This document shows positions 1-64,000 of a stretch of DNA of 64,000 nt, in pieces. The position numbers were made by a program, and so were the translations under genes. How positions within the stretch are numbered: the stretch's first letter is position 1; every line of letters starts with the position of its first letter. The notes below the pieces were generated by a model, which had not been told where the DNA came from, searched no databases, and worked only from the letters and a program-made list of their open reading frames with translations. The DNA is from a virus (lineage: Duplodnaviria > Caudoviricetes): positions 1 through 64,000 of the IMG/VR virus record IMGVR_UViG_2974597873_000001. One strand, given 5' to 3'.

Positions 1-277
1 GGCGGGCCCTTTTCAATAGCAATTCATTAAAGGTGGGGGGTCTTTGCATTCGCAATTGTTCCCTTTTCAGGGGCAAATGGCCTCCTATTCAGCATCTATT
101 CACCAATTGGGCGCACTGAATAGAGTAATTCGGGGGCAATGCCCGGTAATCCATATGGGGGCTGAATGGGCCTATTCGGCTACTGCTATTGATGAATAGG
201 GGGATATCCAGGGGTCCACCCTAGTAATGCCATAGGTGGCCATTCGAGGGAGTTGCTTGTGTCCTTAGGGGGAGAGC

Positions 278-306
278 TTGACAGGGCAGTGTGTGACTGA
301 TACGTG
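278..306 (+). promoter_or_regulatory. sigma70/HrdB-type promoter candidate
   Basis: TTGACA-17-TACGTG. Confidence 0.4.
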
Positions 307-662
307 AATCAGTACGTGTAGAGGTATTGACCGGACACGCGTAGCTAGTGTAAGGGGCATTGTACTGAGCAATGTACCAGGGAGAGCATAAGGGACACTC
401 ATGCATGGATGAGTATGTCAATAGTCTGTATGGGTGTATCTCTTCTCTATGTACCAAGGGTTGTAGTGTATTCCCTCCGGGGGGCCCGCGAAATCCCTTG
501 GGACAGACCCTGTCTGACCTGCTGTTCTCCCGCGTATGGGACGTTCACAGACCCCCTGGATAGGCTGGACGTCTAAGGGGGTGTGAGGCTGTGAGAACGC
601 CCTACGGGCTATCTCTGTAGCAGGGTATGTATCACTGTGATGAGGAACACCGTGCCTGGGTC

Positions 663-691
663 TTGACAGGATGGAAGGGTGTTCTTACAAT
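663..691 (+). promoter_or_regulatory. strong sigma70/HrdB-type early promoter
   Basis: TTGACA-17-TACAAT. Confidence 0.75.
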
Positions 692-797
692 CGAAAAACA
701 AATGTAGTACAAAGAATGGTACAGAGAATGTATTGACTGAGAAGAAGAGAGAAGGTAATGAGAAAACTTGGTACAAAAGTCAATACATACTTAGGGC

Positions 798-826
798 TTG
801 ACAAGACTCCCGCACATTGAGAGTGT
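798..826 (+). promoter_or_regulatory. early promoter candidate
   Basis: TTGACA-17-GAGTGT upstream of the GGAGG RBS of ORF 863. Confidence 0.5.
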
Positions 827-862
827 CGGCACTGTCAGCAACACCACGGATCACACGGAGGA

Positions 863-2467
863 ATGATCATGACGCTCACGCAGACGCTTAAGGGACTGGG
901 AATCTCTAAGGCCATGGGCACCATGCTGGAATCGTTCGGCGGTACCCGTACCGTCCGGGGCAACACCAACACCATCGTTGCCCTGATCAAGCGTGGCATG
1001 GTCACCACGGCACAGCAGGGCCCCGACGGTTACGGGAACTACTACACCCGTAAGGGCATCGAGACCACGGACGCTATCCGTGCCTACTACGGTCTCAAGC
1101 CGTTGGGTGAGCACTACGCATGGGTGCGTGAGTTCATGGGTGAGGGTGTGGAGATCATGGGGGACGCTCCGGAGAACTGGACCCCGAATTTCTCCGCCCC
1201 GGGTGCGGCTCACTGTTTCTTCGGATGCAGTGAGACCACGGTGGCGGTGTTCGTCACCACGGAGGGTGTCACGGAGGGTGTGTGCGGTACCCACTTGGGT
1301 CGGGTGGGACTGACCACTCACGACATGCCGCAGGACGTCACCACGGCCGTTCTGACGCCCGTTGACGAGTGCGCCGGTACCTGCCCCGTCGGGACGGGTT
1401 GCGAGCACTGTGACGACGCGTACGGGGACATCCTCATCCCGGGCACTCACGCGCTGGACATGGGACGCGCCGGATACAACCGTTTCGTGGGAATCAAGGA
1501 AAGTGACAATGGTTCGCTTTTCACGTACGGACTGACCACGGCCATTTGCAACATCCCCGGAATGAACGGCACGGGTAAGACCAACATGCCCACCATGTTC
1601 GGGGACATCATCAACATCCGTACGTCCCGTGGCATTGAGAAGTACATGGTGGAGCGTGTCCGCTACGCCGACCCGAAGTTGGTTCTGTTCACCCCGGAGC
1701 ACGCGGAAAACCTTTCCTCCCACACCCTCACCGATTACATGGTGACGGAAGCTGCGGGCACTAAGTACGAGTGCCAGGGATGCGGGAGCATCGGCACGCA
1801 CGCCAACTTCGCTGAGTTCGTCTGTGAGTACGCGGAGCCGGTTGTGTGCACGGCGGACGTGAACACGTGCACCCTCACCGACTGTGAGGCGTGCGGCATG
1901 TGGCGGACGGCCGTGGAATCCGTGTCCACGGAGAATGACGACACGGACGGCGGTTTCATGGAAACCGATGACACCCGCGAAATTCAGGCGTACGTCATCG
2001 AAAAGGCACAGAAGGAATTCATGGTGAATTCCGTTGTGCGCGTCAAGGCCGGTTCGGAATTCCCCGCATGGTCGGGTGTGGTCACCGGTCACGCTTCCCG
2101 ACTGATGAACGGCATTCACACGGGATGCGCCGTGGTTATGGAGCGTGGGGGAAGTGCTCAGACCCTCCCCGTGTCTGCGCTTGAGTTCGACACGCGGGAT
2201 GACATGTCCACCGTGGCCAAGCTCACCACGTCCGCCGGATTCAATTCGGTATCCACGGGGACGACGCATCACACCGTGGACACGGACGGGAAGCGCTGGG
2301 ATTCCTTCGGACACGTCCTCTCCAAGGGGGACATGGTCAAGCTTCCCGGTAAGCGTGGATACGGGAAGGTGTGGTGCACCGTTCCCGGTATCGCGATCGT
2401 CTTTGTGGACATGGGTACGGGGGAAGAGCCGGTGCAGTACGACGCACACAGCCTGACGGCTGTCTGA
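863..2467 (+). CDS. hypothetical multi-domain early protein, Cys-rich patches
   Basis: 534 aa ORF, GGAGG RBS, phage-like codon usage, several CxxC motifs. Confidence 0.8.
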   Translation: MIMTLTQTLKGLGISKAMGTMLESFGGTRTVRGNTNTIVALIKRGMVTTAQQGPDGYGNYYTRKGIETTDAIRAYYGLKPLGEHYAWVREFMGEGVEIMGDAPENWTPNFSAPGAAHCFFGCSETTVAVFVTTEGVTEGVCGTHLGRVGLTTHDMPQDVTTAVLTPVDECAGTCPVGTGCEHCDDAYGDILIPGTHALDMGRAGYNRFVGIKESDNGSLFTYGLTTAICNIPGMNGTGKTNMPTMFGDIINIRTSRGIEKYMVERVRYADPKLVLFTPEHAENLSSHTLTDYMVTEAAGTKYECQGCGSIGTHANFAEFVCEYAEPVVCTADVNTCTLTDCEACGMWRTAVESVSTENDDTDGGFMETDDTREIQAYVIEKAQKEFMVNSVVRVKAGSEFPAWSGVVTGHASRLMNGIHTGCAVVMERGGSAQTLPVSALEFDTRDDMSTVAKLTTSAGFNSVSTGTTHHTVDTDGKRWDSFGHVLSKGDMVKLPGKRGYGKVWCTVPGIAIVFVDMGTGEEPVQYDAHSLTAV

Positions 2468-2680
2468 GGGACCGTGAGGGGTGAGGGTGAGTGATGGGCT
2501 CACCCTCCCTCTACAGGCTACACAGAGACGCGTAGGGCCGATGTTTGTACCAACGATTGTTTACAAGATCAGATAACGGTCATGTAACAGTCTGAGGGTG
2601 TCCGCTTGACAGCACCCTCCCCCGTAGGGAAACGTCGGCCCCGCAACAGCAACCCCTAGACCCCCCGGAGAGTGGTCACC

Positions 2681-3682
2681 ATGGCAATCACTAAGGCAGC
2701 ACGTAAGGGCGGAATGGTCGCGCACATCATGCGAGACGACGTCACGTCGCTTTGTGGCCGTGTCATGGTGGTTATCCCCGGGGGTGAGGGAAAGCGGCTG
2801 TGCAAGTCGTGTGCTCGCATCAACGGAATGGTGGTTACCACGGAAGAGTTTGTTTTCACCGATGCGGAATGGGAATTCATTAAGACCCCCCGTGACGCGT
2901 TTTCCATGTTTATGGTGCGTGACGTCCTGGACGACTACGCAAAGACGGGTGACAATGACCCGCGCCGTATCGCGATCTACAACGCCATTGTGGAACACCA
3001 CACCATGGCTGCTACGGAAATCGTGGTGACCAACGCTCCGGGCGGTAACCGTGGTGGGGACGGAATGGTTAACCGCAATTCCAAGAGTGCCGCTAAGCGT
3101 ACGGGTGCGACGGAGAACCAGCGTGCTGCACTGCTGAGGCAGGGTGCATTCATCGATTCCCTTTTCGCGCAGCTCTTTGAAATCCAGGGTACGGAGAACC
3201 CCAACCCGAATGTCACGGTGGACGGGTACACCACGGAATACTTTGACGGTATGACCCGTGCGACCATTGACAAGGAATTCAAGACCAACTCCGCTCTTAT
3301 CGATCGGCTTAAGCTGGAAATCGGTAAGGCCAAGAGTGAAGCGCGTAAGGTCGAAAGCGTTACCGAAAAGGCGAACGTCATTGAGGATGGCTATTACGTC
3401 TACGGTGACACGTTCGCGTGCGTCAAGTTCAATCGTGCCGGAACGCGTCAGTACGCCACCGTGTGGGACGACGAGTGCAAGTCTTGGGAATACGACTCCC
3501 GGGAATCCGCAAAGGTGAAGAGCGGCATTCTCGCGGGTGACGTCAAGCGCGTGACCCCGGAGGATGCCAAGCGCTTCGGTGACCTTTACGGCACGTGCAT
3601 GAAGTGCTCCCGCACCCTTACCAAGCCCGAAAGCATTGCGGCCGGTATCGGCCCCGTGTGCGCGGGTGGCATGGGCTGGTAG
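2681..3682 (+). CDS. DUF6011-like C-terminal zinc-ribbon protein
   Basis: C-terminal CMKCSRTLTKPESIAAGIGPVC; GGAG RBS before the ATG. Confidence 0.75.
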   Translation: MAITKAARKGGMVAHIMRDDVTSLCGRVMVVIPGGEGKRLCKSCARINGMVVTTEEFVFTDAEWEFIKTPRDAFSMFMVRDVLDDYAKTGDNDPRRIAIYNAIVEHHTMAATEIVVTNAPGGNRGGDGMVNRNSKSAAKRTGATENQRAALLRQGAFIDSLFAQLFEIQGTENPNPNVTVDGYTTEYFDGMTRATIDKEFKTNSALIDRLKLEIGKAKSEARKVESVTEKANVIEDGYYVYGDTFACVKFNRAGTRQYATVWDDECKSWEYDSRESAKVKSGILAGDVKRVTPEDAKRFGDLYGTCMKCSRTLTKPESIAAGIGPVCAGGMGW

Positions 3683-3690
3683 CACGAAAG

Positions 3691-3734
3691 CCCTTAGGGG
3701 CGCCTGTAGCAAGATCAAACGGGCGCCCCTAGGG
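3691..3734 (+). terminator. GC-rich intergenic hairpin (terminator or processing stem)
   Basis: CCCTTAGGGGCGCCTGT...ACGGGCGCCCCTAGGG directly after the stop; no U-tract. Confidence 0.45.
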
Positions 3735-3794
3735 AATCACCCCAACCGGGGTACGTAAGAGCCTCACACAGCCACACAGACAGGATGAGACAGC

Positions 3795-3995
3795 ATGGAT
3801 GAGCGCATCGCACTCGGAGACTTGCCCGGATGGGCACAAGACATGATCGTTGCCACGTCCCCGGGGTTGCTCATGGATGACGACGCGTACGCCGTGCCGA
3901 TCACCCATTGCCCGAACGCGTACACCATTCACGCGCACGGATTCCGCTACACGTGCGTGTGGGCCACCAACCCCGCCAACCGTTACGTCTACTGA
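3795..3995 (+). CDS. hypothetical protein
   Basis: 66 aa ORF with RBS. Confidence 0.65.
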   Translation: MDERIALGDLPGWAQDMIVATSPGLLMDDDAYAVPITHCPNAYTIHAHGFRYTCVWATNPANRYVY

Positions 3996-4010
3996 AAAGG
4001 AATTCAGATC

Positions 4011-4256
4011 ATGATCAAGCGCATGTGGCGTGCCGCTGTCCGCAACATCGGTAAGACGCTCCACCACTCGTACGCGGGTAATAAGTTGATCGGGTGTGCC
4101 TACATGGTCCGTGTGGGCATGAGGCTGGACCGTGAGAGGGACCGGGAGGTTTTCCTCATCCTCACCCCGCATGAGGCTCGTACGCTCGCCGAACAGCTCA
4201 ACACGTACGCGGATAATGTGGACGCGGAGAACATGAGCGCCGGTTTCGTCGCCTGA
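4011..4256 (+). CDS. hypothetical protein
   Basis: 81 aa ORF, AAGGA RBS. Confidence 0.7.
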   Translation: MIKRMWRAAVRNIGKTLHHSYAGNKLIGCAYMVRVGMRLDRERDREVFLILTPHEARTLAEQLNTYADNVDAENMSAGFVA

Positions 4257-4321
4257 TTTCCTGAGTTTTGCATTATCCAGAAATGTATATTTCTGGGTAG
4301 TGTTGAATTCAAGAAATCGGG
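4252..4321 (+). other. UU/UG intergenic hairpin, copy 1 (putative RNase III-type processing stem)
   Basis: lower stem-TT-GCATTATCCAGAAAT gtat ATTTCTGGGTAGTGT-TG-lower stem. Confidence 0.7.
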
Positions 4322-4329
4322 AGGATTTA

Positions 4330-4479
4330 TTGAGTAAATCGGCTGCATTTGTTCTGGCCTTTTGTATGCTCATTTGTGGTTTTGCTGTGGGCACGCATTT
4401 GGGTTGGGAGTCTGGAGTACGTGACGGGAGAACTCTGGAACGTGAGAGGATGGGTATTACCCATGTGGAGGAGAAGTAA
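4330..4479 (+). CDS. small membrane protein (49 aa; not in the ORF track)
   Basis: GGAGGA RBS, TTG start, MSKSAAFVLAFCMLICGFAVG hydrophobic stretch. Confidence 0.6.
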   Translation: MSKSAAFVLAFCMLICGFAVGTHLGWESGVRDGRTLERERMGITHVEEK

Positions 4480-4789
4480 GGGACACGCGGAGCCGTGTGG
4501 TTCTGTACGGTGCCAGGATGCCCCCTGTAAGGCTGCATACGCGCGCACCGTGACCGCGCTGGACGTGGAGACACTGGGAGAGCAAGAGAAAGCGTACGTG
4601 GATGTCCGTATCTTCATGGGCGGTGCGTACACTGACGCTTCCTTGACGCGCTCCGATGTTGATTGCCTCATGGATCACAAGTGGCGCGCGAAATGCAAGA
4701 CATTTCGCATTCCCAAGGGTGACGGTACATGGGTGGTTATCGTGCCGTCCGCTATCGTCATGATCGAAGAACTCAGCGAAGATCACTAA
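4463..4789 (+). CDS. hypothetical protein
   Basis: ATG after GAGAGGA; overlaps the upstream ORF. Confidence 0.65.
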   Translation: MWRRSKGHAEPCGSVRCQDAPCKAAYARTVTALDVETLGEQEKAYVDVRIFMGGAYTDASLTRSDVDCLMDHKWRAKCKTFRIPKGDGTWVVIVPSAIVMIEELSEDH

Positions 4790-4801
4790 GGAGAAACAGT
4801 C

Positions 4802-5218
4802 ATGCCCGGATATAACGAATGTGGTATCTACGATCCTCGCTGCGTAAAGGGGACGTGCAATCATCCCACCAACCCGCGTAACAGCGGTATGCAGTGTCGC
4901 ACCATGCCCGCTCAGCGTCCGTGCCGCACGGGAGGATGTACGCGTCCCGAGTGCTCCCGTGCGCGTCTCAGCGCGTCGGCATTTCAGGCAGGCATGGTGA
5001 CTGACACAACGAGTGGTACAAACATCGGCTCTGTGCCCCCTCAGGTGGACGTCATCAAGTCCCGGGAGGAAGAGCCTACCTACAGCCTTACGGGGCTCAC
5101 ACGCGCCAATCTGCGCACCCTGGAACGGGCACTACGTGCGCGGGAGAGGGACGCAAAGGTGGGAGACGACTACGCGGAACTGCGTACGCTCCGGGACATG
5201 GTGTGTGACCTACTCTAA
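4802..5218 (+). CDS. hypothetical Cys-rich protein
   Basis: 138 aa, AAGGAG RBS. Confidence 0.7.
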   Translation: MPGYNECGIYDPRCVKGTCNHPTNPRNSGMQCRTMPAQRPCRTGGCTRPECSRARLSASAFQAGMVTDTTSGTNIGSVPPQVDVIKSREEEPTYSLTGLTRANLRTLERALRARERDAKVGDDYAELRTLRDMVCDLL

Positions 5219-5229
5219 GCAAGATCATT

Positions 5230-5272
5230 AGTGCCCCTGATCATGGGAAAACTCCAGGTCAGGGGCACTTTT
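5230..5272 (+). terminator. intrinsic terminator
   Basis: AGTGCCCCTGATC...GGTCAGGGGCACT followed by a T-run. Confidence 0.7.
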
Positions 5273-5282
5273 GCGTACGGGC

Positions 5283-5311
5283 TTGACATACCCCCGGGAC
5301 CTGCGTAGTGT
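5283..5311 (+). promoter_or_regulatory. promoter P1 of tandem pair
   Basis: TTGACA-17-TAGTGT. Confidence 0.75.
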
Positions 5312-5394
5312 CCTCCCTGTCAGCACAACCGAGCAACGCCGAAGCGAGACAGCCCTAGGGCCTAAAACGACGCAACGGACGCTCACACGGAGAG

Positions 5395-5423
5395 TTGACA
5401 CCAGCAACACAAGCTAGTAAGTT
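5395..5423 (+). promoter_or_regulatory. promoter P2 of tandem pair
   Basis: TTGACA-17-TAAGTT. Confidence 0.75.
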
Positions 5424-5469
5424 CGACCTCAGCAAGACAGCAACACCGCACAACAGCAAGACCTAGTAT

Positions 5470-5494
5470 CGCTCCTTGATAACTCAACAGTGTG
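5470..5494 (+). promoter_or_regulatory. rrn-leader boxA-like antitermination element
   Basis: CGCTCCTTGATAACTCAACAGTGTG resembles the Streptomyces rrn leader sequence as I recall it (CGTTCCTTGAGAACTCAACAGCGTG). Confidence 0.6.
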
Positions 5495-5504
5495 ACAATG
5501 GCCT

Positions 5505-5971
5505 TTAGCAGGCAGTCATAAAGTCACTGAATTCCAGAAAGTCAGGAAATCATGACGACTGCTGAAATCGCTGGTCTCGTGTGGGAAATCGACACACTCG
5601 CCAACGGTGCCAAGCTGTACACCAACACCACGGACAACATCACGGGTGTTCTGTACTGGGAAAATTCAACCGTGAACTACCACGTAGTCATGGTGGATGA
5701 CGAAACTTCCCCGCGTGAGTTTTACGACAACGCTCCTTACGCATCATGGAGCAAGTCACATCACGCGGACGCTTTGCGTAGCCTCAGTGAGGTTATGGGG
5801 GACGTCGAAGAAGAGTTGAAGGAAGACGCGTTGGATAGCTACTACTCTTCCGGCGCGGACTACGACGACGGAGATTACGGGTATGACTCTTACGACCCGT
5901 ATGACGTGGAATACGACCGTTACTAAAGTCTGAATCCATCGGAATTCAGTGACTCTATGATTGCCTGCTAA
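5505..5971 (+). repeat. 31-bp long-range inverted repeat (5505-5535 / 5941-5971) enclosing one ORF
   Basis: TTAGCAGGCAGTCATAAAGTCACTGAATTCC vs GGAATTCAGTGACTCTATGATTGCCTGCTAA: 29 Watson-Crick pairs, 1 G-U, 1 mismatch. Confidence 0.9.
5552..5926 (+). CDS. acidic protein with D/Y-rich tail
   Basis: 124 aa, AGGA RBS, ends DYDDGDYGYDSYDPYDVEYDRY. Confidence 0.8.
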   Translation: MTTAEIAGLVWEIDTLANGAKLYTNTTDNITGVLYWENSTVNYHVVMVDDETSPREFYDNAPYASWSKSHHADALRSLSEVMGDVEEELKEDALDSYYSSGADYDDGDYGYDSYDPYDVEYDRY

Positions 5972-6125
5972 TTCTCAATTTTGGTCAGCATTCCTCACCG
6001 AATATGCCCCACTCATAATGATTGGTTGTGCAGTAAGTGAGTTCGAATGGTTGACCCTGAATAGTACTAGCTAGGTGAATTACAACCCTATCTAGTGCTA
6101 TCCACGGTCACCCAAACGAAAGGAA

Positions 6126-6644
6126 ATGACCATGTCGGAATTCCACACCCTTTACAAGGGTTCTTTCGGTCACGCAGAGTCGGAGCGTGTGAGTAAGTAC
6201 GTGATGATTTACAAGCGTGCCGGAAAGGTTATTCCGGATGATGTGGCGCAGGCAATCGCGGGTTACTGGCATTCGCCTGCCTCCCCGAACTCCACCCGCC
6301 TCAGCACCATGGGTGAAATCGGTGTCGAGACTGACATTGCAGATTTCTGCAATGACAGGGAGTACAGCAATCTCGTACTCAACACGTCGATTTACGAAAT
6401 CGACGCACTCGGCGCCTACATCGAAAGCAAGAAAGCGCAGTTCCGCCACGAAATCGACTCGCTTGATGTTCAGGTGGGCGATGTTCTGGAAGACTGCCCG
6501 GAAGACGGAAAGGTGACGGCTGCCCGTACCATTTCCGTCGACTATTCCGGTACGCCCGGAGAGGGCCGTAAGGTCCGCTTTGAGAGCGAAGAGGACGACA
6601 TCCTTGCCGCTCCCATGATGCTTACGGTTTACCGGGGTTTCTAA
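6126..6644 (+). CDS. hypothetical protein
   Basis: 172 aa, GAAAGGA RBS. Confidence 0.75.
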   Translation: MTMSEFHTLYKGSFGHAESERVSKYVMIYKRAGKVIPDDVAQAIAGYWHSPASPNSTRLSTMGEIGVETDIADFCNDREYSNLVLNTSIYEIDALGAYIESKKAQFRHEIDSLDVQVGDVLEDCPEDGKVTAARTISVDYSGTPGEGRKVRFESEEDDILAAPMMLTVYRGF

Positions 6645-6700
6645 CGGGATTCGGTCCGGCATTGGGGTTGACATTCCAGTGCCGGACAGTGTCCAATTAG
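6641..6700 (+). other. UU/UG hairpin copy 2 (TTGACA loop)
   Basis: CTAACGGGA-TT-16 bp stem-TG-TCCAATTAG. Confidence 0.7.
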
Positions 6701-6723
6701 GGACAACCAAACGAAAGGACATT

Positions 6724-6945
6724 ATGCGTAATTACTCCGCAATGTGGGATGACTTTTTCGGGGCTGCACTGTGGGTCGGATTTCTCTTCCTGCTTGCCCT
6801 GATCCTTCCCGTGCCCGGGTGGCCCACTCTGTGGTGGCTCACCTATCCTTTCGGGGCGGTGCTGGTCGGTATTGTCTGCCGTAAGCTCGGATGGTACCGT
6901 AACCTCACCATCAAGGGATGGCGCATTCAGCGCGTCAACAAGTAA
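6724..6945 (+). CDS. small membrane protein
   Basis: two hydrophobic segments; GAAAGGA RBS. Confidence 0.7.
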   Translation: MRNYSAMWDDFFGAALWVGFLFLLALILPVPGWPTLWWLTYPFGAVLVGIVCRKLGWYRNLTIKGWRIQRVNK

Positions 6946-6957
6946 CAAGGGGACACC

Positions 6958-7131
6958 ATGGCCAGGGAATTCACGCAAAAGGAAATGGCCCAAATGCTCC
7001 TGCAACTGATCGATGGTTCCGGCGGCATCCTTGTGGATGACGCGGAATACATCGGGCAGGGAATCCACAAGCTGTACTTTGATAGGGACACCCTGCTGAG
7101 GGAAAGCGGACGGATGGAAGAAGAGTTCTAG
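6958..7131 (+). CDS. hypothetical protein (57 aa; not in the ORF track)
   Basis: AAGGGG RBS, MAREFTQKEMAQMLLQ...MEEEF. Confidence 0.6.
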   Translation: MAREFTQKEMAQMLLQLIDGSGGILVDDAEYIGQGIHKLYFDRDTLLRESGRMEEEF

Positions 7132-7182
7132 AGGGATTGCATTGTCCCTACTCACGTAGTAGGGTCAGTGTTGTCCACCTAG
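7128..7182 (+). other. UU/UG hairpin copy 3
   Basis: CTAGAGGGA-TT-14 bp stem-TG-TCCACCTAG. Confidence 0.7.
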
Positions 7183-7216
7183 CACAATGCTAGATGGCTA
7201 CACAGGAGGTAATATC

Positions 7217-7351
7217 ATGTCGGTCAACCTGAACAACGTCGCCGGTATCGTCTGCGGTCGTCGTAAGGATGACTCCCGCTGCGTGCTGTGGGACAACGAC
7301 ACCTTCGAGTGGTTCACGGCGGAAGAGTTCGCCAACAAGTTCGGTAACTGA
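7217..7351 (+). CDS. hypothetical protein (44 aa; not in the ORF track)
   Basis: AGGAGGT RBS, MSVNLNNVAGIVCG... Confidence 0.6.
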   Translation: MSVNLNNVAGIVCGRRKDDSRCVLWDNDTFEWFTAEEFANKFGN

Positions 7352-7373
7352 ACAACAAGAGAGGACACACCCC

Positions 7374-7514
7374 ATGAAGATGCACAAGGGATGGAAGATC
7401 ACGTTCCCGGACAAGAACGAGGAGTATTTCCTCGCTTCCCAGCTTCCCCGCGCGACGCGTACGGCTGCTGTGTCGAACGGGAGCAAGGTGGAGAGGGTCT
7501 TTATCCTCAAGTAG
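7374..7514 (+). CDS. hypothetical protein (46 aa)
   Basis: GAGGA RBS, MKMHKGWKITFPD... Confidence 0.55.
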   Translation: MKMHKGWKITFPDKNEEYFLASQLPRATRTAAVSNGSKVERVFILK

Positions 7515-7569
7515 CCTGATTGCCTGTTAGAGGGGCGTACAGCGTCCCTCTAGCGGGTTGTCCGACTAG
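7511..7569 (+). other. UU/UG hairpin copy 4
   Basis: GTAGCCTGA-TT-17 bp stem-TG-TCCGACTAG. Confidence 0.7.
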
Positions 7570-7797
7570 TTGAAAGGACGTGGGACAGTGCTTATCGGTC
7601 TGATCGCACTTGCCATCGGATACGTGTCCGTCGGTGTGGCCATGTACTCCGGGGATTACAACTACAGGCGACAGCAGTACGGTACCGTACGAGCCACCGT
7701 GAACAGTGTGTGTCTCGTGCTCGCATGGCCGTTCATGCTCCTGTACGCCGCTTACGCGCTGTTCAGGTTCATGACGTCCAAGCGTGGACTGTTCTAG
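7570..7797 (+). CDS. small membrane protein
   Basis: two TM segments, xxLAWP motif; true start may be slightly downstream. Confidence 0.6.
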   Translation: MKGRGTVLIGLIALAIGYVSVGVAMYSGDYNYRRQQYGTVRATVNSVCLVLAWPFMLLYAAYALFRFMTSKRGLF

Positions 7798-7848
7798 ACG
7801 TATTGCATCCATCTAAGACGTGTGCTTAGATGGGTGTTGTTCGCCTAG
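7794..7848 (+). other. UU/UG hairpin copy 5
   Basis: CTAGACGTA-TT-13 bp stem-TG-TTCGCCTAG. Confidence 0.7.
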
Positions 7849-7947
7849 ACGAAAGGAAGTGCGAACGATGCTCATAGGAGCAATCATCATCGGTACGTGT
7901 ACTCTCCTGTACGCGTGTAAGCGTTTCATTGACATGGGAGAGAAGTA

Positions 7948-8307
7948 ATGGCCACGTACAACGGCTGGACGGAACTGCGGGAGTACCGCGTGTGGATGGG
8001 TGAGGAAACGTATTCTGTCGTCACCGTGGAACGTCACCGCAACGGCTGGTACCGCGTCTACGAGGATGGGGGAAGCGACTGGAGCCGTTCCACGCGATCC
8101 GGTACTATCGCGTTCGATGAAGCGTCCAACCGGGCCGAATGGCTACAGGGGGAAGCTGCGGACACGTGCCCCTGTCAGAAGTGGGCGGAAGTTGAGCAAG
8201 TGGACTGTTACAGTCCCGAACTCAATCCGTACAACAGTGCGCACGGTATCCGCCTACAGGTGGTGGACATGATCGAAAACAGGGAACTGGAATTCTACGA
8301 ACTGTAG
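7948..8307 (+). CDS. hypothetical protein
   Basis: 119 aa, GGGAG RBS. Confidence 0.7.
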   Translation: MATYNGWTELREYRVWMGEETYSVVTVERHRNGWYRVYEDGGSDWSRSTRSGTIAFDEASNRAEWLQGEAADTCPCQKWAEVEQVDCYSPELNPYNSAHGIRLQVVDMIENRELEFYEL

Positions 8308-8361
8308 ACAATTTCAGTCATCCTAGGGACTTGACTCCCTAGGGTGGCTGTGATTGACTAC
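8304..8361 (+). other. UU/UG hairpin copy 6 with overlapping TTGACT-17-TTGACT
   Basis: GTAGACAAT-TT-15 bp stem (loop CTTGAC)-TG-ATTGACTAC. Confidence 0.7.
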
Positions 8362-8394
8362 AACAAGTGGTCAACCAAACAAGAGGAACACAGC

Positions 8395-8676
8395 ATGGAA
8401 ATCGGTAACGTCAACGAGCCTGCCGGAGAGTTCTACACTGTGCTCGCGCTGTTCGGTGAACTCCGGGCAGAAAGTCACGTGCTCACATTCGCCCCTGGTG
8501 ACACGGTGGCACTTCTCCGGTACGGTCCGGAAAACGAGCATGACGGGCCCCGTATCGTCTACGGCATCGTGGCTAAGACGTCATACAACCCCACCACGGG
8601 CATTCGGTACAGCGTGATGGACCGGGACGACAGCATGTATCCGAACGTCGGTCCCGATTATCTCGCGAAGATCTAG
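8395..8676 (+). CDS. hypothetical protein
   Basis: ATG after GAGGA. Confidence 0.7.
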   Translation: MEIGNVNEPAGEFYTVLALFGELRAESHVLTFAPGDTVALLRYGPENEHDGPRIVYGIVAKTSYNPTTGIRYSVMDRDDSMYPNVGPDYLAKI

Positions 8677-8729
8677 CCGGTTTTTCTCGCTCCGGGGCTT
8701 GACACTCCGGGGCGGGGATGATTGACTAG
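8673..8729 (+). other. UU/UG hairpin copy 7 with overlapping TTGACA-17-TTGACT
   Basis: CTAGCCGGT-TT-14 bp stem (loop CTTGACA)-TG-ATTGACTAG. Confidence 0.7.
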
Positions 8730-8775
8730 GTCTTGTCAGTCAGACAACGCAACACCAACCCAGAAGGAACACATC

Positions 8776-9081
8776 ATGGACAAGCTGACCATTGCTCGCC
8801 GCGTCGCCACCAACCCGAACATGCGCGCGCTCACGGCCAAGCGTGACCGGATGTTCAACCGGATGCGCGCGGACTATGGTAAGGACTTCATGGGCCTGGA
8901 CTACGCCAACCTGCCCGTGGATGAGGCGGGACGCGATGAGGCGTACGTCACGGAGATGAACACCGCTAAGGAGGGTGTCAACCGCTGGACGCGCCCGGAG
9001 CGTACGGAGTACATGCGCCTTGAGCGTCAGATCAAGACCTACCGGGACATGCTCACCGCGCACTACGCCAACAACGTCTGA
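8776..9081 (+). CDS. hypothetical protein
   Basis: ATG after GAAGGA; strong codon bias. Confidence 0.75.
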   Translation: MDKLTIARRVATNPNMRALTAKRDRMFNRMRADYGKDFMGLDYANLPVDEAGRDEAYVTEMNTAKEGVNRWTRPERTEYMRLERQIKTYRDMLTAHYANNV

Positions 9082-9126
9082 CACCCCCTTCAAGCCCCGT
9101 ACAACCCACACAGAGAAGAGACACAC

Positions 9127-9336
9127 ATGTTCAACGTCACCACTCCGGCCATGAACTCCCCCTTCACCCTGGTTCGCCCGGATCACTACGTCGTGACCAT
9201 GGGAGAGGGTCAGAAGGAGCGAGTCACGTTCGGTCGCTTCCTGCCCCTCTCCAAGCGTGCGGCGGGTCAGTACGCCCGTCAGTACGGCGGACGCGTGATC
9301 AAGCGGACCACGGCTCAGCGCGGTAACCTCATCTAG
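9127..9336 (+). CDS. hypothetical protein
   Basis: 69 aa ORF. Confidence 0.65.
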   Translation: MFNVTTPAMNSPFTLVRPDHYVVTMGEGQKERVTFGRFLPLSKRAAGQYARQYGGRVIKRTTAQRGNLI

Positions 9337-9388
9337 TCTCTTGTGTGGGGAGTCTGCCTAGTGTAGGCTCCCCGTACTGGACACTAGA
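9332..9388 (+). other. UU/UG hairpin copy 8
   Basis: TCTAGTCTC-TT-15 bp stem-TG-GACACTAGA. Confidence 0.7.
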
Positions 9389-9403
9389 AAGGCAGGGAAG
9401 GGC

Positions 9404-9595
9404 ATGACGTATTACGTCGAAATCCGGGACACTGCGGGTAAACTCGTGATGTTCCACAACCTTTCGGAGCAAGCGCGTACCTCTATCGTGGAAGCGATGA
9501 AGAGCGGTACGGTGGCTGTGTTCCGGGACGCACATGAGGGTCTGCACATGGTGAACATGGCACACGTCGTGCGCACTGTGGTGGATGTTGCCTAG
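9404..9595 (+). CDS. hypothetical protein
   Basis: 63 aa ORF with RBS. Confidence 0.65.
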   Translation: MTYYVEIRDTAGKLVMFHNLSEQARTSIVEAMKSGTVAVFRDAHEGLHMVNMAHVVRTVVDVA

Positions 9596-9650
9596 TTCGC
9601 TTTTCTCCTCTCCTAGGGCTTGACTCTAGGGGAGGGGGATGGTTGACTAG
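9592..9650 (+). other. UU/UG hairpin copy 9 with overlapping TTGACT-17-TTGACT
   Basis: CTAGTTCGC-TT-16 bp stem (loop CTTGA)-TG-GTTGACTAG. Confidence 0.7.
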
Positions 9651-9679
9651 TCCTAGTCACCAGGAAGGAAGTACAGAAA

Positions 9680-10294
9680 ATGCACGCTCCCGCTTACAAG
9701 AACTTCTCGGAGTTTCCGCAGACGATCGCGGGTTTCACCGCATGGCAGCAGCAGTGCGCGGAATGGGCGGAGTACCGTCAGTGGGTCGCTAAGCGTCGGT
9801 TCCACGCCCGTCCGGAGGAGAAGGGTATCCCCGTCGCCCACACGGGTAAGACGCTCCGCCGTAAGAGCGTCAACGGGCACGGTGTCTCCGCCGGATCGCG
9901 TGTGCTCTCCCACTGGTACCGTGACGAAACGTGGGAGAGCAAGGGACAGACCCGACGCGCGGTGCGACGGATCGAAACCCGTATGTGGGTCGGTGAGTGG
10001 ACGGAGGAACTGACGCACGACACGGACGGTTCCGACGCACGGGAGTGGTTCGCCACCCAGTCCACCACGGAGCGGCTGGACCGGAATTACTGGTACGAGG
10101 GTGAGACCCTGGCCGACCGTTTCGAGCGTATCGATTACGAGGGTAACGCCGACATGTTCCCGCCCGTGTACACGGTGGGCGTGACGGAACTGGATGAATC
10201 CTACTGGGATCAGGAGGATGACTACGGTTACTCTTACGGGTGTGACCGGTACTGCGAAATCTGCTACCCGGACATGCGCGGGTGGACGTACTAG
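9680..10294 (+). CDS. hypothetical protein with basic N-half and acidic/Cys C-tail
   Basis: 204 aa, AAGGA RBS. Confidence 0.75.
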   Translation: MHAPAYKNFSEFPQTIAGFTAWQQQCAEWAEYRQWVAKRRFHARPEEKGIPVAHTGKTLRRKSVNGHGVSAGSRVLSHWYRDETWESKGQTRRAVRRIETRMWVGEWTEELTHDTDGSDAREWFATQSTTERLDRNYWYEGETLADRFERIDYEGNADMFPPVYTVGVTELDESYWDQEDDYGYSYGCDRYCEICYPDMRGWTY

Positions 10295-10298
10295 TCAG

Positions 10299-10355
10299 TC
10301 TGTGAGCTTGCATCGTTGCCCTACTGTGTGTAGGGTGGCGGTGCTGGACCACAGA
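10299..10355 (+). other. UU/UG hairpin copy 10
   Basis: TCTGTGAGC-TT-15 bp stem-TG-GACCACAGA. Confidence 0.7.
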
Positions 10356-10364
10356 AAGGCGGAA

Positions 10365-10466
10365 ATGCTCGACATTATCGCGGTTCTAGCACTTGCAGGA
10401 TCGCTAGGTTTCAGCTACATTCTCCTTACGGCAAAAGCCAAACAGCGCAAGACAGACGAAAGGTAA
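10365..10466 (+). CDS. small membrane peptide (33 aa)
   Basis: AGGCGGA RBS, MLDIIAVLALAGSLGFSYILL. Confidence 0.5.
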   Translation: MLDIIAVLALAGSLGFSYILLTAKAKQRKTDER

Positions 10467-10470
10467 TCCA

Positions 10471-11202
10471 ATGGCCACGCGTAACCGTGTCGCTCAGTCC
10501 AACAAGATCACGGAGAGTGCCGTTCTGACCGTGATGGCGGGTTTCCCGGGTGACATGCTCACCCCCGTGGAAATCGCGGGAGAAATCGACGGAGCAACGG
10601 ACAAGGAGGTTTTCGACCTTCTGAACACCATGGAGGATGCCGGTAAGGTCACGGGGGAGGGTCGGGGACTCACCTCTAAGTGGTCCATCGGGGGAGCCCC
10701 TGAGAACCCCGTACAGGCGCCTGCCAAGCCCAAGAGGACCCGCCGCACTAAGGCGGAGATGGAAGCGGCCCGTAAGGAAGCTGCGGAGCGCACCGCGTAC
10801 AACGCGCGGGTGGCTGAAACTCAGGACATGGACATGAGCCAGAGTGCGGAAAGCGCGCTGGACGTCATGGCCAAGGGTGAGGCTCCGTCCGACACCGTGA
10901 CAACGCTCCCCAGTGCCGCATCCCTTCTGGGAGAGGGTCAGTCCCTCACCATTCCCACCCCGCCGGTTGCGGAGCCGGTCAAGCCCCGTACGGTCCGGCT
11001 CGAAATCCATGAGCCGAAGAACGGGGAGTGCCCCGGTAACGACATCCCGGAGTGCCCGGAATGGTGCCCCGTGAACGTGTGGGAACTTGCCCACGACGCG
11101 AACACGGAGAGCGCGCGGAACTACTGGGGTAAGCGGGTCGCGCAGTATCAGGCGGACGCACAGCCGAACTACGATGAGAACGAGGATAAGCCCCCGTTCT
11201 AG
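10471..11202 (+). CDS. protein with N-terminal winged-helix (Z-alpha-like) domain and PKRTRRTKAE motif
   Basis: LTPVEIAGEIDG...EVFDLLNTMEDAGKV...SKWSI pattern typical of wHTH. Confidence 0.55.
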   Translation: MATRNRVAQSNKITESAVLTVMAGFPGDMLTPVEIAGEIDGATDKEVFDLLNTMEDAGKVTGEGRGLTSKWSIGGAPENPVQAPAKPKRTRRTKAEMEAARKEAAERTAYNARVAETQDMDMSQSAESALDVMAKGEAPSDTVTTLPSAASLLGEGQSLTIPTPPVAEPVKPRTVRLEIHEPKNGECPGNDIPECPEWCPVNVWELAHDANTESARNYWGKRVAQYQADAQPNYDENEDKPPF

Positions 11203-11264
11203 TCTCTGATGTGATTTAGTCTCTCCCCGGGGAAACTCGGGGAAAGGCTATGTCCTATCAGGGC
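11202..11264 (+). other. UU/UG hairpin copy 11 (GAAA tetraloop)
   Basis: CTGATGTGA-TT-15 bp stem-TG-TCCTATCAG. Confidence 0.7.
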
Positions 11265-11289
11265 AACACCAAAACAGAAAGCGGAGACA

Positions 11290-11688
11290 ATGAATCTCAC
11301 CATCGGCGGAAAGATTCACCACCCCCCGTTCAACCGTCACGACGTCTTTCTCTGCGGAGACATTCGCGGGTACAAGGGTCACACTGGCACCCCCAAGCCC
11401 TACCCGGTTTCTCGGGAGGTGAATTGCCTCAACTGCCTTGACATCCTCAAGAGTCTTACCACCCGCCAAATGGGCGACAGTGGTATCACGTTCCGCGTGT
11501 CCGTCGCGGTGACGCGTGAGGGAGTCACCAACAAGCTTCCGTCGTTCTACTTCTCTTCCCTCTCCACCCCGGACATTCTGACTGTGGAGGATGCGGTTAC
11601 CGCAGCACGTACCATGCTCCACGCGGAAGAGCTGGAAATGATGTACGACGTGGTTTACGACGTTCGGGCATTCAAGCTCAACAAGTAG
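11290..11688 (+). CDS. hypothetical protein with putative Zn-binding N-terminus
   Basis: H..C..CxxC motif; GGAG RBS. Confidence 0.7.
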   Translation: MNLTIGGKIHHPPFNRHDVFLCGDIRGYKGHTGTPKPYPVSREVNCLNCLDILKSLTTRQMGDSGITFRVSVAVTREGVTNKLPSFYFSSLSTPDILTVEDAVTAARTMLHAEELEMMYDVVYDVRAFKLNK

Positions 11689-11766
11689 GCCATAACTGAA
11701 TTGCCCCTAGCTTGTCCTCACGGATGGGTTAGGGGCTTTTCGGGTGCCAGCATCTAATAGAAAGGC

Positions 11767-11955
11767 ATGGCTATGTCCTACTCGAAATGCTCCCGTTGTG
11801 GTCACCTCATGACGTCGGGACAAAGAATCGTGGCGGATCCTTGTTGCGGTGCGGACGACTGTGACGCCCCCAATGCGGTAAGCCACTACAAGTGTCTGCC
11901 GTACGGCCTACAGGCAATCGAAGATGCGGACGACGAGCGTTTCTACGTCCCGTAA
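11767..11955 (+). CDS. small zinc-finger-like protein
   Basis: CSRC...HYKC. Confidence 0.6.
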   Translation: MAMSYSKCSRCGHLMTSGQRIVADPCCGADDCDAPNAVSHYKCLPYGLQAIEDADDERFYVP

Positions 11956-11963
11956 GGAGAATC

Positions 11964-12128
11964 ATGCTCCACATCTACGCTTACGCCTCACACCCGCACT
12001 GGGGAGAGGGGCGGGTTATCTCTCACCCCGTGTGGTCGGTTCTCGTGGGCGGGGAAGTGGTTAACTTCCTCCCCGATAAGAAAGAGTTCGCCATTCTCGT
12101 CCCGATGGACGAACTGACACAGCACTAA
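11964..12128 (+). CDS. hypothetical protein (54 aa)
   Basis: AAGGAG RBS. Confidence 0.6.
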   Translation: MLHIYAYASHPHWGEGRVISHPVWSVLVGGEVVNFLPDKKEFAILVPMDELTQH

Positions 12129-12174
12129 AAGAAAGCCCCTACTGATTCCTTTGGGAGTTGGTAGGGGCTTTCTT
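12129..12174. terminator. bidirectional intrinsic terminator ending the early region
   Basis: AAGAAAGCCCCTACTGATTCC...GGAGTTGGTAGGGGCTTTCTT between convergent genes. Confidence 0.8.
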
Positions 12175-12178
12175 GCGT

Positions 12179-12337
12179 TTACATTCTTCTTCCATCCTCC
12201 GCACCCGCGTGCATGTGGATAGCTCTTAGTTGTCTTTCTGCCATTGCCTTAGTCTGTGGCTTTTTGCTGTACGTCTTTCCGGTCTCTTTATTGCGGACCT
12301 TATAACCTGACCCGCTTTTGCTTACTGAGTACGGCAT
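12179..12337 (-). CDS. small basic protein (52 aa; not in the ORF track)
   Basis: GGAG RBS; MPYSVSKSGSGYKVRNKETGKTYSKKPQTKAMAERQLRAIHMH. Confidence 0.7.
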   Translation of the reverse strand: MPYSVSKSGSGYKVRNKETGKTYSKKPQTKAMAERQLRAIHMHAGAEDGRRM

Positions 12338-12792
12338 TTCTATTTCTCCAAATCCTTAGTTAGGCGAACTAACCTTTACCGGCTAAACCGGAATCAGTCT
12401 CTCCGCTCTTGTCGGCACAGCCGTGCCTAGGTCAATGGTCCCATGGGTGGCTAGGGGTAGTGGTGGACGTACCCCCGTAAGGACCCTGTACGCCCCTCTA
12501 AGAGCCTTTCAGCTCACGAGTGGGACCATGTGCCACCCTTCACCTAGAGAGGGCAGAGACAGGCACAGAGCCGATGTTTGTACCGCGCTTTGTAGCATTC
12601 GCCGGCTCGGACCTAGGGGGTCTTGGACATGGGAGGTAGCGCGTACCGCAGACATGCCCCTAGACGCTCCTGTGAGCCTCACTGAGGGACCTACAGGGGT
12701 CAGGTGAGACCTAGTGCCACCCTGTCTATAGGGGGCTCACAGAACCCCGTACAGCCAATGTTTGTACCAAGCATTGTATTTCAGGAGACAGC

Positions 12793-12828
12793 AAAAGACC
12801 CCCATACCTCATGAGAGGTACAGGGGTC
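12793..12828 (-). terminator. intrinsic terminator of the ArdA operon
   Basis: GACCCCTGTACCTC...GAGGTATGGGGGTC-TTTT on the minus strand. Confidence 0.7.
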
Positions 12829-12841
12829 AAGATCTATGCGG

Positions 12842-13075
12842 TTACGCCGTTGCGGACTCATACTCTCCGAAGTAGCGGACATGGTAGGCAGGCTCACTCA
12901 GAGAGTAGAACTTGCGTCCCCCGGAGTTGTCCTCTCCGAGGAAAGACCACTCCCCCATGTGTCGGTCAAACTCCGCGTCGGTCACGGCGCGAACGTCACC
13001 GCCCGGCATCTCCACAACGAAACCGTTGCACACACGGGCAGGCTCGACAACGTCACGCATGATACGAGAAAACAT
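12842..13075 (-). CDS. hypothetical protein
   Basis: 77 aa, GAAAGGA RBS. Confidence 0.6.
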   Translation of the reverse strand: MFSRIMRDVVEPARVCNGFVVEMPGGDVRAVTDAEFDRHMGEWSFLGEDNSGGRKFYSLSEPAYHVRYFGEYESATA

Positions 13076-13123
13076 TTACTGTGTTCCTTTCGAGAACAGA
13101 TATATAACAACAAACTAGAGTGT

Positions 13124-13179
13124 CTAGTCTGCCATAACCGCCCCCACCCTTTCGAGTGGGAGCGATTAAAGCGGCCTAG
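13124..13179 (-). other. UU/UG hairpin copy 12
   Basis: minus strand CTAGGCCGC-TT-15 bp stem (GAAA loop)-TG-GCAGACTAG. Confidence 0.7.
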
Positions 13180-13841
13180 CCGTGACGGTAGAACACGTGG
13201 TAATCGAGACCGAACAACACGTAATCGTCGTCCGTGCTCATGTTATCCGCCGTACCGGACCAGTCAATGTCAATCCAGTCCGGAAAGTCGGGGGAAATGG
13301 CCCCCATGTCTTCCGCCAGATTCTTAACGTACTCTTCCGGCGACTCCCACTGTCCCCGGTAGTTGTCCTGGAACCACTCGTCAGACAGGTGACCCGTGTC
13401 CCAGCCGTATTCCGACACAGCAGCGGCGTACGCGTCCGGAGTGTGGGAAGCGTATTCCCCATCCACCATGAGGCGGACGAAATTCGCCAGTTCCTCACCC
13501 GTCGGGCACTGGTTCGGGGTGTACAGTTCCGCGTCCGGGCCGAAATCGGTTTCCCACAGAAGGGAAACAATGCTGTGGTTGTTCCCCTTGGGGTTGAGGG
13601 AAGAAATGATCCTCTCCTCAAATTCGTCCGCGTCCGTGTCCTCATCCACGTGGATGGTGTAAAGACTGGGCATCTCAACAGAGACCAGCGTCGGCACCGT
13701 GACAGTCGGGAGGGTCTGACCCCTCATGTTGAGCCACGTACGCTTGATCCAGTTGACCGGAACGGAAATCTCCCGCTCTTCCTCCACCAGCTCGGAGTAG
13801 GTCAGACCCGTGTCAAGCGTAATGGTGAGCTGCATTTTCAT
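13176..13841 (-). CDS. ardA: ArdA-like antirestriction (DNA mimic) protein
   Basis: highly acidic; YRGQWESPEEYVKNLAEDMG...WIDIDWSGTADNM matches the ArdA C-terminal pattern. Confidence 0.8.
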   Translation of the reverse strand: MKMQLTITLDTGLTYSELVEEEREISVPVNWIKRTWLNMRGQTLPTVTVPTLVSVEMPSLYTIHVDEDTDADEFEERIISSLNPKGNNHSIVSLLWETDFGPDAELYTPNQCPTGEELANFVRLMVDGEYASHTPDAYAAAVSEYGWDTGHLSDEWFQDNYRGQWESPEEYVKNLAEDMGAISPDFPDWIDIDWSGTADNMSTDDDYVLFGLDYHVFYRHG

Positions 13842-13916
13842 GCCTTTCGGTTGCACTTCCTAACGGCTAGGAAGTTGATACCGAACCTAGTCGAAACTAG
13901 GCTCGATGTCAACCCA

Positions 13917-14237
13917 CTAGGCGAGCGTGCCCGTGTTGTACATGGTCAGAAACCCGATGAGCACAGAGTGAACGGTCTGTGCATCCGAGTTGTTGAACGT
14001 GGTCACGTGCTCACCATCGTGCCCCTTAACGGCCATGTCGTCAACCATCGAGTGCCAGTCGGCACGCTCGATGAGGTCCCGGATTTCCCGGGGCACTTCC
14101 GACTCAACACGGGACGTCGGGTCGTTCTTGAAAACCCGCGTCTCATACTCGTTACGGTAGTTCACCACCGTGGAAATGTGGTAGCGACCGTGGTAGGTGA
14201 CACGGACGGGCACGGGAGCGGTAGGAATCTCGAACAT
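13917..14237 (-). CDS. hypothetical protein
   Basis: 106 aa, GAGGGA RBS; ISTV...YETRVF motif. Confidence 0.7.
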   Translation of the reverse strand: MFEIPTAPVPVRVTYHGRYHISTVVNYRNEYETRVFKNDPTSRVESEVPREIRDLIERADWHSMVDDMAVKGHDGEHVTTFNNSDAQTVHSVLIGFLTMYNTGTLA

Positions 14238-14261
14238 GGTTCCCTCTCTTGCTTCCTGACT

Positions 14262-14313
14262 TAGGAAGCTAACACCACCCTAGTCCCTAGACTAGGATGA
14301 TGCAAGCTCACTA
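14262..14313 (-). other. hairpin family variant, copy 13 (TT/TA)
   Basis: minus strand TAGTGAGC-TT-14 bp stem-TA-GCTTCCTA. Confidence 0.55.
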
Positions 14314-14314
14314 C

Positions 14315-14917
14315 TCAGACGTACTGATGATACGTAGCGTGCTGCGCGTCATCGTACTCCATCCACGAAACAGCCTCATCCCCGGACTGTTCCTCAAACG
14401 CCCACTTGTCTCCCGTGTGCCACATGTCCTCACGCCCCTTGGGGGTCAGGTACAGCGTGCTGTCAAGGAGCGTACACCCTTCCGGAACCAGTTCCGACAC
14501 ACGCGGTGCGGTGTGCTTCCAGTTGCTGTAGGCGTACAGGTAGTCGGTTTCCCCATCCTCCCGTGCGATGATGGCACAGCCGTACCATACACCCGGGGTG
14601 ACGTTGTCCCACTCGTCAGACGACGTGTGAACGATCGGGTTACTCACGTTGTGTTCCTTTCCCTTGGGTGTCTCCACCTTAGCGGTTCCGGTGAGGGTGT
14701 CAACCCCAGTCCCCCGGTAGATGTATCCCGCGTAAATCGGACGGGAGTCACATACTCTGCCGTACGTGTCGTTGTGCGGCGGGAACTTGTTGTTAACCAT
14801 GGGGACGATACCACGGCTGCACATGGGGCAACGGTGCTGCCCTTCCTGCAACGGCTTAAGGGGTTCACGTGCGGGACCCTGGAAAGCCTTAGCGCGCTTG
14901 CGCTGCGTTGTTGTCAT
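14315..14917 (-). CDS. hypothetical protein, probably leaderless (an internal RBS suggests a possible second start)
   Basis: 200 aa; promoter -10 lies 7 nt before the ATG. Confidence 0.6.
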   Translation of the reverse strand: MTTTQRKRAKAFQGPAREPLKPLQEGQHRCPMCSRGIVPMVNNKFPPHNDTYGRVCDSRPIYAGYIYRGTGVDTLTGTAKVETPKGKEHNVSNPIVHTSSDEWDNVTPGVWYGCAIIAREDGETDYLYAYSNWKHTAPRVSELVPEGCTLLDSTLYLTPKGREDMWHTGDKWAFEEQSGDEAVSWMEYDDAQHATYHQYV

Positions 14918-14924
14918 GGGGAGG

Positions 14925-14985
14925 ACAGTACTAGGAAACTGGGGAGTGTCAAGCCCTTGACTTACTGCCCGCTAGGGCATAAGTT
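14925..14985. promoter_or_regulatory. back-to-back divergent promoters
   Basis: minus TTGACA-16-TACTGT (14952-14925); plus TTGACT-17-TAAGTT (14957-14985). Confidence 0.7.
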
Positions 14986-15273
14986 GGTCTCAACACCAGG
15001 GGCGACGCCCGTCCCCAGCACAACGGGCAGTGAGGGTCGGTACCAGGGGACCCCGTAAACTACTTAGTTAGGCTAACAAAAGGAGTCTTGACATAGCCGC
15101 ACGGCTGTGATTGACTGTTCTCATCACCGGGGCCCGCCGGAACACTTCGGAGCCAACCTAGATTCGTACCAGGGGTGCCCAAAAACTAGTTAGGTGCCCT
15201 AACGAACCGTTTGCGCAAATTTGCGCTAATCCTTAGGCAAACTAATTTCTTTGCCGAAGCATTCACGAAAGGG

Positions 15274-15528
15274 ATGATCATGAGAGATGTCGTCAGGGAC
15301 GCTGCGGTGGTCGCGATGGCACGAGATCACTACCACGCCCACACCCCGCTGGATGCCTTCCTGGATCTGTACGAGGATCGGGAGTCCAAGAATCCGGATT
15401 ACGTCAAGGATCTCCTATTCAAGCTGGATCTGATCAACGAGACATATGACGACAGCGAATACTGGGATGGCGGACAGTACATGTTCAATTCCCGGTACGT
15501 ATGGGTGTGGAACGAAGACAAGTTCTAA
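15274..15528 (+). CDS. hypothetical protein
   Basis: ATG after GAAAGGG; followed by a terminator. Confidence 0.65.
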   Translation: MIMRDVVRDAAVVAMARDHYHAHTPLDAFLDLYEDRESKNPDYVKDLLFKLDLINETYDDSEYWDGGQYMFNSRYVWVWNEDKF

Positions 15529-15533
15529 ACACA

Positions 15534-15572
15534 GAAATACCCCCGATTTCCTTTTGGATGTCGGGGGTATTT
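15534..15572. terminator. terminator between convergent units
   Basis: GAAATACCCCCGA...TCGGGGGTATTTC. Confidence 0.75.
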
Positions 15573-15624
15573 CCGTTTGTAGTTGTGATCGAATTAGGCG
15601 GAGAAATCCGATCTGGTTTTGAAG

Positions 15625-15840
15625 CTAATTACGGTATTCGAATGTGATCCAATCTCCACGGAATTTCAGACGAAGCTTGTGCTTGAATTTCGCGTCAGCC
15701 CATTTCTGCAATGCTGTCACTACGGAGCTGTCTGATGAGAACTTGCGCATCTCTGTAGCCATAAGGCGCACAGCATGGGCAACGTCGCTCACGTCCAGAG
15801 AGCGCGTCTGGTTACCGTCTGAGATCTCAAGGCTTGGCAT
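15625..15840 (-). CDS. hypothetical protein
   Basis: 71 aa, coupled to the upstream gene. Confidence 0.6.
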   Translation of the reverse strand: MPSLEISDGNQTRSLDVSDVAHAVRLMATEMRKFSSDSSVVTALQKWADAKFKHKLRLKFRGDWITFEYRN

Positions 15841-15841
15841 T

Positions 15842-16024
15842 TCACTCCACTAGAATAGATCCTTCTCCCCAACAGGTCATGCAATCAGCATCAAGCTTTC
15901 GGTCCAAGCCTGTGCCAAAACACGCATTGCACGTCGTTGCGAACTCTTCAAGATAGTACTCGTACTCAGCGTCTGCGTCAAGCACGTTGTTCACGACGTC
16001 GGTATGATGGCGGTAGTTACTCAT
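15842..16024 (-). CDS. small CxxCxGxG zinc-finger protein
   Basis: CNACFGTG...CMTCWGEG. Confidence 0.65.
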   Translation of the reverse strand: MSNYRHHTDVVNNVLDADAEYEYYLEEFATTCNACFGTGLDRKLDADCMTCWGEGSILVE

Positions 16025-16035
16025 GTTCTAGTGGA

Positions 16036-17538
16036 TCATCCTTCCAATTCGATGAATTCTGCGTCTACAATTCCCAATTCTCGTGCCGTATTCTCGACAC
16101 TCTTAGGACTCTCAAGTTCTCTCAGCGAAGATGTATTTCCGATGTCTCCGAAGATGCGGTCAACCATGGACATGTGTCCCTGTTGCTTGGCTGTCACTGT
16201 GACAGAGAAGCCTTCCTGCTCCATATCGTGCTTCTTCTTCATGAGATTTCCCAATCTATCAATCTCAGACGAAAGATTAGGATCAGCATAGCCACCTTCG
16301 GCATCTTCTGCCATTTTCATGAACAATACACGCTGAGCCTGCATTTCTACCATGGAATCCATGAGAGCCGTTACTTGATCCTTGGTACGGATCTGGATAG
16401 GAATATCGTACGCACACGTACTAGCAGCCTCGAACATAGGACACTTGGCGGCCAGGAAACAGGTGTCACAGATACGCATGGATTCACTGCGAATCTTGAG
16501 CTTGGGAATGATGACTTCCTCCATTTCCCCTGTCTCAGCATTGCGCTTCTTCTCCTTGTCAAAGTCGAAATCAAGGAAAGGAATGACACGCTTCTGAGAG
16601 GGATCACGAGGGGTAGCAGTTGGTACTCTTTTCGCCACTCTTTCGACTACACCACCAACTTCGTCATCGTCAAATTCGGTGTTTCCGTCATAGTCGTCAA
16701 ACACTGGTGTAGTTACTCCTCTATTAGTTTTACGGTTGATTGCATCAACTTGTTGCTTCCAGGACCAGATAGAAATTTTCAGCATCTCCGTAGAATCGTC
16801 TGCCTCGATCTTTTCCAGATCGAAACCATTCTGCATAAAGGTGCTGCGTTCCTTCTTTCTAGCTTGATCCTTCATCTTCTTCGGGTATCGCTTGAGCTGG
16901 TTGTGGGACCATACGATCGTGTCACCGAACTGGGAAGGAGACAGCCACGACGTGGACGACACAGACTCCCAGGGGACTGCCTGCATGATATCAGGCTTCG
17001 TCATGGACATCCCATGGAGTTTCACTCCAGAAGACGCCAAGTTATTGAGTGTCGGGACAAGGTCACGTCCTCCGATACTCGTTTGTAGAATTCCAACGCG
17101 TCCATAGACTTCGGCAAGCTCATGGAGATCTTGTAGACCACTCTCGGAATGCCAAATTGGTACAAACTTGTCGAAATAAACATCTCTGAGTCTTTCCCTA
17201 TTCTCCTCAAGGAACGCTTTACCGAGCTGATTAGCATCGAACTCCGTATAGTACTCCACTGACTCGATATTGGAATGAACCCAACGATAGTAGTGCTCCC
17301 CGATCTCTCGGAGTTCTTGGTCATTGTACTTCTGCTCCTTCGCATTGTTCACCGTATAGCAGCCAGAATCCACGAATAGTTTCTGTGTACTGCTGAATTT
17401 CTCGGATAGTTTCCAGGGACGCGCAAACTTGGTTCGACGTCGTAGTCCAAAGTAGCTGAGGGAAACGTCTGTAACGCCTTGTCCCAATAGCAGGTTTCTG
17501 TAGGTCGGGATTTCTGTTCCCGAGTAATAGAGCTTCAT
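16036..17538 (-). CDS. TGT/DpdA-like (deazaguanine base-exchange fold) domain fused to a Cys4/helical C-terminal domain
   Basis: FVDSG, EFD, FVPIWH, KLHG and SVSSTSW in TGT/DpdA order; C-terminal CDTC..C..C and IVDAEF end. Confidence 0.6.
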   Translation of the reverse strand: MKLYYSGTEIPTYRNLLLGQGVTDVSLSYFGLRRRTKFARPWKLSEKFSSTQKLFVDSGCYTVNNAKEQKYNDQELREIGEHYYRWVHSNIESVEYYTEFDANQLGKAFLEENRERLRDVYFDKFVPIWHSESGLQDLHELAEVYGRVGILQTSIGGRDLVPTLNNLASSGVKLHGMSMTKPDIMQAVPWESVSSTSWLSPSQFGDTIVWSHNQLKRYPKKMKDQARKKERSTFMQNGFDLEKIEADDSTEMLKISIWSWKQQVDAINRKTNRGVTTPVFDDYDGNTEFDDDEVGGVVERVAKRVPTATPRDPSQKRVIPFLDFDFDKEKKRNAETGEMEEVIIPKLKIRSESMRICDTCFLAAKCPMFEAASTCAYDIPIQIRTKDQVTALMDSMVEMQAQRVLFMKMAEDAEGGYADPNLSSEIDRLGNLMKKKHDMEQEGFSVTVTAKQQGHMSMVDRIFGDIGNTSSLRELESPKSVENTARELGIVDAEFIELEG

Positions 17539-17550
17539 AACGTCAACTAT

Positions 17551-17587
17551 AACGCAAAAAGGAGCCCCGAAGGACTCCCTTTGCGTT
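17551..17587 (-). terminator. terminator-like hairpin
   Basis: AACGCAAA..GGAG...CTCC..TTTGCGTT. Confidence 0.5.
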
Positions 17588-18752
17588 ACGGCGCGAAATT
17601 ACGCAGCGGCTGATTAGCGAAGTTCTCCGCCTTCTTAGCCGATGCCGCCAGATCCTTGTCACGTCCACCGGCTCTACGTGACGCTGTACGAGCCTGTGTA
17701 GCCTGTTGCTTACTGATTGCCCAAGCCTCAAGCTGTGAGCCCTTAGAAGCGATACCACCAGGCTTGTTGGCACGGCTGCCAACCGTGAACTCATTGGGCT
17801 TCGGCTGAGCTGCGGTAAGATTACCGAGCTTCAGATTGGAAGAGCCCTGAGGATGCTGATGCGTAGGGAAAGGAGAATTATCTCTCGGACGTACATCAGC
17901 AAAACGAGTCTGCGCAATACTGTGCGGAGACGGAGTGCTGGAAGGCGTACGACGACTCACAGGCTCCAGAACCGGAGTAGATGTAGTCTTGCCCATACGA
18001 CGCTGCATTTCCTGATGCATGGACGGTACAGGCTCTCCACGCAAAGTCTGTGCACGAGTAGTACCCTCTACAGTCTTCGGCAACACAGGCTTGAACTGCT
18101 CAGAACTCACGTTTCCTCCACTTGGTGCTGGGGTTGATGTGGAAGAAGATACCACAGACACACGAGGAGTACCAGGGCTGGTCAGCTTACTGCGTGTCTT
18201 GCTTTCCTTGATAGCCTCTCCGTGGGCGTAGTTGACCTGCTGACGCATCACCTTGGAGCGGTTGGCCTGTTCCTTCAACGCTTCCCCGTGTGCGGCTGTA
18301 CGGGCTCTTGTAATATCTGCATCCTGTCGCGTAGCCGCTGTAGTACGACGAGACTGCTCACGAATGGCTTCATTATGAGCGGTGTTAACCATTGAAGTAC
18401 GAGCCTTGGTGCGCTGAGCATCTTCACGAATAGCAGCAGTTTGCGCGGTAGCCATTTGTGTTCTCTGCGCATTCTGTCTTTGATTATTCTCACGAAGAGC
18501 CTCATTATGCGCAGTACTCACACGAGCCGCAGCTTGCTTAGCCACATTGGCTCTACCTTGATTAGCCAAATTGAGAGCACTATTGGCAAAGTGATCTCTA
18601 GCTTGTCCGGCTGCACGTGTTCTCTGCTCTTGCTGCGCAATATTTGCTTTCACCACATTCTTAAATACTCCCGCAGGCTTATCAAGAATGTTTGTTTTGA
18701 ATTGAGCACCCATTGCGCCTGCGGCACTCAAATTGTGTGGCGAGGTAGCCAT
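17586..18752 (-). CDS. basic low-complexity protein with 22-aa AHxEA(I/L)xE repeats
   Basis: 388 aa, AGGAG RBS. Confidence 0.7.
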   Translation of the reverse strand: MATSPHNLSAAGAMGAQFKTNILDKPAGVFKNVVKANIAQQEQRTRAAGQARDHFANSALNLANQGRANVAKQAAARVSTAHNEALRENNQRQNAQRTQMATAQTAAIREDAQRTKARTSMVNTAHNEAIREQSRRTTAATRQDADITRARTAAHGEALKEQANRSKVMRQQVNYAHGEAIKESKTRSKLTSPGTPRVSVVSSSTSTPAPSGGNVSSEQFKPVLPKTVEGTTRAQTLRGEPVPSMHQEMQRRMGKTTSTPVLEPVSRRTPSSTPSPHSIAQTRFADVRPRDNSPFPTHQHPQGSSNLKLGNLTAAQPKPNEFTVGSRANKPGGIASKGSQLEAWAISKQQATQARTASRRAGGRDKDLAASAKKAENFANQPLRNFAP

Positions 18753-18761
18753 TAGATTCTC

Positions 18762-19307
18762 CTAAAAGTCATCATTCAATCTGACATCCCCAGCCTTCAT
18801 TTCCTTTTCTACTCTCACAGTATCCATAAGAGACTTCCAGGAAGGAAGTTCTGTTTCGTAATTTGGTCTGTGCTCGGGCCTAAGGTAAAGAGGATGGATG
18901 TAAAACAGTGTAGGGACTCCGATTTCCAGCATCTTTTCTGCTACTTCAGGATGAGATTCAATGATGAATGTAAGAGGACCATTTTGCTTTAGTCTCTTTA
19001 CTTGAAGATCTCTTCTTTCTGTAATGTCTTCAGGATCTCCAAGTTCATAATAGATCTCTGCTGCATGATCAACTAGACCATTCATACGAAGCCAATATTG
19101 TACTTTCTCCTTGGCCATGCTGTCAAGGATCAAGGTCACACGGTGTGTCTGGACCAGCGACTTGTACAGCAAGATCCCTGACATGATGGGGTTGGTATCG
19201 TTCGGTGCTCGAAGAATTCCCTCCACCACAATTGCTACATTTGCGGACCATTCGTTATTGTCTACCATTGCCTCCCCATTCCTATCTCTGTGAATTTGCT
19301 GCGTCAT
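18762..19307 (-). CDS. hypothetical protein, possible degenerate HAD fold
   Basis: AIVVEGIL at the HAD motif I position. Confidence 0.55.
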   Translation of the reverse strand: MTQQIHRDRNGEAMVDNNEWSANVAIVVEGILRAPNDTNPIMSGILLYKSLVQTHRVTLILDSMAKEKVQYWLRMNGLVDHAAEIYYELGDPEDITERRDLQVKRLKQNGPLTFIIESHPEVAEKMLEIGVPTLFYIHPLYLRPEHRPNYETELPSWKSLMDTVRVEKEMKAGDVRLNDDF

Positions 19308-20271
19308 TCAGCAAAAGACGAGAATCGGTAACGATAGGTCCACCGTACAATTCGGTATCCGTAAGATCCTGTGCTTCCACTGATGTTTGTGTGATCTGAT
19401 TCAAAGCGCTGACAATTCCGTCTCGCTTCGCCGCCTGCCACTGGTAATTGAAGAAATCGGAGAAACCTCCACCATGCTCAGTGAAAGCTTGCTTTCTTCC
19501 CGTGTGGATTTGGTCGAATAGATTTCTAGCCTGTTCCACTACATTCTTCATACCTGAAATCGAATTGTGCCACTGAGGACTGTTAGGCGTCAAACTGGAC
19601 ATTTCCTGACGAAGATAGTTGTAGTGGCTCACTAGAGCGTCTGCCATCTCCTTGTTGGCACGAGCTTGCTCCACAAACGCCTCAGGAAAGAGCTGTGAGG
19701 GGTCCTCAGGGAGCTGTGGAGGCTCGATGGTCCAATGACCCTCACTCAGGTTGTAAGCGGCGTAGGGGACGATCTGACGGATCGAGTCATCGTAAGCCTC
19801 TGTGTCGTTGTTGAAGTAGTAAGTCACTTCATAGGGACGTTGATCTCCACGTTCGAAGGTGACCAGAGAGGTGGATGGCCAGAGGTTCTTTCTGAGGTCA
19901 TCGTTGATGATGAAGGAGATGTCCCAACGGTCAAGTCCTCGGAACTCTGGATTGTCGGCAAGGAATTTGGTGAAATCGATTCCGAATAGTACGTCGAGAT
20001 CACCGTTTCCGCGATCCGCAGCCCATTGGTAACCGATTCCCGAACCAGCAAGCCAAGCCATAGTCCACTCGCGAGGAGAACGGTATTTAGTGTCCAGATA
20101 ATCGTAGAAACGATTGAGTAGCGTCTCTCTGACATGAGGCTTAAGTTCATTTCCTTCAAATAGTTGGGGATCTAGGATAAGGGAGGGACGACTGAAGTAG
20201 CCGCTGGCTCCCACATGCTCAGCAAGCTGAGGAAATTCGGGTACGTATTTCTGCAACCAGTTAGTAGTCAT
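19282..20271 (-). CDS. Pol-beta superfamily nucleotidyltransferase
   Basis: LAGS...GDLDVL motif and downstream YEVTYY acidic strand. Confidence 0.7.
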   Translation of the reverse strand: MTTNWLQKYVPEFPQLAEHVGASGYFSRPSLILDPQLFEGNELKPHVRETLLNRFYDYLDTKYRSPREWTMAWLAGSGIGYQWAADRGNGDLDVLFGIDFTKFLADNPEFRGLDRWDISFIINDDLRKNLWPSTSLVTFERGDQRPYEVTYYFNNDTEAYDDSIRQIVPYAAYNLSEGHWTIEPPQLPEDPSQLFPEAFVEQARANKEMADALVSHYNYLRQEMSSLTPNSPQWHNSISGMKNVVEQARNLFDQIHTGRKQAFTEHGGGFSDFFNYQWQAAKRDGIVSALNQITQTSVEAQDLTDTELYGGPIVTDSRLLLNDAANSQR

Positions 20272-20335
20272 GAATACAGTTTACCTTCTTATACGAAAGA
20301 AGGAGGCATCCCGTAGGACACCTCCTTCTATGCGA

Positions 20336-21268
20336 TTACTTGTTAGGTACGTTAGGTACCTTCAGAGCATCCCATGTTTGCTTTCCAGGGATACCGTCGG
20401 CGTCCGAACCGGAGAATCCTTGCTTCTTCTGCCATAGCTTGTAGGAAGCCTCATCACCGCTGCCCCAGACGTCAGTGTTACGTGAGGACTTGTAAGCGTT
20501 GCACTTCACAGCCACAAGGCGCTTGTGCATTGCTGCGATAATCGGAGACTTCTTACCGTCTACGAAGAATGCCTTGCCCGGATACGGCTCGTAGGTAGGC
20601 TGTGCGGGCTTGCTAGGAGTCGTAGGCTTAGGCTCTACAGGCTTTGGAGGAGTAACGATAGCCTTCGCCAACTCAAGCAACTTAGAGAAGTCGATGTTAC
20701 CCGGATCACCGTGATCATTCTCTGGGACATGCTGGTGACCACAAATTCCCTTGAACGCATCCCATTCCGCAAATGTAAGACGAGAATCGTTTACACCGTA
20801 GGAATCCGGATATGCTCTCCATACCTTAGGCCCGGAAAGCGGAACATTGTGGTTAACATTCATCCACGCCAGGAACTTAGCAACCTCCTGAAGAGCCCAC
20901 TCAGGAGCCTCTGGCCAGAAGATGTGCTCTCTGTCCCACTTGCTGTGTGCCTTGGGGTCACAGGTACCAACCAGCTCCACCTGACACACGTTGTTGGTGT
21001 TCGTGTCCACGCCTCCACGCTTATTAACGAGCGCGCGAGAAGAAGTGTCCACGTAGAAGTGCTGGTACCAAACCAGCTTCTTGTTCTTGAAGTCAGGAAC
21101 AGCCGTGAAATTCGGTGCCGAAATTCCTCCCTCGTAAGAAGGCAGGGACGTTCCCTCAGTCGTATGAAGAACTACGACATTGACTTCCTGTCTGTCGCCC
21201 GGATATCTGCCCTCATACCAATAGGCGGAACTAGATCCGGGGTATCTCTGTGGTCCTGTTGCTACCAT
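20336..21268 (-). CDS. endolysin: N-acetylmuramoyl-L-alanine amidase plus peptidoglycan-binding domain
   Basis: LHTTEG, QVE, GHQHVPENDHGDPG; P/K linker; ADGIPGKQTW. Confidence 0.9.
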   Translation of the reverse strand: MVATGPQRYPGSSSAYWYEGRYPGDRQEVNVVVLHTTEGTSLPSYEGGISAPNFTAVPDFKNKKLVWYQHFYVDTSSRALVNKRGGVDTNTNNVCQVELVGTCDPKAHSKWDREHIFWPEAPEWALQEVAKFLAWMNVNHNVPLSGPKVWRAYPDSYGVNDSRLTFAEWDAFKGICGHQHVPENDHGDPGNIDFSKLLELAKAIVTPPKPVEPKPTTPSKPAQPTYEPYPGKAFFVDGKKSPIIAAMHKRLVAVKCNAYKSSRNTDVWGSGDEASYKLWQKKQGFSGSDADGIPGKQTWDALKVPNVPNK

Positions 21269-21276
21269 TATTTACC

Positions 21277-21615
21277 TCACTTAAGCTTTAGTGACTGTGC
21301 AATTCTCTGGGATTCCATCTGCTGTTGCATTGCGGTAGCCTGCTGATTCATGGCTACCAAAGTGTGCATAGCGCTCTGCTGTACCTGACAGCTCAGAGAG
21401 ATATTAGCCGCACCGCCAACAAAGTCATCCATATGAGCCTTGCGCTCAGTAATGAGAGCCATGTCGTCATAGTCCGCGTGAGCCGACCACTGACCATTCT
21501 TGTGCTGGACCACCAGGAAGGCTGTTGTGACCTCCATAGGACCCTCTGAGCCCCCTGCACTAGCCTTAAGCTCGTCCAGTGCTGCCTGCTGCTCTGCTGT
21601 AAGTTCTGCTGCCAT
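21277..21615 (-). CDS. hypothetical protein
   Basis: 112 aa, AAGGAG RBS. Confidence 0.7.
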   Translation of the reverse strand: MAAELTAEQQAALDELKASAGGSEGPMEVTTAFLVVQHKNGQWSAHADYDDMALITERKAHMDDFVGGAANISLSCQVQQSAMHTLVAMNQQATAMQQQMESQRIAQSLKLK

Positions 21616-21628
21616 TGTGCTTCTCCTT

Positions 21629-22159
21629 CTACTTGTTCTTCTCGTTCATTACCGATTGGTGATACGGGCAGTATTGGCAAAGAAACATCTTCTTCACCTT
21701 TACATCGTCATACTTAGGAAGTCCTGCGGCCTTACGTTCTACAGCAGTATCGGGCTTGAGTTCCTTGCTGCCGGACAGATAGTCCTGGCAACGGCTCTGA
21801 GTCACCGACACATACGCCGGACGGTTGTGACGCTTCCAACAGGCAAAAGCATCTGCCTTGAAAGTATCCTGTGTCGCGTAGAATTCCGCGTCAAAACCTG
21901 TAAGACCCTCACTTTCTAGGATCTTCTTTGTGATCTGCTTTCTGTAATCAGCGTTATTCCACGCTTTAGTAGGAACCGACCCAAGAGACGCCCAATCAGT
22001 GATGATGCGATCTTCAAACGAAGGGTGGCGACGAAGGTGTACGTCCGCAAGATAGCCGATACGAGTATCCCTATCCGCTTCCGCAGGCTCGTAATCAGGG
22101 ATTTCATTGATCTCCTTGCAAATTTTACAAATAAATAGGCCGGTCAGTGTCTCACTCAT
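21629..22159 (-). CDS. Cys/His-rich hypothetical protein
   Basis: CKIC...H..H and LCQYCP. Confidence 0.7.
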   Translation of the reverse strand: MSETLTGLFICKICKEINEIPDYEPAEADRDTRIGYLADVHLRRHPSFEDRIITDWASLGSVPTKAWNNADYRKQITKKILESEGLTGFDAEFYATQDTFKADAFACWKRHNRPAYVSVTQSRCQDYLSGSKELKPDTAVERKAAGLPKYDDVKVKKMFLCQYCPYHQSVMNEKNK

Positions 22160-22257
22160 TTAATGCCTTCCGATTGGAATCCGAATGGTCGTACCCATTA
22201 AGGGTACCAGAAGAGGCCCGGAATCCCTAATTGGAATCCCGAGCCTCTTCGTCAATC

Positions 22258-22836
<579 letters not shown>

Positions 22837-22854
22837 TTAGTAGGTAGTGCAGGC

Positions 22855-23340
22855 TTAGTAACGACCGTACATCGCGTAAGGCGTACCATCCGTGTAGTCC
22901 TTGATCTTGTGGTAACCCACCTGACGTCCCGTGCGGGGAGCATCAAGCATCCAACCATACCCATTCCAGAATCCCGCGTAGATACCCACGTGGTAGATGG
23001 ACTTGGAGGACTTACCGATGAAGATCAGGTCACCCGGCTTACGGTTGGCTGCGGAAACCTTGACAGACCTGTTGTACTGGTCCTGTGCAACACGCGGAAG
23101 CGTCTTGCCAACCTTCTTGTACGAGTAGTAAGTCAGGCCAGAGCAGTCAAAGCGGCTCGGACCAGCGGCACCCCACTGGTACCAGTCTCCGATCTGAGCC
23201 TTAGCCACGTTAAAAGCCTTTGCCCGAGTCGTAAGCGTCGCTGCATCTGCGTCAGGAGCAGTCATAAGACCCGCACCCATCACAGCCGCAAGGCCGATTC
23301 CGACAAGAGCTGCACTCTTCTTTCCATGATTAACGGACAT
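22855..23340 (-). CDS. secreted NlpC/P60 peptidoglycan endopeptidase
   Basis: signal peptide; YQWGAAGPSRFDCSGL, LPRVAQDQY, PGDLIF, HVGIY. Confidence 0.92.
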   Translation of the reverse strand: MSVNHGKKSAALVGIGLAAVMGAGLMTAPDADAATLTTRAKAFNVAKAQIGDWYQWGAAGPSRFDCSGLTYYSYKKVGKTLPRVAQDQYNRSVKVSAANRKPGDLIFIGKSSKSIYHVGIYAGFWNGYGWMLDAPRTGRQVGYHKIKDYTDGTPYAMYGRY

Positions 23341-23424
23341 GGAATAAAACCTTTCGTTTGACAACAAGGACAGATCCTAGGATCTCTTAGGGATTGTTAC
23401 ATCCCCGTTGCGCTTGTGACAGAA

Positions 23425-23453
23425 ACGATACATGGCCTCAGAACCTGTGTCAA
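23425..23453 (-). promoter_or_regulatory. promoter for the nlpC/P60-rpf operon
   Basis: TTGACA-17-TATCGT, overlapped by the CATGGCCTCAG inverted repeat. Confidence 0.7.
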
Positions 23454-23476
23454 AACTAGATGCTGAGGCCATGCAT

Positions 23477-23725
23477 TTACCACTTAGTGCTGTCCGGGGT
23501 GGGAGTACCCACGAAGTTCGGTGTAGATTGCGCCCCGTACTTACCTGGAACGTCCTTCGGACCAACCTCATGGATACCGTACCATACGTCATCCAGATCG
23601 GTTCGATTCATGTAGGTGCTGTTCTCAACGTTGCCACCACGGTTCTGGACTACCTTCTTATAACGTCCGTCCGTAGCGCCCTCGTTAAGCTCTGCGTTCA
23701 TACTTCTTAGCTGAGGTAGTGCCAT
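23477..23725 (-). CDS. small hypothetical protein (possible virion protein)
   Basis: 82 aa, in a tightly packed run. Confidence 0.6.
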   Translation of the reverse strand: MALPQLRSMNAELNEGATDGRYKKVVQNRGGNVENSTYMNRTDLDDVWYGIHEVGPKDVPGKYGAQSTPNFVGTPTPDSTKW

Positions 23726-23916
23726 TACGATGCTCTCTTCGGTCTGCCCGCAGAGCGTACACGACGCTCACGGTACATTGTCAAGTGAGTGGAGCCAGCG
23801 CCACCAGCAAGGTCCCCACGCATCGTAGAGGGGTTCTGAGACGTCCCCACGACGCGCTTGTCAGTCGCCTTGCGAGCAGAGCCGACAGCTCTCTTCGGTT
23901 TCTTAGTGTGTGCCAT
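23725..23916 (-). CDS. small basic protein
   Basis: 63 aa, R/K-rich. Confidence 0.55.
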   Translation of the reverse strand: MAHTKKPKRAVGSARKATDKRVVGTSQNPSTMRGDLAGGAGSTHLTMYRERRVRSAGRPKRAS

Positions 23917-23922
23917 ATCTTC

Positions 23923-24225
23923 TCACAACGGATTGAGTGACGGGAAGCTCGTTCCCTGGTACCCGGAGACTCTACCAGACCAGTCAGCCCACTGAGGATT
24001 GTAACGGTCATCTACGTAGATGACGTCCATGATAGTGGGTGGTGTGGAATTGTACCCGAATCTAGGAGGAATCTTCCCGATGTTGGGGATAGGGGGTTTT
24101 ACCATAGCGCTTGCATGTGCTGCCTGAACCAACTTCGCTGTGACGTATTGCTCTTCCACAGATTCATTAGGTCCGCGCTTGGTGTAATCATAAAGGGAAT
24201 TCGCCATTTCCATGGTTATCTCCAA
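23923..24225 (-). CDS. hypothetical protein
   Basis: 100 aa. Confidence 0.6.
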   Translation of the reverse strand: MEITMEMANSLYDYTKRGPNESVEEQYVTAKLVQAAHASAMVKPPIPNIGKIPPRFGYNSTPPTIMDVIYVDDRYNPQWADWSGRVSGYQGTSFPSLNPL

Positions 24226-24737
24226 GCGGGTAGGTTACGACGGTTAGCCATTCTTACTGCCGGATCAACATTACGCATTTGAGGATCAATAGGCAAATTC
24301 AATTCCTGACGAATCAATGCCTCTTCCGCCTCAGACATGTACTTGTCCGCATAGACCAGACGTTCCACGGGAGAGCCCTCAGCCGTCCACTTCTTCCCTC
24401 TGCGCTGGTGCTCCAGCCCTGTCATGGGGTTGAAGTCGTCCGGCCAGAAGTAATCCGTGGGAGCGATCTTAGAGCCCTTGTGTACGCCTCGCGTATAGCT
24501 ACGTGCGTTGTTGCGGACAGTCTGCATGAGCTTGTCTTCACGGCGGTCCGTGATATTGCCAAGATAACCGTCAGCGTATTCCGCATTAGGAGTACGGCCC
24601 ACCATTGCTCGCTTTGCATCAAGGATATCCCTGAATCCCGCAAGCTTTACCTGTGAGCCGTTAATTCCTCCACCACCGCCAACGGATGTCGAACCCTGTT
24701 GTCCTACAGGGGTGTTGTACATGAAGTTAGCGGACAT
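24216..24737 (-). CDS. hypothetical protein
   Basis: 173 aa, AAGGAG RBS. Confidence 0.7.
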   Translation of the reverse strand: MSANFMYNTPVGQQGSTSVGGGGGINGSQVKLAGFRDILDAKRAMVGRTPNAEYADGYLGNITDRREDKLMQTVRNNARSYTRGVHKGSKIAPTDYFWPDDFNPMTGLEHQRRGKKWTAEGSPVERLVYADKYMSEAEEALIRQELNLPIDPQMRNVDPAVRMANRRNLPAWR

Positions 24738-24746
24738 GATGTCTCC

Positions 24747-25061
24747 TTAGCAGTACATTGCCTTTGACTGGCTGAAGTTTCCGACCTTTGAGCTTACGGA
24801 AGGCACCGTGTAGACGTTACGGCCGGTTGCAGACGCCTCAGGGTTGTTCTGCTGCACGTGAGACATTACAGGGTGCAGGGTAGCTCCCTGACGCTCCAGG
24901 ACGTTGCTGCGGTTAGCCTTGTTGCTCTCCGGGTAAGCTCCACCCTTCGGTCCTCCCTTGGCCACCAGACGGCCACGTAGAGGCTTAGCTACGTTGCTCA
25001 ACTGCGCGGCGGAAGTACCCATGGTAGGGAAAGACCCTGAACCATACTCATTACTTGCCAT
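24747..25061 (-). CDS. hypothetical low-complexity protein
   Basis: 104 aa, AGGAG RBS. Confidence 0.65.
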   Translation of the reverse strand: MASNEYGSGSFPTMGTSAAQLSNVAKPLRGRLVAKGGPKGGAYPESNKANRSNVLERQGATLHPVMSHVQQNNPEASATGRNVYTVPSVSSKVGNFSQSKAMYC

Positions 25062-25072
25062 TGTTTCTCCTA

Positions 25073-25300
25073 TTAGCGGAATCGGTCCATTAGCAATGAA
25101 CGCTGGAAATCATTTTGTGTTTGGCCGTTAGGCTGAGAGAAAGGAGTGATTACCGAACGGCTGGTAAAGCCCGCTCTTACTCCTTGCTGCATTGAGGTCA
25201 TGCTTCCCAGAGATCGTCCGCCATCAAATTCCGCGTTACGAGAAATATAAGGGTCAGGTCTCTGCTGAGAAGGACTTCCTTCTGAAGGATAGGGATTCAT
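25073..25300 (-). CDS. hypothetical low-complexity protein
   Basis: 75 aa, GAGG RBS. Confidence 0.6.
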   Translation of the reverse strand: MNPYPSEGSPSQQRPDPYISRNAEFDGGRSLGSMTSMQQGVRAGFTSRSVITPFSQPNGQTQNDFQRSLLMDRFR

Positions 25301-25309
25301 AAATCCTCA

Positions 25310-25603
25310 CTAGCTGACGAGAATCCTCAAGGTCATCGCGGAAATGTCCCCGTCATCCATCTTGACTGTAGTGAAGCCGGGACGACATGAGAGGATCTTT
25401 CCTCGCGGCCCTACATAAGACTGCGCGATGGCAATAGCCTTCATCGCTTGATTGACAGCACCCGCGCCGATAGCTCTCAGAACGACGTTCTTTCCGTCGT
25501 AGACATTGTTAGCAATGGCGGATGCCAGATTGGGGGCAGATGATGACGACTTGACTTTTAGTAGTGTGTCGCCCTCGTGTAGTTCTTCCATAGTGTTCTC
25601 CAA
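25310..25603 (-). CDS. spoVS: SpoVS family (Alba-like nucleic-acid-binding) protein
   Basis: LKV.S.S....LA.AIA...RAIGAGAVNQAMKAIAIA...PGF. Confidence 0.9.
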   Translation of the reverse strand: MENTMEELHEGDTLLKVKSSSSAPNLASAIANNVYDGKNVVLRAIGAGAVNQAMKAIAIAQSYVGPRGKILSCRPGFTTVKMDDGDISAMTLRILVS

Positions 25604-25711
25604 TTAAATTTCGGATTGTAGCTATTTCATTGTATCCGAAAACAGAGAAACCCCGGTCAGCGCGAAGCATAACCAGGGTTTCTCCTAGAAGGGGAGGCAA
25701 GAACTACTGTA

Positions 25712-26203
25712 TCAAATATATCCGTCGGAAACGTAACGAGCCAATCCGTAAGCGTCTGCCAAATTGTCGTTCTTGAAGCTCACTCCCCAGCGAGACTCAA
25801 TTGCCGCGATGACTTCCGCCTTCTTGGCGTTTCCTTTTCCTGTGACGAATTTCTTCAAGCTTGTGGGCGGAATCACAATAGGATCTCTACCAAATACCTC
25901 AAAATGGGACAGTTTTACGATTCCTCCAAGCTCTCCCAGTTTCTCTCGACCGAATTTTGCATTACTTGCGTACCCTTCCATTGCCACTGTAAGGGTATTG
26001 TATTTCGGTCTCAAACCTGACAGATACGTGACCAATGTCACATGGATTTCCTCTAGCCTTTCCCCATCCGAAGCTCTAGGAGGGAACTTCCAGAGCTGCT
26101 GTGTATGTAGTCCGTCTTCTAGCACGATAAGCCCGAAGCCTGAGTAGGATTGATCGATCCCCACCCAAGCATCGGGCTTTCGTAGTCGTTGATTATCTCT
26201 CAT
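25712..26203 (-). CDS. ruvC: RuvC-like Holliday junction resolvase
   Basis: VGIDQS, AMEGY, PTSLKKFVTGKGNAKK, NLADAYGLA. Confidence 0.85.
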   Translation of the reverse strand: MRDNQRLRKPDAWVGIDQSYSGFGLIVLEDGLHTQQLWKFPPRASDGERLEEIHVTLVTYLSGLRPKYNTLTVAMEGYASNAKFGREKLGELGGIVKLSHFEVFGRDPIVIPPTSLKKFVTGKGNAKKAEVIAAIESRWGVSFKNDNLADAYGLARYVSDGYI

Positions 26204-26209
26204 AGGGGC

Positions 26210-26238
26210 AGGTTACCACCCCTAATCAAGATAGTCAA
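26210..26238 (-). promoter_or_regulatory. promoter giving a leaderless ruvC mRNA
   Basis: TTGACT-17-TAACCT, 6 nt before the ATG, no RBS. Confidence 0.6.
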
Positions 26239-26790
26239 TCAGTAATCGTAGTCATTGTACGGGTCATCGTCGTAATCGTCGTCATCCTCTTCGTCCTCCC
26301 GCTCCTGAATGATGTCCGACCAATCGAGCTTCCCGCCCTTAGCAATGATTTCCAGAGCGTCGATGGCTTCCTCATCGTTGGTGCTGAGGAACAGCTTCTC
26401 GGCGTCGTATTCGGAAAGCTCCAGAAGATCCGCACCAAGCTTCTGAATCTCGTAATGCTTGCCATCCTTGACAGCCCAAGTGACATACTTGTAACCGTCC
26501 TTGACAGTCTCCAGGCTGTAGCCGTTCAGAATACACGCCCAACCCGCAGCACAGAGAGTCGCACCGCAATCAACCTTGTCCTCAGGGTCCTCCGTGTCAA
26601 TCAGCTCCAGAATATCGTTCAGGTGAACAATATCGGCGTCGACCCGGTAAGGAGTACCGTCCCGCTCCAGGGCGTACAGAGAGGTGTTGTTCGTCCAGAA
26701 CCACGTGGTCTGGTCGTGCAGGCTCGGAAGCTTGATCGTAATGTTCTTGATCGTCTCCGCAAGCGGTGCGCCAGTAAGCTGCTCAGACAT
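26239..26790 (-). CDS. hypothetical protein with acidic tail
   Basis: CGATLCAAGWA motif; AAGGAG RBS. Confidence 0.75.
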   Translation of the reverse strand: MSEQLTGAPLAETIKNITIKLPSLHDQTTWFWTNNTSLYALERDGTPYRVDADIVHLNDILELIDTEDPEDKVDCGATLCAAGWACILNGYSLETVKDGYKYVTWAVKDGKHYEIQKLGADLLELSEYDAEKLFLSTNDEEAIDALEIIAKGGKLDWSDIIQEREDEEDDDDYDDDPYNDYDY

Positions 26791-26822
26791 GTTGTTTCTC
26801 CTTCTTTCGGGGTGTTGGTGAA

Positions 26823-26851
26823 ACTCTATCAGTTGCTGTGGCTGGTGACAA
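26823..26851 (-). promoter_or_regulatory. promoter
   Basis: TTGTCA-17-TAGAGT. Confidence 0.6.
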
Positions 26852-27065
26852 GTCCTTCATCACCGAGCTTGACGACGCCCAGAAGCGTGAAGTCCCCGTT
26901 AACGTACGCTTCTTCGGAGATCCTGTCAATCATGTACTGGTTATACTGATCGGCCGTGGCAAGCGCTGCCAGGGGCTCAGAGTACCAGTCTCCTGCGTTA
27001 ATGGCATCATAGATCTCTTCCTGGAGACCAATCTTGCCACCAAGTTCCACAACTGCGTAAATCAT
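26829..27065 (-). CDS. hypothetical protein
   Basis: ATG coupled to the upstream stop. Confidence 0.6.
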   Translation of the reverse strand: MIYAVVELGGKIGLQEEIYDAINAGDWYSEPLAALATADQYNQYMIDRISEEAYVNGDFTLLGVVKLGDEGLVTSHSN

Positions 27066-27451
27066 CCTCGTACCTCCACGATTCGATCCTTCAGACCCGC
27101 ACGGACAGCCATGTCGTACGTCATCTGCGTACCTCGGTTCCCCGCGCCTTCCAGGAAGCACGCTACTACGTAGTCAGGGTTCGTGTCAATCATCTCCTGA
27201 TTACGGGCTGCGTACGCCCATCCTGCGTTCTCCTCAGCGGGGTGTCCAATGACCTCCCAGTCGGCTCCAGCAGCCCAGGAAGCGGCAATCAGATCCGCGC
27301 CACCGTACGGGCACTCCCCATGGTGGAGGACGTAGTCAGTGTAGTGCCAGTCCATCTCATGACGACGCTGAATCTTAACCAGCGCATTCCAGATGAGATG
27401 AGCCTTGCTCGGAGGCCAGTCCCGGGAACCGGTAATTACCACAGTAGGCAT
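27062..27451 (-). CDS. SLOG-family (DUF2493/YspA-like) protein
   Basis: VITGSRDW, HHGEC..GADLIA..WA, AARNQEM, RGT..T. Confidence 0.8.
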   Translation of the reverse strand: MPTVVITGSRDWPPSKAHLIWNALVKIQRRHEMDWHYTDYVLHHGECPYGGADLIAASWAAGADWEVIGHPAEENAGWAYAARNQEMIDTNPDYVVACFLEGAGNRGTQMTYDMAVRAGLKDRIVEVRG

Positions 27452-27616
27452 GTTATCCCTTTCCTCGAACAATCTTAGTGCTTGAGAATGGTGTTCGACA
27501 ACGCGAACACCAATAGTCCGTACGTGTCTTAAGCACACGCAGAAGTTTTACCTTATCACCCTTCCAACAGGTTGGGCAATCCCTAGCGGATGACGTCATT
27601 GTCTCTCCTTATACGG

Positions 27617-27648
27617 GAAAAGCCCCGCCCTTTCGGGCGGAGCCTTTC
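27617..27648 (-). terminator. intrinsic terminator
   Basis: GGCTCCGCCC-GAAA-GGGCGGGGC-TTTT on the minus strand. Confidence 0.75.
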
Positions 27649-27778
27649 AATTACTTCTTGAACCACTTCTGACAGCGCTGACAGAAGTAGCGTAAAACCC
27701 TCTGCCTTTCCTCGCTGAAATCCTCAGAAACCATGTCCCGCTTACCGCACTTGGGACACTTGGGCTTAATGTTGAACA

Positions 27779-28174
27779 TTACAGCTCCTTGTAGAGGTTA
27801 CGGAAATCCTTCCACACCATGGCCTTGAACATTCCTCCGGTCAGCTCCACCTCAGGATAGAAGATAATCCAAGAGGTGTCAAGAGTCTCACCCTCGAACA
27901 CTCGATGCACAACAAAGCACTTATCGTACTCGTTGGTGAACTTGGCTCCCATTTCAGGGAAGTTCGGCATAGGAACATAAACCTGAAGGAGATCCACCAG
28001 ATTCATAGCCCTGTAGGAGTAAGGGTACGGACCCTCAATTTCCTGCCGGACATAAGCGGTACCGCCAGAGTCGACTGTACCATCCCAAGCCAGCACTTCT
28101 ACGATGTGCTTAGTGTGAGAACCGCGCCAGACCTTGTGAGTGCCCAGCTTACTGATGTCGTACTTAGTCGTCAA
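27779..28174 (-). CDS. hypothetical protein
   Basis: TTG start coupled to the upstream ORF. Confidence 0.55.
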   Translation of the reverse strand: MTTKYDISKLGTHKVWRGSHTKHIVEVLAWDGTVDSGGTAYVRQEIEGPYPYSYRAMNLVDLLQVYVPMPNFPEMGAKFTNEYDKCFVVHRVFEGETLDTSWIIFYPEVELTGGMFKAMVWKDFRNLYKEL

Positions 28175-28505
28175 GATCTTCTCCGAATTCCTTTTCGGGG
28201 ACCAGTTCTCCGCCGGTCCAAACCAGAAGTTCTGCTGTCTTCGGGGCTTCACGTAGATACGTGATTGCACGCTGGATTCCTTCAGCGACTCCCAAGGTGT
28301 AATCGGAGTCATACAGCCCTCCGTCACTGTGGTCGTAGTTATCGAACATCACTTGCAGATCGTTTGCGGCACACTCACGAGCTGTCATCTCCAGTTCCTG
28401 AGCAAAATCCGCGTGCCTGTAAGCCTTGTCGTCGTACCAGCCAGCAAAAGACTCCCAGAAACGGGGAGACATGTCAAGCTCTTCCCATTCGATCCTCAGG
28501 GCCAT
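28164..28505 (-). CDS. hypothetical acidic protein
   Basis: 113 aa ORF. Confidence 0.6.
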   Translation of the reverse strand: MALRIEWEELDMSPRFWESFAGWYDDKAYRHADFAQELEMTARECAANDLQVMFDNYDHSDGGLYDSDYTLGVAEGIQRAITYLREAPKTAELLVWTGGELVPEKEFGEDLDD

Positions 28506-28711
28506 AGAACTACCGCCTCCTCATATTCGCCTTCTTCGTCACCCTCATAGATCAGTTCTACTTCCCACTGCTCGATATCCTCTACTTCCTCCACGGAGTA
28601 CGTAGAAAGATGACGGATGCTATTGCCCTCTTCGTCCGAAGAAAGCAGGACCGGAATATCTGGCGGGAAATTCTTCAACAGCTCCATTAGTGCGAGTACG
28701 TTCATGCTCAT
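28496..28711 (-). CDS. hypothetical acidic protein
   Basis: L..L...P.D..V.LSSDEEGN pattern. Confidence 0.65.
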   Translation of the reverse strand: MSMNVLALMELLKNFPPDIPVLLSSDEEGNSIRHLSTYSVEEVEDIEQWEVELIYEGDEEGEYEEAVVLWP

Positions 28712-28861
28712 ACCTGTGACTCCTTCATTTCGATACGAAGATCCAGAAGCATATCGATAGTTCGCTTATCAGAGGGATGCACCTTCTTAAGCTGCTCATC
28801 GATAATCTCCATGGAAATACCGAGACCGGCATTGTAGCCGTCGTAGTAAGCGGGACCAAGC

Positions 28862-29137
28862 TCACCCATCAATCCTCACCCCATCGTACTCGTTGGGCTT
28901 CACACGCTCACTGAGGCCCTTTCCAATAAGCTTCCCAAGCTCCTGAAGAGCCACGTCCGTGATCTCGTCAAGCTTGTACTCGTTCGGCTCCTCCTCTACC
29001 TCTAGCGTCCAGATTTCGTGCCCGAAGAAGGACACGGTAACGGTACCCCCGTCATAACGACGACGGGTATAGTCGTAAGTTCCGGAATACTCCGTGGAAA
29101 ACGGCTCGATTTCCATACCTACACGCATTACCACCAC
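28862..29137 (-). CDS. hypothetical protein
   Basis: 91 aa. Confidence 0.6.
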   Translation of the reverse strand: MVVMRVGMEIEPFSTEYSGTYDYTRRRYDGGTVTVSFFGHEIWTLEVEEEPNEYKLDEITDVALQELGKLIGKGLSERVKPNEYDGVRIDG

Positions 29138-29511
29138 ACCTCCATGACGTACTTTCCCTCAGGGATCAGACCCTGATTACAAATCCATTGAAGCATTTCT
29201 GAGAAACCCGGAGTAGCGTTACGGTAGTACTTTTCGTAAAACTTCTTGTCCTCTTCCAAGTCGGTCTCCTCAGGCTCATCGTTGTACTGACCACCTTCCA
29301 GCCAACGCTGGAAATTCTGCGTGGTGTCTTCTTCGATCTCCTGACCCGAAACTACCGTGGCGCTCAGATGCTCACCATTGTGGAAACCATCGAAACCTGC
29401 ATCTTTGATGATTTCCCAAGTTCGATCGTAGGGCTCCAGGAGTACCTTAAGGTACTCGTCAAACTTCCAACGGTCAAGCTGTCGGACTTCCTTGTAATTA
29501 AGTGGTTCCAT
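29128..29511 (-). CDS. hypothetical protein
   Basis: GGAGG RBS; ends LIPEGKYVMEVWW. Confidence 0.65.
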   Translation of the reverse strand: MEPLNYKEVRQLDRWKFDEYLKVLLEPYDRTWEIIKDAGFDGFHNGEHLSATVVSGQEIEEDTTQNFQRWLEGGQYNDEPEETDLEEDKKFYEKYYRNATPGFSEMLQWICNQGLIPEGKYVMEVWW

Positions 29512-29726
29512 TATGCCTCCAGTGTATAAACGGTCCAAGCGATTTCATCTTCCGCCGAATCTACTATCGACGTTTCGAGAACTGCGTAAATCTGGTTCTC
29601 CGTAATCAGGTACCTGAAAGGCCCAAATCGGAGAGCCCGAACAATATCTTCGGCCATTTGCTCCGGCGTGTTACCCACTCGAATAGTGTGGGCAATGAAT
29701 TCCCGCATTTGCTGTGCCGCTGACAC
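29511..29726 (-). CDS. hypothetical protein
   Basis: AAGGAG RBS, GTG start. Confidence 0.6.
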   Translation of the reverse strand: MSAAQQMREFIAHTIRVGNTPEQMAEDIVRALRFGPFRYLITENQIYAVLETSIVDSAEDEIAWTVYTLEA

Positions 29727-29832
29727 GTTCTCTCCTTAGTAGGTTTTGTGACAGACCGTACAGATGACTATAAGGTTTCCTTCGTCATCTGTAAAGTCTC
29801 GGATATGATCCTCGCAACTGTGCATGACGTCC

Positions 29833-30522
29833 TTACTCGAAGGGCTCCTCAGGGAAGTCCTGGAAGCAAGCCGGTGCGATCAACTTTAGCTGATTCAACA
29901 GCTCCTTGGCAAGCTCCTGAATCTCGGCGTCAGCATGGACGCTGTAACGCTTGTACAGCATGTCTCGCCAAGCCCTCATGTTGCCAGTGACCACAATACG
30001 CGTCTCCGTGCCTCCTGGCAAGTCGTAACGAGCTGCCTCACGGGCTTGCTTACGCTTCTTGCCAAGCCCTAGCAGACTGTCCACAGTCAGACGATACGTG
30101 GCCTTGATGGCGCCCGCAAGAGGCTTCATTCCTCCACCCATAGCCGGAGGAATGACCTGCTGAGCGTTCTCCATGTCGATGTAGCGCTGAGACAGCTCAC
30201 TGTAGCTCAGGTGGCGGTGACGAATCAACTCGTGAGTCAGGTTACGGCTTACACCCTCAATATAGAAGGTAGCCGTAGCGTGCTCCAGGACAGAGAAATG
30301 CCCCTGGTTGATGATGTTGTTCATGTATCCGGAATTGGTTCGAGTCTTCTCGTTGGGCATATCCCAAGCCTGATAGCAGGAACGCCCTGCGAAATGACAC
30401 AAAGTATCTGCATCATTCATCAGGGCGTCCGGGCTTAGCAGGTAGAAGTCCTCGAAGGCCGTTCCCATCACCGAATCCGGGATCTGATAGAAATCGGTAG
30501 ATGCGAGTAGCGTAACCTTCAA
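29833..30522 (-). CDS. thyX: FAD-dependent thymidylate synthase
   Basis: GHFSVLEH, RHRHLSYSELSQRY, AREAAR, GNMRAW. Confidence 0.95.
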   Translation of the reverse strand: MKVTLLASTDFYQIPDSVMGTAFEDFYLLSPDALMNDADTLCHFAGRSCYQAWDMPNEKTRTNSGYMNNIINQGHFSVLEHATATFYIEGVSRNLTHELIRHRHLSYSELSQRYIDMENAQQVIPPAMGGGMKPLAGAIKATYRLTVDSLLGLGKKRKQAREAARYDLPGGTETRIVVTGNMRAWRDMLYKRYSVHADAEIQELAKELLNQLKLIAPACFQDFPEEPFE

Positions 30523-30704
30523 GTTAATTCTCCTTGTTGTAGTTTTTCTCCAATACGGTGATGAGAACCACCGTGACAGTACCGTTCGGGTCCTTAAGAC
30601 TTACGGTTTTAGGCTGCACTCCCACGACTTCGTACACCCCATAAGCGGGCATACTTTTACGACGGTACTTATCTTTTACTTTGATAGCAGCCATTCTGCA
30701 CTCC

Positions 30705-31190
30705 CTATGCGTTCATATTGCCATTACGGTTCTCAACATCTCTACGAGCGAGACGGCGAGAAAGTTCCCGTGACGCAGCCGCAGCTTTACGTTCACAGTC
30801 TCCGTAGACGGACTCTACCACCTTCCGGTACGCATAGCAACGATCGACTTCGTCTTCCGCAGCCTGGTATTCCGGCTCTTGAGCCACCATAGCCTTGGTT
30901 GCCGCTACTGTCTTTTCGGACTTGTACTGGATGGTATATAGGTCTTCCACGCGCTTCAAAGCACGCTCAGCTTGCTTCTCCTTGACCACAGCACGGGCAA
31001 CCTCACCTCCCGCGTAGCCAGTCCAGTTCACAAGCTCGTTGTACAGTCGCATAAGGACTGTATCACTTACCTCGGACAATCCGACGGGTAGTTCCGGTAC
31101 GCCTGATGACTCGGGTCGGTCCGGAGTTTTCAGACCTTTCTGAGTCAGAAGATCGTCCAGACCCCAACCTCTCTGGGAGCGTTGTGCCAT
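30705..31190 (-). CDS. coiled-coil protein, possible UvsY-like recombination mediator
   Basis: helical, ends SRELSRR; next to a nuclease. Confidence 0.45.
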   Translation of the reverse strand: MAQRSQRGWGLDDLLTQKGLKTPDRPESSGVPELPVGLSEVSDTVLMRLYNELVNWTGYAGGEVARAVVKEKQAERALKRVEDLYTIQYKSEKTVAATKAMVAQEPEYQAAEDEVDRCYAYRKVVESVYGDCERKAAAASRELSRRLARRDVENRNGNMNA

Positions 31191-32088
31191 AATCAGTCCC
31201 TTCACAATCTGTGCAGCCATTATGAGGGCACTCAGGTGGGTCTGTCAACCCTTCCAGAGCGCGAGAAATCTGCCGAGCCGACTCGAACAGATCATCAGTG
31301 TGCTTCTTGTCGTAGTTGACGACGAATTCCTTTGCACCCTGGTTAAACTTACTTTCATACAGAAATGAAATACGAGAGTATTCCAATCCCATAATTTCAC
31401 AAATGCGGAGGTAAATCTGACCCTGATTAACGTGGTCAGGGAAAGGTTCCTCAATACCCTTCCACAATCCCGGAAGATCAACCTTCTGACCCTCCGAATA
31501 CTTCTTGTACAGCTCCGGATTGGACACACGCACGGTACCGGCTCCCACAGATTTAATCTCGATGAGAGCGTTCTTAGACGGTACACCACCATCGGCATGA
31601 CCCGCAATAAGGTACTCAGGAGCCCTCAGAGGGATCTCCCGGTACTCAAGGGACACCTTACCCAGGGAACACTGTGGGCAGTCCTCAGGAGCAAGCTGAT
31701 GGGTCATACGGATGCCGCAGTGGTTGCAGAACCAGTTGCCCCACAATTCTCCCATATTCCAAAGACGCTTCTGCCACTTGTCATGAATGTAGTGACCTTC
31801 ATCAAAGATATTCAGGAGCTGGACACCAATGTATTCCTTGGGCTTCAGATAGGGGTTATTTGCCTCTCTGCACGCCTTAATCCGTAGGTAGGTCCCAAGA
31901 GGACACCAGCCCTTCTTAGCCATCTCAGAGGGGTGAATAATGTCCTGACGACGGTCGCTAGGCTTGTCCGCCTCGCGCATCATGTGCTTCTGGATATCTC
32001 CTAGGAGGAGAGTGTTCTTTCCGGCTCCCGCGTAGTCTGCGAGCCTCCCTGTGAGCTTTGTGCTTCCCCAACCTGTCGATACGGCCAA
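31063..32088 (-). CDS. Cas4-like PD-(D/E)XK exonuclease
   Basis: HPSE..C, G..IH, GHADG...IEIKS, Q.QIY, terminal Cys cluster. Confidence 0.8.
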   Translation of the reverse strand: MAVSTGWGSTKLTGRLADYAGAGKNTLLLGDIQKHMMREADKPSDRRQDIIHPSEMAKKGWCPLGTYLRIKACREANNPYLKPKEYIGVQLLNIFDEGHYIHDKWQKRLWNMGELWGNWFCNHCGIRMTHQLAPEDCPQCSLGKVSLEYREIPLRAPEYLIAGHADGGVPSKNALIEIKSVGAGTVRVSNPELYKKYSEGQKVDLPGLWKGIEEPFPDHVNQGQIYLRICEIMGLEYSRISFLYESKFNQGAKEFVVNYDKKHTDDLFESARQISRALEGLTDPPECPHNGCTDCEGTDYGTTLPERLGSGRSSDSERSENSGPTRVIRRTGTTRRIVRGK

Positions 32089-32399
32089 CCTCTTCGTCCT
32101 CTCCTGATTTCACGGCGCTCTTCCGGAGTAGTTCCACCCCACACACCGTACTTTTCGTTGTTGATTACGGCAAACTCCAGACAATCAGAAAGGAGGGGGC
32201 ATGGGCGCTTGTCATCTGTACCGTGACAAATACGCTTAGCCTCCTCCATTTCCGATTGCTGATCAGCATCTAGGTAAATGCTGGTGCCGAACCACGGATC
32301 GTTATCCCGAGTCCCCGGAAATGAGACACACTTAGCCTGCTTTTCCGGATGGTCCTCATTGAACCATTGTGGACTATTCGTCCGTAGCTTCATCACCAT
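32001..32399 (-). CDS. whiB: WhiB family transcription factor
   Basis: C...AKRIC...CP...CLEFA...GVWGGTTPEERR. Confidence 0.85.
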   Translation of the reverse strand: MVMKLRTNSPQWFNEDHPEKQAKCVSFPGTRDNDPWFGTSIYLDADQQSEMEEAKRICHGTDDKRPCPLLSDCLEFAVINNEKYGVWGGTTPEERREIRRGRRGWPYRQVGEAQSSQGGSQTTREPERTLSS

Positions 32400-32706
32400 A
32401 CGCCTGAATCCTCATCTCCATAAAGTCATCCTTGCTCAGGATGACGTACGACTCACCCTGTTTAAGGAACTCTACCAGAAAGATCGGAATTCGTCCATCC
32501 ATCAGCGCTTGGTGGTTAAGCTTCTCCAAATCCACTTGCTTCAAACTGTAGGACTTCGCTGAAGTGATCTTACATTCCCAGAGTTCCTTGTCACTTCTCA
32601 CGTCACCCTTACGTACCCAACCATTGCCAGAACCGGCATTAACGGAGCCGCCCAATTCCTTGGCGAGACTCCGTTCCTGCCGTTGGCTATCTTTTAGTGA
32701 TGCCAA
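32374..32706 (-). CDS. small PD-(D/E)XK nuclease (Holliday junction resolvase-like)
   Basis: QE...GSG...KGD...ECK. Confidence 0.7.
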   Translation of the reverse strand: MASLKDSQRQERSLAKELGGSVNAGSGNGWVRKGDVRSDKELWECKITSAKSYSLKQVDLEKLNHQALMDGRIPIFLVEFLKQGESYVILSKDDFMEMRIQAYGDEATDE

Positions 32707-33092
32707 CGCCTTATGTCTTCCCTTACCATTCGCATTCCGTCATGGATACTTCCTTCTACGTAGTCCCATGACATGAGTTCTTGAATGTCACCATACACGG
32801 CCTTGAACGCCGCGTCAATACCCTTTCGCCAACACGTGGCATACGGGGTGTCCCACTTCTCTTTCATGATAGGAGGAAGTGGGACTCCCCTGTAGGCAGT
32901 CGGAAACTTAGGACATTCAGAGTCCGTGTGTGACTGCCTGAGGGACTTTGCGGCACTGAAGTGATGCTGGGGACACTCGTCTACGATTCGGTCCTTACGA
33001 ACCAACCCACAGGCTTCCTTAGGGCAGGGACAGCCATCCTCAAGAGTATGGCCATCCCACGAACGCCCGATGTGGATGTCGTCAGGAAGCAT
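32694..33092 (-). CDS. hypothetical Cys/His-rich protein
   Basis: CPCPKEACGLV...CPQH. Confidence 0.6.
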   Translation of the reverse strand: MLPDDIHIGRSWDGHTLEDGCPCPKEACGLVRKDRIVDECPQHHFSAAKSLRQSHTDSECPKFPTAYRGVPLPPIMKEKWDTPYATCWRKGIDAAFKAVYGDIQELMSWDYVEGSIHDGMRMVREDIRRWHH

Positions 33093-33366
33093 CCTGTGCC
33101 TTCTCGGAGCCCTTAGGACCCTTACCCCGCATAAGACGCAGGGTGTCCCGCACGAGACCGTAGGAGAAGCCCACAATCCCCATAGCAGGCCATGCGAAGA
33201 CCATGCCACCTCGGTAGGTGCAGCAGATCAGCATACCCAGATCCTTGCCGTACTTCTTACGGTAGTCGTCCAGGCTCTTGCCGTTCTTCAGCAGGTCATT
33301 CAGCGTAGTGATCGAACCGATGACGTAGATTCCGCCACCCACCACAATTGCACCAGTTACCAGCAT
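33082..33366 (-). CDS. membrane protein
   Basis: hydrophobic, AWP motif. Confidence 0.6.
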   Translation of the reverse strand: MLVTGAIVVGGGIYVIGSITTLNDLLKNGKSLDDYRKKYGKDLGMLICCTYRGGMVFAWPAMGIVGFSYGLVRDTLRLMRGKGPKGSEKAQDAS

Positions 33367-33596
33367 TACTTCCCCTTCACCATTCCGTTGATGTACTTGA
33401 CGAAAACCCACACCGGCCATCCGATGCTTCGGAAAACTGCACGAAGGATGATCAGTGTCCATCCTCTGTACTTTCCGTGCTTACTGAGAATTTCGTATTC
33501 TTCTCCCCGAAACTCCAAGTCAATAAGATAATTGACAAAGAGAATCAGTCCGACGAAGACATAAGCAAGAAATCCCAGCACTGCTGGAACAATCAT
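33366..33596 (-). CDS. membrane protein
   Basis: hydrophobic, GWP motif. Confidence 0.6.
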   Translation of the reverse strand: MIVPAVLGFLAYVFVGLILFVNYLIDLEFRGEEYEILSKHGKYRGWTLIILRAVFRSIGWPVWVFVKYINGMVKGK

Positions 33597-33796
33597 GTCA
33601 GCCCTTCATGACGAGGTGATAAACCATGGCCTGAACGTCTTCCTGACCCAGCGCGCCCGACTCACCGAGAGTAGTCAGAATGCCGTTCCAGATACTGTCC
33701 AGTGCCACCTTGCTCAGGTGGTATATACCACCAGACACAACGAGCGGTGCAAGAATGTAGCCGATAATCTCCACGTTTCCTCCTTTTAGTAGATGA

Positions 33797-33852
33797 TTAA
33801 CCACCAGCCCCACACAGAGACAGTATCAGCTCTGTATGAGACAAGCAACTAA
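33797..33852 (-). other. UU/UG hairpin copy 14
   Basis: minus strand TTAGTTGC-TT-13 bp stem-TG-GTGGTTAA. Confidence 0.65.
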
Positions 33853-34259
33853 CCCTCCGAGCTGCCCCGGAAGTCCGGGTTGGGGAGAAGAGCCTGAGGC
33901 TTGAACGTGACGCGGTAGTGGTAGGCAGACGCCTTGATCGGCGCACCCTGCTCCACATAGTACGAGACGTTGTCACTCAGACCCAGGAAGGACTTCTTGT
34001 ACTCGTCCTTACCAGTCTTGCAGATGATCTCAAGCTGGTTACCCTCGTCCTTGATGGAACAGGCGCCCTCGATCACCATCAGGTACTTGTCGGTGATGCC
34101 GTTGAAGGCGACGATTCGACGCTGAACCTCGAAGTTGTCAGCAGCCTTGGAGACGTTCTCAGAAGCCACAGTGGCGTCGTCGTCCGTGCAAGCCACGGCA
34201 CCCAGACCCAGCGCAACAACCATACCGAGAGTCGTGAAGGTCTTGTTGAGACGGTTCAT
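33849..34259 (-). CDS. phage lipoprotein
   Basis: lipobox AVAC; ADNFEVQRRIVAFNGITDKYL. Confidence 0.8.
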   Translation of the reverse strand: MNRLNKTFTTLGMVVALGLGAVACTDDDATVASENVSKAADNFEVQRRIVAFNGITDKYLMVIEGACSIKDEGNQLEIICKTGKDEYKKSFLGLSDNVSYYVEQGAPIKASAYHYRVTFKPQALLPNPDFRGSSEG

Positions 34260-34273
34260 TACATTTCCTCCTT

Positions 34274-34326
34274 TGTAGTGACCAGCACCGCCACTCTACT
34301 AGAGAGTGACGATACAAGCAACTACA
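34274..34326 (-). other. UU/UG hairpin copy 15
   Basis: minus strand TGTAGTTGC-TT-13 bp stem-TG-GTCACTACA. Confidence 0.7.
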
Positions 34327-34642
34327 TGTCGTAGAGCGCAGCCTCATTGATAGCGTTCAGAGCATCCTGACTCTCCGTACCCATCAGAATTTCCTTGCGG
34401 AAGATGTAGAGCCTGTACGCGGCCAGAACACCGATCAGCACCAGCAGAGTGAACAGTACACCCCCGACCCACAGAGCGCCAGTCAGTGAGAATACCGCCA
34501 CAATACCCATGATGATGGCGTTAGCCACGAAGAGAACACCGAAGCCCATCGCAGCCTGCTTGACGTGCACCTGGAACACTTCCTCACTGGCCTCACGAAT
34601 GAAGTCAAGCTCGTCGTCACCAGTCTTGGGGAACTCGAACAT
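34322..34642 (-). CDS. two-TM membrane protein
   Basis: two hydrophobic helices; AAGGAG RBS. Confidence 0.7.
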   Translation of the reverse strand: MFEFPKTGDDELDFIREASEEVFQVHVKQAAMGFGVLFVANAIIMGIVAVFSLTGALWVGGVLFTLLVLIGVLAAYRLYIFRKEILMGTESQDALNAINEAALYDM

Positions 34643-34886
34643 GTTTCTTTCTCCTTCTTTGTTGGTGGAGTAGTGCCCAGCAACGCCATCGTACTAGACG
34701 ATAACGAAGCTGACAACTACTTGCGGAAGGGACCAGGAACCTTACCGGCCACGTTCAGACCCACGTAGACAGCCAGAACGATGACCAGAGGCCAGAACAG
34801 TGCGGAGACTGCCATCAGCACCAGCTTGAGAACCACCGCCGCAGCGATGATAGCCAGCACGAAACCCGCGATCTTCAGCTTGCTCA

Positions 34887-35549
34887 TTACTTGTTGCCCT
34901 CCTGAAGGCTCTTGTGGATGAGATCGTTCTCAAGGAACGTCTTGTAGGGGGTACCGCTTGCTGTGTGGAACACTACCACACCTTCCGGCTTCATGAAATC
35001 CGGAGAAGCTACGGAACCGTACTCGCGAAGGTGCTCAACCCACGACTTTGCGATCTCCGTAGAGAATACCGTACGTTCCAGCACAGGCACAAGGTAAAGC
35101 TGAGGAATCAGATCGTGACCCTTGTACGCGGTCAGGGTGTCCTCCCAGCGCTTCACGTTGAACAGAGAGAAGCGACGTTCACCGTTAGAGAGACCGTAGC
35201 CTCCCTGAATACCCGAGCCCCACCACTCACCGAAGTGACGACCCTCGCCCAGAACCTCGATGAGGTTACGGGAGTTGTCGAACACCCACTTGGCGAAGGC
35301 GAAGTTGTCGTCTCCTGGAGTGATGAAGCGCTTACGCGACTGTGCAGCAACAAGGTACACGCCAGTCTCCGTGTACACAACGTCTTCCTTGCCGGACCAT
35401 CCCAGAAGCTCAAGCTCCCAGTCTGCCAGGGGTCCTCCATAAGGCGCAATACGCTCGATGACAACCGCAGCGTTGGTACCGTCGATCTTCTCCGTGTAGA
35501 TTGCCTCCTTGTTGAGGCGGGAGATAGAAGGCCAGGGCTGGAACTCCAT
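34887..35549 (-). CDS. ATP-dependent RNA ligase (Rnl2-like adenylation domain)
   Basis: TEKIDGTNA, QSR, FGEWWG.GIQ, F.LFN, PEGVVV. Confidence 0.85.
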   Translation of the reverse strand: MEFQPWPSISRLNKEAIYTEKIDGTNAAVVIERIAPYGGPLADWELELLGWSGKEDVVYTETGVYLVAAQSRKRFITPGDDNFAFAKWVFDNSRNLIEVLGEGRHFGEWWGSGIQGGYGLSNGERRFSLFNVKRWEDTLTAYKGHDLIPQLYLVPVLERTVFSTEIAKSWVEHLREYGSVASPDFMKPEGVVVFHTASGTPYKTFLENDLIHKSLQEGNK

Positions 35550-35764
35550 CAGATGTTCTCCTTCTCGTTGATACGGCCAGTCAGCGTAGAACCGTAGCCA
35601 AGCTCGTGCTTGACTCCGTAGACGTTCAGATCATGCAGGACGTTGACGAAATAGTCAACACTGACGCTGCCCTGTGCTGCGCGTGCCAGAACTACAGCCT
35701 GAATGTCCTCAAGATCCGCGTCGTCCAGAACAAGATTTTCCAGATCCGTGAGTGCGTAGTACAT
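35549..35764 (-). CDS. hypothetical protein
   Basis: 71 aa, GGGGAG RBS. Confidence 0.6.
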   Translation of the reverse strand: MYYALTDLENLVLDDADLEDIQAVVLARAAQGSVSVDYFVNVLHDLNVYGVKHELGYGSTLTGRINEKENI

Positions 35765-35782
35765 GCTCTCCCCTTCGTTTGT

Positions 35783-36115
35783 TTACACTAGTTCGTTGAT
35801 GGCTACAGTCTGCCCTAGAGTGGAGGGAATTGCAACCCCCTCCGTTCTGCGCTGCTGCATCCCCGTAACCTTTTCGCAGATCGTATAAGTGAATGCGTTT
35901 GGTGTCAACCCGCCCACATCAGTGGTCGGTACTTCCACGCTCAACTTACCATACGAATTGACGCGGCCACGGTAAATCTGCTTGGTGTAGATTACATCAT
36001 TGGTGTCGTCCTCAAAGACGTCAACACTCGGGATGAACTCTACATAACCGTAACCGGCACGCCCAAGCATGTCCTTGTACGTACCGGTTACGGTGATAGA
36101 TGTTAGGTCACTCAT
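35783..36115 (-). CDS. hypothetical beta-rich protein (resembles N-terminal domains of tail/collar proteins)
   Basis: VTGTY...G.V.F.P...G..SV..P...YTI.E. Confidence 0.5.
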   Translation of the reverse strand: MSDLTSITVTGTYKDMLGRAGYGYVEFIPSVDVFEDDTNDVIYTKQIYRGRVNSYGKLSVEVPTTDVGGLTPNAFTYTICEKVTGMQQRRTEGVAIPSTLGQTVAINELV

Positions 36116-36154
36116 GGTAACTCCGTTCACTAGGCTTGTACACCTAGTTTACGG

Positions 36155-37186
36155 TCAACCGTTCGTCACTTTGTCGAGCACTAGTCTACGGATCTCATCC
36201 TGCATGTCAAGGTCTTCCCGGATGGCTTCCACCATCTTGTCACGACCCTGCCACTTCTGGTCCCCGAAGTTGTAGTATGCTCCTCCACGGGTAATGACCT
36301 TGAACATGACACCCATGGTAATCATGTCCTTCACCTCGTCGTGCTCTCCGGGACGGAATCCTTTCTGCGAGAACTCAAAGTAGAAGTCTGTAGCGGCCGT
36401 CTTTTGGGGAGCACCAGCCTTGTTCTTCTCCACTTTGAACTTGATGGACTGGCCTACGAATACCTCTCCCTGTCCCTCTACCTTCTCCTTGATCCAGTCA
36501 TCCCGCGAAACTACTACTCGCTGGTAGAAGGCAAAGTCCTTAGCCTTACCCCCCGGAAGAGTCTTTGGAGTTCCATAAGGGGAGAATCCGCCGATCTTCT
36601 CACGGAATTGATTGACCCAGAATCCCACATACGGACGCTCCTCAGTGAAGGTCCCTCCAGACTTGCGGAAGAACTTACCGACGTTGCGTGCTCCGGCTGC
36701 AACAACAGCATCCTCCATACCCTTCTCGTCTTCCTGGTTCGCAATGAGAGCAGGATAGCTGTCTAGTACGATGCAGTCAAAGTTCTTGGAGTTGGCCGCA
36801 TCAAGGATTGCCTGCATGGCAAGCTCCATGTGCTGAGTTTCTAGCACGTGCACACGGTCGTTGTCAACACCGTTCTTCTCAGCCCAATCCCTGTCGTACG
36901 GCTCGGAAGCAAGCCAGAACGTCTGCCAATTGGGATCACGCCTCTGATTCGTGGCGATGGTGTGGAGAATACCAGACGTCTTACCAGAAGACGACTCACC
37001 ATACACCTCGATCCAACGGTTACCTGACCAACCTCCACCTAGCGCAGCATCAAGGGAGAGAATACCCGACGTCACACGGGGCGGTACGTACATTTCAGAG
37101 GCAGTGATCAGCTTAGGATGACCAGCCTTCTCCAGATCCTTGTTCATCGACGCCATGAATGTTGCAAGGTCTTGCGTTTGTGCCAT
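36155..37186 (-). CDS. recA: RecA/UvsX recombinase
   Basis: SG.LSLD.ALGGG, GESSSGKT, VLDS, NQFREKIG, PGG.A..F, KNK. Confidence 0.95.
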   Translation of the reverse strand: MAQTQDLATFMASMNKDLEKAGHPKLITASEMYVPPRVTSGILSLDAALGGGWSGNRWIEVYGESSSGKTSGILHTIATNQRRDPNWQTFWLASEPYDRDWAEKNGVDNDRVHVLETQHMELAMQAILDAANSKNFDCIVLDSYPALIANQEDEKGMEDAVVAAGARNVGKFFRKSGGTFTEERPYVGFWVNQFREKIGGFSPYGTPKTLPGGKAKDFAFYQRVVVSRDDWIKEKVEGQGEVFVGQSIKFKVEKNKAGAPQKTAATDFYFEFSQKGFRPGEHDEVKDMITMGVMFKVITRGGAYYNFGDQKWQGRDKMVEAIREDLDMQDEIRRLVLDKVTNG

Positions 37187-37222
37187 GTTTCTCCTTCTAT
37201 AAATGACGTAGGGCCAGACACA

Positions 37223-37251
37223 AGAGTATCTGACCCTACTGACAACGTCAA
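37223..37251 (-). promoter_or_regulatory. recA promoter overlapped by a hairpin
   Basis: TTGACG-17-TACTCT. Confidence 0.6.
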
Positions 37252-37443
37252 GGACTAAAAGAAGTCCCAGTCACCGCCACCTTCAGCGGTGCAAATGAGA
37301 ACAAGTCCCCCTGCGGCGAGCAGAATAACTGCAAGCCACATGGGACCACCGGCAGCCCATACGATAATGCCTGCCAGGATAAACAGAAGCTCAACCACCC
37401 ACGAGTAATCCGGACGGTGCCTAGACATGCCTCCACCTTTCAG

Positions 37444-39060
37444 TTACGAGCCGCAGACACCGCTCACACAAGCCATGCCGTTACCCAGCTCTTCGTATTC
37501 AATACCTTCAGAAGCAATTGCTTCTGCGTAACTTACCACAGTCAGCGGCTGTCCGCCACGTGCCCCATCAGGGTACACAGTGACACCACGGACGTTCGGT
37601 AGGTGCTCCATAAGGATCTCACCAAACAGCTCTGGTGTAAAGGACTGAGACTCCCATGAAGGAAGATTCAGAGTAGAGCTGATGCCGTGGTCCACATACT
37701 TCTGTACCCAAGCCTGGAACGCAAGTCTACGTCCGGGATCAAGAGACAGAGTGTACGCGGTCTCAAGAGTGTCAGGATCGATACCCTGATCAGCCAGTCG
37801 CTTAGCGATAGGCTCCACAACGTACTGGAAGTGCCACGTGGTTCCCTTGAGGTAGCGACGCTTATAGGCTACCGCAAACAAAGGCTCCACACCAGTCGTA
37901 GTCTCAGCCACAATTCCCAGAGTTCCTGTAGGAGCAACGGCACGAGTCTTGACGGGAATAGAGATCCCGAGGAAGTTAGCCGCATCGGTAGCATACTTAT
38001 CCGAACGAGCATACTCGTCCAGCCAGTACCCCAGCTCCTCATCAGGAGCGTACGGCTTACCACGTGTGGCTAGCCATTCGTACACGCCCATGATGCCAAG
38101 ACCTAGACGACGGTTCTTCTTACGGGTTTCCGCAACACCTCCGTACGGTACCTTACTGTACAGAGTTCCACAAAGCAAGAAGCGTGTGGCAAGCTCGGTA
38201 AGCTCCGCCATTTCCTCACGAGATTCAATACGCGCAAGGTTAAGGGAGCCTAGGTTACAGATGTCGTTGTCGTCACGAGAGGTCACCTCAGTACAAGCAT
38301 TTCTCAGGTGCTCTCCAGCGTTCTCACCTACGTCTACCGAGAATCCTGGCTCTCCGGTCTTCAGCATCCCTTCTACGGCCGTCCAGTACACCTTCTGAGC
38401 CCACGAGTACTGCTCATGGAAGGGGTTCTCGAACGCAGCAAAGAAATCGTCGTCAAGAATGATGGAAATGTTAGTCATATCCATCGGTGCGGATGCATTG
38501 AAATCCTTTTCCTTCATCGCAACGATATCTTCATTCCAGTCCTTGACCTTCATGAAATCGAATACGTCAGCGTGATTCCAATGCAGACCAGCCCAAATAG
38601 CGGAGCGACGTGATCCACCCTGCATAATGTTACGGCCGATCTCATTAACTGCCTGCATGAATGCAAGGGGACCTGTGGAAGTACCTCCCATGCCACCTAC
38701 GGGTGCGCCGTTAGGACGTAGCTTGGACCAGACGATACCAATGCCCGCACCAGTCATCAGACCGGAGGCTACACGGTTCATCAGGTCAGCGATACTCTCA
38801 CGAGAATCCTCCACAGTCAAGAGCAGACAGTTCTGTGTTTGGTGGAAAGGCTTACCTGTGGCATACAAGTATCTTCCGCCCGGCATGAACTTTCTGTCAG
38901 TGACAGCCTGTGTCAGTTTCTCAACATCCTCAGGGAAATACGGAGCCATAACCGTTGAGATAACACGTCTCGCAGTATCCCCCCATTCTTCTCCCTCTTG
39001 TGCGTACTTTTGCTTGTAAATGGTTTCCGCAAAGACGGACATCTCAATAGCCAAGGTCAT
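37444..39060 (-). CDS. nrdJ: ribonucleotide reductase, probably class II (B12-dependent)
   Basis: PGGRYL, NC, RNACTE, CNLGS, APTGT, C-terminal Cys pair; no beta subunit in the window. Confidence 0.8.
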   Translation of the reverse strand: MTLAIEMSVFAETIYKQKYAQEGEEWGDTARRVISTVMAPYFPEDVEKLTQAVTDRKFMPGGRYLYATGKPFHQTQNCLLLTVEDSRESIADLMNRVASGLMTGAGIGIVWSKLRPNGAPVGGMGGTSTGPLAFMQAVNEIGRNIMQGGSRRSAIWAGLHWNHADVFDFMKVKDWNEDIVAMKEKDFNASAPMDMTNISIILDDDFFAAFENPFHEQYSWAQKVYWTAVEGMLKTGEPGFSVDVGENAGEHLRNACTEVTSRDDNDICNLGSLNLARIESREEMAELTELATRFLLCGTLYSKVPYGGVAETRKKNRRLGLGIMGVYEWLATRGKPYAPDEELGYWLDEYARSDKYATDAANFLGISIPVKTRAVAPTGTLGIVAETTTGVEPLFAVAYKRRYLKGTTWHFQYVVEPIAKRLADQGIDPDTLETAYTLSLDPGRRLAFQAWVQKYVDHGISSTLNLPSWESQSFTPELFGEILMEHLPNVRGVTVYPDGARGGQPLTVVSYAEAIASEGIEYEELGNGMACVSGVCGS

Positions 39061-39086
39061 AGCTCCGTATTACTCGTGTCTGATAT

Positions 39087-39518
39087 CTAAATATGCTCGC
39101 CTAGACCCTGCTGTAGGGCCTGGATAGCACCTTGCATGGTCTGACCCCCAGAGACCTGACGAGAGGCCGCCACAGGGGCGTTTGCGTCCCCTCTGAGGGT
39201 GGGTGCGCCGTAAGCTGACTGCTCGAAGCGCGGGTTATAACCGCATTCACCACACGTAGGCATGTGGCTAGGAGACGAACGGAAATACTTGTCCCCGCCA
39301 CATCCCGGACAGGTCTCCCCTTGCTTCATGCGAACGGTAGGACTATACGTCTCCTGCGGCTGCGGGACAGCCTGTCCTTGAGGTACTGGTACCGGCTGGG
39401 AGGGTACTGTCTCTGGGACGGGAGCGTATAGGGGGTATAGTTCATTACTTCTGTGAAAGGGCTGAGTTGCAGGAGCATTGTTTACTCCCAACTTTCTCGC
39501 CCAGAAATTGTCACTCAT
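39087..39518 (-). CDS. zinc-ribbon hypothetical protein
   Basis: CPGC...CGECGY. Confidence 0.7.
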   Translation of the reverse strand: MSDNFWARKLGVNNAPATQPFHRSNELYPLYAPVPETVPSQPVPVPQGQAVPQPQETYSPTVRMKQGETCPGCGGDKYFRSSPSHMPTCGECGYNPRFEQSAYGAPTLRGDANAPVAASRQVSGGQTMQGAIQALQQGLGEHI

Positions 39519-39943
39519 TCATGTCCTCCGTAATGTAGAATTCCGTTGGTAATCAACTGACTGATTACCGAATTGGCAACAGCGGAGGAAACTCGAATAT
39601 TCTCCGCCAGGAATGCTGCCTTCTCTTCATCAGTCAAATGGGCAGCACGAGGCTCCACAGCAATGATCGCAGTGGTTGCAGCCGTAGCCGCAATCATGCA
39701 GCCGTGGTTAATGTGCTGCCCCAAAGGAAGAAGAGCACGCTTACGCATCACCATGTCACGGTATTCCGCCTCCGTGACATCCGGACTAGCCGGGGACTGA
39801 CCAAAGCGCTCAGGCTCCTTGATCATTGCGTCCCCGACCAAATCCCACATGCACTGGCGGTTCAGAACCGTCGGATAGTAACGAATATTCTCCGACGTGT
39901 CATAGGGTTCTACGTTGGCTTCGAATGGATTGTACTTAGTCAT
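39515..39943 (-). CDS. hypothetical protein
   Basis: 142 aa. Confidence 0.7.
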   Translation of the reverse strand: MTKYNPFEANVEPYDTSENIRYYPTVLNRQCMWDLVGDAMIKEPERFGQSPASPDVTEAEYRDMVMRKRALLPLGQHINHGCMIAATAATTAIIAVEPRAAHLTDEEKAAFLAENIRVSSAVANSVISQLITNGILHYGGHE

Positions 39944-39966
39944 ATCTGCTCACTTCCGTCATGTCA

Positions 39967-42039
39967 TCACTCCTTGGCATCCGACCACCTGTCACAGACA
40001 GCCACGTCACCGACGTCCAGAGGAACGCCAATGAGATCCTGAATTTCTGAACCCAGCATAGCCTGACGGAGAAGAGCACTACCAACACTAACACGCTCTT
40101 CCGGACAGGTGAGAACCAGTTCATCGTGTACTGAAAGGATGAGCTGAATTTCCTTACCCGGATTCTCCTTTGCGTCTTCCTTGAGAAGTTCGTGCAGACG
40201 CACCATGGCAAGCTTGATGATGTCACCAAGACTGCCCTGAATCAGGCTATTAAAGAGCTGTCGCTCCGCTCGCCACACCTTCCACTGCTCGTCCCGGTTG
40301 GTCACGTGAAGATCCCACACACGGCGGATGCGACCCATGATGGTCTTGATGTGAGGAATCTCACGGCTCTTGGCCTTCTTGATAACCGCAGCCTTGAACG
40401 CGTAGATCTCCGGGAAAGCCACACGGTGATTCGCAAGGAGTTCCTTGGCCTCATCGATAGTCATACCCAGCATGGACGCCACCTTATCCGGACCCGCACC
40501 GTAAACGATAGCGAAGTTCAGAGTCTTAGCAGCAGAACGCATCCACTTGTTCTCGTCACGCTTGAAGTACTTAGGATCTGCCTTGAATTCCTCCATCTTC
40601 CCGAACACCAGCGCAGCAGTCTGCGTGTGTGCGTCAATGCCTGCCTGGAAACCGTCGTAGAGACCACCGTGACCGATGTACGAAGCCAGGATACGAAGCT
40701 CCATCTGACCATAGTCAGCCACGAGAAGCTTGTAACCCTTAGGCGCACGGAACAGACCACGTACCTTCTTACCCAGCTCCGTGTTAGGTGCCGGAATGTT
40801 CTGAAGGTTCGGAGCACGGGATGAGAATCGTCCCGACACCGTTCCGTACTGTACCAGATCAGTATGGATACGTCCATTGAAGATCAGGCACGGCTTCTTA
40901 ATCGGATCATCCGGATCACCCAGGTAACCACGAACGTAGGTGCTGCGAAGCTTACTGACTTCCGCGTAGGCAAGGAGTTGCTTTACCAGCTCGTTGTCAT
41001 GGAAATCCTCAAGCGCTTCCTGATCTGTGGACCAGGAATAGATATCCGGCTTGAAGCTAGGGTCTTTCTTCTTCTTGTCCTTCGCAGTCTTTGTCAGCTT
41101 GGTAGGCTTAAGACCCTGTCCTCCATCCTTCTTAAATCCATAAAGGATTTCCTGCTTTTGCTTAGGGGAATTGATATTGAATTGCTTCTTAGCCGCTCGA
41201 TAAACAAGCGTTTCAATTTCCACCAGCCGCTGAGTAAGAGCCTGGTCAAGTTCCTGAATCGCCTGAGCGTCCACAGGAGCGCCGATCAAACCCATGTCGC
41301 AGCAGACTGGCGTTACCGCCTCCTCAAGCTCTCTGATGCCCGACAGACCCTGTTCCTGACACCACTCATCGAAACGCTTCCAGAGCAGCCACGTGTACTT
41401 AGCGTCCAGCAGTGCGTACCGAGCCACCACGTTGAACGGGTGCGCCTCAATGCACTTACCAACCTCCTCCTTGTCGTAGTCCACGTTGTAGTACCACTTG
41501 GTAAGAGTCTTGAGACCCTTGTCACGAGGAGCCTTACGGCTGAAGTTCTCCGTGGTGCCGATGTTCTCATCGAGAAGCCACTGAAGAACAATGGAATCAG
41601 ACATCGGACCATAAGGAATATCACCGAAGTGCTTAGCCACAGAGATGAAGTCGAACGTGGCATTGTGCGCAATCTTCATCCGATTGGAGAAGAACAGAGG
41701 ACGAAGGGCATCGAATACCTGAGACGGACGGAGCTGCGCCGGAGGAGCATCAAATTCCGGAGCGATGTTCTCGAACTTACCGGTCTCCTTATTCTTGAAG
41801 CGCTTCTTTCCATCCTTATTCAGGTGGACATTACCATTCGGGTGTCCCATCGGAATAACAATGGCACGACCATAAGTCGCCATGGAAATCCACACCACAC
41901 GATTCTGTGTGGGAATGCCTCGCGTACCCTCTCCCTCAGGTCCCGGCATAGTTTCCGTGTCCCAAGCAAAGGCATCGAACTGAAGGAAGTACTCTACCTC
42001 CTCCCGAAGCTGCTCGATAGTCGTTACAAGCCCTTCCAT
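39967..42039 (-). CDS. polA: DNA polymerase I (family A) with 3'-5' exonuclease
   Basis: WDTET, HNATFD, GRFSS..PNLQNIP, ADYGQMELR, RSAAKTLNFAIVYG, VHDEL. Confidence 0.95.
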   Translation of the reverse strand: MEGLVTTIEQLREEVEYFLQFDAFAWDTETMPGPEGEGTRGIPTQNRVVWISMATYGRAIVIPMGHPNGNVHLNKDGKKRFKNKETGKFENIAPEFDAPPAQLRPSQVFDALRPLFFSNRMKIAHNATFDFISVAKHFGDIPYGPMSDSIVLQWLLDENIGTTENFSRKAPRDKGLKTLTKWYYNVDYDKEEVGKCIEAHPFNVVARYALLDAKYTWLLWKRFDEWCQEQGLSGIRELEEAVTPVCCDMGLIGAPVDAQAIQELDQALTQRLVEIETLVYRAAKKQFNINSPKQKQEILYGFKKDGGQGLKPTKLTKTAKDKKKKDPSFKPDIYSWSTDQEALEDFHDNELVKQLLAYAEVSKLRSTYVRGYLGDPDDPIKKPCLIFNGRIHTDLVQYGTVSGRFSSRAPNLQNIPAPNTELGKKVRGLFRAPKGYKLLVADYGQMELRILASYIGHGGLYDGFQAGIDAHTQTAALVFGKMEEFKADPKYFKRDENKWMRSAAKTLNFAIVYGAGPDKVASMLGMTIDEAKELLANHRVAFPEIYAFKAAVIKKAKSREIPHIKTIMGRIRRVWDLHVTNRDEQWKVWRAERQLFNSLIQGSLGDIIKLAMVRLHELLKEDAKENPGKEIQLILSVHDELVLTCPEERVSVGSALLRQAMLGSEIQDLIGVPLDVGDVAVCDRWSDAKE

Positions 42040-42108
42040 ACTTACCTCCTCTTGATATGACAACACCCTCTGCACGAAATGTATCATGCAGAGGGTGTGT
42101 CTGTCTAA

Positions 42109-42813
42109 CTACAGGTTACGAGCAAGCTCTTCCAGCTTATCCAGGAAGGGAGAGAAGACCGAAGTCTCATCATAACGCTTGGACGCTGCCTCGATCTCGT
42201 ACTCAGTCAGGGGCTCGATACCGAAATCATCCTGAACGTCACGTGCCTTGATCGGCATAACGTTAGTGGTCTTACGCCCCGTGTTACCGTCAGTGGACTG
42301 GTAGATTTCCCAGTACCACTTCTCGTCGTTAAGGGACGGGTAACGACCCGTGGGGTCCTGAAGGAACGAGATGAGCTTGTTCTTGACCTCAGTACCGAAG
42401 GTGTAGGTGTGAACCTCGTACTCACCCGCATTGTTAGGGTTCGCCGTAAGGTCAAGGACGTTCATAAGGAACGCCTGACCCGGACGGTGATCCTTGTCGC
42501 ACAGAGGGCAAGAATCCTCAGTACCGAGAGAGACCGGGCAGTTACTGTAACCCTTGCCCTGAATCCAGTGGCGGGAGAAGCGAACAACCGGCTCCTCATC
42601 CAGGAACTTGATCAGACGACGACCATTACGAAGATCCAGGAACGGTGCCTTCTCTGTCTTACGCGTGCTCTGGGAGCTGGAATTGCCCCAGCCACTTCCC
42701 ACAGCCTTGGAGCGAATCGAACGAGAAGCGCTGCGCTCCTGCGTCGGCTCAGTCTCCGGAGCCTCGTTGTCGGTCTCAACGTTGTTGTTAACCGGGCGAC
42801 GACGAACAGCCAT
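42109..42813 (-). CDS. ssDNA-binding protein (gp32-like, Zn site)
   Basis: IKFLD...H.....C....CPLC; adjacent to the polymerase. Confidence 0.7.
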   Translation of the reverse strand: MAVRRRPVNNNVETDNEAPETEPTQERSASRSIRSKAVGSGWGNSSSQSTRKTEKAPFLDLRNGRRLIKFLDEEPVVRFSRHWIQGKGYSNCPVSLGTEDSCPLCDKDHRPGQAFLMNVLDLTANPNNAGEYEVHTYTFGTEVKNKLISFLQDPTGRYPSLNDEKWYWEIYQSTDGNTGRKTTNVMPIKARDVQDDFGIEPLTEYEIEAASKRYDETSVFSPFLDKLEELARNL

Positions 42814-42875
42814 GTTTTCTCCTAAGTTGTTTCTATATGCCGTGCGGACTTCCGATGTCCGCTGGGGTGTTTACT

Positions 42876-42904
42876 ATCTTACCCTGTCACACTGACAAGG
42901 TCAA
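42876..42904 (-). promoter_or_regulatory. SSB promoter
   Basis: TTGACC-17-TAAGAT. Confidence 0.65.
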
Positions 42905-43281
42905 TCCTGCGGAGACTCAACAATCAGATGGATGAAGGTTCCATCCTTGTCCCCGCGCACAGTGCTCTTGTGTACCGTAAGAGCCGCAGCCATCTCAAGC
43001 TCAGGAGCAAGAGCAGCGTACACCTTGTCCCACAGGTACGCAACCTGTGCTTCCTCGTCACCATCAGCCGCAAAGCGTGCCTTGGTGGAGGCGAAGGAGG
43101 ACTTGTTCTCAAAGTTCCCCAGGTTCACCTGGAAGGATGAAGATACTACGATCTCCACCTCATTATCAAGTGGTGTGATCTTAGCAGCAGTGTTCAGGAT
43201 GCTCGGTTCAGCGTCCGGAACAGCTCCGTTGCTCTCGTCGTGAACTGCGTCTCCACGAGTCTTCGTCCTTTGTGCGGCCAT
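42901..43281 (-). CDS. hypothetical protein
   Basis: VNLGNFE motif; GGGAG RBS. Confidence 0.65.
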   Translation of the reverse strand: MAAQRTKTRGDAVHDESNGAVPDAEPSILNTAAKITPLDNEVEIVVSSSFQVNLGNFENKSSFASTKARFAADGDEEAQVAYLWDKVYAALAPELEMAAALTVHKSTVRGDKDGTFIHLIVESPQD

Positions 43282-43634
43282 AGTACTCCCTCTTCCTTTG
43301 CGATCCGGATCAACCCCTCAACCATAGCACGGGAATACATTCTTCGCACCCCGCGCGGATCAGAGCTTGGCTTCTTGTAAGGCGACTTGGGAAGTGTACC
43401 TTCCTTCTCCCAAGCGCGCAACGTGTTGGGGCTTCTGTTCCCCAAAGCACGGGCGAGAGCGCCGATGGTGAAGAACTCTACCTCCTTACCCTTGAGGGTA
43501 AAGATCTGAGGCTTGTCGTCCCATCGGTCACTCTCGTCTGATTGTGCCTGTCTGATGCTGTCGATGTCAAGAGGAGTCGTTGACCCCGGAAAGACCTTGC
43601 TGAATGCTTGGTCTATCGATTCCGTACTGGTCAA
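43194..43634 (-). CDS. MerR-like HTH DNA-binding protein
   Basis: TIGALARALG.RSPNTLRAWEKEG.LP...RRMY. Confidence 0.8.
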   Translation of the reverse strand: MTSTESIDQAFSKVFPGSTTPLDIDSIRQAQSDESDRWDDKPQIFTLKGKEVEFFTIGALARALGNRSPNTLRAWEKEGTLPKSPYKKPSSDPRGVRRMYSRAMVEGLIRIAKEEGVLWPHKGRRLVETQFTTRATELFRTLNRAS

Positions 43635-43797
43635 GTAGCTTCTCCAAATAATCGATTGTTGTCTTTTCTCCTCGCTGGACTCCCAATTCATACGCTGCCT
43701 GAACAATGTCCTGAATGAATTGGAATTCCTGCGGCATATCTCTGGCTAGTGCCTGAAGATTCTCCGGTAGCTTACTGTATTTCTGTGCGTCCGTCAA
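43567..43797 (-). CDS. hypothetical protein
   Basis: 76 aa, GGAGG RBS. Confidence 0.5.
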   Translation of the reverse strand: MTDAQKYSKLPENLQALARDMPQEFQFIQDIVQAAYELGVQRGEKTTIDYLEKLLDQYGIDRPSIQQGLSGVNDSS

Positions 43798-44026
43798 TGG
43801 CCTCCACCACCCAGTTGATAGCCTCCGCAGAATTACCCGCTACACGCCACACAGTGACGTCCTCAGGGCGATCCTCGTAAGACTTGTAATCATACACCTC
43901 AGCCCAGCCGTGAGGAGTCTGGAGCTGCCACTCAGCAAGCACCTTATCAGGATCTCCTTCCTGATGTGGGCCGAATGCCTTGACGATCTCCTCGTAAGAG
44001 GTATGAACAGTAGCACGGTCTACCAT
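43772..44026 (-). CDS. hypothetical protein
   Basis: 84 aa; DKV.AEW...YDYK. Confidence 0.6.
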   Translation of the reverse strand: MVDRATVHTSYEEIVKAFGPHQEGDPDKVLAEWQLQTPHGWAEVYDYKSYEDRPEDVTVWRVAGNSAEAINWVVEAIDGRTEIQ

Positions 44027-44250
44027 GTGGAAACCCTCGCATCCTCTACGCTGAGATCACGCATGATCTGCTCAGAGATCTCGTAGTCGTAATCCGAAAG
44101 GATCTTAGTCCACAGCTCCTCAGAAACCTCATCGTTACCACGCTTCTCAGCGTCTACGATCTGCTCCCAAAGATCTCCTAGCTTGTCGTCAAGCTCCAGC
44201 ACGACACTGCTCGGCGTCCAAACACTGAGTCTCAGAAATTCCTTAGCCAT
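44020..44250 (-). CDS. hypothetical protein
   Basis: 76 aa. Confidence 0.6.
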   Translation of the reverse strand: MAKEFLRLSVWTPSSVVLELDDKLGDLWEQIVDAEKRGNDEVSEELWTKILSDYDYEISEQIMRDLSVEDARVSTW

Positions 44251-44504
44251 TAAACCCTCTTCCCGTAGTACTTGTCAATGCTGTAGTGGTCCAGGAGATC
44301 AACTTCTCCTTCAAACATCATGCCATGAGTAGGGGGAGCAGCCTGTACGCACTTGACGACATAGTACTGCTCCCCCGTATCAGGGTCAAGCCAGCTCTGC
44401 ATGATCTCAATGATGCACGGTCGAACATGTTCGAACCGTTCGTACTCGTCGGAGAACTTGTCACCGATACTGAACACTTCGTCGGACCTTACAGAACTGT
44501 GCAT
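44250..44504 (-). CDS. hypothetical protein
   Basis: 84 aa, AAGGAG RBS. Confidence 0.6.
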   Translation of the reverse strand: MHSSVRSDEVFSIGDKFSDEYERFEHVRPCIIEIMQSWLDPDTGEQYYVVKCVQAAPPTHGMMFEGEVDLLDHYSIDKYYGKRV

Positions 44505-44514
44505 GACCTACTCC

Positions 44515-45093
44515 TTAATCGTGGCTGTATTCTTCTTGGAGTACACGCGTAGGAGTAATAACCACCTGCGTGTGATCACCAAACTTAGAACGAAGAGCAT
44601 CCTCAAATTCCACGGACTGGAGAGGAATATCCAAGTCCTTGACATTCGGGGTATCAGGGTGGTCGTAGGAATGGTCTACGAAGTCGTACAGACCCTCCTG
44701 TAGCTCTCGGTAGTACCTGACCGTACCATCATCTTCCTCGGACTTGCGATAGTCCGTCCAGCGCTCTCCCGCGTTCAGCTCGTACGCTTCCTTGGTGACG
44801 TTAACCTCATACTCCTCGTGGAAGTTAAAGTTCACCCAGTTCTCAGCAACCTCTGGATTGGAGGTGACAGAAACTTCGTGCACGCTGAACTCACAAACAT
44901 CTCCGTCCATGAAGTAAGGGGTGTACTGCTGCCATGTGATGGCCTTAACACCCTTCTCCCACACAGCATCCAGGTAAGGCTTCAGCTCAGAAATAGGACG
45001 AGGAGTGTAATTGCGCTCCCGCCACGAACTATAACGCTCACCCTCTACTGGAATCCCTAGGAACTCTCTCACGTCGTTGTTGGATGTAGTCAT
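44515..45093 (-). CDS. hypothetical protein (WxQYTPYFxDGDxCxF family)
   Basis: conserved-looking motif, ends EEYSHD. Confidence 0.7.
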   Translation of the reverse strand: MTTSNNDVREFLGIPVEGERYSSWRERNYTPRPISELKPYLDAVWEKGVKAITWQQYTPYFMDGDVCEFSVHEVSVTSNPEVAENWVNFNFHEEYEVNVTKEAYELNAGERWTDYRKSEEDDGTVRYYRELQEGLYDFVDHSYDHPDTPNVKDLDIPLQSVEFEDALRSKFGDHTQVVITPTRVLQEEYSHD

Positions 45094-45476
45094 TCGTTGC
45101 CTCCGAATACGCTTTCGTAATTACCGATTTCCTTACGCAGTCCACCAGACATCCAATCTGCATCTTCTACGTTAATGCGCTTAAGATAATCTGCGGGGCT
45201 CGGAAGCCACCCCAGATCCTCCATGATGTGCCGCTCAGCAATGAGCCTTACAGGCACTTCTACCGTCCCGTGGCCGTTCTTCTTGGCCACGTGGATAACC
45301 CTGCCAAAGATCTGCTGACACAGCCACACGCCTTCTGTGTGATGGTATACAGCACGATGACGAACGTCCCCGAAGATTTTCTTGGACGAGTCAATGAACT
45401 CCTCGATCTCAATGTAATCCTCAGGAACACCTCCCCACTTCTTGGCAGCGGACTTAGCGTGATGCCAAGAATTCAT
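45090..45476 (-). CDS. DUF6915-like protein
   Basis: HAKSAAKKWGG..EDY..I..FID.SK...RHRA..HH...AE.HI.EDL. Confidence 0.7.
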   Translation of the reverse strand: MNSWHHAKSAAKKWGGVPEDYIEIEEFIDSSKKIFGDVRHRAVYHHTEGVWLCQQIFGRVIHVAKKNGHGTVEVPVRLIAERHIMEDLGWLPSPADYLKRINVEDADWMSGGLRKEIGNYESVFGGNE

Positions 45477-45623
45477 TAGCCGAACCTCAGCTCTTCCTCA
45501 TCCGGTACGTAGACGGACATTTCTACAAGATTCAGAGATACAAAACGTGTCCCTGCTTCGTAGCAATCACTGTCCTCTACGGAATTGATTCCGTAGACCT
45601 TTCCGTCCAGAATTACCCAGCCT

Positions 45624-46022
45624 CTAAAGGAGTCCGTCAACGTCCACTCCTCTGTGAGCAAGCCAGATCTTGTACTGATCGATGGTGTTCACGATCACAC
45701 GATGGTTGACAGCGAAGCAGTTGAAAGGATTCAGTGCCCCGCAATCTCCGTGCTCGAACACCTCGTGTACCGCACGAGCAGGATCACGCATACTCATGGG
45801 CCAAGGGATCTCCGTAGTGGACTTGGACGACTCAGCCTCAGCCGCATACTCCTTGGCGCAGACCTCAATGAAGTGATCCCTTACGCGCTCAGAGAAGCTG
45901 AGATCACACATGACGTCATCCACGATGGTAACCAGCTCGAAAGCCAGATCCTCACCGCGAGTAACGATTTCGTCCACGAACTGATATGGATCGATCTCAG
46001 CCTCTACGGCAATGTTATACAT
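45624..46022 (-). CDS. hypothetical protein
   Basis: 132 aa. Confidence 0.6.
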   Translation of the reverse strand: MYNIAVEAEIDPYQFVDEIVTRGEDLAFELVTIVDDVMCDLSFSERVRDHFIEVCAKEYAAEAESSKSTTEIPWPMSMRDPARAVHEVFEHGDCGALNPFNCFAVNHRVIVNTIDQYKIWLAHRGVDVDGLL

Positions 46023-46284
46023 CTACCCATTCCTCCCTGGTTACTGGACGCTTAACTACCTTGGTCAGTGTCGTCGTGTCGTCACCGTAGCCATCGTTAA
46101 AGGAGTTGTAGTCCTGACTTTCCGTCGCACCATCCTCCCAGTAGATAGCCCAGTGTTCATCCTTGTAAATGACAATGGACTTGTAGCAGATACCCCAACG
46201 GGTACGCTCTTCCATGATGTCCTCTACGGAATCCCAGACTAGTTCTTGTGCTTCCTCCGAAGGTAGCTCGATTGTAATTGCCAT
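46015..46284 (-). CDS. hypothetical acidic protein
   Basis: RW...GATESQ motif. Confidence 0.65.
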   Translation of the reverse strand: MAITIELPSEEAQELVWDSVEDIMEERTRWGICYKSIVIYKDEHWAIYWEDGATESQDYNSFNDGYGDDTTTLTKVVKRPVTREEWVDV

Positions 46285-46296
46285 GCACCCTCATTT

Positions 46297-46349
46297 CTAG
46301 TAGTCCATAACCGAATCGCTACGAGAGCGACCCGATTAAAGCTCACTAG
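46297..46349 (-). other. UU/UG hairpin copy 16
   Basis: minus strand CTAGTGAGC-TT-13 bp stem-TG-GACTACTAG. Confidence 0.7.
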
Positions 46350-46780
46350 CAACCGTTGGAAATGTACGGAAGATCTGAAATGTTCGTACCCTCAGGCAGA
46401 ACACTGAACTTGTCGTACGTGAACTTCTCCACACGGAACCACTTGTCGTCAGCGTTCGCATCACCCTTGACATTGTCAAGCTCGATGCACCACTTCTCAC
46501 CGGAGACAAGACGCTTGTAGGATTCCGTACGAGTGCCGACCTTGACATCCTTGCATGTGTTCTTAGTGGTGGAGCCAGTCTTCGTCTTGACAGTCTCAGA
46601 CTTACACTGACGTTGCTTGACGTCAACCGTACGCGTGTCCTTCTTGTACACCGCAGCGACGTGCTTGACATCATCACGATCACCAGACACATGCTGTACG
46701 GCAGCGCCACCGCAGGCCACGAGCATAGCACCAACGGCCAGACCAAGTCCAGCCTTAACAAGCATCTCCCGCGAGTTCAT
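46346..46780 (-). CDS. lipoprotein
   Basis: lipobox LVAC. Confidence 0.7.
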   Translation of the reverse strand: MNSREMLVKAGLGLAVGAMLVACGGAAVQHVSGDRDDVKHVAAVYKKDTRTVDVKQRQCKSETVKTKTGSTTKNTCKDVKVGTRTESYKRLVSGEKWCIELDNVKGDANADDKWFRVEKFTYDKFSVLPEGTNISDLPYISNGC

Positions 46781-46792
46781 GTCTCCCCTTTG

Positions 46793-47224
46793 TTAGTCGC
46801 TGATGGGCGTGAATGCCCAGGTTACTTTCTCATCGAAGAAGCTGTCAAACACTTCCTGAGGAATGAACTCGTTGACGAACAAGTCCCACAGACCATCTTG
46901 GTCGATGCGCGGAGTCTTGTCAAGAGCAGCCTCAAAAGCCTGATCACTCATCAAGAATTCCAGCGTGCGTTCCTCATTGAGAGTACGACTTACCTTCTTC
47001 GTGTACTGCAATGTCGGGTACACCTTACCACCCGACTGTACGGGGTTGTCAAGGTCGATCACCTTAGATCCCGCAGCGTTCTCACGAGCGGAATTCAGAT
47101 AAGGCTTCAACTCCTCCTTGACATCCTCCATCTCTTTCTTTACAGCGTTGGCCTCTTCACGAAGAGCCAAGTATCTGGCTAGCTTCGTACGTACTACTAG
47201 GTCACTCAAGGTAGTCTCCCTCAT
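46793..47224 (-). CDS. hypothetical protein with N-terminal coiled coil
   Basis: 143 aa. Confidence 0.65.
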   Translation of the reverse strand: MRETTLSDLVVRTKLARYLALREEANAVKKEMEDVKEELKPYLNSARENAAGSKVIDLDNPVQSGGKVYPTLQYTKKVSRTLNEERTLEFLMSDQAFEAALDKTPRIDQDGLWDLFVNEFIPQEVFDSFFDEKVTWAFTPISD

Positions 47225-47648
47225 GAGTCAATGATGTGGGCTCATAGAGGGAAAGAATCTCCTTGGCCCATCTTACTTTATCTTCAACCCTCTGTCCACT
47301 GGGCTGAGACTTGGACCACAACTCTAGATTCTCAGGACGATTGTCATCCTTGATTCCGTTCTTGTGATGCACATTCTCTTCAGCAGTTAGAGGTCTGCCA
47401 AGTTGCTCAGACATAATCAATACATGCTCAAACATCCTGCCATTCCTCCATGAATTAGGATGGTCGTGCTGGTATGGAACCACCACGTAGCCATCCTTGT
47501 TCACGTACGGCTGGGCTTCACCATCAGCAGCATACTTCTTGCTGCCTGCGTCACCCGTTCTATACCACTGCTGGTAGTGCTTGGCACAGTAGCCCTTGGC
47601 AGAATGCGCTCTGTCGCAACTCTTGACAGAACACTTTCTTTTAGTCAT
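47202..47648 (-). CDS. HNH endonuclease (homing-type)
   Basis: CSVKSC...YCAKHY; EH..IM...VHHKNGIKDDNRPENLELW. Confidence 0.9.
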   Translation of the reverse strand: MTKRKCSVKSCDRAHSAKGYCAKHYQQWYRTGDAGSKKYAADGEAQPYVNKDGYVVVPYQHDHPNSWRNGRMFEHVLIMSEQLGRPLTAEENVHHKNGIKDDNRPENLELWSKSQPSGQRVEDKVRWAKEILSLYEPTSLTHEGDYLE

Positions 47649-47655
47649 AGGACTA

Positions 47656-49239
47656 TTATACCTTGTTTTCCAGATAGTCTTCTAGGAACTTGGTCAAACT
47701 TCGGGCGGTATTCTCTACCTTACCATACCGGTCTGACCCTCGCCCAGCCAGCACAGCACTGCCCACACGATTCTTGAAGTCCAGCTTGGCGCCTTGGTAT
47801 TCCTCGATACTACCAGCCACGATCAGATTGTCAATGTACACCTTGCGGAACACTGACGAAGCCCTGACATGCCTGCCATTCCGTTGTTTGAGAGCACCAG
47901 AAGACAGAGGTCTGTCGTAGTTGATCAGGTGAGAAGCCATATAAAGATCCACACCATAGCCTCCGGCATCTGATGATAGAAAGAGACGAGTCTCTGGATC
48001 TTTTCCGAACTGCTCAATTGCATCAGCGCGTTCTTTACCATTCATTCCTCCATGGAATTGCACTGAACCATATTGATTTAGCTTCTCTGCCAGCAAAGGA
48101 ATGATTCCCTTGAATCTGACAAAGACAATTACCTTATGGAGCGGGTCCTCTTCCAGGTACTCCGTCACTACATCCAAGCAAGCCTCTAGCTTAGCCCCGT
48201 AGGAGCCCTCAGGCAGCAATCTCCCGGCCTCTAGAAGCTGGTAGGCGTACTTGGACCCATGCTTCACTTCAGGGTCGGCATAAGCCTCTCCAGAGGATCG
48301 GAGAAGCGATGGATCGTCAAGGAGTAGGTGAAGCGCGAGGAGACGAGACGTGATACGTCCAGTACTGGAATCCACGTCGGCCCCATCACCGCCCTCATAG
48401 TATCGAGCGAGGTCCAAGGAGACCGATGGTCCCGCCATACGAAGTTCGGCCAAGAGGTCTGCTGCGATGTAGTCATACAACTCCTTAGTCTCATCGTCCA
48501 TGTCAATAAGGACGTCGAATTCTTCTGCGGTCGGCATGAATTCAGCAACCCCAGGATCATCCCTGCGCTTATTCACACAAGCTGTCATAAGCCTTGCGTG
48601 CAATTCAGGAACGTTCTTGTATTTGGTAACCAAATTCGTATAAGCATTTCGTTCTATGTAACGCGCGTCAAAGGAATGCCAAGGCCCGAATACATCCGAG
48701 TCAATCCATTCCATGATGGAGAATACTTCCTCCGCCTTCCCATTTTCAATAGGCTCTGCCGTCAAGCCGATCCGGTACAGTGTACGCACATCGTTCTTGA
48801 TCGTCTTCGTCTGCTGTGGTCGGAAGTTCTTGATGCATGTCACCTCGTCCACCAAGGCTAGCTCAGGCTTGAGTGCCTTGACAAACCACGTATCCGAAAC
48901 GACTTGTCGGATACCCATGATGACGTAGGCTGGTCTGTTCTCCAGCGCTGCCTCATAGGCTACCTTACGCTTGGCTGGTGTCAAGGACCCGTCGATCACC
49001 ACCACATGTTCCTGGTCTGTGAAGTCCTTGATTCGATTTGCCCACTGGACTGTAAGCGAACTGCTCATGATGAGCAAGGCGCACGATACGTTGCCAATGT
49101 CCCTCAGATGCTCAATGGCATGGAGGGATACTACAGTCTTTCCGGTCCCCAGATCCAAAGCCAAAAGCGCCCGCCCCCGATTAGTAATCAGGTCGGACGC
49201 TTCGAGCTGGTAGGGCCGAAGCTCTCCCAAAAATGTCAT
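47656..49239 (-). CDS. SNF2-like superfamily 2 helicase
   Basis: LRPYQ, LGTGKT, DEV, LTA.P.EN, AGGYGVDL, QRNGR..R. Confidence 0.9.
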   Translation of the reverse strand: MTFLGELRPYQLEASDLITNRGRALLALDLGTGKTVVSLHAIEHLRDIGNVSCALLIMSSSLTVQWANRIKDFTDQEHVVVIDGSLTPAKRKVAYEAALENRPAYVIMGIRQVVSDTWFVKALKPELALVDEVTCIKNFRPQQTKTIKNDVRTLYRIGLTAEPIENGKAEEVFSIMEWIDSDVFGPWHSFDARYIERNAYTNLVTKYKNVPELHARLMTACVNKRRDDPGVAEFMPTAEEFDVLIDMDDETKELYDYIAADLLAELRMAGPSVSLDLARYYEGGDGADVDSSTGRITSRLLALHLLLDDPSLLRSSGEAYADPEVKHGSKYAYQLLEAGRLLPEGSYGAKLEACLDVVTEYLEEDPLHKVIVFVRFKGIIPLLAEKLNQYGSVQFHGGMNGKERADAIEQFGKDPETRLFLSSDAGGYGVDLYMASHLINYDRPLSSGALKQRNGRHVRASSVFRKVYIDNLIVAGSIEEYQGAKLDFKNRVGSAVLAGRGSDRYGKVENTARSLTKFLEDYLENKV

Positions 49240-50219
49240 AGTCGTGTCAGTACCATCGGAGTTGCCGTTAGGATTGACTGACGGATTTGTACGTCAGTAA
49301 CGTTCGGCTCACCAATGTCCTTCCCTTCGATTCCGTCGTAGTTAATAAACTTGATGGTCTTACCAGAGCGGAGATACTTCTCCTTGATTTCTCGTGCGGC
49401 CAAACGTCCGGGCTCATCGTTATCCATCGCAATGATGATAACTTCTGCCACATCAAATAGCAAATCCATTTGAGCTTCGGAAACCTTGGCGCCGAATGAG
49501 GAGACACCTCCGTAAATCCCTGCGCTGTAAAGCCTTAGACAATCGAGAGGAGACTCCAGGAGAATTGCTGTACGACCTATGAAACAGTCAATACCGAAGA
49601 GGGTTTCGCTTTTGTGCACCCGCGCAGGGCGGTTAGCGAAGTGACCCTCTTCACTCTTCTCCTGGTATCCCCACAGTTCGAAAGTCTCAGGGTCCCGGAT
49701 AGGGAGAATCCACTGCTCATTCTCCTCATCCCACAGGACACCGTAGTGACTTAGACTTCCCGCAGAAATTCGTCGTCGTTCTCGGGCATGATGGGGTGCG
49801 TCCCCGTAAAGAGCCAACCGGGATTCGTTCCACTCACGACGTGGGACTGGCTGTTCACCGTGAGAGGCAGACTGAAGATATCGACGTACCCGCTCGACTC
49901 CACCACGATCACGGACCCACTCTTCTGCATCAGACCGTTCATAACCAAGTACCTCCTGGACTAGAGAAACGAATGAACCACTGAAACCACACGAGAAACA
50001 GCTATGCTGACCCGTGTCCACGTTGATAGACCATTTGTTGGGCTTGTTATTCTCCCTGCCCAACCTTTCGTAGTGGCCTGGACACAAAGCCCAAGCCTCT
50101 CCGAATCCCAATCGTACTACTCGAATTCCCAACTCGTCAAGAGACCCGAGTACATCACCCGGAATGGGAATACCAGTAGATCCCCAACCGCTCTTAGAAG
50201 TTCGTCCCGTACTCCTCAT
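49236..50219 (-). CDS. dnaG: DNA primase (Zn finger plus TOPRIM)
   Basis: CPGH...CFSC; ES.LD; DNDEPG. Confidence 0.85.
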   Translation of the reverse strand: MRSTGRTSKSGWGSTGIPIPGDVLGSLDELGIRVVRLGFGEAWALCPGHYERLGRENNKPNKWSINVDTGQHSCFSCGFSGSFVSLVQEVLGYERSDAEEWVRDRGGVERVRRYLQSASHGEQPVPRREWNESRLALYGDAPHHARERRRISAGSLSHYGVLWDEENEQWILPIRDPETFELWGYQEKSEEGHFANRPARVHKSETLFGIDCFIGRTAILLESPLDCLRLYSAGIYGGVSSFGAKVSEAQMDLLFDVAEVIIIAMDNDEPGRLAAREIKEKYLRSGKTIKFINYDGIEGKDIGEPNVTDVQIRQSILTATPMVLTRL

Positions 50220-51459
50220 TCATTAGCTCCCTATCAAGGTCGTTGTCAAGATCCACGCCCTCGATCTCCTCAAAAGTACCGGTATCGAAATCCATCATAA
50301 CCAGTGTCTCCGTAGGAGTTCCACGGCGAGTCATGATGATCTTAAGCTTACGGATGTTCTTGTCTTCCGTTCGCTCGACACCGATAACCACGTTGGAGTA
50401 CTGCGCGAACGCGCGGGAACCCATGATGGAGTCGTTGTTAAGCGTCTCGCCCTTGGTACGAGCAGGAGTGGACTGCGTGACGTCGATGATGCAAATCTTA
50501 CGGTTCATTGCCATGAACTTCAAGCCCGCAACGATGTTGGCAAGAGCCTGAGGAGATCCCTTATCGAATCCCTCTTCGTCCTCCATCATGTACACACCAT
50601 CTACGATGACGATGTCCGGCTTGAGCATATCGATCTTAGCACCGATAGCCGTAACGGTCATGCAGTCCTCAGAGAAGGTGAGAGCCGGAAGGTTCTCCGT
50701 GATATGCACAGCCTTCTCAAGTCGTGCCCACTCCTCCGAGTTGATGTTACCGCTAAGAAGTTTCATGTCGTTGATGCCCGCACGATAAGCGTCAAGACGC
50801 TGCTCGCACTCTTCCGACGTCATCTCAAAGGTGAGATAGAGTACTTTCTTGCCGTACTCCTGTGCGTGCTTGGCGAACAGCATAGCAAACACAGACTTGG
50901 AAGCCTTGGTAAGACCGGTAAGCGTGATGAGCTGACCAGGCTGGAAGCCCTGAGTGGCACAGTCGATAGTGTGGAACCCCGAAGGGATGCCCACCATCAT
51001 ACCGGGGTTGTTCTTCCTGTCAAGGTATCGAGCCAGACGCTCATCACCGTTCTGCGTAATATCCACATCACGGCTCTGCGGTACGTCGTTGTGGATCTTA
51101 CCCACCAGGGAACCCGTAAGGTTCACCGCTGCGTTGATGTCACCATTGTCGAGTGCCTGAACGATGTTGTCAAGACTACCGTTGAACAGAGAATTCAGGT
51201 GCTTATCACGCATACGCTGAATAAGATCTGACCACGGCTCTTCAACCTCAATGAGCTTGACGTCGGGACAGTCATTGATCATCACACGCGTGGAGGGGAC
51301 CTCTCCGTGATCCCTGTAATAACTCTGGATGAACGAGTAAGCCTCGCGCATCGCAGAGTTGGTAAAGAACTTCGCCTGAATGTCACCGGCTTCGGTAAGC
51401 GAGCCCTCCTGAATAATCTTGGAGATCAGGAGCTTTTCAGGGTCAAGAGTGTAAGCCAT
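50194..51459 (-). CDS. dnaB: DnaB-like replicative helicase
   Basis: GIPSGF..ID..T.G..PGQL, Walker A variant GLTKASKS, FEM, VDGVY. Confidence 0.85.
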   Translation of the reverse strand: MAYTLDPEKLLISKIIQEGSLTEAGDIQAKFFTNSAMREAYSFIQSYYRDHGEVPSTRVMINDCPDVKLIEVEEPWSDLIQRMRDKHLNSLFNGSLDNIVQALDNGDINAAVNLTGSLVGKIHNDVPQSRDVDITQNGDERLARYLDRKNNPGMMVGIPSGFHTIDCATQGFQPGQLITLTGLTKASKSVFAMLFAKHAQEYGKKVLYLTFEMTSEECEQRLDAYRAGINDMKLLSGNINSEEWARLEKAVHITENLPALTFSEDCMTVTAIGAKIDMLKPDIVIVDGVYMMEDEEGFDKGSPQALANIVAGLKFMAMNRKICIIDVTQSTPARTKGETLNNDSIMGSRAFAQYSNVVIGVERTEDKNIRKLKIIMTRRGTPTETLVMMDFDTGTFEEIEGVDLDNDLDRELMNEEYGTNF

Positions 51460-51474
51460 GCCCCTCCCTTTCGT

Positions 51475-51927
51475 TTAAGTAATGAGGCCCATCAGATTAA
51501 GATCCTCACTTGTGGTGTGACGACCCTTGCTTCCCCAACGTAGCATACGTTCAGGAGCCGGATCAAGTACCGCCAGGATGGACCTGTCGTACGTCAGCTC
51601 GTACAGCAACTCTTGTTCGTCGTAACTTACCACATCTCCGAACAACAGGTTCCGCTGATCCAGTCGGTCACGAACCGCGTCGGCAAAGTCTGCACCCTGG
51701 AAGGTCAAGATGTCAATCCTGAAATTGTAACGCCAATAAAGGTCACGCATTCCCTGACTAGTAGGGAGATTCAACGTGTATTGATTTACAGCCTTATCCC
51801 ATTGCTTTCTTTTACGGTACAACGCCTCAAGGGCCTTGCTCTTGGTATCCGGAAGGACACCCACAAGGCCCTCGAAGACTATGTAGACGCGCGGGAGGAC
51901 TGCACTGGACAGTTCACCCTTCATCAT
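51475..51927 (-). CDS. hypothetical protein, possible degenerate HAD fold
   Basis: YIVFEGLVG. Confidence 0.55.
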   Translation of the reverse strand: MMKGELSSAVLPRVYIVFEGLVGVLPDTKSKALEALYRKRKQWDKAVNQYTLNLPTSQGMRDLYWRYNFRIDILTFQGADFADAVRDRLDQRNLLFGDVVSYDEQELLYELTYDRSILAVLDPAPERMLRWGSKGRHTTSEDLNLMGLIT

Positions 51928-52132
51928 GTGGCGACACCCCTGAGGGGGTTCTGGAGAGGTAGTCAGCGAAGCGTGCTACCTCCTTCTCGATGACGTCAGG
52001 ATCGTACATGCAGATCTCCCGCTCGTTACCATCCTCGTCAAAGAAATTCTTGGTCTCCTCAAAGACCTCGTCCACAGCCGCGAACAGCTTCTCGTTATTA
52101 CGGTCAGGGTCCGGGCAAGGTGCAGTACTCAT
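51914..52132 (-). CDS. hypothetical protein
   Basis: AAGGAG RBS. Confidence 0.6.
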   Translation of the reverse strand: MSTAPCPDPDRNNEKLFAAVDEVFEETKNFFDEDGNEREICMYDPDVIEKEVARFADYLSRTPSGVSPHDEG

Positions 52133-52140
52133 ATCTCTCC

Positions 52141-52719
52141 TTAGTCAAGTTCTACGTAGTCACAGGAAATACACGCCATACCAGAGTGCCCCATGCCATC
52201 ATCAGCCCATGAAAGCTGGTGAACATGCGGACCCCAACCAGACTCTATCTTCTTAAGAGCCTTCTTTTGCATAGCCTTGTTCGCATTGCAACATCCGTCA
52301 CATCCGTGAACCCAGATGGAATTGTTCCCGAGTTGCCTGGAGATAAAGGAAGCCGAGTCAGGATCAGGATGACCAACACCATGCTTACAGATACGCTCGA
52401 TAAGCCAGAACTTATCCTCGCGCATGAGTTGCTTGGCCTCACTCAGAGGATGGAAAGATGGATTGTGGATAGCACAACCGTCAATCTCACAATCAAGTCC
52501 TCGCTTGTGCACACGGTAGGTACGACCAGTACAATCGGTCCACTCGTCGTGAGTCTTGGACTCTTCCTCAATGCGCTTGATTTCCTCAAGCTTATAGTCC
52601 TGATACTGCTGCATCAAGTCAATAGTGGCTTCCTCGAATTCCCGATAAAATTCGGGGTCCTGAAGGTCCACCAGCAGATCATCCCAGAAAGCGGAGTGCT
52701 GATCATAAATACCCGTCAT
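52141..52719 (-). CDS. Cys/His-rich hypothetical protein
   Basis: CAIHNPS.H...ERIC.HGVGHPDPD...HGCDGCC. Confidence 0.7.
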   Translation of the reverse strand: MTGIYDQHSAFWDDLLVDLQDPEFYREFEEATIDLMQQYQDYKLEEIKRIEEESKTHDEWTDCTGRTYRVHKRGLDCEIDGCAIHNPSFHPLSEAKQLMREDKFWLIERICKHGVGHPDPDSASFISRQLGNNSIWVHGCDGCCNANKAMQKKALKKIESGWGPHVHQLSWADDGMGHSGMACISCDYVELD

Positions 52720-53208
52720 TGGGCTTCACTTCCTTTACAGTTCTATTCGTGAATTTGTCCACCCATTTGGGTTCAATGCCTTTGACAACTACGGGACAGA
52801 TCCCAATTCGGTGACCCATCCCGTAGTTGTTGTAACAGTAAAGGCATCGCAGTTCTACGGGCCTCTGTGACATGTCACTCGCCCATGTCAAACAGATTGA
52901 GACCCACCGTGTAAGGCTTGTTGGTACCAGCCTCAACCCACCTACGGTCCTTGGGTGCCTTCAGACGCATAGAACAGTCCATCTTGTGACCCTGTCCCAC
53001 CAGCCTGCGGCACTCCCGACAAGCAATCTTAACTACCTTGTCCTTGGCCATATCTCCTACCTCAGTCGGTACGATTCTCCCATGGTCTTCTTCAGATCCT
53101 CAAGTTCCCTCACGGCAACCTTAGGATCTGAAGATGCCCAGCGGTGGTTCACCCACTTGTGATTCTTGGCGTCCCACCGCTGGATCATCTTTCGTGCCAC
53201 TCTACCCC

Positions 53209-54111
53209 CTAGAAGTCGCCGGGTGCAACCTGAAGAACGTTGACACCCAGCTTACGGATACGACGGACCACACGGTCCCGGTCGTCCAGCCACACGTGAA
53301 CACGGTACTGGTTACGGACGTGCATGTCAAACAGATCCTGCTTGACATCAGCGTCGTTACGTCCGTCGTTCCCGGCACGCATGTACAGATCCGTGTAGAA
53401 GATCCCAGCGTTCTCAAGCCACTGCTCCGTGGCCTCTCGGCACGTGTCCGGACGACCCGACAGAACGATAACCTCGTAGCCATCCTCCCAGTACAGATCA
53501 ACCAGCTTACGGATGTGCTCGTGCACCGCGTCCGTGTGAACTCGGCTGTAGTCGTAGGGACTACGCGCAACGTGCTCAGCCAGCGTACCGTCGATGTCCA
53601 CCACAATGGCTCTAGCAGTACCCGGACGGGGCTCGTAAGGAGCCGACAGAACGATGTCGTTCATGTACTCGTCCGTCAGGCGCCAGGGCTTCTGAAGCTG
53701 CCGTGCCATGTTCTTGATGACGTCTGCGCCAACCGGGTTGGTGCGCTTGCTGTCACGCGTGATGCACTCCGACACGGAGACATCCGTGAAGTCCATCACC
53801 TTGAAACGAACGTCCCCGTCGAACAGCTTCTTGTAACGGTTCGGCATGTTCTTGTTCAGGTGGGTGTTGTCGATCACAACGTCGTGACCCGACTTGACTG
53901 CACGAACGATCAGCTCGTCCTGGAAGCGCTTAGCGGTCTCCTCCAGATCCTTGCGGAAACCCAGCAGGGTACCGTGTCCGAAGCCCATCATGGCTCGGAT
54001 GTCGTCCAGGTTCACGCGAACCAGATCCCCGTTACTGGCGTCCACAAGGGACTTAGCCCAGGTGCTCTTCCCCGATGCGGGGAGCCCCGTGGTTACGTAG
54101 ATCGTCTGCAT
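53209..54111 (-). CDS. pseT: polynucleotide 5'-kinase / 3'-phosphatase (T4 PseT-like)
   Basis: GLPASGKST, N.DDIR, D.T; HAD DIDGTLA, SGR, DDR. Confidence 0.92.
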   Translation of the reverse strand: MQTIYVTTGLPASGKSTWAKSLVDASNGDLVRVNLDDIRAMMGFGHGTLLGFRKDLEETAKRFQDELIVRAVKSGHDVVIDNTHLNKNMPNRYKKLFDGDVRFKVMDFTDVSVSECITRDSKRTNPVGADVIKNMARQLQKPWRLTDEYMNDIVLSAPYEPRPGTARAIVVDIDGTLAEHVARSPYDYSRVHTDAVHEHIRKLVDLYWEDGYEVIVLSGRPDTCREATEQWLENAGIFYTDLYMRAGNDGRNDADVKQDLFDMHVRNQYRVHVWLDDRDRVVRRIRKLGVNVLQVAPGDF

Positions 54112-54255
54112 TGTTTCCTCCCTCAAAGATTGGGACCAGTCGATCCCACTGTTTTTGTTGCTCGAATGTGAGCGTACCGTACTGACGCTGAATCTTCAAC
54201 AGGTACTTGTACTGCCTGCGCCACTGTCTGAGTATGTCGCTTCCCAGATACGGCA

Positions 54256-54939
54256 TCAGTACTTCAACTTTCGCATGTTGCACAGCATGTTGTCAACAGC
54301 ATCGGTAAGAGGCTCATGACGAACATGCGGCTTCCGCGTGTTGAACAGCTCCTCGTACTCTGCCATAACCTTGGCCGCCAAGTCAAGGTTACCCTCACCC
54401 ACGGCCTGTCCAAAACCTCGCACCTGGAACACTTCGTCCTGCGTCAACCGTACATCAAGCTCACCAGTCCTGTACAGACCGAATCCCTGAATAAGGAGAC
54501 GGTACAGGTGACGTGCGTGCTTCTCAGTACGGTGCTTCATGTCGGAGCCGAAGTCTCCCCGCCTCTGAAGGAGCTTGAATTGCTGCTCAGCGTATCCCAG
54601 GTACGCTGCCTTGACCAGCTTGGCAGAGGCAAACCAGTGACGGGATTCAATCAGCCACTTACCTGGAGGCGTGACCACATCATACTCAGGCAGCCACAGG
54701 AACTCAAGGATGGACGGATTGGACTTCAATGCGAGTCGGCAGAACTTCGCCACCTCATGATAGGTGACATCCTCTTCCTCGCCAGTCTTGTGCACCGTGA
54801 GATCCCGCTCCTGAACGAGCCGAAGCCCCAGGAAATACTCCTGAGGCTCCATGTACACGCCCATGTAGTCAATGTCAGACTCAGGCGTGGCCAACCCGTA
54901 AGCGGTAGATCCCACGACTCCTCTAAGAATCGTGTTCAC
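54256..54939 (-). CDS. RlaP/YcgL-like Pol-beta nucleotidyltransferase
   Basis: GSTAYGLATPESDIDYMGVY, NPSILE.L, K.A.H..RL. Confidence 0.85.
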   Translation of the reverse strand: MNTILRGVVGSTAYGLATPESDIDYMGVYMEPQEYFLGLRLVQERDLTVHKTGEEEDVTYHEVAKFCRLALKSNPSILEFLWLPEYDVVTPPGKWLIESRHWFASAKLVKAAYLGYAEQQFKLLQRRGDFGSDMKHRTEKHARHLYRLLIQGFGLYRTGELDVRLTQDEVFQVRGFGQAVGEGNLDLAAKVMAEYEELFNTRKPHVRHEPLTDAVDNMLCNMRKLKY

Positions 54940-54943
54940 TTGC

Positions 54944-55147
54944 TTATCCCTTCCGCATCTTTTCGATAGCTTCGATAATGTCGTCTCCGATATACGGAGT
55001 AAACAGCGTGGAAAAAGGATTGGGATCAGGGAATTCATCCCGGATCAACGCAATCACATCGTCCATGGCCTCGTAATATCCGGACGTGTGTCCAGCATTG
55101 AAACCCTCGTTGAAGCCCGCCTGGGCTCCATCGTGGTAGTCTCCCAC
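54944..55147 (-). CDS. hypothetical protein
   Basis: GxxxG repeats. Confidence 0.55.
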   Translation of the reverse strand: MGDYHDGAQAGFNEGFNAGHTSGYYEAMDDVIALIRDEFPDPNPFSTLFTPYIGDDIIEAIEKMRKG

Positions 55148-55160
55148 TTTTTGTTTCCTC

Positions 55161-55379
55161 TCAGTACTCTACGCCATGAGCACGAATCAGTGCCCAGAAA
55201 TCGCTGGAAAGAGACTCGAACTCGTCAAAGTACTCTACGATCTCCTCCCACTTCTCCGCAACATCCTCAGGGATGTCATAGTCATCCGTCGAAAGACCGT
55301 ACTCCAGGGCGCCAACAAGGCCCCCCTCCCAGTCGATCTTACCGACGAAATCCTCAAGGTTGTACTTACCAGTAGTCAT
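55161..55379 (-). CDS. hypothetical acidic protein
   Basis: KIDWEGG...ALEYGL. Confidence 0.65.
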   Translation of the reverse strand: MTTGKYNLEDFVGKIDWEGGLVGALEYGLSTDDYDIPEDVAEKWEEIVEYFDEFESLSSDFWALIRAHGVEY

Positions 55380-55388
55380 GTGTATTCC

Positions 55389-56063
55389 TTAGTCTTCGTA
55401 ACTCTTACGGCTGTCAGGACCGATCATCATGATCGGCTCAAAGGCTTCCTTCCGGAAGCTGTCAAAGCTCTGTCCATACGTGCCAAGCATATCCTCTGGC
55501 TCAATGTTAGTCGTAACCACAGTGGGAAGACCAGCTTCCACACGCTTACGAATAAGCTCGTGAAGAAGACTCTCAGTGAAGCCGGAAGTCGTACGGTGCT
55601 CCTGACCAATATCATCAAGCACCACAAGCGTAGACTTCTGTGCACGAAGAACAACTTCTCGCGCCGCAAGCTTACGCTCCGAGTCCTCCTTTTCAAAGGT
55701 AGTCGTCAGAGCATCCTTGAAGTCTGAGAAACGCGTCATATAGACGCGGTGGTTCAGCGAGAGCCACTGTACCTCAGTAGCAATGGCCGCTGCAAGCGTG
55801 GTCTTACGTGTACCGTTCTTACCCCACAGCATGAGACCACGACCGATGTTCCTACGGTCTTCAGGGTAGTCACCCTTGGAGCGTCGCTCAGGACTGACGT
55901 AGTAGTCACCGAAGTTCTCGATGAACTTACGTGCTTCCTTCAGTGCGATGCGTCCAGAATGGTGGCTGGGCTCGTACTTGTCAAGCCCCTGCCCACGGAA
56001 TCGAACGGGAATGTGGCTACGCTCCCAGCGAGACTCGTAGTCGACACCAGCAATACCAGCCAT
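55389..56063 (-). CDS. DnaC/IstB-like AAA+ ATPase (helicase loader)
   Basis: GL.L.G.NGT.KT.LA, LVVLDDIG.E, R....PT..TTN. Confidence 0.85.
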   Translation of the reverse strand: MAGIAGVDYESRWERSHIPVRFRGQGLDKYEPSHHSGRIALKEARKFIENFGDYYVSPERRSKGDYPEDRRNIGRGLMLWGKNGTRKTTLAAAIATEVQWLSLNHRVYMTRFSDFKDALTTTFEKEDSERKLAAREVVLRAQKSTLVVLDDIGQEHRTTSGFTESLLHELIRKRVEAGLPTVVTTNIEPEDMLGTYGQSFDSFRKEAFEPIMMIGPDSRKSYED

Positions 56064-56272
56064 TACTTCTCCTTCTTTCGGTCCAGCACCTCAGCAGCGA
56101 TGTTAACACCAAAGCGTACCCAGTGTCGATCACGAGTGGGGGGCAGCTCCGTCTTACGGATACCTTCAGCCCACTCGTGCGACAGCTCTATGAGCATAGC
56201 AGCTACTTCGGAATCATCGTAGTAGCTATTGCCCTTGAGCAATTGACTGATACGTTCCTCAGCCGGTCCCAT
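56063..56272 (-). CDS. hypothetical protein
   Basis: 69 aa, GGAGG RBS. Confidence 0.55.
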   Translation of the reverse strand: MGPAEERISQLLKGNSYYDDSEVAAMLIELSHEWAEGIRKTELPPTRDRHWVRFGVNIAAEVLDRKKEK

Positions 56273-56733
56273 TATTCCTCCTTAAAGGCGTCATAGTACT
56301 TACGGGCTTTTGCCTCGTTGTCCGGGAAGGCTAGCATGAAAGCTTCCAGCGTGCCAATTTCATAAGCGTCTTCCAGAAGCTCTGTACGGCTCTTAGACGG
56401 CTCGGAAACCCTCTGGACACTAATCCCCTGGGCACGGTACGCAAAGTCCTGCCAGCCCGGGTTCTTGCCGTGCAGGGAGGTGTCTGTCATGTAGGCATGG
56501 ATCAACTCACGCACCTGTGAGGCTGTGATGCCCTGAGCCTTCCACTTCTTCATGACATTTGTGAGCGCCATCACATTAACATAGGCAAAACCTGTTGCCC
56601 AAGTCTGTTTGAACATCTCTGATTCGAAATACTTCGCCATCTTCAGCGAATTCCAATTCTCGTCAACGACCGCAGGGGCCTCCTCAACTTCTGGAGACCC
56701 CCACAAATCGTTGAGCACGTCATCGTAGCTCAA
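56272..56733 (-). CDS. hypothetical protein (position suggests a replication-initiator partner)
   Basis: 153 aa upstream of the DnaC-like gene. Confidence 0.55.
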   Translation of the reverse strand: MSYDDVLNDLWGSPEVEEAPAVVDENWNSLKMAKYFESEMFKQTWATGFAYVNVMALTNVMKKWKAQGITASQVRELIHAYMTDTSLHGKNPGWQDFAYRAQGISVQRVSEPSKSRTELLEDAYEIGTLEAFMLAFPDNEAKARKYYDAFKEE

Positions 56734-56939
56734 CTAACAACCCTCTCGAAGAAATCCTGCATGTTGACCGGGTGGAAGTACTCCTCCAGCCCGTCACCGA
56801 ACTTGACGTACACAGTACCGTCAGAGTCGATGTGTGTCACCTCCGCGTCACGCTCAACCGCATCCATCGGAAGATCCTCCCCCTCATCGTCAAAGGAGAT
56901 GTCGGAGATCCAGTGAAGCTTGTCGCCAACCTCGTACAT
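56730..56939 (-). CDS. small acidic SH3-like protein
   Basis: VGDK...V..I..DGTVYVKF. Confidence 0.55.
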   Translation of the reverse strand: MYEVGDKLHWISDISFDDEGEDLPMDAVERDAEVTHIDSDGTVYVKFGDGLEEYFHPVNMQDFFERVVS

Positions 56940-57271
56940 TACGGGTACTTCCTTTCGATAATCATCTCGATGTAATGGATTGCCTTGAGAAGATCTTCCT
57001 TCCCATTCTTCTTTTCGTATCTGAGCAGATACTTTAGAGCGTTTCCTTCGTAGAAGTCAAGATGGAAAGCGTCAATCACGTCAACAGGCTGCAAATCCCC
57101 ACCCTGATAGTGATCCCCGCCCACTTGCTTACGCTCTACATTCTCGTCAAGGTCTGACCAAACGTATCCATGAGATTCGTGAGGTCCCGGGTGGTTGTGA
57201 TGTCGATTACACCCCAAGGATTCGGTACCGTGTGATGGCCTGTATTCACTTGAGCATGTAATTCCTAGCAT
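56939..57271 (-). CDS. DUF3310 (SaV-like) protein
   Basis: QVGGDHY...F..GNALKY..R...KNG.EDL.KA..Y. Confidence 0.85.
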   Translation of the reverse strand: MLGITCSSEYRPSHGTESLGCNRHHNHPGPHESHGYVWSDLDENVERKQVGGDHYQGGDLQPVDVIDAFHLDFYEGNALKYLLRYEKKNGKEDLLKAIHYIEMIIERKYP

Positions 57272-57507
57272 TTAGTCTCCTTATCGCAGGTAAAGTACCA
57301 CGTGACAGCATCATCACTGCGATAGTGACCCATCATACTGGTGACATCAGCACTGTCACAGTGTGCACAGTGGTAGTGGGGGTGACGCACAGGAAGCATA
57401 CAGCCACGCTTCCTGCACGCACACTCCTCACACATAAACTGATCAGAGGGCATGATGGCACCACAAGCACACTGTGCCACCATCATGTTCTCATCGTAAT
57501 AACTCAC
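57265..57507 (-). CDS. Cys-rich small protein
   Basis: multiple CxxC motifs. Confidence 0.55.
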   Translation of the reverse strand: MSYYDENMMVAQCACGAIMPSDQFMCEECACRKRGCMLPVRHPHYHCAHCDSADVTSMMGHYRSDDAVTWYFTCDKETKC

Positions 57508-58628
57508 GAACCCTCCACAATCTTGGTCAGCGCGTCGATCGTACGAGCGAACGCGTTGGACATGTCCTTGATGCCCTCGCCAAGCTCGACAAGGTGCTCC
57601 TTGGAGACTACCACCTTGTCCTGGGGAAGTCGAGCCATCGCAGCCTGCTGCACGTCAGACCACACGTCCGGAACCGGGGCAGGAGAAGGAAGAGTCTTGA
57701 CAGGCTCCAGCTCCGACGGAAGCTCGGAGTGCTTAGTGAACGGAATGCCCGCAACGACAACAGTGTCACCGACCTTGTGCTCAGGCTCCTCCACATCCGG
57801 TTCACCCTGTCGCGCGAGAAGCTTCTCCGCCTCAAGCTCAGCCATCAGCTCATCAACAGACCTCACACCATCCTCAGGCGCAAGCTTCTCGTTCAGACCC
57901 TTGGAGACCCGAGAAACCCGCTTGGCGGCCGTGGTTACCTTCTCCTCATGAGAGGTCTCTACGGGCGCAGCAGCCTTCTTAGCGACCCGCTTACGCGGAG
58001 CAGTAGCCTTCTTCGCTGCTGGAGCCTCAGCAGCCTTAGCAGCGGCCTCCTGCTCCTTCTCCGCAGCAATACGGATCTTCTCCTTGGTCTCGAACTCCTC
58101 CCGCTCACGCTCCTCCTTGAGGATTTCGTCAGTCGTCTTGAATCCGGGGAACGAATCCACCAGACCCTCAGAGAGATTCAGAACCGTGACGGAGTTGTAG
58201 TTCTTGAGGTCACCCACACGTGCGATGTCCTCAGGGTTGCTCTCATCGTACAGAACAACAGCCGCAACCTCGTGACCGTTCTTCTGAAGGTCCACAAGGT
58301 ATGACATGGCATCACCGAGAGCGTCACCCTTGTCGACCTGGAAAACCTCCTTGGACGAAGCCACAGAACGGTGACCCATCTCCGGCTCGACAAAGGCGTA
58401 GATGTCCCAGTCAGGGTTCTGACGATCCTGACCGACAGCCCACTGGTTCAGGACAACGTCCATACCCTTGCCACCCGTCCCGTCAAAGGGAACGAGAAGC
58501 TTAACCTCACGAGACTCCAGATCCGCACCGAAGACGTAGTCCTCAAGAAGATCGATGACGTTGGCAAGGGTAGTGTTACCCGAACCGGTGATGAGAAGAG
58601 CGAGATCCTTGTTGAAGTCCTGACCCAT
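57504..58628 (-). CDS. hypothetical protein with A/K-rich (histone H1-like) linker
   Basis: 374 aa; APAAKKATAPRKRVAKKAAAP. Confidence 0.75.
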   Translation of the reverse strand: MGQDFNKDLALLITGSGNTTLANVIDLLEDYVFGADLESREVKLLVPFDGTGGKGMDVVLNQWAVGQDRQNPDWDIYAFVEPEMGHRSVASSKEVFQVDKGDALGDAMSYLVDLQKNGHEVAAVVLYDESNPEDIARVGDLKNYNSVTVLNLSEGLVDSFPGFKTTDEILKEEREREEFETKEKIRIAAEKEQEAAAKAAEAPAAKKATAPRKRVAKKAAAPVETSHEEKVTTAAKRVSRVSKGLNEKLAPEDGVRSVDELMAELEAEKLLARQGEPDVEEPEHKVGDTVVVAGIPFTKHSELPSELEPVKTLPSPAPVPDVWSDVQQAAMARLPQDKVVVSKEHLVELGEGIKDMSNAFARTIDALTKIVEGS

Positions 58629-58669
58629 GGTTTGTTTCCTCCTAGTTTTGTTTGGGTGAGTAAGTTGTA

Positions 58670-58993
58670 TCAGATGCCGCGAACGGCGTCAAGCGAGAGC
58701 CACATCAGCATGTCGTCATACTCCTTGTGGCGGAAATTGCGCAGCACCTGACCCGCATCGTCAAAGACCATGTCTCGATGGGGGTTCGGCTCGTACTCAT
58801 CATCAGGATCAGACCAGTTGCGCATGAAGTCAATAGCGGTCTTCTCCGTCATGGCAACACCGATAGGCCAAGAAGCACTGTCGTCCCCGTTCCACTCGTT
58901 GCGAGAGATCACGTAGAAGTTGCTGTCCAAGGAGAAAGCGTGCTTCACCTCGTTAAGCTGCTGCGACAGAATTTCACCAAAGCTGCGGTCCAT
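58670..58993 (-). CDS. hypothetical protein
   Basis: AAGGAG RBS. Confidence 0.65.
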   Translation of the reverse strand: MDRSFGEILSQQLNEVKHAFSLDSNFYVISRNEWNGDDSASWPIGVAMTEKTAIDFMRNWSDPDDEYEPNPHRDMVFDDAGQVLRNFRHKEYDDMLMWLSLDAVRGI

Positions 58994-59253
58994 CAGTTCT
59001 CCTTAGAATCGAAATTAACGATGCTGTCGTACTCAGCGTAGTAGCAGGAAACAACAGTACCACGCTCGCTGTCTCGCCACTCAGAAACCCAGTGGTCACC
59101 GTGAATGGACTTCTGCCACGAAAGAAGATCTTCGGGCTCCCACTCAGCGACAATAGCACAGGCACGCTCAAGTGAATCCGTGACGCCCAGGAAATCCTGA
59201 ACAGTCGGCGCGTCTCCGTCAGAGTCTTCCTGCATGGTGTAGACGACGTACAT
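58993..59253 (-). CDS. hypothetical acidic protein
   Basis: 86 aa, coupled. Confidence 0.65.
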   Translation of the reverse strand: MYVVYTMQEDSDGDAPTVQDFLGVTDSLERACAIVAEWEPEDLLSWQKSIHGDHWVSEWRDSERGTVVSCYYAEYDSIVNFDSKEN

Positions 59254-59432
59254 CAGAAACCCCCACCTTTCTTGATCTCGATGATTTCCTTGATTTCGCG
59301 GATAGGCCGCTTAAACTTACGAGCTACTTCCATGTACGGCTTGGGAAGGTAACCCTTGGCAACACCTCTACGGTACTCTCGGTTCCTTCGCAGGGACTTC
59401 CAGTATGCGTAGATTCTCTGCTCTTGTGCCAC
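59253..59432 (-). CDS. small basic protein (59 aa; not in the ORF track)
   Basis: GGAG RBS, GTG start, MAQEQRIYAYWKSLRR... Confidence 0.55.
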   Translation of the reverse strand: MAQEQRIYAYWKSLRRNREYRRGVAKGYLPKPYMEVARKFKRPIREIKEIIEIKKGGGF

Positions 59433-59488
59433 CTTATCTCCTAGTTACTCTTGCGTCTACTCTCTCGTATTCGAGAGGTTTGTGTCAA

Positions 59489-59761
59489 CTACGGAAGCGG
59501 AGGAAGCCCCGCTCTCCGTGGTCTGGTTACGTGCTGAACACTAGCACGTTCCACCTTCGTTCGCACAAGTCCGTGCACAATCCCCGCAACTGCTGCAACA
59601 GCAAGAGCGCTGAGGACTGCGATGGGCAAGAAGCTAGCACCCACTGCAAGAGCTGTCAACAGTGGTAGTGTTGCCCACATCGGTACGCGCGGAAGCAAGT
59701 CGTAGGCGTACTCGTACACAGCAGACACGGCAAGGACAGACAGTCCCAGTTCAAGAATCAT
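59489..59761 (-). CDS. multi-TM membrane protein (holin-like, uncertain)
   Basis: 2-3 hydrophobic helices, basic C-tail. Confidence 0.5.
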   Translation of the reverse strand: MILELGLSVLAVSAVYEYAYDLLPRVPMWATLPLLTALAVGASFLPIAVLSALAVAAVAGIVHGLVRTKVERASVQHVTRPRRAGLPPLP

Positions 59762-59856
59762 GTTGTTCCCTTCGTTGGTTGATGTCGCCACTGTACCAGA
59801 CTTGACGGCTCACGGGAAGCTGTGTATCCTGTCTTTTAACAATTAATAAAAAACAA

Positions 59857-59892
59857 AATAGGGATATAGGTAATTAAACCTATATCCCTATT
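59857..59892 (-). terminator. intrinsic terminator of the tail genes
   Basis: AATAGGGATATAGG...CCTATATCCCTATT followed on the minus strand by a long T-tract. Confidence 0.85.
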
Positions 59893-59897
59893 CCTAT

Positions 59898-62231
59898 TTA
59901 AGTAGGATCTGATGCATAAATGATTTCGTATTTAGCACCAAGAGGAAGATTCTCTCTCACTACTGCATCAACTCTTTCTCTCTTGTGAGTAAGATCCTGA
60001 TAGTAGTGACTACGCGACTGGTTGACAGTCCCTTCCCACAGGTAATCCCCGCTGGAGAAATTACCGTCAAAGAAATCTACCGGATCAAGGCTTTCCGTAA
60101 CCATTACTGAATCCACCCAATAGCTATACGGAGCTGTGGCAGCCACATCGGCTACCGCCTGGTTAATCCAGATATGGAAATCTGGAAGGGCACCGCTAGG
60201 AATTACTAGCGATTGCTCAAGACGCACCCACTCACCATCCACGTTATGTGGCTGACTTCCATTGGCAGTGAAGCTATACGTCAATCCGGTGCTCGTGTAA
60301 CCGACACCGTTGGTGTCGTAGAACTGCATTCGCATGTCCGGGCAGCCTGGTCCCTTTTTGATCCACGCGGAGAAGTTGTAACGAACTCCGATCTTAAGAC
60401 CCTGAATCTGAGGCAATGCCCCGTTCCACACTCGGAAAGTACCTGGACCAAATCGTGCAGTTGGTGTCGCAGTAAACCCTCCACCAGGTTGCGTAACGTC
60501 CACGCGCAGAGATCCCAAACTCTTGTACCCAACGGTTGCATCCCAATTCGTTGTGTAAAGCTGGTTAAGATCTCCCGAAGTGCCAAATTGGAATCGTCCC
60601 CAACCATTAATGTTGGCGTTCATTCCACCGTTAAAGATGTGGTTGACTCTGTCGGCTCGCACCTTGATATTTGCTTCACGTGGAGCCTCGAATGTAGAAG
60701 GAGAATTCGAAACATTTGGAGTAATTCCCGTAATGAAATGATTATCCATCCAAATGAATTCGTTCTCCGCCACACCCGACCAAATGACCACTGGAATAAT
60801 TGCGGCTCGGGTAGTACCCACAGCGACAGGAACTGTGTAAGTTCCTTGCTGCCATGTAGAATCCCCAGGATGCGTCAGCATGTGTGTAATGGTCGGGTTA
60901 TTGTACGTAGCCGTAACAATTACTCCCGCATCATTGAATTGCACAATGGCCGGGAACCACTGAAGTCCCGGTCTGTCCGCAGAAACATACACTGATCCAC
61001 GAATTGTTTCTCCTTGCTTCACTGGAGCCTGAGCACCCTTAGAAGCATAGGGGAAATACACCTGAAGACCCGAGGTAATTGTTCTAGGAGATCCCGTAAG
61101 ACCCGGGAAGAACATTCGACCTGAATTCTTACCCGAATAAGCACGTGTTACCGAACGAATCACTTGGCTACTGCCCCCAAGACCCGCAGAAGACTGCGGC
61201 TGGTACATACAGCGTTCCTGGTAAGATGCCCCGTCCAAGCCCAGACGGTTTCCGAAGTTATTGTTCTCTTCGAGTTGCACATTCATAAAGTACTGATATG
61301 TGGTGTCAGGAATGTTGGTCCAGTTTCCCGCCACAGCAGCGTAACGAGCAGGCTTCCAGTAAGACCCATCACGGTACACACCAGGAGCCGTAGCAGACAG
61401 CCACGGACGTCCTGTGGTGGTGTTGTTGACGTTGGTGTTCAACCCTCCCAGAACACGTGAGCGTGCAGGGTCAGGCTGTAGCCAGTCGGCAAAACCTAGG
61501 TCAGTAATTCCGCCACGAATGATCTGAACAACAGGACCAGTTGTACCTACTGCTCCGGATTGCGCGAATCCGATAGCAGATAGAGTCTGAGGTTCTGTAT
61601 TTCTGAGTTCCCCGGAACCATTGGACTGGCTGAATACCGTAGCGCTCATGGCAAACTGGGATGGGCGAAGGTTTACGTCCCCGAAGTAAACACGGTGAAT
61701 ACCTTCCTCACCGTCTTCAATGGACCCGGCTACCACCAGTACGCTGACATTGTCGGACAGCCAAGGATATCCGATACGTCCTAGCTCTGTCCAGGTCTCC
61801 CCGTCAGTGGACGTCTCGAAGAAGAACGTAGTGCCTTCCTCGTCACGGATTCTCCAGAAGACATGAACATCAGGATCATAAGCCGGGAAAGGCGTATCCG
61901 GAATAAAGATTTCCTTATTCGCGGATAGGAAACCACGGAACTGACCAAGAGGTCCCACGTGCATTTGCACGTAGTCACTCGTGCTTGCCTGAATGATTAC
62001 CGCAGTCTGCTGAAGACTTCCTTCAGCCGGAATGATTCTCAGACTGAAGGAAGAATTCGTAGCATCGTACAGTGAGGCACCCAGATAACTGGGAATAGTG
62101 GCAGCTTCTACAAATGTCAGATCTGTTTCCGGATCAAATCCATAAGTACCGCTCGCCATATTCCAAATGGTGTTACGAACATTTTCGCCTAGAAAGGCGT
62201 CCGTGATCGTATCCATTTTGATGTCACTCAT
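59898..62231 (-). CDS. minor tail/baseplate protein with carbohydrate-binding-like beta-sandwich domains
   Basis: 777 aa, beta/G/T-rich, YNFSAWIK and FFDG..SG.Y.WEGT...S.S motifs. Confidence 0.7.
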   Translation of the reverse strand: MSDIKMDTITDAFLGENVRNTIWNMASGTYGFDPETDLTFVEAATIPSYLGASLYDATNSSFSLRIIPAEGSLQQTAVIIQASTSDYVQMHVGPLGQFRGFLSANKEIFIPDTPFPAYDPDVHVFWRIRDEEGTTFFFETSTDGETWTELGRIGYPWLSDNVSVLVVAGSIEDGEEGIHRVYFGDVNLRPSQFAMSATVFSQSNGSGELRNTEPQTLSAIGFAQSGAVGTTGPVVQIIRGGITDLGFADWLQPDPARSRVLGGLNTNVNNTTTGRPWLSATAPGVYRDGSYWKPARYAAVAGNWTNIPDTTYQYFMNVQLEENNNFGNRLGLDGASYQERCMYQPQSSAGLGGSSQVIRSVTRAYSGKNSGRMFFPGLTGSPRTITSGLQVYFPYASKGAQAPVKQGETIRGSVYVSADRPGLQWFPAIVQFNDAGVIVTATYNNPTITHMLTHPGDSTWQQGTYTVPVAVGTTRAAIIPVVIWSGVAENEFIWMDNHFITGITPNVSNSPSTFEAPREANIKVRADRVNHIFNGGMNANINGWGRFQFGTSGDLNQLYTTNWDATVGYKSLGSLRVDVTQPGGGFTATPTARFGPGTFRVWNGALPQIQGLKIGVRYNFSAWIKKGPGCPDMRMQFYDTNGVGYTSTGLTYSFTANGSQPHNVDGEWVRLEQSLVIPSGALPDFHIWINQAVADVAATAPYSYWVDSVMVTESLDPVDFFDGNFSSGDYLWEGTVNQSRSHYYQDLTHKRERVDAVVRENLPLGAKYEIIYASDPT

Positions 62232-64000
62232 TTATACTCCAAGTGCGTAGCGTTGAATAATTCCATAACCGGATACAGGTGAACCAAGTGTAGAGTCCGG
62301 TACGTCCGCCAGAAGCGAAACATCCTCACCAGCGTTGTGGTTGGGACTACGGAAGTACTTCTCCACAGTTACTCGGTTGTTGAGAATGGTAATACGCACG
62401 CGATCCCAGTCAGAAATTCTAGGCCATGTGGCCTTAACTGTTTCTACGCCTCCGTTGTAAAGAACAAGACGAGTTCTGGTCATGAACCAGAAATTAGTTC
62501 CTGTTCTACGGAATAGCACTCCATTCTCGTAGTTTGTTGTGTCCTCGTAATCCACACCGTACGTAAATGCAAGGACTGCATTATCACGAGTGTCAGCCAA
62601 GTGGATGTAGGTGTACTTTGGCTTTGACCCAAGGGCCTGGAAGGCTTCTGGATTGACTCGCGCCTGCCCATACACAGATTCCCACAGGGTGGTTGCCACA
62701 GGGACTCCTACCCACGCCTGACCAAGCTGATTGTCCGTGTTTCCATTCAAGTTCGCGTAGTCAGAATCGAAACGAACAAACTGTGTAGCTGCTGTAGGAA
62801 GACGAGACTGGTGCATCTCATTCCCGTCGTCGTCATACCAAATGATATTGCTATTGGCTTGGACGTTAGTAGCACTGGTCATACGACGAGAATAGTGAGA
62901 AGACGTAAATGCTTGCTCCGCCGGTCTGTCGTACTGCCACACCAGATTAGACGTGTAAGATCCGGAAGGTTGATAGTTTAGCGTATCTGCCAGGGCGATG
63001 TAAATCTTTCCGTTGTACTCAACTTCCTCACCAGACTTGAATTCGAATACGGTGTTCCATTTCTTTACCAGAGGAAGAGGAATGGTGTCCTTGACAAACT
63101 GTGCTCTACCCGCAGGACCAAAATCCAGGTAAGTTTCGAATACCCAGAAAGCATCATTTGTACCAGGATTAATAGGACCGTAAGGAGTGCCAGGACCCGA
63201 AGGCTTCACTGCTCTATAGTAAATCAGACCTACTGTGACGTAGTTATTGGTCACGTAATTAGTAGCGTTGCTCCAAGGAGAGGCAGTAATTCTTCCTACT
63301 GATTGCAATCCCGTGATACCCGTAATAGGGGTACCGGTAACTGCTCGATACGCCAAACCATTCGTAGTAAAGTCTCCACCAACAAGAGGGTTGAGTACCC
63401 CGTGAATTTGGAAATACTCAGCCGTGTACGTACCCGCTGGACCAAAGAACCCTCCCACCCAAGTGGAAACACCACGAGTCATAGGATTGCCAAGGGTTAC
63501 ATCCTCCAGGACATTAAGCTGTACTTGCCAGTTACCGTCAGATGTGCCACCACCCGGAGGAGCGGATGTTGTGGTAGAAGCAAGACACTTGTACTGGTAT
63601 CCGTTGTAACGCACAAAGTCGTTCAAGAAGTAACGATTGCCGCTCTTCCAATCGGGATACTTAATGCTCTCAAACATCGCCTGATCCGCATTAAGCATCT
63701 TGTTGTAACCAATTTCAATGTCAGAAGTCCATCCGGTAACAGAAGCAATAGCGTTGTAAATGCTTTGCTCTGTCCCCTTTAGTCGGTAATTGGTAGAGAT
63801 GTTTCTTACACGGGCACGGCGAAGACGTGGAGAAGAAATGTAATCCGTTTCAAGACCGAATTGTCTACCAAGCTTTTCCAGATTGGCAGCCGACACGTAA
63901 TCCGGATCGTTAAGGAGAAGCAAGTTATCGTACTCAGTCTTGATGTCGTTAAGCGCAAATCCGAATAGGGACAAGTACTTGAACAACATCGGATTATCGA
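62232..64000 (-). CDS. baseplate wedge / P2 gpI-like tail protein with CBM5/12-like repeats (5' partial)
   Basis: L..LG.QFG...YRLKGT...I...TGW; repeated W....Y...D.V.YNG..Y modules. Confidence 0.7.
   Translation of the reverse strand, partial: DNPMLFKYLSLFGFALNDIKTEYDNLLLLNDPDYVSAANLEKLGRQFGLETDYISSPRLRRARVRNISTNYRLKGTEQSIYNAIASVTGWTSDIEIGYNKMLNADQAMFESIKYPDWKSGNRYFLNDFVRYNGYQYKCLASTTTSAPPGGGTSDGNWQVQLNVLEDVTLGNPMTRGVSTWVGGFFGPAGTYTAEYFQIHGVLNPLVGGDFTTNGLAYRAVTGTPITGITGLQSVGRITASPWSNATNYVTNNYVTVGLIYYRAVKPSGPGTPYGPINPGTNDAFWVFETYLDFGPAGRAQFVKDTIPLPLVKKWNTVFEFKSGEEVEYNGKIYIALADTLNYQPSGSYTSNLVWQYDRPAEQAFTSSHYSRRMTSATNVQANSNIIWYDDDGNEMHQSRLPTAATQFVRFDSDYANLNGNTDNQLGQAWVGVPVATTLWESVYGQARVNPEAFQALGSKPKYTYIHLADTRDNAVLAFTYGVDYEDTTNYENGVLFRRTGTNFWFMTRTRLVLYNGGVETVKATWPRISDWDRVRITILNNRVTVEKYFRSPNHNAGEDVSLLADVPDSTLGSPVSGYGIIQRYALGV

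Follow-up and report, generated by a model that had tools for sequence, protein, structure and literature searches.

An intergenic hairpin family in a cluster-BS Streptomyces phage: candidate RNA-processing sites that behave as cassette boundaries

The hairpins and their setting

The window, a stretch of 64,000 nucleotides, is the left 64 kb of the 112.5-kb genome of a cluster-BS Streptomyces myophage. An earlier note had listed 16 hairpins between its small genes; these, one looser relative and the surrounding signals are as follows (R1 is a covariance model built from the family copies themselves).

4258-4317, +: AT-rich family hairpin, 15-bp upper stem (R1, 38.8 bits), 3' of the TGA stop of ORF 4011-4256 and 5' of small membrane ORF 4330-4479
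5231-5275, +: canonical U-tailed terminator closing the upstream operon (from sequence)
5283-5423, +: tandem consensus promoters, TTGACA-17-TAGTGT and TTGACA-17-TAAGTT, located at 5283 and 5395 and serving the operon of hairpins 6640-11205
5505-5971, +: 31-bp long-range duplex, 5505-5535 with 5941-5971, around ORF 5552-5926
6640-6703, +: family hairpin, class B, TTGACA apical loop, TAA stop in foot (R1, 42.6 bits)
7127-7185, +: family hairpin, class A, TTGCAT-17-TAGGGT (R1, 45 bits)
7510-7572, +: family hairpin, 17-bp upper stem, without promoter-like pair (R1, 46.4 bits)
7793-7851, +: family hairpin, 5' of conserved gene family F14 (R1, 45.5 bits; synteny); the only part of positions 6000-12000 still matching relatives by megablast (88-91% identity)
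8303-8364, +: family hairpin, class B, TTGACT in loop (R1); an orthologue follows F14 in all relatives, and the stem covaries
8672-8732, +: family hairpin, class B, TTGACA in loop (R1, 54.4 bits, the top-scoring copy); fold -33.1 kcal/mol, z = -4.8
9331-9391, +: family hairpin, class A, TTGTGT-17-TAGGCT (R1)
9591-9653, +: family hairpin, class B, then palindrome TGACTAG-TC-CTAGTCA (R1)
10298-10358, +: family hairpin, class A, TTGCAT-17-TAGGGT, RBS 6 nt downstream (R1); fold -37.0 kcal/mol, z = -6.4
11205-11264, +: family hairpin, without promoter-like pair, last before the operon terminators (R1, 49.9 bits)
11703-12180, +: two canonical T-tailed terminators (11703-11736, 12129-12174) closing the hairpin-bearing operon
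13121-13180, -: family hairpin after the ArdA-like gene (13176-13856) (R1)
13864-13921, -: hairpin in the spacer of consensus promoter TTGACA-17-TAGGTT (R1, 15.2 bits)
14258-14315, -: family hairpin, TT/TA junction, class A, TTGCAT-17-TAGGGT (R1)
33793-33854, -: family hairpin in an operon of small membrane proteins, 10-nt loop, TTGCTT-17-TACTGT (R1, 29.4 bits, the weakest copy)
34271-34327, -: family hairpin, TTGCTT-17-TAGAGT (R1, 49.1 bits)
34670-34720, -: looser relative, 12-bp lower stem, TT/TT junction, 9-bp upper stem (sequence reading)
46294-46350, -: family hairpin in the replication-gene block (R1, 50.2 bits); syntenic copies in relatives

All 16 listed hairpins are real. A search for perfect stems 11 bp or longer, counting G-U as a pair, recovered 14 of them, and over the whole 112.5-kb genome the 16 make up the complete set of R1 matches, at 29-54 bits against 15 bits for the best non-family match; the hairpins at 7139 and 11217 have one internal mismatch each. 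TT/TG flanks occur at 12 of the 92 such perfect stems in the genome, against about 0.36 expected. The family had been called genome-wide, but it is not, because all copies fall at 4.2-46.4 kb; 13 of 16 lie within 4.2-14.3 kb, three sit in non-early blocks, and the whole-genome R1 scan gave none beyond 46.4 kb. The looser variant described at 34670-34720 is also real; it retains the +4 U.G, carries TTGTCA-17-TACGAT and falls below the R1 cut-off of E = 10. The hairpin at 13864 was rejected as a true family member because its junction is Watson-Crick.

The fixed geometry that had been reported is borne out across the 16 copies: a lower stem some 10 bp long, in most cases footed by CTAG (CUAG in RNA), a TT/TG junction in which TA replaces TG once (U.G plus U.U in RNA), and an upper stem of 13-17 bp, making a two-tier helix of 25-29 bp with a stability of -25 to -38 kcal/mol. 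The upstream stop codon lies within the first 6 nt of the hairpin in 12 of the 16. As had also been noted, no U-tract follows the family hairpins, though U-tailed terminators exist in the same genome, and an RBS lies 6-43 nt downstream. Their primary sequences, described earlier as unrelated, share conserved CTAG, cTT, T at +4, GG and TG, and include subfamilies. When the copies of four phages are taken together (44, 43 of them distinct), the U.G wobble located four pairs up from the junction is nearly invariant (16:78, in 42 of 43) and has a C-G pair next to it, forming a conserved core four to five pairs up; U.G is found at 11:83 in 38 of 43, and U stands opposite U in about 43 of 44. The first reading had overlooked the +4 wobble, as well as the promoter-like hexamers and TTGAC loops.

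The family hairpins lie inside polycistronic operons, not at operon ends. A promoter-like pair is lacking in those at 7510, 7793 and 11205, whose next start codon is 15-25 nt away; the genes downstream, including F14, must therefore be reached by read-through. The first ORF of the hairpin-bearing operon is bracketed by the long-range duplex, which covaries (31-36 bp, with compensatory changes) and is conserved in four relatives. This duplex can be neither promoter nor terminator; alongside the hairpins, it is the operon's other candidate for double-stranded-RNA processing.

Structure and cassette boundaries among relatives

The earlier note had held that orientation and G-U bias follow transcription and had suggested a covariance model; both points stood up well. 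When the 16 copies are aligned without regard to structure, 90% of cells are paired and covariation scores 0.84; shuffles give 57% and 0.23. Across the 44 copies, 94% are paired, double changes occur at 19 of 21 pairs, and wobble cells number 173 against six A.C cells. The sense strand folds more stably in 44 of 44, by a mean of 12 kcal/mol, and the structure is therefore one of the RNA. Covariation and wobble asymmetry both follow transcription. The orthologue of the 13121 hairpin, present in 4/4 relatives, has had its upper stem sequence fully replaced with pairing retained.

Model R1 picks out 7-12 copies per genome in the four known relatives and none in four unrelated phages; T7 gave no match. 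Comparison of gene gain and loss at hairpin boundaries shows that the units gained and lost among relatives consist of a hairpin plus an ORF, with breakpoints at the hairpin foot. The hairpins are mosaic among relatives, and the single precisely mapped crossover lies inside a 10-nt microhomology. This gives direct support, from sequence comparison, to the other reading that had been offered, that of T4 PeSL-like cassette boundaries.

Promoter-like pairs and apical loops

A TTGNNN-16..18-TANNNT pair is found in the sense direction in 16 of 44 copies, against one of 44 antisense and 2.0 +/- 1.2 in shuffles, and its spacing peaks sharply at 17 nt. In these copies, about a third, the -35-like hexamer falls at the junction and the -10-like hexamer at the start of the 3' arm, an arrangement resembling the HrdB type and possibly active as a promoter. 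The four orthologues located after gene family F17 differ in their stems yet all retain the -10-like TAnnnT, and the GiJojo copy at 6350 has gained TTGACA exactly 17 nt from a retained TAGGTT. In about a quarter of copies, the apical loop contains a conserved TTGAC. A purely processing role leaves these pairs and loops unexplained.

The sense pairs in 16 of 44 copies suggest that the hairpins are probably composite elements. Thus, of the ‘dedicated RNA-processing or stabilisation code’ that had been proposed, the RNA-level nature and the location inside operons hold, but a purely processing function probably does not.

Processing sites and alternatives

The explanation that we tentatively prefer is that the hairpins are RNase III processing and stabilisation sites of the T7 kind that double as cassette joints of the T4 PeSL kind. 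They would act in cis within polycistronic early and accessory mRNAs made by the host RNA polymerase, each reaching from the stop codon of one small gene to just before the RBS of the next. The non-Watson-Crick core, with U.G plus U.U fixed about 10 bp from the base and U.G and C-G four to five pairs further up, may be both recognition and cleavage site for a double-strand-specific endoribonuclease, most likely host RNase III. A cut at the core would split a long transcript into separate short mRNAs, leaving the upstream message with a protective 3' hairpin and uncoupling translation of neighbouring cistrons, and at sequence level the same hairpins are the joints at which hairpin-plus-ORF cassettes are gained, lost or swapped.

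The helix is of a size that suits RNase III, with about 10 bp below the junction and at least 13 bp above. RNase III is present in a Streptomycetaceae genome, and no RNase III domain was found among the phage proteins. No family motif was seen in the host's 16S processing stalk, and there was no R1 match in 41 Streptomycetaceae genomes, about 130 of some 1,500 first-look candidates being scored in each; host substrates would therefore be without the family consensus. To our knowledge, the U.G/U.U/U.G core is not a recognised RNase III determinant.

T7 early mRNA is cut into separate short messages by RNase III. The T7 R-sites (R0.3, R0.5, R1, R1.1 and R1.3) also lie between cistrons, as hairpins of about 50-60 nt, in an early operon with tandem host-type promoters at its start and a terminator at its end; when folded here they too give a helix of two tiers, broken by a conserved non-Watson-Crick interruption. 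The sites of the one genome are mutually related, and some adjoin minor promoters. However, they have no sequence or model similarity to the phage family, and their internal loop spans several nucleotides and their upper stem is 9-10 bp, where the phage family has a single U.U beside U.G and 13-17 bp. The host here is an actinomycete, and cleavage is putative. We know of no T7 site that serves as a cassette joint.

That role is better matched by the promoter-early stem-loops (PeSLs) of T4-type phages (Arbiol et al. 2010, PMC2839356; Comeau et al. 2014, PMC4122927), intergenic modules running from upstream stop codon to downstream Shine-Dalgarno sequence, which flank ORFans and are associated with insertions, deletions and replacements between close relatives. 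Their stem-loops, with G-T pairs, overlap the -35 and -10 boxes or lie between them (PMC2839356). In PeSLs, a strong sigma-70 promoter is conserved and the stem-loop position varies, whereas in the phage family the hairpin geometry and junction are conserved and a promoter-like pair occurs in about one-third of copies. Terminator activity and mini-circles belong to the PeSL side of the comparison.

This likeness, extending to the hairpin-plus-ORF indels, also favours a less probable but credible alternative, in which the hairpins are attenuator and promoter modules: a tail-less ‘I-shaped’ partial terminator or pause, after which an in-stem promoter restarts transcription, with no specific cleavage. 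The strand bias and spacing of the promoter-like pairs, the F17 and GiJojo changes, and the non-family hairpins at 13864 and 34670, which occupy the spacers of good promoters, all fit this idea. Term-seq in Streptomyces shows highly structured 3' ends without a U-tract (PMC8269248), so that termination or trimming without specific cleavage is possible, and I-shaped terminators resemble the family in being stable GC-containing hairpins right after stop codons. However, such terminators are contested in actinobacteria, whose RNA polymerase required a U-tract in vitro (PMC3993855), and they lack the fixed two-tier geometry, the conserved core and the serial arrangement within operons. Real operon ends in the phage use U-tailed terminators, and ten serial terminators, even moderately efficient ones, would silence distal genes. 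Moreover, some 60% of copies have no correctly spaced TAnnnT, and no room for a promoter before their downstream genes, TTGCAT makes a weak -35-like hexamer, and conservation peaks at T at +4, GG and TG, none of which is a promoter position. If this alternative were true, each ORFan cassette would be a self-contained, portable transcription unit.

Timed control of early mRNA by dedicated phage proteins is exemplified by T4 RegB and RegA. A site for such an RNA-binding protein or nuclease, serving early-mRNA shut-off or stabilisation, could account for a nearly invariant, sequence-specific core that goes beyond the usual needs of RNase III, and for the restriction of the family to cluster-BS phages (R1 being negative in the four unrelated phages and 41 Streptomycetaceae genomes). 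Most early proteins have no recognisable family, and the phages carry RNA-handling genes, among them Ro60, RNA ligases and PNK. The idea is nevertheless unlikely, since no candidate protein was found, three copies lie in non-early blocks, and it explains the conserved long-range duplex no better than RNase III does. Slightly more doubtful still is passive punctuation, in which the hairpins are barriers to 3'-5' and 5'-3' exonucleases and REP-like translational insulators, with no specific endonuclease; their stability, span and intra-operon location favour this, but the invariant U.U and two fixed U.G pairs would be needless, Watson-Crick pairs being more stable. Like REP/BIME and integron attC elements, the hairpins are repeated imperfect palindromes between same-orientation genes, conserved in structure and variable in sequence, and attC- or REP/RAYT-like single-stranded-DNA sites, at which a site-specific enzyme moves cassettes, would share the lower stem, mismatch and upper stem, the fixed orientation relative to cassettes, the indels at hairpin feet and the mosaicism. 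This is very improbable: the phage encodes neither a tyrosine recombinase nor a Y1/HUH transposase (none is annotated in Alone3 either) and lacks a cognate RAYT or integrase, the mapped crossover is consistent with ordinary recombination, and orientation follows transcription on both genome arms. The family also differs from REP/BIME and attC in numbering only 7-16 copies per genome, all within a single phage cluster, with none in the host-family genomes searched.

Elements of this kind were previously undescribed in phages of the Streptomyces host group. On the RNase III reading, the family probably marks the points at which long phage messages would be cut and stabilised.

A family of intercistronic hairpins

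The 16 hairpins listed in the earlier note are real members of one family. A MAFFT alignment of them (A1) yielded a single consensus hairpin, and the covariance model built from it (R1) recovers these 16 and no others when run on the whole genome, with scores of 29-54 bits, the next match, with filters off, scoring 15 bits. The distinctive flanks also show up when the genome is searched for uninterrupted stems of 11 bp or longer, G-U pairs being permitted: 12 of the 92 stems found carry 5'-TT and 3'-TG flanks, against ~0.36 expected. All 12 were already listed, and the four listed hairpins outside this set deviate by one mismatch or a TA. A mismatch-tolerant hairpin scan overran the junction and blurred the flanks, so the covariance model was used instead. 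Since the copies are confined to 4.2-46.4 kb, with 13 of them at 4.2-14.3 kb, the earlier description of the family as ‘genome-wide’ was too strong.

The window makes up the first 64 kb of a 112,523-bp phage genome, which is complete and has direct terminal repeats. In GenBank this phage is related only to four Streptomyces myophages of ~115 kb, Alone3, LuckySocke, GiJojo and pSt2308; a search of IMG/VR by way of the DNA polymerase found no relatives. The four relatives share 80-90% protein identity with it in DNA polymerase and ribonucleotide reductase, and only ~70% DNA identity in the early region. The Rpf-LysM phage protein at 22258-22824 (-) has homologues of 45-60% identity in numerous actinomycete genera, Actinoplanes, Micromonospora and Amycolatopsis among them. 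GiJojo has been placed in actinobacteriophage cluster BS, in a paper that does not mention hairpins (PMC11465772).

The earlier note had proposed scanning the genome and its relatives with a covariance model, and this gives matches in all four relatives, in syntenic places (Alone3 12 copies, LuckySocke 11, GiJojo 7 and pSt2308 11). R1 had no match in a cluster-BE Streptomyces phage, a mycobacteriophage, a Gordonia phage or T7. A degenerate junction pattern picked out ~116 viral loci, mostly random; in 80 of these (690 kb of pre-selected viral contigs, which serve as a negative control) R1 gave one weak match only. None was found in 41 Streptomycetaceae genomes (one complete and 40 more), where the first-look candidates were only partly scored, so that this result on host mimicry reads as ‘not found’ and not as ‘absent’. 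No Rfam 15 family matches the window at gathering score, and the hairpins were not found in the literature searched or in Rfam. That they form a new RNA structure family is well supported.

On the transcribed strand, the 5' arm has the consensus y-CUAG, five variable bases (usually ending in c) and UU. The upper stem continues with three variable pairs, U, C and the remainder of a 13-17 bp stem below a loop of 3-10 nt, and the return strand reads G, G, three pairs, UG, five to six bases and CUAG-a. The helix totals 25-29 bp. Its junction, a U.G pair adjoining a U opposite U, lies 10 bp from the base, and a second U.G wobble, four pairs above the junction, is nearly invariant. Of 43 distinct copies taken from four phages, 42 have U.G at 16:78, 38 have U.G at 11:83 and 35 have C-G at 17:77; a conserved non-Watson-Crick core stands at a fixed distance from the base. 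In 12 of the 16 window copies the stop codon of the upstream gene (11 TAG, one TAA) is contained in the hairpin's first 6 nt, and in the other four it lies 1-6 nt 5' of the hairpin. The ribosome binding site or start codon of the downstream gene lies 6-43 nt past the hairpin.

The structure is under selection, and at the RNA level. In A1, which is blind to structure, 90.2% of cells are paired, compared with 56.7% in shuffles and 37-54% in slid controls, and the covariation score is 0.84 versus 0.23 in shuffles. An alignment of 44 copies is 93.9% paired with double changes at 19 of 21 pairs, so the covariation across homologues on which the earlier proposal depended is present. Orthologous copies swap whole stems yet retain the core; the copy after the ArdA-like gene, for example, shows the compensated change CUAG/CUAG to UUAG/CUAA. 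The transcribed strand is the more stable in all 44 copies (mean -33.7 vs -21.3 kcal/mol), wobble cells number 173 versus six A.C cells, and hairpin orientation follows transcription on both genome arms, as had been noted.

The tetranucleotide CTAG is scarce genome-wide (233 observed against ~436 expected from composition); despite this, 51 copies lie between 4 and 16 kb, chiefly within the feet and stems of hairpins. The 3' lower strand (model positions 81-92) can be read as a mini-ORF, NTG-6 nt-TAG, a reading that was dropped as coincidence: the frame follows from the fixed geometry, the first base of NTG is C in six of 44 copies, start codons are not enriched and no Shine-Dalgarno sequence lies at a workable spacing.

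Operon context and promoter-like sequences

The left arm is organized in operons. One runs from a consensus promoter at 663 to a U-tailed terminator at 5231-5275; the next, of 6.5 kb, starts at tandem consensus promoters (5283 and 5395) and is closed by two T-tailed terminators (11703 and 12129). This second operon contains ten of the hairpins, which divide units of one or two small ORFs, and the family is one of structured RNAs placed between cistrons and inside operons. Three copies (7510, 7793 and 11205) have no promoter-like pair and are followed by a start codon only 15-25 nt away, which leaves a promoter no space, and therefore the genes downstream must be transcribed through the hairpins; a gene downstream of these copies is conserved in all five phages. 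The earlier observation that no U-tract follows the hairpins holds for every copy, the 8 nt past the upper stem beginning TG or TA and forming the paired lower stem. Past the whole hairpin the sequence is A-rich or a ribosome binding site, and U-tailed terminators lie elsewhere in the same genome. Lacking a directly following U-tract, the hairpins are not canonical intrinsic terminators, nor are they operon-end terminators. Two further structures lie outside the family:

3692-3734 (+), perfect 16-bp stem and 11-nt loop, lying between early genes
59855-59894, AT-rich palindrome folding on both strands, which may be a bidirectional terminator

Promoter-like pairs are enriched in the hairpins. 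TAnnnT hexamers cluster 23 nt past the junction T in 10 copies and 24 nt past it in three more, and thus 17-18 nt after TTGCAT. The combination TTGNNN-16..18-TANNNT is found in the sense orientation in 16 of 44 copies, compared with one of 44 in antisense and 2.0 +/- 1.2 in shuffles. The 3' arm starts with TAnnnT in all four orthologous hairpins that follow the F17 gene family, despite their differing stems; in GiJojo copy 6350 an apical insertion brings TTGACA exactly 17 nt from a retained TAGGTT; and in the short-stem copies 33793 and 34271 the TTG lies four bases further upstream, preserving the 17-nt spacing. Hairpins outside the family also lie in or over promoter-like pairs directly past stop codons (pairs such as TTGACA-17-TAGGTT and TTGACG-17-TACTCT), and this phage therefore uses a terminator-plus-promoter layout more widely:

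13864-13921 (-), non-family hairpin with promoter-like pair
37208-37251 (-), non-family hairpin with promoter-like pair
42063-42098, non-family hairpin with promoter-like pair

A further 12 copies have TTGAC(A/T) in their apical loop, a motif that orthologues keep even as the stems covary, and ~17 have neither feature. The TTGAC loops were considered as -35 boxes and rejected: 17-18 nt downstream of them stands TTGACT, TTGGCT or TTAGCT, a hexamer without the essential A at -11, so these are not standard promoters. The TTGAC-loop hairpins are followed by a CTAG-centred palindrome (e.g. TGACTAG-NN-CTAGTCA) and C/A-rich leaders of 30-45 nt, which might serve as an operator or give the downstream mRNA an alternative 5' hairpin. 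Such regions are the following, L001 being the sequence of a relative:

Window 8364-8395, palindrome and leader region
Window 8732-8776, palindrome and leader region
Window 9641-9662, palindrome and leader region
L001 7100-7140, palindrome and leader region
L001 7650-7690, palindrome and leader region

Hairpins as cassette joints

A gene-family map of four early regions shows a conserved backbone, with unrelated ORFs inserted or swapped between conserved hairpins. Alone3 and LuckySocke, 98% identical here, differ by a single 218-bp indel consisting of a hairpin and a 45-aa ORF, with the crossover in a 10-nt repeat (TACTGAGTAG) made up of the end of the ORF and the foot of the hairpin. Two more hairpin-plus-ORF units distinguish GiJojo from pSt2308, homology resuming exactly at a hairpin start. 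Mosaic hairpins occur in which one lower stem is paired with different upper stems, similar hairpins lie on different sides of gene family F19 in different phages, and hairpin 7793 is the only megablast-level match within 6 kb. The comparison of relatives suggested by the earlier note thus bears out its alternative that the hairpins are cassette boundaries, and their behaviour as joints is clear. Identity with integron attC sites or REP-RAYT elements is disfavoured, as neither of the matching enzymes, a tyrosine recombinase (PF00589) or a Y1 (HUH) transposase (PF01797), was found when the entire phage genome was translated in six frames.

Proposed processing and its alternatives

The family would work like the R-sites of T7 and the PeSLs of T4-type phages and is homologous to neither. 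T7 R-sites likewise lie between cistrons of a polycistronic transcript from host-type promoters, and when folded for comparison they have the same two-tier plan, a helix of at least about two turns with a non-Watson-Crick interruption; their spacers too are shared with minor promoters. R1 has no match in the T7 genome, and a 9-mer common to the family and T7 R1.1 (AUGAUUGAC) was dropped as within chance by estimate. PeSLs are also intergenic stem-loop modules reaching from the upstream stop codon to the downstream Shine-Dalgarno sequence, with ORFan indels and replacements between close relatives at the elements. A sigma-70-type promoter overlaps the PeSL stem-loop; here a promoter-like pair, recognized from sequence, is present in 16 of 44 copies. 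An element of the PeSL type would further be expected to terminate transcription at its stem-loop and to give rise to mini-circles.

A long-range duplex is also predicted on the operon transcript. A 31-bp inverted repeat brackets the first, acidic ORF of the hairpin-bearing early operon, and a duplex of 31-36 bp is kept in the four relatives, where base changes are compensatory and an A.C mismatch is conserved (L001 to L003 are relatives' sequences):

Window 5505-5535/5941-5971, long-range duplex
L001 4979-5011/5419-5451, long-range duplex
L002 5430-5465/5857-5892, long-range duplex
L003 8518-8549/8950-8981, long-range duplex

In form it is reminiscent of an rRNA processing stalk; it cannot act as a promoter or as a terminator, and its presence makes the action of a double-strand-specific RNase on that transcript more plausible. 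The duplex core (AGUCGC / GCGGCU..AUGRUUG) was likened to the hairpin junction by eye, a likeness dropped as no better than shuffled controls. Upstream of the next gene is a second long imperfect hairpin with arms of 24-32 nt (window ~6040-6105; L001 5508-5583; L002 5955-6012; L003 9049-9113), in which the relatives have a CAUAAAC/GUCUAUG segment with an A.C mismatch, resembling that of the long-range duplex.

The best reading of the hairpins, though a tentative one with somewhat less than an even chance, is T7-like processing at the junction by host RNase III. The products would be short mRNAs protected by a 3' hairpin, and the translation of neighbouring cistrons would be uncoupled. Below the junction the helix extends for ~10 bp and above it for 13 bp or more; RNase III is encoded in the host family, and no RNase III domain was found in the phage. 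The UU-NNN-UC / GG-NNN-UG core is absent from the host 16S processing stalk, a result that carries no weight either way. The main rival, a PeSL-like attenuator and promoter module that works without cleavage, is possible but distinctly less probable. The promoter-pair statistics, the cassette gain and loss and the published description of PeSLs (PMC2839356, PMC4122927) all favour it; however, 60% of copies have no promoter pair, U-tracts are absent (PMC3993855; but see PMC8269248) and the invariant bases fall at non-promoter positions. The two readings are compatible, and we suspect that both are partly true.

A dedicated phage RNA-binding protein or nuclease acting on the hairpins is unlikely, and Pfam and PHROG scans gave no such candidate among ten early proteins. 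It is also improbable that the hairpins are passive exonuclease barriers. It is very doubtful that they are single-stranded-DNA recombination sites, as the phage has neither an integrase nor an HUH enzyme. More speculatively, and with little probability, the U.G/U.U/U.G core might be the handle of a dedicated structure-specific factor, phage-encoded or host-recruited, that both processes early mRNA and targets ORFan-cassette exchange; this would amount to an integron-like system in a lytic actinophage, acting via folded single strands and without a tyrosine recombinase.

These hairpins would be the first defined family of intercistronic RNA punctuation in an actinobacteriophage. They offer a clean covariance model and a compact invariant core with clear mutational predictions, and the gain and loss of cassettes among five sequenced relatives provides natural experiments. 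At 60 nt, they are ready-made candidate insulators for engineered multi-gene operons in Streptomyces. To our knowledge, the recognition rules of Streptomyces RNase III (AbsB) are poorly understood; if processing by RNase III is correct, the family would supply the first consensus substrate for this enzyme, and T7-style mRNA processing would have arisen independently in a distant phage-host pair. If the hairpins are instead composite modules of the PeSL-like kind, the idea of portable regulatory joints that drive ORFan turnover would reach beyond the T4-like phages.

Follow-up and report, generated by a model that had tools for sequence, protein, structure and literature searches.

A control region of Streptomyces phage BRock that probably imitates the front of the host rRNA operon around an early protein gene

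Why should a phage enclose a single small protein gene between the arms of a long inverted repeat, and place directly ahead of it an element that resembles the boxA of bacterial rRNA (rrn) operons? We asked this of a locus in the genome of the virulent Streptomyces phage BRock (112,523 bp), of which the window, i.e. the whole stretch of DNA that was analysed, comprises the left 64 kb. A preliminary description of the locus, made from the sequence alone, had listed a terminator, two promoters, a boxA-like element and the repeat, and had proposed that the phage copies the architecture of the host rrn operon. The analysis reported here indicates that the region is probably the control region of an early transcription unit which imitates the front of a host rRNA operon, and on the comparative evidence we lean towards the reading that a loading site for Nus factors of the rrn type is combined with a leader-trailer helix which folds around an mRNA and is probably cut by RNase III.

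The product of the enclosed gene is 100% identical to a protein of phage BRock, in whose genome announcement (PMC7453282) a regulatory RNA is absent from the description. The same locus is present in the phages Alone3, LuckySocke, GiJojo and pSt2308, which have genomes of 113-116 kb, and in seven metagenome contigs, one of which ends before the 3' arm of the repeat; the other six are included in the alignment of 10 sequences. In this 10-unit alignment, the non-coding parts are much more conserved than the enclosed gene. No Rfam family reached its gathering score in the 64-kb window, two further phage loci with a boxA yielded none at E up to 0.1, and a search of IMG/VR with the exact pattern of the stalk arms returned no match. 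The features of the BRock locus are collected in Table 1.

Table 1. Features of the BRock locus, with positions in the 64-kb window and the evidence on which each is based.
Feature	Positions	Strand	Evidence
Intrinsic terminator, end of the upstream operon	5230-5276	+	Sequence and fold: 11-bp GC-rich stem, long loop, U run
Promoter-like site P1	5283-5311	+	-35 TTGACA (5283-5288), 17-nt spacer, -10 TAGTGT (5306-5311); sequence, regex
Structured leader of the P1 transcript	5318-5400	+	RNAalifold consensus, compensatory changes in 6 inner pairs
Promoter-like site P2	5395-5423	+	-35 TTGACA (5395-5400), 17-nt spacer, -10 TAAGTT (5418-5423); sequence, regex
C/A-rich, G-poor, unstructured leader	5424-5472	+	Composition; unpaired in the consensus fold
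rrn-type boxA/boxC-like element	5470-5494 (core 5473-5490)	+	Host match, uniqueness, conservation, unpaired
Stalk, 5' strand	5505-5535 (5508-5535 conserved across relatives)	+	Inverted repeat, RNAalifold; invariant mismatched A 5521
Shine-Dalgarno AGGAA	5544-5548	+	Sequence
Gene for 124-aa acidic protein	5552-5926	+	Codon-position divergence, RBS, AlphaFold2 model
Stalk, 3' strand	5941-5971 (5941-5968 conserved across relatives)	+	Inverted repeat, RNAalifold; invariant mismatched C 5955
Conserved hairpin H2, spacer 3' of the stalk	5991-6048	+	RNAalifold, compensatory changes
Conserved long hairpin H3	6049-6113	+	RNAalifold; precedes the RBS of the next gene (6126-6644)

The region opens behind the terminator of the upstream operon, which is as it had been described: the two arms of its stem (5230-5240 and 5259-5269) lie downstream of the preceding gene and are followed by the U run, and an equivalent hairpin with a U run stands immediately upstream of P1 in the relatives. 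The two promoters had been called consensus promoters with C/A-rich leaders, a wording that holds for their -35 hexamers, their 17-nt spacing and the composition of the leader, but not for their -10 hexamers; because these are merely TAnnnT-like, P1 and P2 were both missed by a strict sigma-70 scan. The -35 hexamers of both sites are invariant in the 10 relatives, the -35 and the spacing of P1 are conserved together, and the -10 of P2 varies among the relatives within the TAnnnT-like pattern. A transcript from P1 would carry a structured leader, in the outer helix of which positions 5318-5324 pair with positions 5394-5400, the -35 region of P2 (RNAalifold), whereas the 49 nt that follow P2 (18 C, 18 A, 9 G and 4 T) form an unpaired stretch that is rut-like in composition.

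The boxA-like element lies about 50 nt downstream of the -10 hexamer of the predicted promoter P2 and 62 nt upstream of the ORF, on the same strand. Its core agrees at 17 of 18 bases (one mismatch) with the boxA/boxC core of the Streptomyces 16S leader, and is the sole match with up to three mismatches in the window, where 0.07 matches are expected; the element is also single-copy in the 112.5-kb genome, and the whole-genome scan found boxA at none of the 29 tRNA genes that the phage carries. Nine core positions are invariant across all relatives, the rest of the leader being rearranged around them in the 10-unit alignment, and in some relatives the 5' half of boxA has diverged. The resemblance to the host is not confined to one sequence version. 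When each phage unit was compared with four host rrn operons (blastn, 10 units), the best match always fell on the boxA of the leader or on that of the 16S-23S spacer: the unit of the window matches the leader copy at 17 of 18 bases, GiJojo matches it at 27 of 30 (one contig at 20 of 21, another at 17 of 17), and the Alone3 type matches the spacer copy at 23 of 25, a match in which 13 of 13 bases correspond to the 5' strand of the host's 23S stalk. The relatives thus carry either the 16S-leader or the 16S-23S-spacer version, with its flanking bases. The preliminary description had ascribed a boxA-like sequence to host rrn leaders and had counted the lack of a match to them among the outcomes that would refute its reading; the leaders do carry the sequence, and the match exists.

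In the RNAalifold consensus fold the element is unpaired. No conserved downstream pairing partner for it was found (z-scores of -1.4 to +1.3), and a host-like pairing of boxA with a downstream trailer was rejected, the duplex energies being at the level of shuffled sequences and the positions unconserved. The host match, the conservation and the unpaired state suggest that the element is probably an rrn-type loading site for Nus factors.

How closely does the phage follow its host? A degenerate pattern of the element recovered more than 100 genome loci, mostly in Streptomyces and other Actinomycetota, where it lies 180-220 nt upstream of the 16S start or at contig ends. Whole host rrn operons contain two copies, one in the 16S leader and one in the 16S-23S spacer: the 3' half of the leader copy pairs with spacer sequence downstream of 16S, and the spacer copy leads directly into a helix (about 30 bp, with 27 of 30 positions paired) that is closed by sequence 3' of 23S, so that each leader-trailer helix of the host has a boxA at its foot. 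The phage shows the same order, with promoters, a boxA-type element and a helix of about 30 bp that closes a loop around a product, and the claim that it copies host rrn architecture is in this respect borne out, the order of promoter(s), boxA and long-range stalk paralleling both pre-16S and pre-23S anatomy. The two arrangements differ in that the product looped out by the phage is a 375-nt protein-coding mRNA and not an rRNA, that the phage boxA stands 14-17 nt 5' of the helix whereas the host boxA is itself the 5' strand, that no significant similarity to the host stalks is seen in the phage arms, and that the phage has a single boxA without a second one downstream, whereas the host has its second in the spacer. 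A derivation of the phage stalk from a host stalk was considered and rejected, since blastn of the 10 units against the four host rrn operons recovered boxA alone. An 8-mer is common to the phage stalk and the 3' end region of 23S, at a frequency not above chance.

The inverted repeat is the longest and best in the window. Its 31-nt arms form 29 Watson-Crick pairs, one G-U pair (5515/5961) and one A-C mismatch (5521/5955), and enclose a loop of 405 nt that contains exactly the ORF and its RBS, in agreement with the coordinates and pair counts given before. The duplex has a predicted energy of -51.6 kcal/mol and is present in the MFE fold of every version of the transcript that was folded. RNAalifold found it unprompted in the 10-unit alignment, and each of the 10 related phages and metagenome contigs has it, its arms almost invariant while the enclosed proteins are only 37-56% identical among the relatives. 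Across the alignment 99.6% of the cells of the stalk are paired and five pairs have changed on both sides (9 cells); none of 500 shuffles reached the observed values, and sliding the partner strand by 1-3 columns reduced pairing to 27-40%. The central A-C mismatch is invariant (10/10), and hairpin H3 contains another invariant A-C mismatch amid similar local sequence. When these two sites are set aside, the four conserved helices contain 72 G-U cells versus 13 A-C cells, a bias that favours a folded + strand RNA over a repeat maintained at the DNA level; as judged from its pattern of substitution, the repeat behaves as a + strand RNA helix and not as a DNA scar.

The position of the arms is conserved as well. 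The gap from the 5' arm to the start codon, which follows the Shine-Dalgarno sequence, is 16-19 nt and that from the stop codon to the 3' arm is 14-16 nt in all 10 units (16 and 14 nt in BRock), so that an initiating or a terminating ribosome would have its footprint just clear of both arms. The Shine-Dalgarno sequence is replaced by GGGG or GGGAG at the same distance in the relatives, and the divergence at the three codon positions (0.27/0.23/0.42) marks the ORF as coding. Its product had been described as a single acidic protein, and acidic it is, with a pI of about 4, 28 Asp and Glu against 6 Lys and Arg residues, and 14 Tyr. The AlphaFold2 model (pLDDT 73) displays a six-stranded beta-sheet, a long helix and a disordered Asp/Tyr tail. 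No match was found in Pfam or PHROGs, and in a large protein database a single relative (56% identical) was detected apart from the protein itself. Structure comparisons (Foldseek, VIA-align) gave middling and mixed matches, with at most a Z of 6.9 or a Foldseek E of 0.07, among toxin-immunity proteins, secretion chaperones, an anti-CRISPR and the acidic p32 family. In being small, early and strongly acidic it resembles the DNA mimics of the Ocr/ArdA type, and that it serves as an inhibitor or a nucleic-acid mimic is a reasonable guess, no more.

From this arrangement we infer the following course of events. Host RNA polymerase would initiate at one or two promoters of the sigma-70 type, and once the single-stranded boxA/boxC appeared on the nascent RNA it would, by analogy with rrn operons, load NusB-NusE(S10), NusA and NusG onto the polymerase; NusA of M. 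tuberculosis reportedly binds the boxC region of rrn with specificity (PMC2724277). A polymerase loaded in this way would become resistant to Rho within the untranslated, C-rich leader of 120-230 nt. In a published model of the rrn complex (PMC10250234), boxA is anchored to NusB while the product loops out, and the anchored complex is proposed to promote formation of the leader-trailer helix; insertions downstream of boxA had the same effect there as mutations of boxA. The complex bound to the phage leader would likewise keep it beside the RNA exit channel, until the 3' strand emerged about 430 nt after the 5' strand and the resulting helix of 28-31 bp looped out the RBS, the ORF and the stop codon. 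With its boxA 14-17 nt ahead of the 5' arm, and with a helix that has to close over 405 translated nt, the phage locus fits that model well.

In general, RNase III acts on long double-stranded RNA, such as a helix of 28-31 bp. The phage genome was searched for RNase III and dsRBD domains and encodes neither, which makes the host RNase III the likely nuclease; it would most likely cut the helix in the way in which it cuts the leader-trailer helices of rRNA, and the invariant central A-C mismatch, found also in H3, may mark the site. Cutting would yield a monocistronic mRNA, the paired ends of which lie just outside the ribosome footprint, and this released mRNA would be stable and heavily translated and would provide an abundant acidic early protein.

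The preliminary description had assigned to boxA a different task, namely antitermination through the hairpin-rich early operon, and this part of its proposal we find doubtful. Between 6.6 and 11.8 kb nearly every intergenic gap contains a strong hairpin of 12-20 bp without a U run, often flanked by CTAG, and a canonical hairpin followed by a U run (12129-12174) closes the operon. Hairpins lacking U tracts caused no termination by mycobacterial RNA polymerase, whether or not NusA and NusG were present (PMC3993855), and a clear need for antitermination is therefore absent; in sequence the intercistronic hairpins look more like processing or stability elements than like terminators. Read-through of the operon is a less plausible role than protection from Rho in the long untranslated leader, which is rich in C. 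Furthermore, any RNase III cut in the stalk would sever the sole boxA from the RNA of the downstream operon, and an effect of boxA on the whole operon is thus poorly compatible with cleavage; host operons solve the loss of boxA after cleavage through the second boxA in the spacer. The hairpins without U tracts and the detachment of boxA by cleavage suggest that the module may serve mainly the enclosed gene.

The helix might also remain uncut and act as a clamp that joins the ends of the message, protecting it against exonucleases and 5'-end-dependent RNases while boxA blocks Rho in the leader; the stop codon would then be brought beside the start codon, and ribosomes could re-initiate. The stability of the helix (-51.6 kcal/mol) and the conserved gaps of 16-19 and 14-16 nt, which put the arms just beyond the ribosome footprint, speak for such a clamp, with which all the data can be reconciled, and the helix bears no scorable RNase III signature, there being no sequence rule for Streptomyces RNase III sites to score it by. 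Yet double-stranded RNA of 28-31 bp, long and perfect, is what RNase III generically cuts, the analogous helices of the host are processing stalks, and the same invariant A-C motif recurs in H3, a local hairpin that is incapable of clamping ends, so that we consider an uncut helix unlikely, if still to be reckoned with. Much less can be said for the view that the repeat acts as DNA, its arms being either the ends of an invertible on/off segment or the terminal repeats of a cassette. A repeat of 31 bp flanking about 400 bp is within the size range of known invertible switches, and compensatory change alone does not separate a DNA repeat from an RNA helix; the excess of G-U over A-C cells on the + strand, however, does speak for RNA, as do the covarying hairpins (RNAalifold) that neighbour the stalk in the same transcript. 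In each of the 11 genomes and contigs the ORF points the same way; a search of the phage for Resolvase and Phage_integrase domains gave no serine or tyrosine recombinase, and flanking direct repeats are absent. The single orientation and the missing recombinase weakly refute an inversion or insertion scar, the outcome that the preliminary description had named as fatal to its own proposal, and with all the evidence considered a role of the repeat as DNA retains hardly any probability.

Two further explanations concern the boxA-like element rather than the helix. Transcribed in bulk from strong tandem promoters, it could be a decoy that titrates NusB, NusE and NusA off the host rrn operons and so contributes to host shut-off, instead of acting on the polymerase that reads the phage operon. 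It is a close copy of the host sequence, including flanks whose host counterparts are part of the 16S or 23S stalk, and about 100 Streptomyces phages have the element directly 3' of end-proximal promoters; competition of a transcribed boxA for a host factor has been documented in lambda (Friedman et al. 1990, as cited in PMC2724277). A decoy would not need a fixed place directly ahead of a long-range helix, however, and for a signal on nascent RNA action in cis is the simpler expectation; we regard the decoy as improbable. The element could also be a functionless remnant of host rrn DNA acquired by recombination, since the flanks of leader or spacer type are identical with the host over 13-30 nt in different relatives, which suggests repeated exchange with host rrn operons. 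A remnant would hardly have kept its core positions invariant in 10 diverged relatives amid a rearranged leader, nor its position constant, and the element occurs at the equivalent position in many unrelated clusters of Streptomyces phages, which makes this origin without function very improbable.

The preferred reading, Nus loading followed by the folding and cutting of a helix around the message, has partial counterparts in other systems. In lambda, nutL and nutR likewise place a host-rrn-like boxA just 3' of the early promoters, where it is read as RNA and recruitment of Nus factors is expected (PMC2724277). Unlike the nut sites, the BRock boxA has no conserved boxB-type hairpin beside it, either between boxA and the stalk or immediately upstream (consensus fold), and its near-identity to the host rrn signal suggests a factor-independent action of the rrn type. 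A closer likeness in layout is seen in phage T7. Its early region is transcribed from the host promoters A1-A3, and the RNase III sites R0.3 and R0.5 flank gene 0.3, which encodes the acidic DNA mimic Ocr. BRock shares with T7 the tandem promoters of host type, a first gene for a small and very acidic protein, the setting off of this gene from the polycistronic RNA by double-stranded elements, and intercistronic hairpins along the early operon. T7, however, uses separate local hairpins where BRock has one long-range helix, T7 is without boxA, and the BRock protein has no similarity to Ocr detectable in Pfam, PHROGs or the fold searches. Outside rrn operons, boxA shields poorly translated RNA from Rho termination in the bacterial suhB leader and in CRISPR arrays; these cases differ from the phage locus in being cellular, gammaproteobacterial and uncoupled from a leader-trailer helix.

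Is the element peculiar to the relatives of BRock? A 46-nt segment of the host leader found matches in 121 phage records, among them 102 Streptomyces phages and four Gordonia phages, and the matching Streptomyces phages span size classes of 45-56 kb, 82 kb, 115 kb and 134 kb. In the phages of about 45-56 kb among the matches listed, the right genome end is nearly always no more than about 1 kb away from the element, which is on the strand that is read inwards. An end-proximal operon that begins with this rrn boxA is found in about 100 other Streptomyces phages. The first genes of phiScoe45 are preceded by two tandem promoters, similar by eye to the promoter region of the host rrn operon, by a small hairpin and by 29 nt that match the host leader (96.6%, 28/29). 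A long-range stalk comparable to that of BRock was found behind boxA in none of phiScoe45, FlowerPower, Bantam, Coruscant and Keanu. A 16-nt repeat that brackets the first gene of phiScoe45 was considered as a stalk and rejected, being a palindromic, operator-like motif instead, and ARAGORN detected no tRNA-like element 3' of the boxA of this phage.

Processive antitermination is a textbook theme for lambda; in the literature searched we found no report of it in actinobacterial phages, and full-text searches returned no paper that describes boxA in actinophages. The wider picture that emerges, tentatively, is of an rRNA production line turned into an mRNA production line, in which a boxA-loaded polymerase would lay a helix around a translated gene and RNase III would free a panhandle message, and, beyond BRock, of a general and so far undescribed mimicry of rrn leaders, in promoter style, hairpin and boxA, in the early operons of about 100 Streptomyces phages and some Gordonia phages; we hold this picture in its entirety to be possible rather than probable. 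If it is true, it would offer a first handle on the early transcription of many Streptomyces phages, in hosts in which Rho is prominent. The succession of boxA and helix around a protein gene would be a compact natural test of the leader-tethering model of rrn operons, as a 430-nt mRNA with a protein read-out is much easier to manipulate than a 1.5-kb rRNA, and if the panhandle does stabilise the message, the module would provide a part that could be used as it stands for high expression in Streptomyces.

The boxA of the host rrn operons was present in about 100 Streptomyces phages belonging to several clusters, and in the Gordonia phage Bantam (representative loci are listed in the table). 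Both the Streptomyces phages of about 45-56 kb and Bantam have it in a leader that carries no annotation, about 1 kb or less from the right-hand end of the genome. The copies of phiScoe45 and FlowerPower are found downstream of tandem promoters that are similar to the host rrn promoters. A 16-nt palindromic motif occurs twice in phiScoe45: one copy lies shortly after a promoter (L256 908-923) and the other where the first gene, which encodes an acetyltransferase, ends (L256 1321-1336). An operator present in two copies is more likely here than an RNA stalk.

Coordinates of boxA-bearing loci and of a leader motif common to two phage groups
Feature	Phage or contig	Position
boxA-bearing locus	phiScoe45	L256 480-680
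boxA-bearing locus	FlowerPower	L260 770-1085
boxA-bearing locus	Gordonia phage Bantam	L259 1110-1140
boxA-bearing locus	Keanu	L257 1509-1527
boxA-bearing locus	Coruscant	L258 2001-2020
Shared 20-nt leader motif	FlowerPower	L260 ~845-865
Shared 20-nt leader motif	contigs L127 and L133 (P1 leader)	columns 109-130 of the ten-unit alignment A1

Several further sequence features were recognized in BRock besides the long-range stalk (the 31-nt inverted repeat enclosing ORF 5552-5926). An A-C mismatch is invariant in 10 of 10 sequences, both in the stalk (5521/5955) and in H3, a local hairpin that precedes the following gene (window 6049-6113); its local sequence context is alike in the two structures and the adjoining pair shows covariation. 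The mismatch may be a shared mark for recognition or cleavage. Immediately 3' of the stalk's 3' arm, BRock carries about 11 nt of inserted U-rich sequence (window 5972-5985), which is absent from all relatives; combined with the stalk, this insertion could form a weak terminator or attenuator in BRock only. Nearly all intergenic gaps of the early operon (window 6639-11772) contain strong GC-rich hairpins of 12-20 bp without a U run, frequently bordered by CTAG; the loops of several contain TTGAC(A/T). These hairpins resemble intercistronic sites of processing or stability in the style of T7, rather than terminators. A 19-nt inverted repeat (95% complementary; window 2534-2552 / 5014-5032), with arms 2.46 kb apart, contains a TGTACC...TTGT motif.

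The transcript from P1, the upstream of the two predicted promoter-like sites, can be folded into a covarying multi-helix element (window 5318-5400), the outer stem of which includes the -35 hexamer of the second site, P2. Therefore, the conservation of TTGACA at P2 may reflect RNA pairing, in addition to or in place of promoter function. Upstream of boxA, leaders of the Alone3 type (Alone3, L001 3120-3170) have a small GCCC...GGGTG hairpin that is lacking in the window; Streptomyces 16S leaders have a similar hairpin in the corresponding position. Another leader motif of 20 nt, made up of CTAAAAC preceded by a small hairpin, is identical in the BRock-like group and in the unrelated 46-kb phage FlowerPower, a sequence identity which hints that a regulatory cassette might have been swapped between phage clusters.
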